A DNA stretch of 64,000 nt from Paragordius varius (Eukaryota; Animalia; Nematomorpha). Position 1 is the first letter of the stretch, and each line of letters opens with the position of its first letter. Both the position numbers and the translations under genes were made by a program. Under the pieces are notes generated by a model that ran no database searches, was not told where the DNA came from, and saw only the letters and a program-made list of their open reading frames with translations. Location: positions 1,550,001 through 1,614,000 of the forward strand of contig OZ176055.1 in the NCBI GenBank assembly GCA_964247055.1, given 5' to 3'. Of the stretch, positions 1 to 64,000 are shown piece after piece.

Positions 1-3000
1 AACCCTCATAATTTTCTGATAAAATAAATAATTATTTTTTGTACTTGATATATGTCGTCATCGCTCATATCTTTAATATCCTAAAAACATTACTATAAAA
101 GAACTATACCTTTTCCCAATCAACGCTAAAATTGCACGTCATATTATTAACGGGAGTTGATTTGTTAACCTAAAATATTTTATCATAGAAATAAAATTTA
201 ATAAAACATACATAAAGTTAAAAATGGGTATCCCTTTATAAAAGAATCGATGGTAGATTTTTAAAATACGTGATATATTGGACTAAATGATTTAATAAAA
301 GAGGTTTACTCATTCTGTTTTAACTACACCTTAGCCTTTTGTTTCGTGTTAACGGACATCCTTATTAAAGCACTATCAAAAAACAACAAAATATATATAT
401 TTGCTAAATTCCATAGGCTAAGAGCTTATAATTAACATTGAATTGATCACCAAGTATCACAAAATTCATTTTTTCTGGTGTTGGCCAAAACACAGCATTT
501 TTGCCGGACGATACGCTTTTTGCTACATGCTAAGCTTATATTGTTTTAAGTTAATCATGTGTTAAATATTTCGATTCCTTCCGATAAATGAAAAATAACG
601 CTTTGAAAAACTCGTAAAATGAGCCTGTACGGTAAAATGTATCTATATTATTATTACCTAAACAAATATTTCATTTGCGCTTCAAAGAATGTCTTTAAAC
701 ACTACAAGTTGGCCCTTTAAAATTCATGTTGGTACTTAAATTTTATTTTTTCATTTAAAATTAACATTTTTTATATAAAACAACCAACTTCTTTTGTTTC
801 GAATATCGATTCCACGCATTAACCTAATAATGTTACTAATCAAAAATTGCAATTTATAATCCAGACTTGAATAATTTTTAATTCCGTGCGATAATTTTAC
901 CGAAATTTAAATATTTTTAAAAAATAAATAAAATACGGTTTTTATATAAAAAAGCTAATATAGAAATTTTTAAATTTTGGTTAAATAAATATATTAGATA
1001 AAACATATTATTCTAATATCATACATAGTTTAATTAATAAATGTTAAAAAACAAAATAAATAGGTTAATTCTGGAAGTTCTCAAGAAAAAGCTTAATTTG
1101 TTTTCAACTGGTAATGTTCAAGGACCAAATCAAAATGTTATAAAGGAATCTTGAAGGGCAAATGGAATATATGACTATCTAGAGTTGTATCTGGGGTTCC
1201 AAACATATTTTTTATAAATACATTAAAGAATATGGCGGTACTCGAATTTCAAAGCTCGTTTCAAGGTATAATAATCGTTTTTATAATTTAGAACTTAAAA
1301 TATTTTAAAGCAGTGTAGCCCTATCAAAGTGTTCGCATAAAATAATATCCTGATATAATATTCATTAAAAAATTCTATCAGGGTTATGTTGGTGCTTTTT
1401 TGGCCCTAACTAGTGGAAAACTATTTACACTTTTGTTGTAACTTCTACATATCAGAATATGTCATAATTTGCGCACATTTAAAATTTTTTCGTGAAAGCC
1501 AATGTTTTATTTTAAAAAAATATTACTAAAATATATCATAAAATAAGCAAATACTATTTTTACAAAATTTAATTTTAGATGCCAACTTTAAAAGTCCCAA
1601 ATTTAAAATGGGCTTATTATCTAAAAATGAAGGTGAAAAGGCGGAAATTTTGCGAGAAAGTTTTGTAATATATGCTAGATTAAGGCATAACAAAACATAT
1701 ATTTTAACAAATTGCTTATTTTCTTCAAAAATTTAATTTTTAGCAAAAAAAGCATACTTCATATTATTTTAAAGCATGCCTTTATTTTAAAAGAACTTGC
1801 ACTTTTAAGGCTAAATTTGAGATTTTTAGAGCACACATCTAAAAATTAAAATATTATAAAAATATATGCTTTTTATGTGGAGTTTTTGATATAATTGGTG
1901 ATACTTTTTGTAATGAAGGTTTTAGCTTTCGCCAAAAAATTTGTTTAACAAAATTTCCACGATTTTTGCCATTTTCTGATGTGGAGTGCTTACCAAAAGA
2001 TGCAATACTTTCCTAAATCTCTCGTAAGGGCTTAAACCAAAAGCACCATGATTATTTAGAATATATACATGATACATCAGGATATTTTTACCATGCCCCC
2101 CAATGTACGCATTATTTGGTATTAATTCTAAATTTTATCAACTCTATTCCAATTGTGATACTGCAAAATCATCAACAATAATTAACATCTGAAGTTGTGG
2201 CTGGTTGTCATAAAGAAATTATGACATCTGACTCTAAACTTCCTCTTCATTGAAAATTTTATAAGCATAAAGCTCGAAACAAACCACTTAAAAAGATTTA
2301 TATGACAAAATTATTTTCTTCATTCAGCGCCTCTAATTTGTTGGTAACAAACAAATTTAGAAATCATAAAAAAATTCAAATCGAATATAAAAACCTCATC
2401 CATATTCATATCCATATCCATGATCTCGAGAAATGTTTTGTAATTTTTTTCCAACTCGGACCAATTAGTATAATTTCCACCCATTGCAATATATAATTTT
2501 TGCAACATTTTAAATTCTTCTTCATACAATTCTGTTTCTTTGAGTTGCGTTATTCGTGTCATGGTAACGCCTTTAATAACAAGTGTTGGGTTTATTTTAG
2601 GTTTCACATCATTCAATTGTTGAACAGTGTAGTTAAAGACCATTGGAATCAACAAAGGATTATCCGACAAAATATTCAAAATAATTGCCGTAATATTTTT
2701 AGACTTGGACTTAGAGTCGGGATGGTTGTAACTTCGTGTACTTATCGTACCGTACTTTTTGAGAAATTTCCTTATATTCTTAATTGCCAAGGTATCGTTC
2801 TTACTTTTTGCGCTATCTTGGTAGGCCAAGCAAGACTCGTATAGTGTGTTGTAATTTTTCAGGTATGTATTGTTAATTGTCGGTTTCTTTTCTATTAAAT
2901 AAAAACATTTATTAACAGTCAGAAGTCATCCTCGTAAAATGACCCTCTTATGAGGATTTCAATATGTTCGCTCAGGCCGTTAATGGCCTTTTCTGATTTA

Positions 3001-3716
3001 AAATATAACAAAATTTTAAAGTTTCAAAAACTTGAGTGGATTTTCCCCCCAAAGAGGGTGGAGTGGTGTAGAAAAGAGAAGGCTACACTATAGTTTTTAT
3101 TAAAAAAATATAAAAATCCATGAAAACTTTTGTACGCCTACGTAGGGCTTACAAAAATAGAATTTGGATTGAGATGGATGTCATAATCCAATTTTTGTGA
3201 TGTAATATATAAGTACCTAATCTTTTGATGTATTCGTTATATCTTGAAGGAGATTGTCCAGGTACAATTTTCTGTAAAGCTTCGCATTTTTTCCCAAGGA
3301 TATGATTGCAACTCTCTTAATATATGCATGAAGATTACAGAAAAAATTGAAATCATACACACAAAATATAAAACAAAAGACAAATATTATTTTTAGAAAG
3401 ACAACCATACTTTTTTAAACTTCCTATATTAATTAAATGTAAATCAGCATTTAGGTAGGCTATTTTAATAAATCAATATTGTGTTTATATAGTTAATGTA
3501 GGAAAACGTTTCATAAAGTATGGTTGTCTTATCAAGAAAAAATATATATCGAATAGTTTTAACGTTTTGACTGTAAAATTTTAATTTTACTGTAATAATC
3601 GATGTAATAATATTCATACCATTTGCTTGTGATAGATTAATAGCAGTGCATAGACAGGTTTGAAAGATAGTGATAAAGAAGCTTAAAGCTAAAATTCCTT
3701 TGCAAAATGGGCCCAT
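1..3716 (-). CDS. Family AC copy 1 (5' half; runs off left edge): secreted, diverged M13/neprilysin-like protein
   Basis: Exon 1 3620-3716 (MGPFCKGILALSFFITIFQTCLCTAINLSQAN, signal-peptide-like), exon 2 3217-3315 (ESCNHILGKKCEALQKIVPGQSPSRYNEYIKRL), exon 2395-2891 (EKKPTINNTYLKNYNTLYESCLAYQ...), all GT-AG and phase compatible. C-x7-C-x7-P and LYxSC match M13 N-terminal spacing. Small downstream exons at 1-700 match copy 2. Confidence 0.6.
1470..1990. repeat. Imperfect palindromic (MITE-like) intronic element; paralogue ~27230-27745
   Basis: aaaatttaattttagatg / catctaaaaattaaaatatt and cacat...cgtgaaa / ttccacg...atgtg inversions. Confidence 0.45.
3340..3600. repeat. Inverted-repeat (MITE-like) element in AC intron 1; relatives at ~5490-5720, ~29090-29350, ~53760-54240, ~62340-62600
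   Basis: gacaaccatactttt / aaagtatggttgtc inversion. Confidence 0.6.
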
Positions 3717-6098
3717 GTTTCTTTGTAATGAAATTTAAAAAAAAATATAAAATGAAGAAATAATAAATTTAGTGAATTTAAATAGATTTTTTTGGAGATG
3801 TTCTTTTTTTTCAAAAATGTAAATCAGTGTTGTATTTATTTTAATTTCTCAAAACAGGTAATAGCAAACTACCTTTTTAAGAATAAAACGCTTTTCTTAT
3901 AAATATATGAACATTTTATTATTATCGTATCACAATACCAAGAAAGTATAAATTTTGTTTGTTTTAGCAAAGGGCAGGCTCAATGTATAATAAAATAAAT
4001 GTAAAATTTTAAGATATATTTTAATTACGAAAAACATATATAAATTAGAGTTTTAATTAAATTTAACTATCCTTATGTGTATGATAGGTGTTTCTAATAA
4101 CATGAAGTCTAGACGTAATATACTTTTAACGAAAATATGTTTTCAATTATACAACATTAAAAGATATAGGAAATAGGTGTTGATATTTTGGAAAACACTT
4201 TATGAAACGGTTTATATAACGAAACAAATTAATATCTTTTAGCATTGCGATACGGCTTTTTACATAAATAGTTTCTATCAATTAGATATTTGACTGAATT
4301 TTTACTAAAATATAATATGACGAGTAAAACATGCGCGGTATTTCTTACCGATTCCTTGAGCTATGTGTGTGTATGCGTTTTAAAAACATTTTAAAAGACA
4401 ATGATCAATGAAAATAGAGTTAAAAAATGGGCCCATAGGCGAAAAGATAACTTACAAAGATTGCTCCGGTTATAGGATTTTTAATAAAATTTATAAGTTT
4501 AAATCGATTCCTTGTCAAAAGGCTTAAAAAGCAATCATTTTTTAAAATCTCTTACTTTATATATAATTAGATATATGATGGCATATAATTATTGAGAATA
4601 AAAATTTTACCATTGTACTAGTTGTGCCCTGTGACACATGACTTAAGCAAAACAATTGATAATAATTTCTGCCATAAATTGAAAAAAACTGAATTAAAAT
4701 ATTAGTAGACTATAAACATATACAGTAATCGGAATGTAATTTCATCTTTCTCAGGTTTTTGTCCAATATCTCTTTCATAATACTGGCCATTATATAATTG
4801 GTTAGATTCAATGTATTAAATTGTCTTAAGGCGTTATGGTATATTAGGGAGGGCATGGCACTTTTATGCGTGCCAGAGTTCAAACCTCTAAACTACGCAA
4901 TTTTTCCATCATCACTGTCAGCCCTGGGAGGCGAGTGTTATAAAACCTTCACATGTTCGGATACAATTTAAGTCCTTACCCTTTAATCTAAACTGTATAT
5001 TTTTTAATGTATAAAACCTTAAACTTTACCCATATATTTGGGGAGGCTCGGACGAGGGACTAATTTATAAAGTTGACTGGTATAAATTACCATATAAATA
5101 TAAAATATTTATTGTATCCCGACAGTTTTTCTGTAAATAGCTTTAAAACTTTGAATTAATATTTTTCTTAAAAGATAAATTAGTTAGGGACTATATTGGT
5201 GATGCCATATATACGTTTTAATTTATTTAAAAATGATAATATATACTCATGTTTATTCTCGATCACGTTTTATGTATTTAACTGACAAGTGCTGCAAATT
5301 ATTTTTGCGATTAAATGCTATTTTTGTTTTTGATGGTAAGGTAACCTCTGAAAAATCCAATTAGTAAAATTTATGTAATTTATTATGATTAAAAAGCTCT
5401 AATTAAAAATAAAATTGGTGCATAAATTTTGCTATATTCCTCTCTGTCAAACGTAACTTAGGCCTCACAGTAATTGAAATTTTACAGACAAAAAAACCGA
5501 CAGACAAATATTTTTTTATAATCAAACCATACTTTTTAAACCTTGATTTCTCGTTTATAATATTTAAAAATGTAAAAATAGACATTGTAAATAATTTTCA
5601 GCTCTATGTTATCTTTGCAATTTTAACAATGAGTTCTACATTAAATCTATAATAAAATAGTACAGCGATTTTTTGAAAAAAATATTTGTCCTTATGACTC
5701 ATTTTAATTTTGACTGTAATATAAAAAGTGTTTATGATTATCACAAATATATAATTTATTATCCCTCTAATATTGATTTATAGAAAGAAGAATTGTAATT
5801 TAAATTGTTTATAGCTATTACTAAAAGAAGCTATTTTTCCATTGTAAAAATATATCTAAAATAAAGAATATCAATTTGTTTTCTGTGATATAATTGTCAC
5901 TAAGATATAGTGTTATAGGGTTAGCAGTCATTTTTTATATAGGGCCAAATAAGTAATTAATGAGAGAACAGATATATTGGACTCAATCAACCACCTTTAA
6001 AATCTACTTTATCTGCTAAATTATTACCCATTATACCATTGAAACTATATTAAACACAAACACTCTTTTGAAATAAATAGCCATATTTGTTGGATTAA

Positions 6099-6675
6099 CA
6101 CTTGGATACAACACACTCATTTTAGTCCTTCGATTCAAATTGGGGTAGTTGGATACCCCAGGCCTGTTTAAATTGAATTCTTTAAAAAATATAGAAGGAA
6201 TCAAAACCATGGCAAAATTTTGCACTTATCTAACATTAATAAACCGAAATAAAAAAAATTTATTCAAAATACTTGATATTACTTATTTTAAGCTAAAATC
6301 GAAAGGTAAAAATTTCGTCAACGTGACATGTGTCAAATTGTAAAATTGAAATATTATACAAACTAAACCGTTTTTTCTATTTCTATCAATGTTAGATGTA
6401 ATTTATATAAAAAATTAGCTTTAGTTTTACCCTTAAAATTAGATAAAGACGATATTATGAAAAAATTTTGTAAAATAAAAATGGCGTCGAAATAGTTTGA
6501 GATGGAGCTTTTTTTTCAAAACAAAATTTTATCAAGATATTTTGGCATATTTATATAATATTTATCAGGATAGAAGCATAAATTTAAATTGGGACCGTTT
6601 GCTTCAGTAGTTTTTTAAAAATATTAATTTTAATTTAGTCTGGGGTATTTAGATACCCCAATTTGAATCGAAGTG
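6099..6675. mobile_element. TTAA-flanked MITE (piggyBac-like target)
   Basis: TTAA on both sides; inverted cttcgattcaaattggggta / taccccaatttgaatcgaag; absent from other array units. Confidence 0.8.
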
Positions 6676-9600
6676 TTAATAATAAAGTAAAAATCTGATT
6701 TTAGAAAAGAGTACATGATTGATATTCAAAGGAGTGATAAAAAAGTAACGATTAACTCGCCTTTTCTTATAAGTATTGTCTATCTATTATGGGCTTAGCT
6801 AAAATGGTATAAAGAAATATTTTATAAAGAAAATTCAAATTACATATAAATATATTTAGCTAAGGTATACTTGATTGATATATTTAAAAACAAATTAAAT
6901 TGAGATAAATTACATAAGTTATAAATTAATCGGAAACAACGTCAGCGTTTTAATTATTTCAATAAGATGTTAATATAATATATATTTTACAGGTAGTATC
7001 AATCTATTACCCAGACACGAAAATAAATAACATATATATATATATATATATCAATGAGCTGGCTAACTTTTTAAAACGAACGAAATAGATAATTGAATTG
7101 ATTACTCAAATAAATTTAATATATTATAATAAGTTTGATTATTTCTGAAGGTATTGGATAAGAGTTGTTTTAAATGTTTCTTTTATAGATTTTGCATAAC
7201 GATACTATAACATTGACGTCAAAAGGAGTTTGTTTAATCGAAAAAAATTAGGAATAAATTTGAATAAAAAATCGTTTGATATAAATTGATTTAGTTTTAT
7301 TCTAATTGAAGTAAAACAGTGCTAAAAATTAAAAGTAATTAAATATTTCGATATTCAATCGGATTTAAAAATAAAGTTTCTTTTATGGGTATTGGGTATA
7401 AATCAAGAGTATTTTATCAACTTTTATTGTTATAAAAATTTACGCAGTTAAATCAAATTAGAATTTTGAAGAGATTTTAAACAAGGATTCATTAATTTTT
7501 TGATGAGGTTAAAAAGCAAAAAGATTAAAATTTTTGAATTCGTTAAAAAACGCAAAAATCGAGAGTGTACAATCAATTTATAATATAAATAAATTTGGAA
7601 GTCTTTAAATTAAGGGAGGTCGCAAAATATTAAATTATTTATTTTTCGTATAAATTAGAATTAATAAAGGCTCTAGTCCCACATTTAAATCCACTAAATA
7701 GGGGATAGAGTGCTTTTTAAGACAAAAAATTAGCCAATTGCGCGATATACATTTTAATGTGCATAGCAATTAGATATTTTGGAAAAGAGCATACTTTCTT
7801 TAAAAGTCAATGATAACATTTTAATGGTAATTTATGAAATTCGAATGATGGAAACGTTAAATCTGAAATATTAAAATTAGTCAAAACCGAAGAACATTTT
7901 TTCCCTCGGTATTCAGTTCAAAAGATTTGGCCTTGAAATGAAAATAAACTTAATCAAAATATTGAGATAATAATTGGCGGCATCGAATACTTAAAAGAAT
8001 TAAAATCGTTTTACACCGTTTCCAACAAGTTATATGCAAAAAAATACGTGACTAATAAATAAAATTATTTATATAAATAAAATAAAAAAAAATATAATGT
8101 GTTTCAATTAAAAGAGGCAACTATCAAAAAGATTCCAAACGTTGAATATTAAAAATTGGAAAGATTTAACAACACTCGAAAATATAAAATGGTAAAATGG
8201 CAGCCATACAGAACTATCCATTACCTTTTTTGGGATTGTTTAACCAAAACCGCGGTTTTAAATGGCAAAAATATAATTTTATATTTTCCGTGTATATTTT
8301 CTTTCAAAGTGGCGCTCATTTTACATTGTAAAAGGGTATCTAAAATAAGGAATATCAATTTGTTTTCTGTAATATGATTGCCACTAAGATATAGTACTAA
8401 AATAGGGTCAACAGTCATTTTTTTATATAAAGCCAAATAAGTATTTAATAAGAGAACAGATATATTGGACTCAATCAATCACCTTAAAATCTGCTTTATA
8501 AATTTGCTTACCCATTATACCATTGAAACTATATTAAACACAAACACTCATTTTTGAAATAAACAGCCATGTAATGATAAAGTAAAAATCTGATTTTAGA
8601 AAAGAGTACATGTTGATATTCAAAGGAGTGATAAAAAAGTAACGATTAACTTGCTTTTTTTTATAAGTGTTGTCTATCAATCTTAAATTATGTTTCAAAA
8701 TGGTTGGGCTTAGCTATAATGGTATAAAGTATTTTAAGAAAATTTAAATTACATATAAATATATTTAGCTAAGGTATACTTGATAAACATATTCAAATTA
8801 AATTAAGATATATTACATAAATTATAAATTAATCGGAAACAACGTCAGCGTTTTCATTATTTCAATAAGATGTTAATATAATAATATATTTTACAGGTAA
8901 GTATCAATCTATTACCCAGACACGAAAATAAATAACAATATTAGCAATGAGCTAGCCAACTTTTTTAAAACGAACGAAATAGATAATTGAATTGATTACT
9001 CAAATAAATATAATATATTATAATAAGTTTGATTAATTCTGAAGGAGAAAATTATTAGATAAGAGTTGTTTTAAATGTTTCTTTTATAGATTTTGCCTAA
9101 CGATATTATAACATTGACGTCGCAAGGAGTTTGTTTAATCGAAAATTTTAAGAATAAATTAAACATCGTTTTAAAATAATAATTGAATTAGTTTTATTTT
9201 AATTGATAGCAAATCAGTGCTAAAAAATAGTAATTAAATTCGATATTCAATCGGAATATTTAAATAAAGTTTCTTTTATGGGTATTGGGTATGAATCAAG
9301 GAAAATTCATCAACTTTTATTGCGATTACAAAAATTTACGCATTATATCAAATTAAAATTTTGAAGAGATTTTAAACAAGGATTCAATAATTTTTTGATG
9401 AGGTTAAAAAGTAAAAAAATTAAAATTTTTGATTTCGTTAAAAAACGCAAAAATTGAGAGTGTGCAATCAATTTTTAGTATATCACAGATTCTAATTTTT
9501 TAGACAGAAAATACGTTTTTTATATAATTGAAGTCGCAAAATATTAAATTATTTTTTTTCGTATAAATTAGAAGTAATATAAGCTCTACTCACATTTAGA

Positions 9601-9695
9601 TCCACTAAATAAAGGGTACAGTGCTTTTTAAGACCAAAAATTAGTCAAGTGCGCCATATAAATTTCAATGTGCTTAAATATATAGCAATTAGATA

Positions 9696-10087
9696 TACCA
9701 TTTACAGTTCAAATTCACCCTTGAACAATTCAAATTCACCCTTGAACAATTCAAATTCACCCTTGAACAATTCAAATTCACCCTCGAACAATTCAAATTC
9801 ACCTAAAAATAAATTATGTGTTTTCGAACTAATATAACTCATTATTAATATAAAATATACCTTTATGGCATAATTAATTATTTTTTTCAGTATTATTTTA
9901 ATATAAAACAAAATTTTATTTTTTAAAAATATATTAAAATATAGGTAATTTTTAATCTTAAAAAACATGTTATTTATTTGAGGGTGAATTTGAATTGTTC
10001 GAGGGTGATGAATTGTTCAAGGGTGAATTTGAATTGTTCGAGGGTGAATTTGAATTGTTTAAGGGTGAATTTGAACTGTAAATGGTA
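9696..10087. mobile_element. MITE family 1 (TA-flanked, TIR TACCATTTACAGTTCAAATTCACCC, subterminal 21-bp tandem repeats)
   Basis: Perfect terminal inversion; 21-mer aattcaaattcacccttgaac repeated on both arms; insertion absent from other units. Confidence 0.9.
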
Positions 10088-12882
10088 TATTTTGGAAAAG
10101 AGCATACTTTCTTTAAAAGTCAATGATAAAGCATTTTAATGGTAATTTATGAAATTCAAATGATGGAAACGTTCAATCTGAAATATTAAAAACACATTTA
10201 ATCAAAACCGAAGAACATTTTTTACCTCGGTATTCAGTTTAAAAGAATTGGCCTTGTATAAATGAAAATAAACTTAATCAAAATATTGAGATAATTGGCG
10301 GCATCGAGTATTTAAAAGAATTAAAATCGTTTTACACCGTTTCCAACAAGTTATATGCTAAAAAAATACGCTTCAACAAAATTTGACTAATAAATAAAAT
10401 TATTTATATAAATAAAATAAAAAAAAAATATAATGTGATTCAATTAAAAGAGGCAACTATCAAAAAGATTCCAAACGTTGAATATTTTAAAAATTGGAAA
10501 GATTTATCAACACTCGAAAATATAAAATGTAAAATAGCAGACATCCAAAATCATTCATTACCTTTTTTTGGGATTGTTTAACCTGAACCGCGGTTTTAAA
10601 TGGCAAAAAATATGATATTTTATTTTTATATTTTCCGTGTATATTTTCTTTCTAGGATGTGGCAAAGCTCATTAAGGTATCTAAAATGAAGAATATCAAT
10701 TTGTTTTCTGTGATATAATTGCCACTAAGATATAGTGCTAAAATAGGGTTAACAGTCATTTTTTTATATAGGGCCAAATAAATAATTAATGAGAGAACAG
10801 ATATATTGGACTCAATCAACCACCTTTAAAATCTACTTTATCTGCTAAATTATTACCCATTATACCATTGAAACTATATTAACAAACACTCTTTTGAAAC
10901 AAACAGCCATATTTGTTGGATTAATGATCAAGTAAAAATCTGATTTTAGAAAAGAGTACATGATTGATATTGAAAGGAGTGATAAAAAAGTAACGATTAA
11001 CTCGCTTTTTCTTATAAGTGTTGTCTATCTATGGGCTTAGCTATAATGGTATAAAGAAATATTTTATAAAGAAAATTCAAATTATATAAATATATTCAGC
11101 TAAGGTATATTTGATAGATATATCTACAAACAAATTGAATTAAGGTAAATTACATAAGTTATAAATTAATCGGAAACAACGTCAGCGTTTTAATTATTTC
11201 GATAAGATGTTAATATAACAATATATTTTACAGATAATATCAATCTATAACCCAGTCACGAAAATAAATAACAATATATATATATATATATATATTTATT
11301 TAGCAATGAGCTAGCTAACTTTTTAAACGAACGTGATAGATAATTAAATTTTTAATTACTTAAATAAATATAATACATAATAAGTTTGATTATTTCTGAA
11401 GAAGAAAATTATTGGATAAGGGTTGTTTTAAATATTTCTTTACCTATAGATTTTGCATAACGATCCTATACTATAACATTGACGTCAAAAGCAGTTGGTT
11501 TAATCGAAAAAAATAGGAATAAATTTGAATAAAACATCATTTGAGATAAATTGATTTAGTTTTATTTTAATTGACGCAAAACAGTGCTAAAAATCAAAAG
11601 TAATTAAATATTTCGATATTCAATTGGAATATTTTAAAAATAAAGTTTCTTTTATGGGTATTGGGTATGAATCAAGAGTATTTTATCAACTTATATTGTG
11701 ATTACAAAAATTTACGCTGTTAAATCAAATTAGAATTTTGAAGAGATTTTAAACAAGGATTCATTAATTTTTTGATGAGGTTAAAAAGTAAAAAGATTAA
11801 AAACGCAAAAATCGAGAGTGTGCAATTAATTTATAATATAAATAAATTTATAAGTCATTAAATTAATTATTGAAAAATGGGAAGTCACAAAATATTAAAT
11901 TATTTTTTTTTCGTATAAATTATAAGTAATATAAGCTCTACACATTTGGATCTACTAAATAGGGGGTAGAGTGCTTTTTAAGACAAAAAATTAGCCAAGT
12001 GCGCGATATATAATTTTATGTGCTTTATGTAGCAATTATTTATTTTGGAAAAGACATACTTTATTTAAAAGTCAATGATAAAACATTTTAATGGTAATTT
12101 ATGAAATTCGAATGATGGAAACGTTAAATCTGAAATATTAAAAAAACATTTAGTCAAAACCGAAGAACATTTTTCACCTCGGTATTCAGTTTAAAAGGAT
12201 TGGCCTTGTATAGATGAAAATAAACTTAATCAAAATATTGAGATAATAATTGGCGGCATCGAATATTTAAAAGAATTAAAATCGTTTTACACCGTTTCCA
12301 AAAGTTATATGCTAAAAAAATACGCTTTAACAAAATTTGACTAATATATAAATTTATTTATAAAAATAAATTAAAAAATGTAACAATATAATGTGTTTCA
12401 ATTGAAGAAGGCAACTATCAAAAAGATTACAAACGTGGAATATTTTTGAAAATTGGAAAGATTAACACATAAAATGGTAAAATAGTAGACATCCAAAATC
12501 ATTCATTACCTATTTTTGGGATTGTTTAACCTGAACCGCGGTTTTAAACGGCAAAAATATGATATTTTATTTTTATATTTTCCGTGTTTATTTTCTAGAG
12601 AGTGGCGGCAAAAACTTTAAATAATTCGCCACTAAATACCAATGTTTAAAATATTTGACCGAAACTCCTAAATTTTTGTAATCGGAATTACCACCATTGG
12701 TCATGTATGAAAAAGAAACCACTAGGAATGACTTGCGACTGGAGGGTGAAACTCCCAACAAATGTTGGACTACAATAGATTTTGCTTTGCCCTCAAAAAT
12801 ACTATTTTATTTTTACGGTGATTTAATAATAATTTAAAGAAATAACTTGAAATGATTAGAATTATATTTGAAGTGTGTAGGC

Positions 12883-14720
12883 CAGTGGTACTCAAACCGC
12901 GGCCCTAAGAGTGCTTTAAAATTCCCCTATGACTATATTGATAAAATTATTTTTTTATTGATAAATTTTTAAGATACATATAAACTAATTTTCGCTTATT
13001 TTAATATTATTTTTTTCTTTAAATTTAATTTTGGTAATTTTTATTTTTACCAATTTGAAACGTAAAAAATTTCCCTATATTAAAATTTAAAAGTTTTGGC
13101 TTACGTTGTTTCTGTTTCTGTATTCTATTTCTCTTTATTTTGAAACTTTTATTGCATTCTTTTTTGTATTTAAGCAAGTCTTTCAGCCAAACTTGAATAT
13201 ACAAATTTTTTGCTTCATCTTTTTAAAAACTCATTCCTATAAATTTTTTTTCAAATCAACATCATAAATTTTCGACCTTTTTTCATAGCATAATTCAAAT
13301 TATATTCCTATTTTTTGTAAAAATTTACATAATGTTTAAACATAAATTCAAATAATGACATCTAATGCTAAAAAACGTAAATTATCCGATGATATTCACT
13401 CCTTTAAAAAGGAATGGAAAGAAATTTTTTTTATCGTTTTAAATAAAAATGTTGTTATCAGCCTTATATGTATGGACAACATAATTATAAAAAATACAAT
13501 ATTGAACCACATTTTACAATCTTCATTCTCATAAATTACCAGAAAATCATGAGGAAAGAAACGAATAATATAAAAAGATAAGGTATTATACCAGAAAGAA
13601 TTCCCAGGAAAAAGCTTTAACATTAGCTTCGTATGAAATTCGCTATAATTTAGGAAAAAATATGAAACCGTTTACTGATTCCCAACTAATTAATGAATGT
13701 CTAATTAATGGTTGTACTTTTTTACTTGATATATAATTCCATAATAAAGATCAAATCATGAGGCAAATTAAAAAACTTCAACTTTCTGCAACATGTGCTC
13801 GACGCATTGAAGATATGTCTGAATATATTTTTAACAATACATTATTGGCTCTGAAAAACTGCAAATATTTTAGTATTGCTATTGATTCTGCCACCAATAT
13901 TAGTTCACTACCTCAATGTGCCCTCTTCGTGAGATTTTGAACGACAACATAATTAACAAGAATAATTAAAATTTTTAATGAATAATACCACGAAAGGAAG
14001 TGATTTTCTCGAAATAATCATTACTTTTTCGATAATAATGGTATATCTACGAATGGTTTCGATCTGCACAGATGGCTGTCCCTTATGATTGGAATAAACG
14101 AACGATATATTCCTCTTTTGAAAAACAAATAAAATTTGCAAAATATTTAATCTTTCACTGCTTTTTTCATCAGCAAAACTTGGCGTGTTAAAGTTGAATC
14201 CCTCAATTCACTAATTAAAACGGTTGTGGATATAGTTAACCATATCGGTGGCAGAAAATTCATAGATTTAAAAACCTTTTAAAAGATATCCACAGTGATT
14301 TTGATGTTATTCTTTTGTACATCGCTGCCAGATGGCTAAGCTTTAGCAAAATATTAAATAGATTTTTTGTTTTAAGATTCTATTATTTATAAAAAATGAC
14401 CGAAAGTTTGACGAAGAAATTAATAGTAACGAATGGTGGGTTTTATTAGCCTATCTTTGCGACATTATCTATAAACTTAGTATTAATACAAGTCTTCAAG
14501 GGAACAAAGTATTAACCCAATTTGATATTCAAATATTTGCTTTTTGAGAAAAAATAATATACAAACAAGATTTTATAAATAAAACACTCCTATATTTTCC
14601 AACACTTAAAACGATTCATGAAGAAAATATGGAATTTGCGGAGATTAATTTAATAATAGATCGTTTGACATTTTTATCTAATGAGATGAAATTCAGTTTT
14701 CAAGAATATTTAAAATTGCT
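12883..14720 (+). mobile_element. Degenerate hAT (Charlie/Buster/SPIN-like, GTF2IRD2-like) transposon, 3' truncated
   Basis: Terminal cagtggtactcaaaccgcggccc; fragments CKYFSIAIDSATNISSLPQCALFVRF (ORF 13758) and ICTDG; frameshifted. Confidence 0.85.
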
Positions 14721-15399
14721 TAAAATTGGATAAAAATATATTTTAATTTTAATTTATCACAAATAATTTGGACAATGTTTATTTTGATATAAAGAGCACG
14801 GATTTCCCAAGGTTACAATTACAAAGATTGTTTTAACATTAAGGATTTCGTTGTAATTTAAGTCAAAATTTATATTCGAGTGTCTCTCCCTTATCGCATT
14901 TCATTATAACAACAGTTAAAAGTTAGAAGATAGTTTTTAAAACATTCCTTGTCATTAGTATAAAAGGTTAAAGAGCATTTTTATATAAAAATGGTAAAAA
15001 AAATCTTTAAAATATAAAATTATGCAAAAAACTGACCACATAAATAATACCAATTTCATTTTTATATTATTTATATGTTCTTTCCATGGATTTGACATCT
15101 CAATTATAAAAGTTGGTCGATTATATCAAGAAGAAATGACAAATTATATTTTATGCTAATATTTTTTGTTTTTAAATCACGCAAGTTTTTGGATATTAAA
15201 AAGCAATCAATCATATATCCAGCGCACCCGGTTATGTCAAAACTTAAATTACGAAATCTTCATGACCGCTTTATGATAACTTTCAGGTAAGTGTTGGTGG
15301 TTTTCAAATAAGATAAGCAGATTGGTGTGCTTAAATTATCTAATAACTTACTATTATTAAACATATATGCTTAACTTATTTATCATATTACCTCCACGC

Positions 15400-16160
15400 A
15401 TGTAAACACATGCTTTTAATCGAGTGGGAAAGGTACGGTATACCTACCCATCTCTTATCGATCTTTTTTACCAAAAACATTGATTTTATACCTTCTCCGA
15501 ATATTAGAATTAGTTATATTATATTCCTTACATATCCATAACATATTTCTCGTCACATTCCCCCAGTCTAAGCACATTCTGCTAATTTTGAAATCACGTA
15601 ATCTCAGCATCCGCATCGCAACGACGTGTGCCTACAACAATCACAAACTAGATATAGTAGTTAACGAAATGACTAAACATAAAATTGACATACTAGATTT
15701 CAGAATCCCACATTCCCTCTACCGAGAACTTTAGAATTTGACAATCATATTCTGTATTACTCCGGCCATGACTCGTTAAAATACAACGTCGGTATAATAA
15801 TGAACAAAAAGCTAGCTAACTTATCGGACATTTTTAATCCAATCAAGGAACGTATAATTTCAATCCGCATACAAACAACCCCTCAACCCATTACTATCTT
15901 TCAAATTTACGCCCCTACCTCCTCTTACAGCGATGACGACTGTGAAAAATTTTACAGTGATCTCGACTTGGCGATTTCCCAAATCTCAAAAAAAGATATC
16001 TTATTTATTTTAGGCGATTTCCATTTAATCATAGAAAGAGACAAAACACCTCCTATGACGGGCGGCATGGGCTGAGAGAGGAGACAGATTGATTGAATTT
16101 TGTGCTAGCCATCGTTTCATCGTCTCAAACACCCTTTTTAAACAGCCCAAACGACGTCTA
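15400..16160 (+). mobile_element. RTE-type LINE, AP-endonuclease fragment
   Basis: ORFs 15480 and 15800: ERIISIRIQTTPQPITIFQIYAPTSSYSDDDCEKFY...LFILGDF. Confidence 0.85.
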
Positions 16161-16879
16161 TGAAAAATACTCGCATATCATATCGACATAAATAAGCTAG
16201 CTGACAAGGTTACCAATGCGGTAGTTTTTTCAACAAGCGCCCCAAATATTGAAGATTACAACTTATAAAGGTTTTACATTTCCCATCACAGTGCTCTCAT
16301 GATTTTACAATGATGTTTAGACAAACTTGATATACCAGGTACCTGTGTTCTGATAGATGATATCGACTCAATACTACAAACGAAAATCATTAACAGGTAC
16401 GAGTTCAAATCGCCATTCCACTATTAAGATACTAATTTGTATTTAATCATGATATGGAGCCCACAAATAAACATTAGAGGTTTAAAAATGTTCTGTACCT
16501 TTTAACCAAACTGCGATCTTTTGAAAATTTTCTATGGTATATAAACCTACCTTAATTTGATATTGCTCAAGTTTAACGGAGACAACCAAAAAAAGGATTT
16601 TTCTAAAGCAAAAATTTATTAGCGGACTCCCGAATTTTGCCTTATTATAAACACTTTTCTCATTTAATTGAAAAGCAATTGAGTGAAACAATAATCCAAA
16701 AATTGGAAATATATATGCAAAAATATGCATGCAAAATCTTAGTAATTGATATTTCTTATACAAATTTTCTCAATATCTTTTACCATTGGAAACCAATTAA
16801 ATAAAATTGTTATATTTTAAATTTTAGGCGTTATGCTTAAAATGTAATAAATATTTATAAATTATATTCGATTGCAGGC

Positions 16880-17545
16880 GAAGACATTTGTGTTGGACAC
16901 CCCTATAGAACAACTCAGATAAAGCGCCATTCTTAGGTATATAAACGACATTTTATTGTCAGTAATATTAATAATGAGAACAACTCTACGCCTGAAATAA
17001 AGCGAAGAATTGCTATTGCTAAAGCAGTAACTTTTAAATATAACAGGATTTGGATGTCACATGACATTAAACTACAAACCAAAATCTGATTAATCAAAGC
17101 TACAGTTTTCCCCACATTCATGTATGGGGGGGGGGAAAGCTGGACACTGAAAAAATATGATGAACGTCTAATAAACTTTTTCGAATTATGGGTTTGGAGG
17201 AAACTTCTTCAAACAAAATGGACAGACAAAGTTTCAAACACCACCATTCTAAATAAAATTAACCCAGAAATGTCACTTCTTGGCAGCTTAACACGGCAAA
17301 AACTCTCCTTCTTCGGGCACATCATAAGATCCAGCTCACTTGAAAAATCACTGATGCTGGGGAAAGTGAGTGGTGCCCGAAAAAGAGGGAGTAGACGAAC
17401 TCGTTGGATGGATAACATCCTTAAAGAAACCAACCAATCCTTATCCGACCTAAACAACAAAACCGGAAATCGCAATGAATGGAGAAGCTTTATTTTCAAT
17501 GTTGCAATTAGTCGGAATCGACTTTAGCAAAACAACAACAACAAA
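16880..17545 (+). mobile_element. RTE-type LINE 3' end
   Basis: ORF 17120-17527 YGGESWTLKK...FELWVWRKLL...FFGHIIR...GARKRG...RWMD; (caa)n tail at ~17531-17545. Confidence 0.9.
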
Positions 17546-17979
17546 TCCAGAGCAGTAAATATGTTTTTTAAAAATTTATATATCCCTTGGTTGCTTTGTT
17601 GGAATAAAAGGTTAATAACAGTAATAATTTAAGGTGGATGCACAAATCTATCGAATAAGATTATAAAATATACTACAAAGAGGGTCAAAATTAGCGCACC
17701 CGCCATCTAATTATTTATTTACAGTTATTATGACGAGGAGGATTATGCGGTTGACAAAATAAGCCATTATTCAGATAAAACGTTCTTGATGTAAGAAAAA
17801 GAGTCGAGAAAGCAACAAATAGTGAACAATCCTTAAGAGAGTTATAATGAATATAACAAACAATTTGGAAGTTATAAATTAATTTTTTATATAAAAACCT
17901 TTCTACTCTTTTATGGGTAGATTATTTTGGTGTCATCAATATTATCAGCCCAATGGGTATTTTAACACCTTTATAAGTG

Positions 17980-18420
17980 GCTTCACATACATATTGGTAA
18001 CCATGGGACGATTAACATTGGTAATATAGATAGCGCCTCCTGATTGGGTAAAAAGAATTTATTTAGAGCGATAGCAACAAAGAGGATTCTGAATTGTCTT
18101 GAAAAACATATCTCTAGTTTAGTCCCTAGAATCGTAACCGACAATACAGATGCTTTGTAGCTAAAGAAGTTAAATTGGTTTTGGTCAATATCAATTAAAA
18201 CATATCCGCGAGAAAATTTATCATCCCAAAACAACGGATTGGTGGAAAAGATGAAGGTAACGACTACATAATACCATTCAAGCCAATGGATGTATACAAG
18301 GAAATAAACGGGATTTATCCTAGAGATCGAGTTTCCATGCTTCGTTAAAGTGTTTTGTCCTTTGCATTCCCATAAACTAAAGTTTACAGTGTTCGAGGGT
18401 TGACTCCTGCCGAATATATA
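17980..18420 (+). mobile_element. Decayed LTR-retrotransposon integrase (rve) remnant
   Basis: Plus-frame VPRIVTDN...SSQNNGLVEKMK and terminal GLTPAEY, with stops. Confidence 0.65.
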
Positions 18421-19900
18421 TAACATAAGAAAAAACCGCGTCGAGAATATCAGCCCATTTAAACTATCTATTTTAAAAGGAGCTAAGATAAGGTTTTAGA
18501 CGGGGCATATGAAAGAAAGAGGACTTCTTCCGAGCCGGATACGGAGGGACTCAGCCAATAACACACTGATTATCAAAATATTAGAATACCCCGATACGAT
18601 TTACAGGGTAAATATCACTTATCCCATCGTCTCCAATTATTACAGCTTGATCCCCACACAGCATTATACACTGATGGCATTAGCCTCGTTACTGAAACGA
18701 CTTCACCGCTCACATATACAACGCTCAACCCTACCTAGTTAAACTACTTATAATCAGATTTCTAGCAAAGAAGTTCCTTACCCGGAAAGAATACCCTTTA
18801 GAAAAGCTGCAGGCTCTTAATAGAATAAAATTTGGGGTCAGTGTAAAGAACATCATGGAAATTAGTCAGTCACATATAATTATATAAGCATTTTACTTAA
18901 TTTATGCAGATAGACACAGTTTTTAATTATCATCATATTTTGTAGACATGCAAATAAGAATTGGACAGTCTGACATATTGTATATTCGATAAAATAAATA
19001 AATTCCAAAGAAATATCATAAATATTTTGCCAGTACGCATCTAGCATTCAATCATTCTATCATTCAGTATTTAATAAAATGCCGAAAATGTACTTTTATT
19101 CATACTGTAAATTAGCTCAGAGTGTAAAGAAAATCAAAATTCCAAAGTTCATCATGCTGGTATTATATATAATTATTTGTTGAAAAAGACTATTAATCTG
19201 CATTAAAATCTTACTTGTTATTTTCCAATCATGAAAATCACATAAAAAAGATATAACAACAGTTCGTGAGACTTAGACTACGAACCAATAAAAAGTAGAC
19301 AAAATACTCGCCTAATTAAATTTAACTTTTGTTATTTTGTTAATTGGTTACTTTTATGAATCAAGTTTTTCTTATGCTATGTGCACCCCCGTAATATCAC
19401 TGTGGGAAAAGATTGGCTTAATACTATAATCATGACCCTTTGATGATATGATAATTTTTTTAGTGTTTTTGGCTCATTATCATAAATCAAAAAAACCCAC
19501 GAACTAGTAAATTAATAGGGTATATTATAAAATAAAACAATAAAAACCTAAAAACGAAACTTCTATTTTTACTAAAGTGCATGATAATCAGCAAAATCTA
19601 ATTTTTTAGCCTCTTTTTATGTTTGAAGAGGCGATTATTAATGAGGAATGACACATAATGACTAGTGCTCAAAGGTCTTTTATGTTGACATAATCGGTTA
19701 TAAAGAATATCTAAATTTCTTAACATTATAAAGGGGGTTTTGAAATTTTAAATCAATTAATATGTATAAAACGGATAAATAATATTGGATGCTGATTAAA
19801 TTTATTATATATATGTAAAAAATTAACAAACTATTGTGACCAACACCAAAAAATTAAAGTTTGTTGCTAAAAATATTTGAAAGTTAAAAGTTGGTTTAAC

Positions 19901-22900
19901 TCATTCATTGTCACAATTTTCCGACAACTCATTAGCTATACATGAAAAGTTTTGTGCAACCTCCGGCATAGAACCAAGCACCGAAAATGCTTCTCGTTTA
20001 TCATCATCTGGGTATTCAAAGGGACCGTCACAGTATTCCTAATTAACATATATTTTGTAATAATTATGACACATATATTATTAACAGCGAGCGCACAAAA
20101 TCGGGCATCAAAAATATCCTGATTAATTATCTCTATTTAGACAGAAACATGTAATGTGGCAATCAGAGTGCTTTTAGTTTTAGGACTTAATACTCATAAA
20201 TATCATTTTTTATGGTATTCCTCGATTCATATAACTAAATTGGCACACCATCGGTCGAAGAAAAAGCTTTAATATAAAACCAAAATATGTTTACTGCTTT
20301 TTATATATATAACAACAATTTTTTTAGAATTTGGGGTTGGAAAATTGTATTTATAAAATGAAACATTATGTAAAGGATTCTATTTTGAGCGATCAAAAAA
20401 CCAGTTTGACTGTTTATGCTATAATTGGAATTTTTTGTATATAAATAAAAAGCCGTCTTTATAATAAATAAAAAAACTGATAAAATTTTTTTTATATGAT
20501 TTATTGATTAATTAATTAATTTTTACATTAAGTAATGTTGATTAACTATCGCATAAAAATAAACCTAGATCAAATGATCTGACTAATTCTTTACATTTAC
20601 GCTTAAACCGGTCAAAAACTATATATTAATTTGTGAATATTAACCCTTTTTAGATGTGACAATTATTTAAAATATTGCGACTTATATAAAAATTACCTTC
20701 AACATGGATTCTACCATATTTATTCGTTTATCTTGTTCTGATAATTGCTATATAAATCATCAAAAATAATAAAAAATATGGGTTATCATATAATTATTGT
20801 CATATAATAAAATTAATTGGAAAACATGAAAATTTTTACCTTTGCCTTTTCTAAAGACCTCCGGAAGTGTTTTTTAAGCTCAAATTCGTCATCATGACAA
20901 TTTGATTCTTCTATAATATTAATTTTACGATTATGATCAAGTTACATTGAAACTATTTTATAAATTATTACCAAAGGGTAACAGCGTATAAGCAAGCCAG
21001 AAATTGTTGCTAAAAGTCATAAAATGGAGCGAAAATTACATAAAATATTTGAAATTATATGTGATTTATAGATGGTTACTTACCTAAATTTAGAGTTGGC
21101 TTCAAAATTTATGATCGGCAAATCTCTATTAGATTTAAAAAAACATATATAATATAGATTCACCTGAGTAAATACAATTGAAGATTTAGCCACGGCGAAA
21201 GAAGGAAGCACTCTTTAAACAAAGTTAAGATATTTCAATCAATCGCCGTGCCACAAATCAAATCATTTATTAAATTATCACATATTTAGTCATAAACCGT
21301 TATATTGACTTATTTTTATAATTCAGATAAAAATAAATTTGTTGTTCTATTTAGATGAAATATCAGTTTGTTTTGATAACATAACGGTTTCTTTGCGATT
21401 TTTTTCATTCTCCATTATCGGTTTCTTTGTGAATTAATATAAGTAGACTCAATCATTATTAATTTTTTAAATTAACTAAATAATTATCTGTAAACTGTAT
21501 CTCCTGACGATGCCTTTGGTTAAAGTTTGAGAATATTTCTTTTTATTTTATTTTACAACGATTCCCACATCGTATTAAAATGAATATTTTAAACAATAAT
21601 ATATATAATTATCAATAAATCATTATAAAATCCATCCTTTTGAACCCTATTTTTTATTTTTTGTTTTTTTGTAACTTTTAACATTTATAAAACTACTTTA
21701 TAATTAAACTAAATAGGCATCATTCAATATTTGAACCAATCAATGTTCAATAATGCAGTTACAAGCATGTTCATGGAATTAATGATGAGATATAGGAATT
21801 CAAGTTTATGAATAGTCAAAGATAATTTTATTCAAAAATCTATTATTACATATATAAGGCAGATAAAATAGGGCGAAAATTACAAAAGTATTGTTTTAAA
21901 AATTAATTATCATTTTGTGTTATCCTATAAACAAGCATTGAGATTTCTAAAAATCTTAATTAGATTAATGAATAAAGGTGTGTCCTTTAGGCAATGTTCC
22001 CAACGTGGTAATCCATTCAAATTTAATAATGTCTATTAGTAATTGCTTTACTAAATATTGAAATATATACACATGAAATGTAACAGCATTTTTTTTTTCG
22101 AAATACCGCTGTAGTTTTGTTTCTAATTGTCTTATATGGCAAATGTGAATTACATATGTAAATTAGTAAAACAATCATTATTGTATGTAGATGTAATTAA
22201 TTAATATATATGCTGAAAAATAAATTTTAAAAAAGTATGGCTGTCATTGAAAAAAGATAATTTCGTCTTTATAGTTTAATGTTTTGTCTTTATAACACTG
22301 GACAACAAATTTTTCGGCCACTCGAGTTTTTTGCATTTTCTGATATTTAATATCATTATAACAGTAGATCTGAAATAAAAATTATAATGATGGAAGAATT
22401 TTGTATTATTTGATTTTTTTGATTATGCGCCCTCTTTATCAAAATTTTACTAGAAAATGTTTTTCTTTGAAAATATACAGTAATGCCCATTTGTAATATA
22501 TCATCCGAAAGATTAATAAAAACTCTATATAATGCATACTAATATGTATTACATCGACAGTTAATATTGGACACAAAGAGCGACAAACGCGCGAAGCGAG
22601 AGCACTTTTTTTAATCATTATATTTTTATAACTAATGGATGAAAATAGCTCAAACTAAGTCTAGATGGTGATGAATGCCCAAAAAAGATAATACAAGAAA
22701 GTTTCTTTGATTATCCTTTTATGTCACTCAAACAGCCATTTTTAAGTTTTTTGTTTTTATTACCATCTCATCAATATTAATTTATTTTCTTTACGAGGCT
22801 GATAATTTCGAAATTTTAAAGATAAAAACAAAGTTTAAGGTATTTTTGATCTTTTATAGCCATTATGATAAATTTACAGTTATAACTATGCATTTTAGTT

Positions 22901-25900
22901 TGTCTGTGAAAATTCTTGACTTAAAGGATTAAAAATTTCGACCATTTAAATTCAAATAACTTTTACATCCGATTGATTTAAATGACTTACTACCATTTAA
23001 AAGATGCAGTTTTTTGCGCTCTTTCGAATGATATAAAATACATGGCTTCATATTTAAAACTTTTAATTTTCGAAATTTCGAGTTTAATGTTAGATCGGGG
23101 CCAAAAATTATCGATAAACTCTTATATAAAGAAATTCTTGCATGCTAGACCAATTTTTTTCAGATATACTAATTATGTACTATGAAATAAATTTTAAATT
23201 TACAAGAATGGCAGTTAAAAAAAGTTAAAATTTGTTGTCTAGTGTAATTTACTAATTATTGACTGATTCCATACAAAAAATTTTTTGAAGTTGAAATAAT
23301 ATAAAAATCCCAAATAATAGGATCCTTATATCTGCATTATCGGTGACAAATCTTGATAATTCGCATGTAAAATCCTTCAATTTGTTTCTAGTTTCATTTT
23401 TAATAAAATTTTTTTAATTGTTTTTCGCCCCCCCCCCCCCCCCCCCCCTTGAATTTTTCTACGCCTCCCTTGGGGACGTTGCCCTCTTTTTGGGAATCAC
23501 TGCCACAAGACTTGAAGGCCCGTGGAAAATTTGGAATTATAATATGCAGAAATGGCAAGATCTCCGTAAAATAATCTATCTTATAACAATTATTTTCTTA
23601 ACAAATTCATCTAATTGCCAACGGACCATAAGCCTATTTGTGTTTGCATTTCTAGCCTTTTATGTTTAAAATCTAATGAATTATTTATGAATATATATAT
23701 TTCGAACGAGGCAATTTTTCGAGTTGAAAATGCGGCCTGTGAAGTCACGCCTGTTGGACACCACTGATTTGAAGACATGATATTTCTATTTAATAGTACA
23801 CTTACATGGAAGGTGCAATATTTCGAAAGTGGGGAACAATTTTTAAGGCCTCATCTAAGTTGTCTATGAAGTCCCCGGCTTTCGGTTTTGGTTTGATCTA
23901 AAAAATTATATCAATTAACATCTCTGATAAAAAACTAGTTTAAACTTAATTAGCCAAATCATAATTTATATATAAAGTTTAATAACTCACCAATTCTATC
24001 GGATCATGTTTTGGTGCGAACTCTGATATAGTTTCATTTATATCCTAATATATAACATATTATATTTAAGGTCAAATTTTGGGTAAGAGTAAACAACGCT
24101 TTTGACAAACTAATTCGTCCCCGTTTACAAATTAATTATATACACGGCTCAGTTTAATCTACTAATCCAATCCGATTTCACTAAAGCTTTATTTGATCCA
24201 ATATATTTGATATTTTAAATTTAATATTTTTGAACTTAAGCTGTCACTAAAAATATATAGTTTTGGGATTCAAAAATATAATTTTAGTTATATAAATATT
24301 GCTTAATTTTTTTATAGACAAAAATACGAAAAGCAATCAACTCATATCCTTGACTGTGTGGCAAAAATTAAATGTCACATTTGATAGCTAAAAGCTTCAG
24401 GATAATGAATATGGAATCGACAAATGCGGATAAAAAAATAGTTGTTTTAATTATTCTGCTATTATCCGAAATCGAAAAATCGCATTCGCACATTATGCAA
24501 AATAAAATTGAAATACATTGGAGGAAAGCGCGTCCACCATATTTTAGTAGATGTGCAGATTATCGAAATTACATTTTTTGAAGGATAGAAATTTTACAAG
24601 ACGGAAACTGGACAAATTTAAACAATTTAGGTGATAAAAGATTTTAATTATTATTTTAAAATCATGTTTTTACTTTTCAAAGTGCGTATAGCTTTAATTA
24701 TTGCAAGCATGGTCGATTACATTTTTTAACACAGAATATGCCATGTAGAACAACATAAATACTCAAACAGAACTCCTGACAGAGTGTTTAAAATTAAATA
24801 TAGCTTAATATTTTGGTCAGGTAATGAATAGGCTTTTTGCAGTCAATATTGTTATGATATGGGTAATAATTAAGAATCTAATAATTAAGCCTGATTATCA
24901 AAAATAGCACTATTTAAAATGAATAAATATAGCCAATACAATTACGAAAATGCTGATTCCTTATACTAATAAATATTGCCTAAACTTACAAATTCTGCGG
25001 TTTATACCTGAGTTATTATATTTTTGTATATACCAAAAAGTTACGATAAAAATGTATATTTTTATCAAAAATTTGGCATTTTTGTTTATATTAAATAAAT
25101 ACTTCATCTTCATGTGTGTTCAGTCGGACATCGGTAACAAATTTTTGTATGTTTTCCTAAAACAAATAGAAGTAAAATATCATTATTTAAAAAAAGATAA
25201 ATTTATTTTTTACCATATATTCAGTTGGTAATTCAAGTTGAGTCGAATATGTTAGGTAACGGTAGAAATCCGGATGAAAGTGTAACATATTGAAACATCT
25301 AGTGGGCAAATGGGTAGAATTAAAATATTTTTGAGTATCATCAACTGCGACCCGAAAATCTCTAAAAGTTGGAGCAGTAAAGGCTGCCAAATCATTCGCC
25401 ATAAATAGGATTAAAAGATCCTTCAACATTCTAATTATATGATAATATATATGTATTTAGGATATAGTATCAAATTTTCATATATGTCAAAAATGGTTGG
25501 ATGTAGAATCCAACCCAGTCAGTGTTTCAGAAAAGAATTATCATAATGCACAAGATGATTTTATTTTAACACTATTTTATTATTCAAAAGCAGCATTTTA
25601 TGAAGTGTATAGTTATAACTATATTGGATGATCACTTATTAGCCTTACCTTGGATTTTGTTTTAACATGGAACCAATGAATGTGCTATATTTTTTCGTAA
25701 AATCAGTATTTTCATCTATGAATTCGAATTCATCTTGGCACACCATCCCAACCTTTTCCCAACGTTTTCTCATAGCAACCCTCATAATTTTCTAATAAAA
25801 TAAATTATTTTTTGTACTTGATATATGTCGTCATCGCTCATGTCTTTGATATCCTAAAAAACATTACTATAAAAGAACTATACCTTTTCCCAATCAACGC

Positions 25901-28900
25901 TAAAATTGCACGTCATATTTTTAACGGGAGTTGATTTGTTAACCTAAAATATTTTATCATAGAAATAAAATTTAATAAAACATATATAAAGGTAAAAATA
26001 GGTATCCCTTTATAAAAGAATCGATGGTAGATTTTTAAAATACGTGATATATTGGACTAAATGACTTAATAAAAGAGGTTTACTCATTCTGTTTTAACTA
26101 CACCTTAACCTTTTGTTTCTTGTTAACGGACATCCTTATTAAAGCACTATCAAAAAACAACAAAATATATATATTTGCTAAATTCCAGAGGCTAAGAGCT
26201 TATAATTAACATTGAATTGATCTGCAAGTATCAAATTCAATTTTTCTGGTGTTGGCCAAAACACAGCATTTTTGCCGGACGATACGCTTTTTGCTACATG
26301 CTAAGCTTATATAATTTTAAGTTAATCATGTGTTAAATTTCGATTCCGTCCGATAAATGAAAAATAACGCTTTGAAAAACTCGTAAAATGAGCCTGTACG
26401 GTAAAATGTATCTATATTATTATTACCTAAACAAATATTTCATTTGCGCTTCAAAGAATGTCTTTAAACACTACAAGTTGCCCTTTAAAATTCAGGTTGG
26501 TACTTAAATTTTATTTTTCATTTAAAATTAACATTTTTTTATATAAAACAACATCTTTGTTTCAATATCGATTCCAAGCATTAACCTAATAATGTTATTA
26601 ATCAAAAATTGCAATTTATAACCCAGACTTAAATAATTTTTAATTCCATGAGAAAATTTTACCGAAATTTAAATATTTTTAAAAAATAATTATACTGTTT
26701 TTATATAAAAAATTAATAATGAGATTTTTAAATTTTGGTTAAATAAATATATATTAGATAAAACATGTTATTCTAATATTATACATAGTTTAATTAATAA
26801 ATGTTAAAAAACAAAATAAATAGGTTAATTCTGGAAGTTCTCAAGAAAAAGCTTAATTTGTTTTCAACTGGTAATGTTCAAGGACCAAATCAAAATGTTA
26901 AAAAGGAATCTTGAAGGACAAATGGTATATATGACTATCTAGAGTTGTATTTGGGGTTCCAAACATATTTTTTATAAATACATTAAAGAATATGGCGGTA
27001 CTCGAATTTCAAAGCTCGTTTCAAGGTATAATAATCGTTTTTATAATTTAGAACTTAAAAAATTTTAAGGCAGTGTAGCCCTATCAAAGTGTTCGCATAA
27101 AATAATATCCTGATATAATATTCATTAAAAAATTCTATCAGGGTTATGTTGGTGCTTTTTTGGCCCTAACTAGTGGAAAACTATTTACACTTTTGTTGTA
27201 ACTTCTACATATCAGAATATGTCATAATTTGCGCACATTTAAAATTTTTTCGTGAAAGCCAATGTTTTATTTTAAAAAAATATTACTAAAATATATCATA
27301 AAATAAGCAAATACTATTTTTACAAAATTTAATTTTAGATGTCAACTTTAAAAGTCCCAAATTTAAAATGGGCTTATTATCTAAAAATGAAGGTGAAAAG
27401 GCGGAAATTTTGCGAGAAAGTTTTGTAATATATGCTAGATTAAGGCATAACAAAACATATATTTTAACAAATTGCTTATTTTCTTCAAAAATTTAATTTT
27501 TAGCAAAAAAAGCGTACTTCATATTATTTTAAAGCATGCCTTTATTTTAAAAGAACTTGCACTTTTAAGGCTAAATTTGAGATTTTTAGAGCACACATCT
27601 AAAAATTAAAATATTATAAAAATATATGCTTTTTATGTGGAGTTTTTGATATAATTGGTGATATTTTTTGTAATGAAGGTTTTAGCTTTCACCAATTTGT
27701 TTAACAAAATTTCCACGATTTTTGCCATTTTCTGATGTGGAGTGCTTACCAAAAGATGCAATACTTTCCTAAATCTCTCGTAAGGGCTTAAACCAAAAGC
27801 ACCATGATTATTTAGAATATATACATGATACATCAGGATATTTTTACCATGCCCCCCAATGTAGGCATTATTTGGTATTAATTCTAAATTTTATCAACTC
27901 TATTCCAATTGTGATACTGCAAAATCATCAACAATAATTAAAATCTGAAGTTGTGGCTGGTTGTCATAAAGAAATTATAACATCTGACTCTAAACTTCCT
28001 CTTCATTGATAATTTTATTAGCATAAAGTTCGATAAACAAACCACTTTAAAAGATTTATATGACAAAATTATTTTCTTCATTCAGCGCCTCTAATTTGTT
28101 GGTAACAACAAATTTAGAAATCATAAAAAAATTCAAATCGAATATAAAAACCTCATCCATATTCATATCCATATCCATGATCTCGAGAAATTTTTTGTAA
28201 TTTTTTTCCAACTCGGGCCAATTAGTATAATTTCCACCCATTACAATATATAATTTTTGCAGCAATTTAAATTCTTCTTCATACAATTCTGTTTCTTTGA
28301 GTTGCGTTATTCGTGTCATGGTAACGCCTTTAATAACAAGTGTTGGGTTTATTTTAGGTTTCACATCATTCAATTGTTGAACAGTGTAGTTAAAGACCAT
28401 TGGAATCAACAAAGAATTATCCGACAAAATATTCAAAATAATTGCCGTAATATTTTTAGACTTAGACTTAGAGTCGGGATGGTTGTAACTTCGTGTACTT
28501 ATCGTACCGTACTTTTTAAGAAATTTCCTTATATTCTTAATTGCCAAGGTATCGTTCTTACTTTTTGCGCTATCTTGGTAGGCCAAGCAAGACTCGTATA
28601 TTGTGTTGTAATTTTTCAGGAATGTATTGTTAAGTGTCGGTTTCTTTTCTATTAAATAAAAACATTTATTAACAGTCAGAAGTCATCCTTATAAAATGAC
28701 CCTCTTATGAGTTTTTTAATGTATTCGCTTAGGCCGTTAATAACCTTTTCTGATTTAAAATATAACAAAATTTTAAAGTTTCAAAAACTTAAGTGGATTT
28801 TCCCCCCAAGAGGGTGGATTGGTGTAGAAAAGAGAAGGCTATACTATAGTTTTTATTAAAAAAATATAAAAATCCATGAACACTTTTCTACGCCTGCGTA

Positions 28901-29468
28901 GGGCTTACAAAAATAGAATTTGGATTGAGATGGATGTCATAATCAAATTTTATGATGTAATATATAAGTACCTAATCTTTTGATGTATTCGTTATATCTT
29001 GAAGGAGATTGTCCAGGTACGATTTTCTGTGAAGCTTCGCATTTTTTCTCAAGGATATGATTGCAACTCTCTAATATATGCATGAAGATTACATTAAAAA
29101 TTGAAATCATACACACAAAACATAAAAACAAAAGACAAATATTATTTTTGGAAAGACAACCATACTTTTTTAAACTTCCTATATTAATTAAATGTAAATC
29201 AGCATTTAGGTAGACTATTTTTATAAATTATTGTTTTTATATAGTTAATGTAGGAAAACGTTTAATAAAGTATGGTTGTCTTATCAGAAAAAAATATATG
29301 TCTAATAGGTTTTACATTTTGACTGTAAAATTTTTATTTTACTGTAATAAACGATGTAATAATATTCATACCATTTGCTGGTGATAGATTATTAGCAGTG
29401 CATAGACAGGTTTGAAAGATAGTGATAAAGAAGCTTAAAGCTAAAATTCCTTTGCAAAATGGGCCCAT
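19901..29468 (-). CDS. Family AC copy 2, full span, M13/neprilysin-like; may be partly pseudogenised
   Basis: Exons traced: 29372-29468, 28972-29070, 28152-28648, 26179-26300, 26104-26146, 25982-26056, 25884-25943, 25818-25853, 25649-25791, 25214-25430, 25103-25156. The chain 26300->25103 splices in frame. Terminal exon 19901-20038 (EYCDGPFEYPDDDKREAFSVLGSMPEVAQNFSCIANELSENCDNE*) resembles the M13 C-terminus (LSNxPEFAxAFxC...C). Some intervening exons unresolved; one donor near 24345 looks mutated (GT->AT). Confidence 0.6.
22296..23244. mobile_element. MITE family 3 (cactggacaacaaatttt...aaatttgttgtctagtg)
   Basis: TIRs as stated; colinear second copy at 59923-60970. Confidence 0.85.
23500..23768. 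mobile_element. hAT-type terminal fragment
   Basis: gcggcctgtg...gttggacaccactg terminus at ~23730-23768. Confidence 0.5.
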
Positions 29469-29913
29469 GTTTCTTTGTAATGAAATTTAAAAAAAAATAT
29501 AAAATGAAGAAATAATAAATTTAGTGAATTTAAATAGATTTTTTTGGAGATGTTCTTTTTTTTCAAAAATGTAAATCAGTGTTGTATTTATTTTAATTTC
29601 TCAAAACAGGTAATAGCAAACTACCTTTTTAAGAATCAAACGCTTTTCTTATAAATATATGAACATTTTATTATTAACCTATCACAATACCAAGAAAGCT
29701 TAAATTTTGTTTGTTTTAACAATGGGCTGGCTCATTTAACTCATAGAATGTATAATAAAATAAATGTAAAATTTCTTGTAATTACGAAAAATATATACAT
29801 ATTAGAGTTTAAATTTAATTTAACTATCCTTGTGAGTATGATAGGTATATCTAATAATATCAAGTCTAGACATAATAATACTTTTAACGAAAATATGTTT
29901 TCAATTATACAAC

Positions 29914-31396
29914 TGTTATGCAAATCTGAAAGATATACTTTATTTTTATATCATATTTTTCTGTGTTATATGCAAATGTGAAATACATACCTTGGTTATA
30001 TATCATAACTTTCACCGTTATTTGAATTGTATTATTTTATATATTTTTTGTGTAATATGTAAATATTATAACCTTTGTTACTTAAAATTTTATTGATATA
30101 ATGCAAATTATGTACAACTAAAATTACTATATAAACCCTAAAAAAACCAAATAAAAAATTCAGTTCATTACACATTTCTTATATTATCTCTTCATCTTTA
30201 CAAGATAACATTGGTAGCCAATTCGAGTACCGAACTAATCTAACAACTAATCTAACACAACAGTGGAACCCACCGGGTTCCAAACACGGATGGTGGAGAT
30301 AGAGTCCAAAGTGCAACAACCATGACAATGTCAATTGCCAATATCACCAACATGTCCATCAAAAATAATGATAATACCAATTATAACAATGGTAATAATT
30401 TTAATCGATTACAACAAAGCCTCGGACAATTCGCGCAAGGGTTATGGGAGCGTTCATGGGCCAAGCAAATGTCCCGCCTGGAACCGCAATTGCAAATGCG
30501 GAAAACCCAACCACGTCGCTAATGTAGATCAAAAAAAACACTGCCAAAAAAATGTTCAACCGCCATTGCACTGAAAGCGAACGGGCTAATAATAATCTAT
30601 AGCAACTTTGGAATCATTATCAACAAATGGCTGGGGAGGACTCCCACATCATTCAACATTTGATGGATGGGTAAGTAAGATTGGCGCGGACAAGCTTGTA
30701 ATAAGATTGATCGGTAAGACGCCTACCTCCCCAGGCCGAGCTAAAGCTACACCCTCGACGATTTAAACAATAAGAGGATGTGTCAGTTAAAAAAGGACAC
30801 TGTTCAGATTTCTTACAGCGCCGATAGTATTTCAGTGCGCCTGGACCAGTTTAAAAGAAATGGTCTAGGGTGGCATGAGGCAGAGATCAAATGAAACACG
30901 TCGACACACATAACATAGGATGTTATCTTTCAAACCAAGATTCGTCGACACACCGCCTACTTAACGACACCGGTCACTCAAAAAAGTAGTAATGATAACA
31001 TTAATAGCAATAATGACAATATCAATGTAAATCTGCACGAGCGTCGTTACCCCGAGAGAATTCGGCGGAAGCCGTCCGATTCTCTTAAGGGGGAAGTGAT
31101 GTTATGCAAATCTGAAAGATATACTTTATTTTTATATCATATTTTTCTGTGTTATATGCAAATGTGAAATACATACCTTGGTTATATATCATAACTTTCA
31201 CCGTTATTTGAATTGTATTATTTTATATATTTTTTGTGTAATATGTAAATATTATAACCTTTGTTACTTAAAATTTTATTGATATAATGCAAATTATGTA
31301 CAACTAAAATTACTATATAAACCCTAAAAAAACCAAATAAAAAATTCAGTTCATTACACATTTCTTATATTATCTCTTCATCTTTACAAGATAACA
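29914..31396 (+). mobile_element. Small non-autonomous LTR retrotransposon (Gypsy-like), complete
   Basis: 297-bp LTRs 29914-30210 and 31100-31396 (TGTTAT...ATAACA), PBS-like ttggtagcc, PPT aagggggaagtga, TSD ACAAC; internal gag-knuckle remnant CPAWNRNCKCGKPNH; empty site at ~4150. Confidence 0.95.
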
Positions 31397-31794
31397 ACAA
31401 CTTTAAAAGATGTAGGATAGGTGTTGATATTTTGGAAAACACTTTATGAAACGGTTTATATAACGAAACAAATTAATATCTTTTAGCATTGCGAAACGGC
31501 TTTTTACATAAATAGTTTCTATCAATCAGCTATTTCACTGAATTTATCCTATAATATAATATGATGAATAAAACATGCGCGGTATTTCTTAGCGATTCAT
31601 TGAGCTATGTGTGTGTATGCGTTTTAAAAACAATTTAAAAGACAATGGTCAATGAAAATAGAGTTAAAAATGGGCCCTAGGTGAAAAGATAACTTACAAA
31701 GATTACTCCGGTTAAATGATTATTTTTATTTAAGTTTATAAGTTTAAATTGATTCCTTCTCAAAACGCTTAAAAAGCAATCACAAAAATCTCTT

Positions 31795-31840
<46 letters not shown>

Positions 31841-32796
31841 TATAATTATTGAGTAAAATAAAAATTTTACCATTGTACTAGTTGTGCCCTGTGACACATG
31901 ACTTAGGTAAAACAATTTGATAATAATTTCTGCCATAAATTGAAAAAAACTGAATTAAAATATTAGTAGACTATAAACATATATTACTAATCGGAATGTA
32001 ATTATCATCTTTCTCAGGTTTTTGTCCGATTTCTCTAGTTAGTACATGTTACTTCATAATACTCGCCCTTATATAAGTTAGTTAGATTAAATGTATTAAA
32101 TTGTCTTAAGCGTTATGGTATACTAGTTAGGGCACAGGACTTTTATACTGGGTGCCAGAGTTCAAATCTCTTAACTACGCAATTTTCCATCATCACTGTC
32201 AGCCCTGGGGAGGCGAGTGTTCTAAAGCCTTCACATGTCAGGATACAATTTAAGTCCTTACCCTTTAATCCAAGCTGTATATTTTTTTAATGTATTAATC
32301 TTAAACTTTACCCCATATATTTGGGGAGGCTCGGACGAGGACTAATTTATAAAGTTGACTGGTATATATTACCTATAAATAAAAAATAACCATTGTATCC
32401 TGTCAGTTTTTCTGTAAATAGCTTTAAAACTTTGAATTAATATTTTTCTTAAAATATAGATTAGTTAGGGACTATATTGGTGATGCCATATATACGTTTT
32501 AATTTATTTAAAAATGATAATATATACTCATGCTAATTCTCGATCACGTTTTATTTATTTAACTGACAAGTGCTGCAAATTATTTTTGCGATGCTATTTT
32601 TGTTTTTGATGGTAAGGAAACCTCTGAAAAATCCAATTAGTAAAATTTATGTAATTTATTATGATTAAAAAGCTCTAATTAAAAATAAAATTGGTGCATA
32701 AATTTTGCTATATTCCTCTCAGTCAAACGTAACTTAGGCCTCACAGTAAAAATTTTACAAACAAAAAAACCTACAGACAAATATTTTTTTTAATAA

Positions 32797-33932
32797 CACT
32801 GCTCAACAAGGTTTTGCACCACCCCATTATTTTTGCATTTTCTGATACCTAATGGCATGGAAAGGCCAAAACAAAAAAAATTAAGGCCACCAATAGGATT
32901 TTTCCATTTAATTTTTAAATTTGTATTTAATTCAAAAATAACAATCATTCCTCGTGTACATATGTTTAAATATTCAAACAAGCAAGTCGATACAAGTAAT
33001 ATTCCATGTATGAATAACAAATTCTAGGCATTAAATAAGATACTAAACAAGCTAAGAGCCAAAGTATAAAAATCTAAAAGGGGCTTATGTATAGTGTGAT
33101 AGATATGGGCGGCTGCACAAGCTCTCCATATCCCCCAAGCGATCCTATAATTATGCCAGATATGGCAAAGATAACTATAAGTTATCGTAAAGCCTGATAA
33201 GAGAGACTTTCAAGCAAAATTTATGCAAATTGACATGTCAAATTAACCAATTCACAGAATAAAGTTAGATAAATTCTACAATTAAATTGAATATAAATTA
33301 GGTAAATACAAATGGTCCAACCCCATAACAGTAAATTCTACTAGAAGTGGCTACACAAAATCCATCTGAAATTCAAAATACAAAACAACCAATAATTTTA
33401 AGAAAATAAGGTATATCCACTAGGTATAAATTAAGGATTTTTTATAAGATCCAACTCAAGAAAAAAAGTCTAATAAGTACTCGAAAGAACGAAATCTAAC
33501 AAAAAAAAATATAGCCTATCTGAAAGCCGAAGGTTTAAACCATAGAATGCCTTTTTTAGTATATTTTTTAAAAAAATTTATATGTGTTAAAAATTTACTT
33601 GAAAAAAAAAGACTAAATTTTGACGTTTAAGTCCGTACTATTTTTTTCTCTCTGATATTTAAATGACATATTTATATTCAAAAGATAGAGTTTAAAACGC
33701 TTTATTAAATGATATTAAGTTTATAATATAATAACATTTTATTATAAAGTTATATTTAATTTTATCTCGATTTTCTCTTGTTTTTAAAAAATTGAAAAAC
33801 CTATAAAATTTCAAAATTCTGATTGGCGGGATCAAAATTTTTTTCAAATTCGGTTTTAAAACACTAAATTTAGTCAAAATTTAAAAAGTTTGAGTGGTGA
33901 TGCTTAAAAATGTCTAAATTTGTCGACTAGTG
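32797..33932. mobile_element. Insertion with CACT..ACAA-type imperfect TIRs
   Basis: Absent at the paralogous site (~5520); cactgctcaacaa / ttgtcgactagtg ends. Confidence 0.6.
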
Positions 33933-36718
33933 TAATCAAACCATACTTTTACAACCTTGATTTCTCGTTTATAATTTATTAGATTTAAAAATAGACATTG
34001 TAAATAATTTTCACCTCTATGTTATCTTTGCAATTTAAAACAATGAGTTCTACATTAAAAAAATGAATAATAAAATAGTATAGCTGTCTTTTGAAAAAAT
34101 ATTTGTCCTTATGACTTTATGGTTTTAGCATTTGCATTTTAATTTTGAATGAAATATAAAAAGTGTTTATGATTTGCAAATATATAATTTATCATCTCTC
34201 TAATATTGAAATAGAAAGAAGAATATTTTTGGTAATTTAAATTGTTTATAGCTATTACTAAATAGAGTAGCTCATTTTACATTGTAAAAATATATCTAAA
34301 ATAAAGAATATCAATTTGCTTTCTGTGATATAATTGCCACTAAGATAAGTGTTAAAGGGTTAGCAGTCATTTTTTTATATAAGGCCAAATAATTAATTAA
34401 TGAGAGATATATTGGACTCAATCAACCACCTTTAAAATCTGCTTTCTAAATTTGCTAAATTATTACCCATTATACCATTGAAACTATATTAAACACAAAC
34501 ACTCTTTTGAAATAAACAGCCATATTTGTTGGATTAATGATCAAGTAAAAATCTGATTTTAGAAAAGAGTACATGATTGATATTCAAAGGAGTGATAAAA
34601 AAGTAACGATTAACTCGCTTTTTCTTATAAGTGTTGTCTATCTATGGGCTTAGCTATAATGGTATAAAGAAATATTTTATAAAGAAAATTCAAATTACAT
34701 ATAAATATATTTAGCTAAGGAATACTTGATAGATATATCTACTAAGATAAATTACATAAGTTATAAATTAATCGGAAACAACGTCAGCGTTTTCATTATT
34801 TCAATAAGATGTTAATATAATATATTTTACAGGTAGTATCAATCTATTACCCAGACACGAAAATAAATAACAATATATATATATATATATATATATCAAT
34901 GAGCTGGCTAACTTTTTAAAATGAACGAAATAGATAATTGAATTGATTACTCAAATAAATATAATATATTATAATAAGTTTGATTATTTCTGAAGGTATT
35001 GGATAAGAGTTGTTTTAAATGTTTCTTTTATAGATTTTGCATAACGATACTATAACATTGACGTCAAAAGGAGTTTGTTTAATCGTAAAATTTTAAGAAT
35101 AAATTAAACATCGTTTTAGAATAATAATTGAATTAGTTTTATTTTAATTGACGTAAAACAGTGCTATAAATTAAAAGTAATTAAATATTTCGATATTCAA
35201 TCGGATAAAAAATTTTCTTTTATGGGTATTGGGTATAAATCAAGAGTATTTTATCAACTTTTATTGTGATTATAAAAATTCACGCAGTTAAATCAAATTA
35301 GAATTTTGTAGAGATTTTAACAAGGATTTATTAATATTTTAATGAGGTTAAAAAGATTAAAATTTTCGAATTCCTTAAAAACGAGAGTGTACAATGTTTT
35401 AGTATATCACAGATTCTAACTTTTAGACAAAAAATACGTTTATATTATGAATGAGTCGCAAAATATTAAATTATTTTTTTTTCGTATAAACTATAAGTAA
35501 TATAAGCTCTAGTCCCACATTTAAATCCACTAAATAGGGGGTAGAGTGCTTTTTAAGACAAAAAATTAGCCAAGTGCGCGATATACATTTTAATGTGCTT
35601 AAATATATAGCAATTAGATATTTGGAAAAGAGCATTCTTTCTTTAAAAGTCAATGATAAAGCATTTTAATGGTAATTTATGAAATTCGAATCACGGAAAC
35701 GTTAAATCTTAAATATTAAAAAAAACATTTAGACAAAACCGAACAACATATTCACCTCGGTATTCAGTTTAAAAGAATTGGCCTTGTATAAATGAACATA
35801 AAGTTAATTAAAATATTGAGATAATAATTGGCGGCATCGAATAGTTAAATAAATTAAAATCGTTTTACACCGTTTCCAACAAGCTATATGCTAAAAAAAT
35901 GCGCCTCAACAAAATTTGACTAATATATAAATTTATTTATTTTAAAAATTGGAAAGATTTATCAACACTCGATATAAAATGGTAAAATAGCAGACATCTA
36001 AAATCATTCATTACCTTTTTTTGGGATTGTTTAACCTGAACCGCGGTTTTAAATGGCAAAAATATGATATTTTATTTTTATATTTTCCGTGTATATTTTC
36101 TTTCTAGAAAGTGGCAAAGCTCATTTTACATTGTAAAAAGGTATCTAAAATAAAGAATATCAATTTGTTTTCTGTGATATAATTGCCACTAAGATATAGT
36201 GCTAAAATAGGGTTAACAGTCATTTTTTTATATAGGGCCAAATAAGTAATTAATGAGAGAACAGATATATTGGACTCAATCAACCACCTTTAAAATCTGC
36301 TTTATAAATTTGCTAAATTATTACCCATTATACCATTGAAACTATATTAAACACAAACACTCTTTTGTAATAAACAGCCATATTTGTTGGATTAATGATC
36401 AAGTAAAAATCTGATTTTAGAAAAGAGTACATGATCGATATTCAAAGGAGTGATAAAAAAGTAACGATTAACTCGCCTTTTCTTATAAGTGTTGTCTATC
36501 TATGGGCTTAGCTAAAATGGTATAAATAAATATTTTATGAAGAAAATTCAAATTACATGTAAATATATTTAGCTAAGGTATACTTGATAAACATATTCAA
36601 ATTAAATTAAGATATATTACATAAATTATAAATTAATCGGAAACAACGTCAGCGTTTTAATTATTTGAATAAGATGTTAATATAGCATTATATTTTACAG
36701 GTAGTATCAATCTATTAC

Positions 36719-38218
36719 TGTTATCTTTTAAGATAAGAGATAATAAAAGAAATGTGAAATGAACTGAACTATTTATTTTGGTTTTTTTAAGGTGTATATA
36801 TAGCAATTTAACTGTCCATGATTTGCATTATATCAATAAAATTCCAAGTAACAAAGGTTATATATTTACATATAACACAAAAAATATAGAAAATAATACA
36901 ATTCAAATAACGGTGAAAGTTATGATATATAACCAAAGTATGTATTTCACATTTGCATATAACACAGAAAAATATTATAAAAATAAAGTATATCTTTCAG
37001 ATTTGCCTAACATCACTTCCCCCTTACGAGAACCGGACCGGCTTCCGCCGAATTCTCTCGGGGTAACGACGCTCGTGCAGATTTACCTTGATATTGTCAT
37101 TATTGCTATTAATGTTATCATTACTACTTTCATTATTATTATTATCATTTATTGTATCATTATCATTGTCATTACTATTATTTAAGTGACCGGTATCGTG
37201 GGTGTGTCGACGAATTTTGAAAGATAACATCCTATGTTATGTGTGTCGACGTGTTTCCTTTGATCTCTGCCTGCCACCCTAGACCATTCCTTTGAAACTG
37301 GTCCAGGCGCACTGATATACTATGGGCGCTGTAACGAATCTAAACAGTGTCCTTTTGTAACTGACACATCCTCTTATTGTTGAAATCGTCGAGGTGTAGC
37401 TTTAACTCGGCCTGGGGAGGTAGGCGTCTTACCGATCAATCTTATTACAAGTTTGTCCGCACCAATCTTACTTACCCATCCATCAATTGTTGAATGATGT
37501 GGGAGTCCTCCCCAGCCATTTGTTGATAATGATTTCAAAGTTGCTATAGATTATTAGCCCGTTCGCTTTCAGTGCAATGGCGGTTGAACATTTTTTTTGG
37601 CAGTTTGATCTACATTAGCGAAGTGGTTGGGTTTTCCGCATTTGCAATTGCGGTTCCAGGCGGGACATTTGTTTGGCCCATGAACACTCCCATAACCCTT
37701 GCGCGAATGTGTCAGAGGTAGATTGTTGTGATCGAAAAATTATTACCATTGTTCTAATTGGTATTATCATTAAATTTTTTATGCTGGTAATATTGGCAAT
37801 TGACATTGTCATGGTTGTGGAACTTTGGACTCTAACTCCCCATCCGAGTTTGGAACCCGGAGGTTCCACTGTTGTGTTAGATTAGTTGTTGGATTAGTTC
37901 GATACTCGAATTGCCACCAGTTGTTATCTTTTAAAGATGAGGAGATAATATAAGAAATGTGAAATGAACTGAACTATTTATTTTGGTTTTTTTAAGGTGT
38001 ATATATAGCAATTTTAACTGTCCATGATTTGCATTATATCAATACAATTCCAAGTAACAAAGGTTATATATTTACATATAACACAAAAAATATAGAAAAT
38101 AATACAATTCAAATAACGGTGAAAGTTATGATATATAACCAAAGTATGTATTTCACATTTGCATATAACACAGAAAAATATTATAAAAATAAAGTATATC
38201 TTTCAGATTTGCCTAACA
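36719..38218 (-). mobile_element. Second small non-autonomous LTR element, same family, opposite orientation
   Basis: LTRs 36719-37012 and 37922-38218, TSD ATTAC, PPT and PBS on the minus strand; other array units show the empty site tctattacccagacacg. Confidence 0.95.
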
Positions 38219-38990
38219 ATTACCCAGACACGAAAATAAGTAGAATATATATATTTCAAATGAACTAGCTAACTTTTTAATCGAACGTGATAGATAATTA
38301 ATTTTTAATTACTCAAATAAATATAATATATTATAATAAGATTGATTATTTCTGAAGGAGAAAATTATTGGATGAGGGTTGTTTTAAATATTTCTTTACC
38401 TATAGATTTCGCATAACGATACTATAACATTGACATCAAAAGCAGTTGGTTTAATCGAAAAAAATTAGGAATAAATTTAAATAAAACATCGTTTGAGATA
38501 AATTGATTTAGTTTTATTATAATTGACGCAAAACAGTGCTAAAAATTAAAAGTAATTAAATATTTCGATATTCAAATGGCTTATTTAAATAAAGTTTCTT
38601 TTATGGGTAATGGGTATGAATCAAGAGTATTTTATCAACTTTTATTGTGATTATAAAAATTTAGACAGTTAAATCAAAATTTTGAAGACATTTTAACAAG
38701 GATTTAATATTTTAATGAGGTTAAAAAAACGAGTGTGCATCAATTTTTAGCATATCAGAGATTCTAATTTTTAGACAAAAAATACGTTTATAATATAAAT
38801 AAAGTCGCAAAATATTAAATTATATTTTTTTGTATAAATTAGAAGTAATATAAGTTCTAGTCCCACATTTGGATCCACCAAATAAAAGGTACAGTCCTTT
38901 TTAAAACAAAAAATTAGCCAAGTGCGCGATATACATTTTATGTTCTTTATGTAGCAAATATACATTTTGAGAAAGACATACTTTATTTAA

Positions 38991-39559
38991 CACTTGGATA
39001 CAACACACTCATTTTAGTCCTCCGATTCAAATTGGGGTAGTTGGATACCCCCGGCCTGTTTAAAATCAAACACTTTAAAAAGTATGAAAGCAATCGAAAC
39101 CATAGCAAAATTTGCACTTATATAAGATTAATAAACCCAAATACATAAAAAAATTTATTCAAAAATACTTGATATTACTTATTTTGAGCTAAAACTGAAA
39201 GGTAAAAATTTAGTCAAAGTGACATGAGTCTTGTAAAATTAAAAATAATACAAAATAACCGCTTTTCTATTTCTATCAATGTTAGATGTAATTTATATAA
39301 AAGATAAGCTTAAGTTTACCCTTAAAATTAAATGAAGACGATTATGCAAAATTTTTGTAATATAAAAATGGCGTTGAAGAGTTTGAGATGGAATTTTTTT
39401 TCAAAACAAAATTTTATCAAGATATTTGGCATATTTATATAATATTTATCATGTTAGAAGCATAAATTTAAATTGGGACCGTTTTCTTCAGTAGTTTTTT
39501 TAAAAATTCTATTTAAGTTTATTCTGAAGTATTTAGATACCCTAATTTGAATCGAAATG
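38991..39559. mobile_element. Second TTAA-flanked MITE copy
   Basis: Same sequence family, TTAA both sides, different insertion site in the array unit. Confidence 0.8.
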
Positions 39560-40269
39560 TTAAAAGTCAATGATAACATTTCAATGGTAATTTATGAAAT
39601 TCGAATGATGGAAACGTTAAATCTGTAATATTAAAAAAAACATTTAGTCAAAACCGAAGAACATTTTTTACCTCGGTATTCAGTTTAAAAGGATTGGCCT
39701 TGTATAAATGAAAATAAACTTAATCAAAATATTGAGATAATAATTGGCGGCATCGAATAGTTAAATAAATTAAAATCGTTTTACACCGTTTCCAACAAGT
39801 TATATGCTAAAAAAATACGCCTCAACAAAATTTGACAATATATAAATTTATTTAAAATACAGTATGCATTTTAATGTCTGTTAAGTAATTTTATTGCCTG
39901 CCAAATAACATAAATGGTTTATCAAAAGCGTAAAATACTGACCCACGAAATTATTTCGTAGTACACATATGAAAGAAGATTGACGAGAGAATTAACATAG
40001 GCTTTAATTTGATGGATATTTTGTAATGTTAAATTTTGGTAATATTATAGCAATTTATGTTAACATTTGTAATATTGTTGTTACGTATTTAGATGCAGAA
40101 TTTTGTGGGTTTTTATCTTTGATAAATTAATAAATAGTAAAATACGTATTTTAAGATATTTTATGTTAATTATTCCTAAATTTAATAATAAATATTTTTC
40201 AACATGCTAAATATTAATTAATCTTGGTATTATAATTTTATATAGTTGTTATTACTAATTAAAAAAACA

Positions 40270-41560
40270 CAGGTAAATATATATTTGTGAAAATTTAAGT
40301 AGATTTTTGTCTTTTATGTTTTGCATTATTTTTATCAGGTAAAAATTGCGGTTTTTAATAAATTTTCTAAAAATTAAGTTTTTTTTGTTTTTTAGGTTTT
40401 GCATTGTTAGTTGTAATTAATTACTACATATTTTGGACATTATAATAAATAGAGGTAAAAATTGCGGTTTTTAATAAATTTACTAAAAATTTAGTTTTTT
40501 AGGTTTTGCATTGTTAATTGTAATTAACTACTACATATTTTGGACATTTTAATAATTACAGGTAAAAATTGCGGTTTTTAATAAATTTACTAAAAATTTT
40601 GTTTTTTTTGTTTTTTTAGGTTTTGCATTGTTAATTGTAATTAACTACTACATATTTTAGACATTTTAATAATTACAGGTAAAAATTGCGGTTTTAACAA
40701 ATTTAGTAAAAATTTAGTTTTTTTTGTTTTTTTTAGGTTTTGCATTGTTAATTGTAACTAACTACTGCATATTTTGGACATTATAATAATTACAAAATTT
40801 AGTAAAAAGTTAATTTTTTTGTTTTAGAGGATTTTCATTGTTAATTGTAATTAATTAATTTTGGACATTTCAATTAATAAAGGTAAAAAATGAGGTTGTT
40901 TTTATATTTAATAAAATTTAATATTTTCTTGTTTTTTTATTTAATATTGTTAATTGTAATTAATTACTACATATTTTGGACATTTTAATTATTACAGGTA
41001 AAAATTGCGGTTTTTAACAAATTTAGTAAAAATTTTGTTTTTTTAGGTTTTGTATTGTTAATTGTAATTAACTACTACATATTTTGGACATTTTAATAAT
41101 TACAGGTAAAAATTGCGGTTTTTAACAAATTCAGTAAAAATTTAGTTTTTTTTGTTTTTTTTAGGTTTTGCATTGTTAATTGTAACTAACTACTGCATAT
41201 TTTGGACATTATAATAATTACAAAATTTAGTAAAAAGTTAATTTTTTTGTTTTAGAGGATTTTCATTGTTAATTGTAATTAATTAATTTTGGACATTTCA
41301 ATTAATAAAGGTAAAAAATGAGGTTGTTTTTATATTTAATAAAATTTAATATTTTCTTGTTTTTTTATTTAATATTGTTAATTGTAATTAATTACTACAT
41401 ATTTGGAAATTTTAATAAATACAGGTGAAAATGGCGGTTTTTAACAAATTTCAAATGTAACATTTTTTGTATCTTGTATCATTGTTATTTAATTAATTAC
41501 TAAATATGGACATTTAAAAAACTTGTGTAAATTGCGGTTTTTATTAAATTAGTAAATTTT
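40270..41560 (+). repeat. ~105-120 bp tandem satellite with ~430 bp higher-order duplication
   Basis: Unit caggtaaaaattgcggttttt...ttaggttttgcattgttaattgtaattaactactacatattttggacatt at ~40337, 40452, 40559, 40676, 40880, 40996, 41103, 41309, 41422; ~40559-40995 repeats as ~40996-41421. Confidence 0.9.
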
Positions 41561-43973
41561 ATTTTTTGTTCAACCTTGCTAATTTATTTATCACTATATA
41601 TTTGTGATACATTGATATATACAGGTAAAAATTACTATGACTTGCGGTTTTTTGAATTTTTTAAAATATTTTTTTTACATTAATAACTTATATAATAAAT
41701 ATAGTTAACATATCTGAGTAGGTAAAAATGTATGTTACGGTTTGTTTGACATTTTATTTTCCATCAACTATTTATATTTTAACAAACAACTTGTGTCACC
41801 AAAGATTGAAAATAAGATCAAGATATATAAAACATATTTTAAAGTATCTGAATATCGCCAAATATAAATAAATTTATTTAAATTATAAATGTATAATTAT
41901 ACAAAATATTCATATTATGTTTGAAATTAACATTCTTCTTATTGATATTAATACAGGTAATTTGTTTATATAATTGATGTACGATGCGGTGTGCATAACG
42001 ATACTATAACATTGACGTCAAAAGGAGTTTGTTTAATCGTAAAATTTTAAGAATAAATTAAACATCGTTTTAGAATAATAATTGAATTAGTTTTACTTTA
42101 ATTGACGTAAAACAGTGCTATAAATTAAAAGTAATTAAATATTTCGATATTCAATCGGATAAAAAAATTTTTTTTATGGGTATTGGGTATAAATCAAGAG
42201 TATTTTATCAACTTTTATTGTGATTATAAAAATTCACGCAGTTAAATCAAATTAGAATTTTGTAGAGATTTTAACAAGGATTTATTAATATTTTAATGAG
42301 GTTAAAAAGATTAAAATTTTCGAATTCCTTAAAAACGAGAGTGTACAATGTTTTAGTATATCACAGATTCTAACTTTTAGACAAAAAATACGTTTATATT
42401 ATGAATGAGTCGCAAAATATTAAATTATTTTTTTTTCGTATAAATTATAAGTAATATAAGCTCTAGTCCCACATTTAAATCCACTAAATAGGGGGTAGAG
42501 TGCTTTTTAAGACAAAAAATTAGCCAAGTGCGCGATATACATTTTAATGTGCTTAAATATATAGCAATTAGATATTTGGAAAAGACATACTTTCTTTAAA
42601 AGTCAATGATAAAGCATTTTAATGGTAATTTATGAAATTCGAATGATGGAAACGTTAAATCTTAAATATTAAAAAAACATTTAGTCAAAACCGAAGTACA
42701 TTTTTCACCTCGGTATTCAGTTTAAAAGAATTGGCCTTGTATAAATGAACATAAAGTTAATTAAAATATTGAGATAATAATTGGCGGCATCGAATAGCTA
42801 TATAAATTAAAATCGTTTTACACCGTTTTCAACAAGTTATATGCTAAAAAAATACGCCTCAACAAAATTTGACTAATATATAAATTTATTTATAAAAATA
42901 AATTAAAAAATGCAAAAATATAATGTAATTCTATTGAAGGAGGCAACTATCAAAAAGATTCCAAACGTTGAATATTTTTGAAAATTGGAAAGATTTAACA
43001 ACACTCGAAAATATAAAATGGTAAAATAGCAGACATCCAGAACCATACATTACCTTTTTTGGAATTGTTTAACCTAAATCGCGGTTTTAAATGGCAAAAA
43101 TATGATATTTTATTTTTATATTTTCCGTGTTTATTTCCTGGAAAGTGGCGGCAAAAACTTTAAATAATTCGCCACTAAATACCAATGTTTAAAATATTTG
43201 ACCGAAACTCCTAAATTTTTGTAATCGGAATTACCACCATTTGTCATGTATGAAAAAGAAACCACTAGGAATGACTTGCGACTGGAGTGTGAAACTCCCA
43301 ACAAATGTTGGACTACAAATAAATTCTACTTTGCCCTCAAAATGCTATTTTATTTTTACTGTGATTTTATAAAAATTTACAGAAAGAATTTAAAATGTTT
43401 AGAAGTGTATTTGCAGTGTTTAGCCTTACTCGAACATACTAAAGTAGGGGTGCTAATGCGGCTTTATTTAATGTACCGCTGGCGAAAAATTTGGAAATTA
43501 CCAAATAATATGGACAACCTATAATTTGCAAAAGTTCATAATATGTTGGCAAAATTGATATTTTTGAATAAAAATTGAAGATTAATGAAATTAATAATGT
43601 TATAGCATTCAGTTTTTTACATTGTCATGTTTAAAATCTAATGATATGCCATATATTTTTCTAATGTGGCTTGCAATTTTTTTCGTCAAAAATGCGGACT
43701 TGGTTACCCTTGATCTACTGGTAGATTCATTTTAACGTCTAAAATCGAATAAAAATATATTTTAACTTAAATTAATATTACAAATAATTAGGACAATATT
43801 TATTTTGATAAAAAGAGCACGGATTCCCCAAGGTTACAATTACAAAGATTGTTTTACCATTAAGGATTTTGTTGTATGTTTAGAGTGTCTCTCCCTAATC
43901 GCATTTCATTATATCAAAAGTTAAAAGTTGGAAGATAGTTTTTCAAAAAACATTCATTGTCATTGATATAAAA

Positions 43974-46900
43974 CAGTGATACTCAAACCGCGGCCTGCGG
44001 GCCGCATGCGGCTGTAAGTGTGCTTTAAAATTGCCCTAAACCATATTGATACTTAATTTTTTTTAATTGATAAAATATTTATTTTTTACCCAATTTGAAA
44101 TGTAGAAAAATTTTCCTACATTAAAATGATTTTAAAATTTGTGATTTATGGGCACACGTTGTTTCTTTTTCTTTTTCTGTATTCTATTTTCTATTCTTTT
44201 TGAAATTTTTTTTTGCATTTCATTTTTGTTTTCACCCATTGCACATACTTTTCATTGCTATCCTGAATCATTTTTATAACTCATTCCCATAAAATATTTT
44301 CAACTCGACATCATTAAATTTCGACCTGTTTTTTATAGCATAATTCAGTTTATATTCCTATTTTTTACATAATATTTAAACATAAATTCAAAGGATGACA
44401 TCTAATGCCAAAAACGTAAATTATCCGATGAAAATGGCTCCTTTAAAAAGGAATGCGAAAATAATTTTTTTGTCGTTTTAAATAACAAGGTTGCTACCTG
44501 CCTTATATGCAAGACAACATAATTACAAAAAAATACAATATTGAAAGACATTTTAAAATCCATTATTCTCATAAATTACCAGAAAATCATGAGGAAAGAA
44601 ACGAAAAATATAAAAATTTTAAGGAATTATACGAGAGAGAAAAATCTATTATGGCCATAGCTTTTTCCCAGGAAAAATCTGTAACATTAGCTTCGTATGA
44701 AATTTGCTATATTTTAGGAAAAAATATCAAATTTTACAAATTTCCAACTCATAAAAGAATGTTAAGTAATTGCACTTTTTTATTTGATAAATTCCATAAT
44801 AAAGATTAAATCATGAGGCAAATTAAATACTTCAACTTTCTGATTCAACATGTGTTTGACGCATTGAAGATATGTCTATATATTTTTAACAATACATTAT
44901 TGGCTCTAAAAAACTGCAAATATTTTGGTATTGCTATTGATTCTAGAACTGATATTAGTTCAAAACATCAATGGGTGCTCTTCGTGAGATTTCGCAACGA
45001 CAACATAATCAACGAGGAATATTTAAAATATTTATTAATGAATAATACAACGAAAGGAAGTGATTTTTACGAAATAATTAGCGCTTTTTTCGATAATAAT
45101 GGTATATCTATGAAAAAATTGGTTTCGATCTGCACAGATGGCGGTCCCTCTATGATTGGAATAAAAAAAGATTATTCCTCTTTTGAAAAACAAATATTAT
45201 TTGCGAAAAATTTTATCCTTTCACTGCTTTATTCATCCGCAAAACTTGATTTCGCAGAGATTTGCAGTTTTTGCAGTTAGGTAGAAATATTTTTATTGGA
45301 CACAAAACAAAAGTTTTTATGTCGACTAAGAATGATGAGCCGGACTTTTCGCGATTCGGTCGAAATCGTCTGCCTTGATATTTGAAGAACACACCAAAAC
45401 CATCAAATACATATTATATATTTATACTTTAGGGATATGGATGATTCATTATTTGTAAAGAGTGCAATCCAAAGAGGCTTATTACCCTGATGAAGTTTTT
45501 CGATACTCGGAAATGAATTCTTTTTTAATAAAAGTCGAGTCACTCGTAAAACTTCAGTTGTTTAGAGGAACAGTACCTATGCCACAGGAAAATTAAAGAT
45601 AAGTACCTTTTTCTACTAAATTATATTAATAATCTTTTAATCATATATTCTTATAAATTTTATTTGGGTTATCGTCTGCTCGGTTAAATCATTATTGTTT
45701 TTTTGTCGTTAACGTTTCATTTAATTAAAACTATTGTCGCATATCAACACTCAATTATTATCAAACCTCTGTTCCAAAAATCAAACAATAATGTCCTTTC
45801 CAAAGCGCAGGTTATGTACGGTATTTTTTTTAATTCCTTTTTTTTCTAATAAGGAAATTTAATAACACTAACTTACAGTAAAAAATTAAATTACAATAAT
45901 ATTTTATATACATACATATATATATATACAAACATTTGCAATCATAATAATTTTATTAGAAAAGTTTTAAAAGGTTTTTTCCAAATACTTATTTAGCTCG
46001 CGGTACTCTGACAATTGGTTCACCAATTGTACTAAGGGGTGTACCCCGTGCTATTGTCATTGTCTCTTGGTTTCGCATGTAAAAGATGAATCACTCAATT
46101 CAGTAATTAAAACGGTTGTGGATACAGTTAGCAACATCCGTGGCAGATAATTCAGCCGCCGTAAATTCAAAAACCTTCTGAAAGATATCCACAGTGAATG
46201 TTATGCTATTCGTTTGTACACCGCTGTGAGATGGCTAACACTTGGGAAAATATTAAATAGATTTTTTTAAGTGTTATAAATAACATAAATTTAGACGAGG
46301 AAATTAATAGTGAAAAATAGTGGGTTTAATTAGCCTGCCTTTGCGTCATTATATATAAACTAAGTATTTTTAAAATACAAGTCTTCAAGGGAGCAAAATA
46401 ATATTCCAATTTGCAAATCATATACTTTTAAGAAATTAATAATATATAGATTTTATAAATAAATAAAACACTCTTATATTTTCCAACACTTAAACGATTC
46501 ATGAGGAAAATTTGGAATTTACTGGAGATTAATTTAATAATAGACATTTATTTAACATTTTTATCTAATGAATTTCCAGAATTTGAAATGTTAAAAATTG
46601 ATTAAAACTGTTGATCCATGGCATATAGATATATCAAATATTAAACAACTTGAGCATTTCTTTGATCAAGCGCATGCCATTGAAGAATTCGTAGATTTTA
46701 AAAATGATTACAATTTGGTGGCTTCAAGGAGAATCGTAAAGAAAATGATATGTAGGGTTTTGGTAAGATGTACCAAATAAGTATGAAAATATATAAAAAT
46801 TTGCTCAAGTTATCCTAACCGTTTTGGCATATTCAAATTTGAATTATGCAAGAATACCTACAGAATAACCGATGATCATATGGACGACGTATTAAGATTG

Positions 46901-47150
46901 GCCTGTCATGAGCGAAACCAAATTTGTCAAAAATTATTGGTTAATATCAAAATAAATGTTGTTATCAATTTTATTATCTAAATCAGCACCATGAATTTTT
47001 TGCGGATCGCATGTTAAAAACTCGTTTTGCACCATTTAGTTTGATATGTGCATATGTGTCAAATAGCTATGGAATATTTGTCATTATAAGGTTCATGGCC
47101 TTCGAAAAAAAAATTTATTTGGCCCGTTAAATTTTTAGGAAAGTTTGAGT
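43974..47150 (+). mobile_element. Second copy of the same hAT family, with an ~0.8 kb unrelated insertion at ~45250-46070
   Basis: Terminal cagtgatactcaaaccgcggcctgcgggccgcatgcggc; ORFs 44507-44809 (KKYNIERHF) and 44813-45280 (YFGIAIDSRTD...LVSICTDGGPSMIG); tggcccg...aaagtttgag near 47120-47150. Confidence 0.88.
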
Positions 47151-47850
47151 TATGGTCTTAAGCTTAATCCTAACAAAACCAAAATATTATGCACTGGAGA
47201 AAAGCCTACAATTATTATAGAAGGAGTAGAAATAGAAATGGTTAAACAGTTAACGTTTTTGGGCGCAATAATTTCAGAGGATGGGTCTTCAACTTCTGAC
47301 ATCAGAAAGAGAATAGGATTGGGTAGAGAAGCGATGACCAAATTAATAAAGATTTAGAAAAACAAAAGCGTAGGAGTTGAAACCAAAAAAAGATTACTCT
47401 ACTGTTTCGTTCTCCCGGTCACCACATATGGATGTGAGAGTTGGACTCTCAGAAAAAGGGACAAAGAAAGGCTCATGGTTTTTGAAAGGAGCTGTTGGCG
47501 TAGGATGCTAGGATACACCTGGAAGGATAAAATTAAGAATGGAAATCTAACTACAGAAATAAAACCTAAAACAAACATCCTGGAGATAATTCTAAAAAGA
47601 AAGTTAACATAATTTGGTCATGTCATGCGATCGAATTCTCTGGAGAAAGATACAATGTTTTGGAAGGTAGAAGGGCAAAGGAAACGAGACCGACCACCGA
47701 TGAGGTGGTTGGATACGATAAAAGAAGAGACTAAAATGACATTAAACGATCTCAATATAGCGGTAAAAGATAGAAGAAAACGGAAAGAATTAGTTAAAAC
47801 TATATCCAAAAAGTCGTTTACGACTTAGGATAAACCAAGCAACCAAATTT
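47145..47850 (+). mobile_element. RTE-type LINE 3' fragment (different subfamily)
   Basis: KTKIL...FLGAIISEDG...DIRKRIGLG, TYGCESWTL, GQRKRDRPPMRWLDTI. Confidence 0.88.
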
Positions 47851-48449
47851 TTTTAGCACTGATCCAATGGATAATAAAATGGTTTATAAATATTTTCAAA
47901 ATTTATTTGCGGACCGATAGGGGACTTCTTTGGCCCACCGAATAAATTATTTATTAGATACCGGGTTCCGAATTTTTCCATGTCTAAGTCTATTAGCCCT
48001 AAAACTGTTGGTTTAAGAAATCGACAGATTATTTAAATTAGAATTGGCGACCAGTCGACCCAACACAAAGCCAGAAAACGTAAGCTTCTACACAGTGGAT
48101 ATACTTAAGAAAAACGGGTGGATAAGCGATTTTTAAATTAATACTAATAATTATTACTATCAGTTAAAAACTCACATATCATACTGACATTTATGCGATA
48201 GCCGCTAAGGTCTAATTGGTGATTTTTCGTGACCGAAAAGACGCTTGCCATTGACAAAGCTTACCAGCCATTTCTGACGATTACTACTCGAAAAGGATTT
48301 TTACATTACTATCAAATTCCTTTCTTATTAACACCCGCCCTCTTAATTTTTCAAAGATGTTTGAAAATCTTTCGGCCACTTATCAAGTACGTGAGAAATT
48401 ACAAGGCTAGAATGGTCAATAAAGAGAAAACGGAACCACTATGAGGAGT

Positions 48450-49050
48450 TAAACAGTAAACAAAGTCAAAATAATTTTTTAAAGTTGCTCGACAAAGACA
48501 CATAAGAAAGCACTTGCCCCGTTATGCGACCGCTATTAAAGATAAAAACTGTTAATTACACTTTGATGAAGAGAAAGTTTCGAACAGGTGGAAAGAATAT
48601 AGGACCTGAATTGAAGGGGATTAAAACAAATACACCAAATTTTATGTCTGCGCATACTGAAAGTATTACTATTGGTTTAGAAGAGATGTCTTTAAAGTTG
48701 CAGGTTCAGATGATAATTTAAACTGTTGAAAATAATGTTAAAGAAAAGTCCTGAATTTTCAACGGATATTTTTAATAATATAATTACTTTAGGTATGATA
48801 CCATCCAAATGGAAAGAGAGTTTGACTGTTCTTCTTATAAGGGTAAAGGAGATATCAATGATAACAAATACACAATATGTTGTCTCATCGAGAGAAGTTT
48901 TTGAGAAAGTACTAGAAAAACGGATGAGAAAAATGGTTAGTATAGAGCAGGGGTGGGTCCATGCGGCCTGTGATTTGCATCCGTCCCTCCACTCAAACAA
49001 AATGGCGTATGGAGATTTAACACCTTTTATAAAACATAGGAATGTATAAC
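48450..49050 (+). mobile_element. Decayed LINE reverse-transcriptase fragment
   Basis: ORF 48726-49049 DIFNNIITLGMIPSKWKESLTVLL...VFEKVLEKRM resembles the RT N-terminal region. Confidence 0.6.
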
Positions 49051-49179
49051 AAACTTGCTACAACCTTTTTTTATTTAATAATAAATGGGTTATACTCAGG
49101 GAAAAATCCATTCTAAAACTAATACACAGGACACAATGAGATAAAAATATTTAAATCACAAGCTCGCATTTCGTATTTT

Positions 49180-49790
49180 AACCCTATTCAGGCAATAACC
49201 TAACCCTATGGGCAAAAAATAGCGATGCCTGCCAATTGTACACTATCTCGAATATCTGCCCTGGTAAAATTAAAGACCTAAATATGGGAGCGACCTTACA
49301 TGCGTATTGATGGTCCAGTAGTCCGTGAATACTGGTTATATGGATAGCAACCCCTATTGGTAAAAGTGGATACACTCAAAGCGATAACTTTGAGTTTCTA
49401 AAGTGACTTGAACACATCGCTGATTTCGGATCCCTTAGAATCAACCGACAATGCCAGATTTAAAAGAAGTTGAATTGGTTTTGAATGAATACAATATATA
49501 AAAATTCGCACCACTTCATCATGAATTGGCGGAAAGAGTAAACTTTGAAAACTAAATATTAAAAAAGCGAATATAATGCATGCGTCAAAAGAAATAAACG
49601 GTGTTTATTCCTAGAAGAGTTTTCATGCGTCATCAAAAGAGAATCCGTTCTTTGTTACTGCGCAAAGTTTACAGTATCTCGTGGGTAAAGTCGATTCCTG
49701 CCAATTATATATATATATATATGTATCATAAGGTAAAACCAAGTCGGGAATCTTAGAATCCACCTATTTGTATTAAGGGGGCGAAGGTAT
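49180..49790 (+). mobile_element. Decayed integrase remnant, possible PPT
   Basis: TDNARFKRS and HELAERVN fragments; ttaagggggcgaag at ~49773. Confidence 0.45.
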
Positions 49791-51884
49791 TATGCTGATC
49801 ATATGATGGAAAGAGGGCTCATTTTGCTGACTCAGGATAATGGGAGGAGACGGCCATAAAATCTCTGATCAGCTGACTGGTTCCAGGGTAAATACATCGT
49901 TTCCAATTATTACAACTTATTAAAAACCAAACATACTGAGCAGCATTGTTACAAAAACAAATACACCGCTCATGAACACAATCATATCTTTAACATAGTA
50001 TACCTATCCTAGCCAGGAGTCTCATACCTCGAAATAAGATACCGTTGTGGAAGCGTCAGGGGTAAACTAAAGGATAAACCAATGAAACATCATGGATATT
50101 AATTGATGACATATAATTACATACATCGTAAATAAATCATGCACACATAGTTCGTATTTCTTATCATATTTAGTTTTAGAAAGCAATTACAACTGGTTAG
50201 ATTATTAATAGCATTTGTTCGCGGAGATAGAGTTTACTTTTTATGTTATCACATTATAAATTAATTCTAAAACATCCAATACCAAAATAGCTTTTTTTTT
50301 AGATCCCTTTGCAATTTTTCATGATAAAAAATGAATTTCTTTTACGGTAAATAAAAAAATCATATTGTGATTTGCATTAAATAAAATTTAAATTTAACAG
50401 TCTATTAGAGGGAGCGAAATAATTCCGAGCCTACCGCAAATAGATTACCAAACACTTCCTTCATCTTACTGCTATTTTTAGTCTTTGCTAGTACCCTGAT
50501 AAATACCATTAATTTCTACCCCTATAATTTTACCATTATCCTAAATTTTATTTAGTAAAACAATTTGACATTTTTCCAACCTAGAAGCAATAAAATATAA
50601 ACAAACCCTCACTTATTGAATTAAATTTTTTTTATTAATTGCTATTTTTATTTAAAGCAATTTTTGTCATGTATACTATTCCTCAATCATTTTTTAGATA
50701 ACCTCATATTGACCTTAACTGGTAAAATATTGGCTAAATACTGCAGGAGGTTTTAGTTTGATAGCCCAGAGCCATTTTAAATTTAAATATCTAAAATATT
50801 TCTAGCATAGGGTTAAATTAAAATAGATGCTTCGATAGCCTTTTTGGCGCCTGATATAAATTTTTTATTATAAAAAAGCAAAATCGTATGATTCGTCGCC
50901 ATTTTTTTCATCTGGATTTTTTTAAATCGCTAATATGACTGGCAAATAATGTATTGTAATGTTTAAAATATACATATTAATTTTAAAACGGTTTCAAATA
51001 ATATTTTACCAGTAAATTTATATTTATAGATAATATCAGCTTGCTACCATCTACTTTTGGAGCTATCCGAATTCTGGACTCTAGAAGATAATAACTGTAA
51101 AAATAGGTTGCATATAAAAAAAGAGAGGGTTTGGTATTAAACTTAAATCAAAACAACTCAAAACAGTAGTTTGTTTACGACTTTAAGTGCTAGGAACTAT
51201 CCCAAAAATGATGTGTTAATATCCTCATCATGGGTCTTTGATAAAATAAATTAGGATTTATTATGGTAAATTAATTTTTTTTTCTAATATAATTATACTA
51301 TTCTAAAATTATATTTTAAAAAATGAATGCTAAATTTGTCAAATTATTTTTAAGTTTATTTTGATAACTTTATAAAACTACGGACTAATAAAATTATAGT
51401 AGGAATTTGTATTCAAAAACGATAACAACTTAATAGCTAGGATATTTAAAATCGAAAAAGTGCATGATCATCAGTCTAAGCTAGCTTTTTAGGCGCTGTT
51501 TATTTTCAAGGGGTAGAAACTTATTATGTATTAGTTTACGCCAATCCTATTCAAACCACAGCCCTGTCTCTGATTAATATTAATTTTTGGAATTACTTAT
51601 TTGGATGATAACTATCTCCAAATGTGTCAGATAGCTATGAAATTTTGATCGATATTATGACAATTGAGACAAGACAAATACCTTTTTTTCGGATCCTTTA
51701 AATTTTTGGTGAGTACCACTGATTTAAACCATATCTAATATTTTTTAGAATGTTAAAGGGTTTTTAACAAATTAATATGTAATATACACATAAATAATAT
51801 TTGATGATGCTGATGAAATTTATTATGTTAAAAATTATTAAACCAAAAAATTATAAATTTTTACACCAAAAAAATATTTAAAAG

Positions 51885-53878
51885 CTACGAGTTCATTTCA
51901 TTGTCACAATTTTCGGACACCTCATTAGCCGTACATGAGAAGAGTTTTGCTACCTCTGACATAGAACCAAGCGCCAAAAACATATCTTCTGTCTCAGTTT
52001 CATCGAATTCAAATGGACTGTTACAATATTCCTAGTTAGAATATTAAATATATAAACAGTTGCGTGCACAAAATCGGGGCACTATTTGAAACATCCGGAT
52101 TAAATATATCTATTTAAACAGAAAAATGGATTACGGCATTAATTATTTATAAACTAATTTTGTTTTTTAACGCAAAAAACAATAAATTAGCTCAAACATT
52201 AAACATCAAAATTAAAATATTTTGGTTGGCTTGTTGTTATGTTAACATATAAAACAACGTCTTTTTTTAGAAAATTTAGAGATTTAATTCATAAATTAAA
52301 ACATCAAGTTTTGACCAAATAAAAAATATAGCCGATTTGACTGCTCATGACTACAGCTTGTCGTGATAACCATTCAGATAAAACCATAATTTGTAGCTAA
52401 ATAAATAATAACTGATAGATAAATTTTTAAATTTGTTTATGCTGATTTCATAACACCTGTTAAAAAACTCTGTTTAAATTATCTGACTGATGAATTATCA
52501 TTCAGAATGTCATGTTAAAACTGTAAAGCCAACTTCATATGTTAGTTTGAAGCGTATTAATTTCTTTATGCGAAAATTATACATTAAATTGCCTCATTAT
52601 ACTAATTACATTACCTTCAACATGGAATCAATTTGTATATCCAACTGTTCTTGTTGTTCATTTAGAATTTTCTATGCAAAAATTTGTAAAGAATATAGGG
52701 TAAAATTATTATCTCAATTTTATTTTTAAATAAAGTTAAAAAAAACAGGCAAATTTTTACCTTTGCCATATCAAATGAACTCTGCAATAGTTTTGTATGC
52801 TCATAAGCTTCATCATTGCACGTTGAATTTTCTATCACATAATAGATTTTAAAATCATTATGATCATATTATACCATTTAAAGTTTAAATTCACCCTAGA
52901 ACAATTCAATTTCACTCTAAAATTAATTATGTGTTTTTTAAAAATTACCATTATTTTATAATATTTTTAAATATGAAATTTTATCTAAAATTAATATAAT
53001 GCTGAAAAAATAATAAACATGTCGTAAAAATAAATTTCATATTATTGATGAGTTTTATGACACATAATTAATTTTTAAAGTGAATTTGAATTGTTCACGG
53101 GTGGATTTGAATTGTAAATGGTATATTATTGCAAATTATTAATTGAACATATTGAATAAAATAATTATTACCATCATAGGGTAGGAGCCAATTACCAATC
53201 CAGAAATTATTGCTAATCAGTCATAAAATGGAAGCATAAATTAATTACATAAAATAAAATATTTGAAATAATAATAATATTCGTGGATTGTTACTTACAT
53301 AAATTTAGAGTTGTTTTCCAAATTTATAATGGGCAAATCACTAAACCATAAAAATATAATTTAATATGATTCAATAATAAAAATTATTTTATAATATGTC
53401 ATTTTTAACCCTATGTGCAAAACAAATTATGTTTTTAACCATTTCTAAATTATAATTATTTAATATTCGAATAAAGTAATGTGTATAAATGATGGGGAAG
53501 CAGGATCACTGATTAGAGGTAATAGCGAATTTACGACTTAATAATTAAAAAATCCAAGACAGATAAAAAAAATCCTAAAAGAGCATTATGTGTCTACCAG
53601 TGACAAGTTTACATTAACATATATGTAGCAAAAATGGAAAAGGGTATAGTTTTTAAAATTTTTATATCGTTTTTTGTTGTTAAGAGCAATTAAGAACGTG
53701 TCTTTGAAAAGCAATTATTCCGAAAACGAGATGGCTCTTAAAATTACAGAACCTGGAAACGTTAAAATATAAGGGAAAATATTTTTATATTAAACACAAC
53801 CATACTTTTTAAAATTTTATTTTTTCTCAAAAAAGCTATTTAGTTACAATTTGTAATATACGGGATTCATTGTGTTAG

Positions 53879-53920
<42 letters not shown>

Positions 53921-56900
53921 TTTTCATACTCTGCCATTTAAAACAATGAGATTTATTGAAATTCAAGATTTAAAAAGTATGAGTGTCTTTCAGAAAAAAA
54001 TATTTGTCTCTATATTTTTTACGTTTTTCCGTATAATTTCAGTTTTTAAAAATATACATACTAAGACCTTACATTTAATTCATAATTTATTATTAAAGCT
54101 AATCGGTTTTTACCAAATTATGAATGAGAGATATAAATTTAATTATTTATATAGTTTACAATCGCAATTGATTAATTAATCAATTATAGCAAAAAAGGAT
54201 GTACAAAAAAGTATGGTTGTGTATTTAAATGTTTTGTCTGCTTATATTTTAAATTTTTTACATCTGAATCTAAAAAATATTTAAGTCAATAAAGATATGA
54301 ATATTTAATTATATGGTAAATACACTTACATAGATGGTTTAATATTTTCAAAGTGTCCAGCAAGATTTAAGATATTATGCATGTTTTCCAAAAAGTTTTT
54401 CGCTTTTGGCTTTGGATTTATCTGAGCATATATGAATTAACATTTATGATTTTAAGATTAGCGATAAATTTAATTTGTTAAATATGACGTACAAATTTGT
54501 ATGTAAATTTTAATAACGTAGTACCAATTCTATTGGATCGTGTTTTGGTGCAAACTTTGATATGGTTTTTTTAGATTCCTATTAATATATTATATATATA
54601 CATATGAATAAGTACATTGTAAAATTTTGAGTAAATATGTTGTTAAGTTGCTATACTTGTAGTTAACAAAGTAGTAATACAAATGGAAACAGTTGATGGC
54701 ATTGTAGAATATACCATTTACAGTTCAAATTCACCCTTGAACAATTCAAATTCACCCTCGAACAATTCAAATTCACCCTTGAAAATTCAAATTCACCCTC
54801 GAACAATTCAAATTCACCCTAAAAATAAATTATGTGTTTTTTCGAACTAAAATAACTCATTATTAATATAAAATATATCTTTATGGCATAATTAATTATT
54901 TTTTTCAGTATTATATTAATTTAAAACAAAATTTTATTTTTTAAAAACATATTAAAATATAGATAATTTTTCTTAAAAAACATGTTATTTATTTGAGGGT
55001 GAATTTGGATTGTTCAAGGGTGAATTTGAATTGTTTAAGGGTGAATTTGAATTGTTTAAGGGTGAATTTGAACTGTAAATGGTATATAATAATCCTATCT
55101 CATTATTCCGATTGCGTTAAACCCTTTTTAAACAATTTATTTGATAATTTTGGCGATAATCAATTTTTTTGAACTTAAGCTACCTTTAAAGTAGATTGTT
55201 TTAACTCTAAAAATAATTATAGTTATAGAAATACTTAAAATTCAAAATCGATAGCTTATTAATTCGTTAGGAAATACAAAGCAAACTCACGTCCTTACAC
55301 ACTGTGTGGCGAAAATGCGGATATGTAATATTATATGTAATTTAGCAAAAGTCCCAGCATATTGAAGATATGATGTTAATATAGTAAAAGTTATTTTTGT
55401 TTTTCTGCTATTAGTTAAAATCAAAAAATAAATACAATAGAGCTAACTGTATTTTTGTTAAAATATACAAATTATTATTGATATGGATCTTTATAAAAGA
55501 TCCTGGAAGCATTACAAGGTTCAAACCACACTTTGGCGTTAGTTCAATATTAAAAACTTATTTTTAAATATTATTATATTTATAATGCATTAGACTTTGA
55601 AGAGAAATTTAAATTATTGTAAGTTTCTAGAACTTTGTAGAAAATAAAAAAATTATCAAGGTGTAAGGATATCCATACGATACGTACGAACGGGCAAAAG
55701 ATGACGCATGTTTCATTGATTGTATTAAATTTTTTACACCAAATGTACGATAAAAACGCGATTTTTGGTTTTATGATAGAAAAATTAAAATACCCTTTTT
55801 ATATATATATATATATATATCATTTACCATTTAAATTTCCATTATCCTCAAACTTTTAGGTTTGATTCATAAATATTTTACGTTGCGTCCCGTATTACAA
55901 GTTAATTCGCAGTTAAAAAATGAATGCGTGTAATTAAATTATGTCTTACCTTCTTGACCAAGAAAAATATTAAGGGCAATGTGATTACGAAAACAGATTT
56001 TAAAACAGCAAATGCCATATGTGAAAATTTGAAAAAATTAAATATGGAAACAGACGACCTCTCTGTTTAATTTAAATAAATTAATATTCAGGAATAAAAA
56101 TGTTATATTGCATTATACATTATTTATTTAAAAATTAAGGATTATTATTTCTGTTTATGAAGAAATAGCGCTCTTTAAAACACAACTTAATTAAAATGCC
56201 TATTATTAATAATCACTATGTAACTTTAAGCAGATTCTGGGGAAACTAAATTATACTTTTTAAACCAAAAAAATGCAACAGCTTTTTTTCACAAATTTGG
56301 CAGTGTTTTAAAAGTTAAATATATACCTTATTTTTATGATCTTTATAATGTGCCTTGATATGTTTCATTATATTCTTTATCATTTTCAGCTAAAAATAAA
56401 ATAAAAGTAAAAAGAAAACCGAAAAAAGTGAAATGTTAAAACCCAAAATTATTTTTTACTATTTTGTTAGTATCATTAAGTTGAGTCGAATATGTTAAGT
56501 AACGGATGAAATCTGGATAAGAAAAGTATAGCATATTGACACATCTAGTGGGCAAATGGTTAGAATTAAAATATTGTGTTTCGTTTAATGAGACCCGAAT
56601 ATCTCTAAAAGTTGGAGCTGTAAAGACTGCCAAATCAGTCGCCATATATAGGATGAAAATATCCTTCAACATTCTAATTATACAATAATCATGTATGTAT
56701 TTAGGTATTGAATCACATTGTAATATATGTCAAAAATGGTAGGATGTAGAATTCAACGCAGTATTTAAGAAAAGAATTAGCCTAACGTACAAGAGGATTA
56801 CAACACTACTTTTTATACAAAAACTACAATATGATTTCATAGTGTATAATTATAACTATATGATTATAATTATCCTTCAATGACCGATTAATTATTCCAC

Positions 56901-59900
56901 TGTGTGCAAAAAAGAAGGTAAATTTTTATAACAATTTTTCATGAGATAGCTTATGACCAGTAAATATATTTGCGGCAAAATAATTAATTTGTTGACGACC
57001 TAATTTTTGGGAAATTGATAGAAAATCAAAATCAGGAAAAGGATGGATAGGTAAGGATAATTAAAAAATTGTGACAAAAGATATTAGGTTGGTTTTTATT
57101 TTAAAAGATATTTTTTATAATAAGCCTTATAGGGTTTCTTCAAAATCCATATAAAAAGATGAAACTATTAAAAAAATCTAAATTATCTAGCTAAACTCAC
57201 TATTAAAATATCATTCATATTTTATTCAGTAAAAAAATTAAAATTAAAATAAAACTAAAAAATATTGTTCTTAATTTTTCATTTTTTTGTCATCTGGTTT
57301 ATGTGTGTATAAAAAATTTATACTGTTTTTTCAAAAATCTTACCAGAGTGGGTTACAAAGTATATATTTATGCAGGACGTGATTTAAAATAATGGATTAA
57401 CCAACAATCCGTACAAACTGTTACAGGTTTGTTTTAACACAAATTAATATTTTTACTGGGATGTATAGATATTTGGTTGATTTTATACTTTTAATTTGCA
57501 TAAATTATATACTTTATAGTTCCCACTCATGTAAGATTTCAAATTGTTAATTTTTTATACACTCATAAACCAGATGACAAAAAAATGAAAAAATGAAAAC
57601 CATTTTTTAGTTTTATTTTAATATAGAATTTTCTTACTGGATAAAATATAAATGTTTATATTTTAATAGTGAGTTTAGCTAGTAACTAATTAAAAATATA
57701 TTTTAATATAAATTTTATTTTTAGTGTCTAAAGAAAAACACCATCTCTTAAACTTAAATTTTTAAGAAACCCTATATGATTTTAGGCTTCTATATAATAT
57801 CTCCTATGAGAATTAACCATAATATTTCAACTTCCTTATTTTTTGACCGATTTCGATTTTCCCTCATATTTCAAAAATTAGGTAGTAATAAAAAATTTTA
57901 CGGCAAATGAAAACGCTGGTCATAGGCTATCTCATGCCAAAAAATATTTTGTTAAAAAATTTTTTGTCTACAGTGTAAGTCTTACGTTGGATTTTGTTTT
58001 AACAAGGAACCAATGAATGTGCTATATTTTTTCGTAAAATCTGGATTTCCATCTACGAATTTAAATTTATTTTGACACACCATCCCAACTTTTTCCCAAC
58101 GTTGTCTCATAACAGTCCACATAATCTTCTAATAGGTTAAATAATTATTTTTTATACTTGATATATGTCCTTGTCGGTCGTATCTTTGATTTTCTAAAAA
58201 AATATTATTATTATTATTATTATAGAAGAATAATACCTTTTCCCAATCAACGGTAAAATTGCACATTATATTTTCAACGGGAGTTGATTCGCTAACCTAT
58301 AAAATATTTTATCATAGATGTATAAAAAGATATATAGTGTGAATTAAAAATGAATAGGATTTAGTCTCATGATTGATGTATAAGATCCATAAAACATAGG
58401 GCTAAACGGCTTACTAATTCTGTGTTCGTTAGTATTTTTTCAACGGTATTGAAAGAGTTACAATAATATATATATTTGCTATGTGAAGGCATAATAAATT
58501 AATATTAAATCTACTATACGAAAATGCATTTCTTCTGCTAGCCAAAATCCGGCTTGTTTGAAGTACGAAATGATATTACGTTTATTCGCTATAGGTTTAT
58601 TAATTAGGTATGCTTATAATTATACCATTTACAATATAAATTCATATTTGAACAATTCGAATTCATTCTTGAACACTAAAAATAATTTATGTGTTATAGG
58701 GATATAACTCATCATTCATATGTAACACTGTGTGCAAAAATTTTTTTATTTATGAGATAGCTTATGACAAGCGTATTCATTTGCCACAAAAATTTAAATT
58801 TGTTGACAACCTAGTTTTGGAATATTGAGAAATCAAAATTGGGCTCAAAGTGATAATTAAGGATAAATTAAAAAATTGTGATAAAATTTGAAATATTATG
58901 GTTTATTATCGTTTAAGGCGATATTTTCAATATATAAATAGCTTAAAATCATAGTTAGGGTTTTTTAAAATAGCTCAAAAGAGGCGTTTTCTTTTATCAC
59001 TCAAGAGACAAAATTGAATGAAACTAAATAATTTTTTTAGTTATTTACTACCTAAACTCACTATTTTTAACATTCATATTTTATTGAGTAAAAAATACTT
59101 ATATATCAAAATAAAACCAAAAATATTGATTATTTTTGCATTTTTTTGCCATCTGGTTTATGAGTGTATAAAAAATTTACACTGTTTTATTTTTGGATTC
59201 TTACATGGGAAATTATTAAGTATATTGCAAAAAAGGATGTAATCAATAAACAATCCTTACGAATCCCTGTAACCTGTTTTGTGACAAATTAATTTGAAGA
59301 TTTTACGGATGTTGATATTCCACTAATTTTAAATCCTATTTTGTATAAATTATATATTTTATAATTCGCACTCATTCCAAAATAAAACAGTTAATTTTTT
59401 ATACATTCACAAACCAGGTGACAAAAAAATGTGAAAATAATTAACAATATTTTTTGGTTTTATTTTGACATATGCTGAATAAAATATGGATTTTAAAATT
59501 TTAATAATGAGTTTAGCTTGTAAACAATTAAAATTATATTAAGATAGTATAAAAAAATTTTTGTCTTATGAATGTGTTAAAAACGCCATCTTTTGTGCTA
59601 TAATAAAAAACCTAACTACATGATTTTAGGCTATTTATATATTGAAAATATATCATGAAATGATAATAAACCATAACATCTCAAATTTTAACATTATTTT
59701 TTGAATTATTAATTATCATTATTTTTCACTTTTTGCCCGATTTTGAATCTCTCAATATTTTAAAAACTAAATTGTCAAAAAATAATAATTTTTGCGGAAA
59801 ATGAATTCACTGGTTATAAGCTATCTCAAAAAATTTTTTTCCGTTAAATTAAAATGACTCCTTTTTTGCATACAGTGTAATATATATTTATGGCATAGTT

Positions 59901-62736
59901 TATTAGTTTTTAAGTATTATTACACTGGACAACAAATTTTTTTGTCACTCGAGTTTTTTGCATTTTCTGATAATTTTAACAGTAAATCTGAAATAAATAT
60001 TATACTTCCACGTAAGAATTTTTCGATTTATTTGATTATGCGCTCTCTTAATCAAAATTTTGCTAAAAAATGTTTTTTTTTAAAATATTCAAGTAATGTT
60101 TTGTAATATATTCCAAAGTGTTATAACTCTATGAAATACATATTAATATGTATTACATCGACAGTTAATATTGGACACAGAGAGCGACAAACGCGCAAAG
60201 CGAGAGCATTTTTTTAATTATATTTTTAAAACTAATGGATGAAAATAGCTAAAACTTTGTCTAGATGGTGTCGAATGTCCAAAAAAGATAACAGAAAGTT
60301 TTTTTGACTAAAACATTTTTTATTGCTTTTATGTCACTCACAGCCATTTTTAAGTTGTGTTTTTCAAAAATTACCATCTCATCAAATTTATTTTCTTTAC
60401 GAGGTTGATAATTTTGAAATTTTAAAGATAAACACAAAGTTTAAGGATTTTTGATCTTTTATGGCCATTATAAATTACACAGTAATAACTATGCATTTTA
60501 GTATCCACTAAGTAAAATATTTATAATAATAATTTTTATTAAAAAGCAAACCAAAAGCTTTTTCAAACCTTTTTTTAAATCAAATACTAATATAACCCTA
60601 ATTTATATTAAAATAATTATTATTCTCAAATTGGGCCTGTGAAAATTTTTGACTTTAAGGATTGTGAATTTCGACCATTTAAACCCAAATAAGTTTTACC
60701 GATTGATTTAAATGACTTACTGCCATTTAGAAGATACAGTTTTTTACGCTCTTTCGAATGATATAAAATACATGGCTTCATATCTAAAACTTTTAATTTT
60801 CAAAATTTCAACTTCAATGTGAAATCGGGGCCAAAAATTATCGATCTCTGATTTAAAAAAATTCATGGGTATAGGACCAATTTTCTTATTAGATATACTA
60901 ATTATGTACTTTAGAAATAAATTTTGTACAAGAATGGCAGTTCAAAATAGTCAAAATTTGTTGTCTAGTGTTATTTAAATTTTATTTTTTAATATAATAA
61001 GATATAGCTTTAATCTTTAAAAGAATACATAAGTTATTTTAAGATGAATTCGAGTTGTTTAAGGGGGAATAGATCGTAAGTGGTATTTTGAGAAATTTTT
61101 TATTAGGCCACCCTTAAATATGCGTGCGATCCATTATGTCAAACTTGGTAAAATGGACCTGTGCCGTAAAATGTTTTACTTATTATTACCCAAACAAATA
61201 TGTCAAACACAGTCTACATTGGATAATAGTAAAATATTTACATAAATTATACGTATTTGAAACAAAGAATTCAGGGCTACTTAAATTTCTTATTTTGATT
61301 TAATAGAAAATTATAATGCAATAGCCCTATGCTATGATTACTAAAATTTTTTCAACTCTAGTTTGAATTGCAATATTCATTGCAAAATAGGTAACAGTTT
61401 ATAAACATAAATGCCCCAAATATTTTTTTATAAAAATTTTAAATAAAAATAGAGGTACGAACCTTATTCTCATTCATACCCATATCCATGATATTAAGAA
61501 ATTTATCGTAGACTTCTTTCAATTGCGGCCAATTATTATCATTTCCACCCATTGCCAAATATAAACTTTCCAGTATTTCCAATTCTTTTTCATACAATTT
61601 TGTTTCTTTGAGTCGCGTTGTTCGAGTCATGTTAACTCCTTCAATAACGACTTTGTTTTTTATAGGTTTTACACCATTGCTTTTTGGAACAGTAGTATAG
61701 TTAAAGACCATTGGAAACAATATATAATTATCACTTAAAATATCAAAAATTCCCGTATAATTTTCAGAAGCAGACTCGGACTGAGCGTAAATTTGTTGAC
61801 TTATGGCGCCGTACTTACTGAGAAATTTCGTTATATCACTAAATGCCAAAGTATCGTTTTTACTTTGTGGGCTATTCTGGTAGGCCAAGCAAGATTTGTA
61901 TAGTGCATTGTAATTTTTCAAGAATCTATTGTCAATTGGATTCTTCTCTATTAGAGCAAATTTTATATGTTAACAGTAACCCCCCTTATGATAAATCTCT
62001 TATGATAAACTTTATTTTAAAAAAGTTAGCTAAGGCCTATAATGGCCTTTTCTCATTTAAAATATAATATTATTTTAAAATTGGAAAAAAAGTTGAGTAA
62101 ATTTTCCCACTAATAAGGGGGTTAATGAGCGAAGGATGGCTACATCGAAAACTTTTAATTGCTCTGCGTAAGGCTAACAGGGATTGAAATCCGTTTTAGA
62201 TCGATTTAATTCGTTTTATAATATAAATATAAAAATACCTAATTTTTCAATGTATGCCTGGTAACTGGGAGGGGATTGTCCAGGTACAACTTTCTGCAAA
62301 GCTTCGCATCGTTTCATAAGAACCTGATTACAACTTACTAAAAATATACGTAAAAATCAAAATTTACAGTCAAAACGTTAAAATAAAGAGACAAATTTAG
62401 TTTTTGAAAAGACAACCCATGCTTTTTTAAATATTTTTTAAAATGCGAAATAGAAAATGCAATTTTATTAAAACAATGTGATTAGATAGTTAAATTAGCA
62501 AAAATTATGCTTTAAAAAGGTATGGTTGTCTTCTCAAAAAATATATTTGTGTATTATTTTTTACAATTCTCTTGTATGATTTTAATTTTTACTGTAATAT
62601 TGGATTTAAACTGATGCAGATATACTATAAAATTCATACCATTTTGTTGGGAAAGATTATTAGCAGTGCATAGACCGGCTTGAAAGATAGTGATGAAGAA
62701 GCTTAAAGCTAAAACTCCTTTACAAAATAGGCCCAT
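51885..62736 (-). CDS. Family AC copy 3 (more diverged paralogue), introns expanded by MITEs
   Basis: Exon 1 62640-62736 (MGLFCKGVLALSFFITIFQAGLCTANNLSQQN), exon 2 VSCNQVLMKRCEALQKVVPGQSP, exon 61463-61947 (LYKSCLAYQ), in-frame exons at ~57985-58296 and ORF 56436-56672, terminal exon 51885-52031 (EYCNSPFEFDETETEDMFLALGSMSEVAKLFSCTANEVSENCDNEMNS*). Splice positions conserved with copy 2. Confidence 0.6.
52872..53123. mobile_element. MITE family 1, diverged copy
   Basis: taccattta...taaatggta termini and one 21-mer per arm. Confidence 0.7.
53881..53918. repeat. (AT)n microsatellite; others at ~7033, ~11276, ~31799, ~34873
   Basis: Direct sequence. Confidence 0.95.
54712..55084. mobile_element. 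MITE family 1, near-identical copy
   Basis: Matches 9696-10087 nearly base for base. Confidence 0.9.
56898..57975. mobile_element. Foldback/MITE family 2 (cactgtgtgcaaaaa...tacagtg), long internal inverted repeats
   Basis: Terminal inversion plus extended arms (e.g. catctggtttatgtgtgtataaaaaa / ttttttatacactcataaaccagatg). Confidence 0.8.
58726..59877. mobile_element. Foldback/MITE family 2, second copy
   Basis: Same termini and internal palindrome as 56898-57975. Confidence 0.8.
59923..60970. mobile_element. MITE family 3, second copy
   Basis: Colinear with 22296-23244. Confidence 0.85.
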
Positions 62737-63119
62737 GTTCTTTTTGAAATGAAAATTCAAAAAAAAATTTAGAAATGAAGTTATCATGACTACAACTGAA
62801 TTTAAATAGATTTTTTTGGAGTTGTTTTTTTTTTCAGACACGTTACTCAGTGTTGTATTTATTTTTCCAAAACAGAGTAATTATTACAGGTAATAGCTAA
62901 CTATTTTTTAAAAAATAAAACGCTTATTTTATATATTATATATAAATGAAAGTATACTATTTTAGTTTCACAGTACCCAGAAATGTTTTTCTATTGTTTG
63001 TTTGTAAAACAAGAACAACAGCGTTGAGAGAGAGAGAGAGGGAATGATTAAAATTATAAATAAAATAATTTGAGAAATTCTTTATATATACTAGCAAAAA
63101 AATTTAACAAAATAATAAT

Positions 63120-63379
63120 ATATTATGAGATATTTTAAGACCAGCGTATCAAATAGTGAAAATATCTCAAATGATAATAAACCGTAATTGTCAAATTTTT
63201 TTTTAAATTATCCTTGATTATCCCTAATTTTCACCTTCTTCCCGATTTCGATTTTCTCTTAATATTTTAAAAACTAGGTCGTCAACATATTAAAACTTTT
63301 GCGGCAAAACGCTGGTCTAAGCTACCTCATAAAAAAAATTTTGTTAAAAGAAACTAACCCTCTTTTTTTGCATACAGTG
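63120..63379. mobile_element. Family 2 right-arm fragment
   Basis: ttttttgcatacagtg terminus and subterminal ccgatttcgattttc...taggtcgtcaaca block. Confidence 0.6.
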
Positions 63380-63879
63380 TATATATACGATTTTATTAAT
63401 TTTGATTAATCTAGCCTTGTGAGCATGATCGCTCTATTATGACAACTATAAAATTTACATGTAGCAGAAAGGTTTTTTCGCTTATAATAATAATTAATTC
63501 ATAAAATAAACACGAGTGTTGATATTTTGGACAACTGTTTAGGTAACTGATTTTTCTAACAAAACAAATTTAAACAGCTTTAAACTAAAAAAACAGTTTG
63601 TAAATCAACTATTTGTTCGGATTTGTAACTATAAAATCATATGGCAAATGAAAAATTTGTGGTATTTCTAGGCACCTATTTAAGCTGTGTTTAACCACAT
63701 CTCTTGAGGAAAAAAATGGGTATTGATTGGGAAATTATTTGTACAAAAATTTATACAAAACTTTTCAAAGGCAATCAATAATGTGATGTAAAAAACCTCT
63801 TATAAACAATATTCGGTATAATATATATGTATATTAAACTTTAAGCAGCAATTAACTTTATATTTACTTTCTAAACTTC

Positions 63880-64000
63880 TATAAAGTTGTGTTAAATGAT
63901 GGCAATAAATTATTAAGACAAACTAAAAATTATACCATGTTCACTAGCTGAGCCCTATCATGCGTCGCCTGACTTAGTCTAAACAATTTAATAATGGAGT
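63880..64000 (+). pseudogene. 5' fragment of a third family B copy (continues off right edge)
   Basis: 63896-64000 aligns by eye with 4575-4675 and 31835-31930 (gatggc..aattatt..ag..aaaatt.tacc..actag.tg.gccct..tgactta..aaacaatt.ataat). Confidence 0.5.

Follow-up and report, generated by a model that had tools for sequence, protein, structure and literature searches.

In Drosophila, 21 Nepl genes have been described beside seven active Nep genes (PMC8223033, PMC7822871), and Bland et al. 2008 reported taxon-restricted groups of the M13 family in insects and nematodes, some of which lack key catalytic residues and for which non-enzymatic roles have been proposed (PMC2259306). The zinc-binding HExxH motif of neprilysin corresponds to His583, Glu584 and His587 of the human protein, which also carries a Cys142-Cys410 disulfide bridge (PMC2259306). 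Our literature search found no paper linking Nematomorpha with neprilysin. Our study analyzed 64,000 nt of the genome of the horsehair worm Paragordius varius (GCA_964247055.1, OZ176055.1:1,550,001-1,614,000, forward strand), hereafter the window. We read it, with reasonable confidence, as a direct tandem array of one gene, called AC, that arose by segmental duplication, and not as an array of gene pairs; the AC product is most likely a very diverged M13 descendant without the zinc core. Flies and nematodes already have known secreted M13 relatives that are inactive, and AC would extend this theme to Nematomorpha.

AC is a multi-exon gene on the minus strand whose first exon encodes a signal peptide. 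By self-comparison and exon mapping, we identified three copies within the window and a fourth about 22 kb to its left. They are numbered AC0 to AC3 from left to right, and negative coordinates denote positions to the left of window position 1:

-18287 to -26949, minus strand: AC0
1-3716, minus strand: AC1, 5' part only; the gene continues left of the window, with its 3' end at -5072
E1 from 3716, E2 about 3316-3206, E3 about 2901-2392, E5a 169-110, E5b 77-42, E5c starting at 15, minus strand: exons of AC1
19901-29468, minus strand: AC2, whole gene from ATG to stop; a chain of exons, all checked to be open
51894-62736, minus strand: AC3, an older copy, about 71% identical to AC2 in DNA over alignable segments

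The genes start at 3716 (AC1), 29468 (AC2) and 62736 (AC3), which gives start-to-start periods of 25.75 kb (AC1-AC2) and 33.27 kb (AC2-AC3), in agreement with the periods of about 26 and 33 kb put forward in a preliminary description of this DNA. All four copies are collinear and point in the same direction, and neither self-comparison nor exon mapping revealed a further copy between -60 and +124 kb. AC1 and AC2 share 92-100% amino-acid identity across their exons (tblastn with the AC2 exons), and the AC1 region is 95% identical in DNA to positions 25777-29913; exon 3 of AC3 has 59% amino-acid identity to that of AC2. Gene and spacer are thus repeated in the same orientation and with graded divergence, the pattern of tandem segmental duplication. 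A unit of about 22-33 kb, in which the AC gene is joined to a spacer made up of local repeats and debris of transposons, would have been copied once long ago and twice recently; unequal crossing-over would be the simplest route, and the outcome would be the four same-strand copies on the chromosome.

The complete copy, AC2, has the following structure:

29372-29468, minus strand: exon 1, ATG and hydrophobic signal-like peptide, conserved in all four copies; donor G/GTATGA, phase 1
28972-29070, minus strand: exon 2, C-x7-C followed by PGQ.P..Y..YI.KLG; conserved in 11 family members, with splice sites and phase common to AC3
28152-28648, minus strand: exon 3 (165 codons), with the Y-x-S-C block; assigned to Peptidase_M13_N by the ESM Atlas
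25884-25943, minus strand: exon 5a, followed by a 30-nt intron
25818-25853, minus strand: exon 5b, followed by a 26-nt intron
25649-25791, minus strand: exon 5c, conserved in nine members
25214-25430, minus strand: exon 6, LKD..L..A..L block with R-C 42 residues on; best profile match is M13 'WK.YL.w.L...A..L'
23991-24044, minus strand: exon 7; AG and GT sites common to AC3, phase 0 to 0
23806-23897, minus strand: exon 8
20691-21124, minus strand: exons 9-12, approximate boundaries; conserved coding blocks 21124-21086, 21011-20964, 20938-20822 and 20744-20691
19901-20038, minus strand: last exon with the stop, F-x-V-x-G-x-M ... F-S-C ... C; best profile match is M13 C-terminal 'L.N...F..AF'

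The A (5') and C (3') halves of the gene are collinear, and their order and strand are kept in eight paralogues, including a compact copy of 4.6 kb. Within two runs of exons, E1-E2-E3 and E5a-E5b-E5c-E6-E7-E8, the splice phases agree, and the genes contain micro-exons and micro-introns, such as the 26- and 30-nt introns of AC2. The region of exon 4 and exons 9-12 are predicted from the sequence, and the genes are presumably expressed. The predicted product is about 600 residues long, begins with a signal peptide and carries many N-x-S/T sites as well as cysteines that form a fixed set.

Genome-wide, the AC family comprises 12 intact-looking members and one broken member (C6:2416400-2416845), with exon 3 open in 12 of the 13. 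The earlier suggestion of an amplified, fast-diverging cluster of predicted secreted proteins is borne out by four local copies, 12-13 genome-wide and dN/dS values of up to 0.67. The dS is 0.03-0.05 among AC0, AC1 and AC2 and 0.35 to AC3; dN/dS, from codon counts made per exon and then summed, ranges from 0.35 to 0.67 across the copies, with 0.35-0.46 for the young copies and 0.64-0.67 against AC3. Such ratios might also reflect relaxed constraint on decaying duplicates, whether unexpressed copies or pseudogenes, and the values against AC3, the little third-position excess and the clearly broken member elsewhere would all fit decay. However, at a dS of 0.35 the seven exons that we checked are stop-free in all four copies (AC0-AC3), splice sites and phases are kept, the ratios of the young copies are lower, and paralogues of just 36-41% identity show no variation at their cysteines and glycosylation sites, so that we regard decay as quite improbable. 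All 10 members compared have the Y-x-S-C cysteine, and each of the eight genes retains the R-C cysteine. In the codon-position periodicity test, the third-position excess among AC exon substitutions is weak; because the AC exons themselves show so little of it, this test failed to separate coding from non-coding sequence.

According to the preliminary description, the spacers hold a second, very diverged gene family on the plus strand, B, arranged head to head and tail to tail with AC. The spacer between AC1 and AC2 contains these features:

5519-12880, plus strand: spacer module of about three tandem copies of a stop-filled sequence of about 2 kb, found at this locus only; holds 'EII..EYL' and 'C-x7-LP'
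13346-14730, plus strand: frameshifted remnant of a hAT-type transposase; the unit 2 counterpart (44074-46610) matches DUF4371
14868-15365, plus strand: locus-specific conserved block, its 3' 300 nt about 96% identical to a copy right of AC3; holds the 'HGFD..GR.Y' frame
15420-17527, plus strand: remnants of non-LTR retrotransposons (RTE-like APE/RT), common to units 0 and 1

Our searches of the spacers found no conserved open frame, paralogue or family match for B, and no second opposite-strand gene in the units. As no B(+) gene is supported, there is therefore no head-to-head pairing: of the proposed array of diverged gene pairs, the repeated minus-strand gene is real, whereas the plus-strand partner and the pairing were not found. 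When the spacer was compared by tblastx with the older unit and with four paralogous loci, only repeats and transposon remnants were returned; the B candidates had no Pfam match at E<=10, and exon mapping gave no plus-strand match to the AC exons. The plus-strand matches to the motifs attributed to B are isolated. Those to 'EII..EYL' (7964, 10288 and 12240) come directly after an in-frame stop, in the 2-kb repeat that is stop-ridden in all frames; 'HGFD..GR.Y' (15085) is interrupted by a TAA in the same frame of the other copy; and 'DW..EII' (63725) lies in a 21-codon frame that has no counterpart in the other units. All three were rejected. Judged from the DNA, the B family is a misreading of chance motifs in what appears to be non-coding spacer.

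Support for true head-to-head pairs, in which each spacer would hold a plus-strand gene of micro-exons too diverged for the tests used, comes from the 500-nt block at 14868-15365, which shows 85-96% conservation between old units and has a consensus-like donor (CAG/GTAAGT) at its end, in a genome that does have micro-exons and micro-introns. But unit 2 is without most of this block, the spacer is mostly local repeat, hAT debris and RTE-like debris, and at the protein level nothing is conserved, whether between old and young units or with the four paralogous loci; added to the stops and the broken frame at the motifs and to the missing Pfam and AC exon matches, this makes a hidden partner gene very improbable. 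Scans of the window for tRNA and Rfam families found nothing, nor did Rfam at E<=1 or RNA folding give anything for the conserved block. The ORFs at 15420-17527 are APE/RT-like by eye and gave no Pfam match; a second copy, found at 47430-47807, matches the remnant at 39% in amino acids. Over the segment 10483-21350, identity to unit 0 is 96.8%, and since units 0, 1 and 2 all have the RTE-like insertion at this identity, the duplication came after the insertion.

Special attention was given to the relationship between AC and the M13 peptidases. An M13 HMM match had been proposed as a check of the neprilysin-like assignment, and none was found when the search was run exon by exon: in hmmscan of single exons at E<=10, neither exon 3 from 10 members nor the other exons matched M13. 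In six-frame scans of the genome, PF05649 (Peptidase_M13_N) gave 41 hits, all of them outside the window and away from the AC loci, and PF01431 (the catalytic Peptidase_M13 domain) gave 12, none on this stretch of contig C6. When the exon 3 alignment was used as a profile against the PDB, nothing but designed repeat proteins came back (E about 0.7), and a profile search across 1.84 billion protein representatives found no M13 relative. Its only two hits, bacterial Ig/cadherin-repeat proteins that match just a 'FNYTV' stretch, were rejected as spurious. Searched against its own genome, the exon 3 profile recovered family members only and did not reach the canonical M13 genes, which are located at C4:4.03 Mb, C4:3.13 Mb, C7:7.06 and 9.14 Mb, C1:2.78 Mb, C3:4.55 Mb and C5:8.79 Mb. 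Exon-by-exon hhalign against 45 or 29 bacterial M13 proteins gave no significant match, with four of seven exons off the expected place, and in the whole-profile alignment exon 3 falls on another part of M13 (E=0.4). AlphaFold2 of exon 3 alone, from a 10-sequence alignment, reached a pLDDT of 46, which is unusable, the Foldseek comparison with PDB was meaningless, and the ESM Atlas gave no usable match for exon 6.

Other evidence points to M13. All 30 ESM Atlas hits of exon 3 fall in Peptidase_M13_N clusters, with a top score of 0.94, at a recognition value of 1781 and a shared-feature count of 162 that are both under the tool's comfort levels; it is important to consider that 4-10% of shuffled proteins score >=0.9 and that one third of them have a uniform top ten. 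Peptidase_M13_N is also the family that had been proposed independently from motifs. In hhalign, the best local alignment of exon 6 falls on M13 'WK.YL.w.L...A..L' (E=0.16) and that of the last exon on the M13 C-terminal 'L.N...F..AF' (E=0.49); exon 3 aligns to 'D.Y.S.MD' in a search confined to the N-domain (E=0.13; column-shuffle null p of about 0.14) and not otherwise. Compared by eye with the consensus of 29 bacterial M13 proteins, AC has the consensus spacing of 17 residues between Y-x-S and T/P-L, and the spacing from LKD/WK to the R-C/RWKR position is 42 residues in AC and 43 in the consensus; also by eye, the AC block E..F..L...Y..M.G matches M13 R..Y..H...M..L.G position for position. 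By motif spacing, and not by significant alignment, the cysteines of exons 3 and 6 probably correspond to Cys142-Cys410 of neprilysin.

These resemblances might be due to chance or convergence, with AC being orphan, lineage-specific, secreted, cysteine-rich glycoproteins that have no link to M13; every alignment-based search was negative, the local profile matches are at E 0.13-0.49, and the shuffled-protein behavior of the Atlas calls for caution. On the other hand, the Atlas family is, among thousands possible, exactly the one predicted beforehand by motif reading, three exons fall, collinearly and with matching spacings, on the motifs cognate to them, and the N-terminal cysteine pair and C-terminal F-x-C...C fit the M13 disulfide layout. 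An orphan origin is consequently unlikely in our judgment, and descent of AC from M13 (neprilysin-type) peptidases, although unproven, seems quite likely from motifs and predicted exons. The M13 assignment of the preliminary description is therefore plausible in view of the Atlas result and the exon-wise motif alignments, but it obtained no HMM match.

The catalytic motifs themselves were not found. HExxH is absent from the three sense frames of AC0-AC3 and of four distant paralogues, and the pattern E-[NSTA]-[IVLA]-[AG]-[DE], which covers GENIAD with the third zinc ligand (Glu646), occurs neither in the sense frames of the eight genes nor in the window. For VNAFY/VNAYY (Asn542), a single NA[FY]Y-type motif turned up in the AC genes, in the C11 paralogue, where its frame is full of stops. 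In six of the eight genes, HExxH, NAFY and E-x-x-A-D are absent from every frame; the other two, C3 and C11, have one hit each, in a frame that is out of place or ridden with stops. The AC protein would most likely derive, after strong divergence, from two parts of M13, its non-catalytic N-terminal domain and its C-terminal tail, with the zinc-binding core lost. Such a protein could presumably not cleave peptides, and it would most likely have an extracellular role in binding or as a scaffold, with a fast-evolving surface.

If it is M13-derived, this hairworm family of 12-13 genes brings the theme of inactive neprilysin relatives into a phylum of host-manipulating parasites. The AC genes lie in young tandem arrays, reach dN/dS values of 0.67 and are too diverged for standard annotation to catch, which would make them concrete candidates for secretome and host-interaction work; an effector role may be envisaged for the family. 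A far-reaching version, which we hold to be rather unlikely, is that the AC proteins are hairworm-specific secreted decoys or binders at the host interface, derived from neprilysin and holding, for example, host neuropeptides uncleaved, that duplication and high dN/dS reflect an arms race or host manipulation, and that the spacer block at 15060-15365 is a regulatory element or an unannotated transcript. The case also illustrates that micro-exon genes in very AT-rich genomes evade ORF- and HMM-based annotation, and that motif reading can invent a partner gene.

With canonical M13 proteins (neprilysin, ECE-1, PHEX, Kell and bacterial PepO/Zmp1), AC probably has in common the N-domain motifs and their spacing, namely Y-x-S-C and LK..L..A..L...R-C, together with the C-terminal F-x-V-x-G-x-L...F-x-C...C. 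It differs from them in being shorter, in lacking HExxH, VNAFY and GENIAD, in having a predicted signal peptide instead of a type II membrane anchor, and in giving no statistically significant HMM match. The taxon-restricted 'non-peptidase' M13 groups of Bland et al. 2008 were found by ordinary similarity to M13 (PMC2259306), whereas AC is far more diverged. The Drosophila Nepl proteins, such as Nepl15, are, like AC, a lineage-specific expansion that is predicted to be secreted, not membrane-anchored, and is without catalytic motifs, the M13 origin being only likely in the case of AC; 12-13 AC genes stand beside canonical M13 genes in their own genome, as 21 Nepl stand beside seven Nep genes in the fly. 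However, the Nepl proteins of the fly count as M13 members and have been tabulated for each of the four catalytic motifs, while AC escapes Pfam, PDB and profile searches, and in AC most of the peptidase domain, and not just its key residues, seems to be lost or scrambled. Unlike fly Nepl, AC belongs to a horsehair worm and is arranged in tandem arrays with units of 22-33 kb.

The window, C6:1550001-1614000 of an animal genome of 110 Mb and 26% GC, contains repeats of two ages: in the self-comparison of its 64 kb, positions 1-4155 and 25777-29913 are 95.6% identical and are accompanied by other collinear matches, and an older copy at about 71% identity links 2392-3964 and 28149-29716 to 61460-63003. 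By extending the self-comparison by 60 kb on either side (negative coordinates lie to the left of the window), we identified three young units, here called 0, 1 and 2, with starts near -29240, -7422 and 17556 and 88-97% identity, and beside them an older unit that holds the third in-window copy of AC, the multi-exon gene with neprilysin-like motifs. Units 0 and 1 have 10.9 kb in common at 96.8% identity, RTE-like retrotransposon debris included; because both carry this debris, the young duplications postdate the RTE-like insertion. Exon mapping over 184 kb identified four AC copies, all on the minus strand, and no plus-strand match to AC exons.

AC copies placed by exon mapping
-18287 to -26949, minus strand, AC0
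3716 to -5072, minus strand, AC1
29468 to 19904, minus strand, AC2
62736 to 51897, minus strand, AC3

The periods of about 26 kb and 33 kb given in the preliminary description were measured as 25.75 and 33.27 kb, and the unit lengths differ because unit 2 has extra spacer, consisting of a 1.5-kb element, a 108-nt satellite, and hAT and RT remnants.

Features of the unit 2 spacer (both element copies from the self-comparison)
29914-31396, 1.5-kb element with 297-bp direct repeats, 100% identical
36719-38221, inverted second copy of the 1.5-kb element
40328-41676, satellite with a unit of ~108-117 nt and higher-order periodicity at 319 and 428 nt

The element at 29914-31396, 446 bp upstream of the start codon of AC2, is missing in units 0 and 1, has a zinc-knuckle-like internal ORF, and has the appearance of an LTR-type element that inserted very recently.

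Between the AC copies, spacers at 3.7-19.9 kb and 29.5-51.9 kb had been proposed to carry a second, plus-strand gene family, B, head to head with AC. These spacers hold four kinds of sequence: a ~2-kb module, hAT remnants, RTE-like remnants and a conserved block. The module is tandemly repeated at 5519-12880 and 33933-43423 (2-4 copies per unit, 82-92% identity), is confined to the AC array, with diverged traces at 64.6-65.0 and 67.6-67.9 kb, to the right of AC3, has stops throughout all plus frames, and presents no exon-like conservation profile; it is non-coding and not a dispersed transposon. The conserved block is found at this locus only.

Conserved spacer block
14868-15365, plus strand, with a copy at C6:1623559-1624061 on the same contig

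Over its last ~300 nt, identity is ~96% between units in which the AC exons agree at only ~71%, and a CAG|GTAAGT sequence in the block resembles a consensus donor. No Rfam match and no pronounced RNA structure were found for the block, which may represent a gene-conversion tract, a regulatory element or an exon not yet annotated. As for the motifs from which B had been proposed, 'EII..EYL' lies inside the ~2-kb module, immediately past a stop, 'C-x7-LP' is at 12763, 'HGFD..GR.Y' (15085) is in a frame that a TAA interrupts in the copy to the right of AC3, and 'DW..EII' (63725) belongs to a 21-codon frame that is not kept in other units. No Y-x-S-C-like or C-terminal motif was found on the plus strand, and the spacers present neither a Pfam match for B nor protein-level conservation with the old unit or the paralogous loci, so that a micro-exon gene B hidden in them is highly improbable. 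Our conclusion is that no gene family B exists and that the array is not composed of head-to-head pairs.

AC itself can be taken as a real gene, judging from the collinear chain of minus-strand coding blocks recovered by tblastx between young and old units and with four distant paralogous loci. The exons of AC2 are as follows; the exon 4 region is placed only approximately.

Exons and micro-introns of AC2 (minus strand)
29468-29372, E1, with ATG and hydrophobic signal-like peptide
29070-28972, E2
28648-28152, E3
25943-25884, E5a
25854-25883, micro-intron of 30 nt (E5a/E5b)
25853-25818, E5b
25792-25817, micro-intron of 26 nt (E5b/E5c)
25791-25649, E5c
25430-25214, E6
24044-23991, E7
23897-23806, E8
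21124 to 20691, E9-E12, four blocks with approximate boundaries
19901, stop of the last exon

The GT/AG sites and phases of E1-E2-E3 are common to AC2 and AC3, and those from E5a through E8 are mutually consistent. At the positions of the two AC2 micro-introns, AC3 has introns of 46 and 26 nt. One dispersed repeat (81-86% identity) occupies different introns of AC2 (22226-23251) and AC3 (59895-60977) and is also found near the paralogue at C6:2.39 Mb; AC2 and AC3 seem to have acquired it by separate insertions.

A genome-wide search with the exon 3 peptide identified 12 open copies and a broken one, on contigs C2 (four), C3, C6 (four in the array and three others, of which one is the broken copy) and C11, with 36-41% identity between the members outside the array and the array copies. 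The exon 3 family shows no variation in the Y-x-S-C cysteine, in several N-x-T sites or in a G-G-x-x-x-N-W block. Nei-Gojobori counts, made per exon and then summed over seven exons, gave dS 0.35, dN 0.235 and dN/dS 0.67 for AC2 versus AC3, and dS 0.03-0.05 with dN/dS 0.35-0.46 among the young copies; none of the 28 exon copies examined has a stop codon. The AC genes thus appear to be maintained yet fast-evolving. In the member at C6:2416400-2416845, which neighbours an intact copy at C6:2405895, exon 3 is interrupted by in-frame stops and a break of the reading frame, and this member is therefore a pseudogene. Exon 3 of C11:1754248-1754718, on a small contig, differs from that of C2:15074986-15075456 by two amino acids, and this nearly identical pair may stem from a duplication that happened very recently or from a haplotype left uncollapsed.

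The preliminary description had assigned AC to the neprilysin-type peptidases (M13) by motif spacing. Standard searches were negative: Pfam M13_N (PF05649) and M13 (PF01431) gave no match in the window while the genome's canonical M13 genes were found, single AC exons matched nothing in Pfam at E<=10, and the exon 3 profile matched nothing in the PDB, only family members in its own genome and, among 1.84 billion representative proteins, only two bacterial adhesins, which we rejected as spurious. Whole-profile hhalign against bacterial M13 proteins gave E=0.4, and AlphaFold on exon 3 alone failed to give a usable model. On the other side, an ESM Atlas feature search with exon 3 placed 30/30 matches in Peptidase_M13_N clusters, exactly the family proposed from the motifs, with a top score of 0.94, although such scores are also reached by a few percent of shuffled sequences. 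In exon-wise hhalign against 45 bacterial M13 proteins, three exons had their best local match, each individually non-significant, on the cognate M13 motif: exon 6 on 'WK.YL.w.L...A..L', the last exon on the C-terminal 'L.N...F..AF', and exon 3 (N-domain only) on 'D.Y.S.MD'. By motif spacing, the AC cysteines of Y-x-S-C (exon 3) and R-C (exon 6) would be the counterparts of the pair that forms the Cys142-Cys410 bridge in human neprilysin (PMC2259306). Spacings agree with a consensus derived from 29 bacterial M13 proteins: 17 residues separate the Y of Y-x-S from the T/P-L pair in AC and M13 alike, the R-C/RWKR position follows the K of LKD/WK after 42 residues in AC and 43 in M13, and the AC segment E-E-E-F-K-L-L-Q-K-L-Y-I-V-M-G-G matches R..Y..H...M..L.G by eye. 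The remaining disulfide mapping onto neprilysin we take to be a lead only. On balance, descent of AC from M13 is quite probable.

AC lacks the zinc site: across all sense frames of eight AC-family genes, no HExxH, VNAFY-like or GENIAD-like motif is credible. The coding sequence between exon 8 and the last exon is much shorter than that of an M13 catalytic domain. Membership of M13 in a working, enzymatic sense is excluded.

In flies, 21 Nepl genes, mostly secreted and predicted to be inactive, are reported alongside 7 active neprilysins (PMC8223033), and Bland et al. described M13 expansions without catalytic residues in insects and nematodes (PMC2259306). In the literature searched, we found no paper connecting Nematomorpha with neprilysin. 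The AC family is alike in kind to the fly Nepl genes and the expansions of Bland et al., but goes much further than they do; it adds a new phylum and lies in young tandem arrays.
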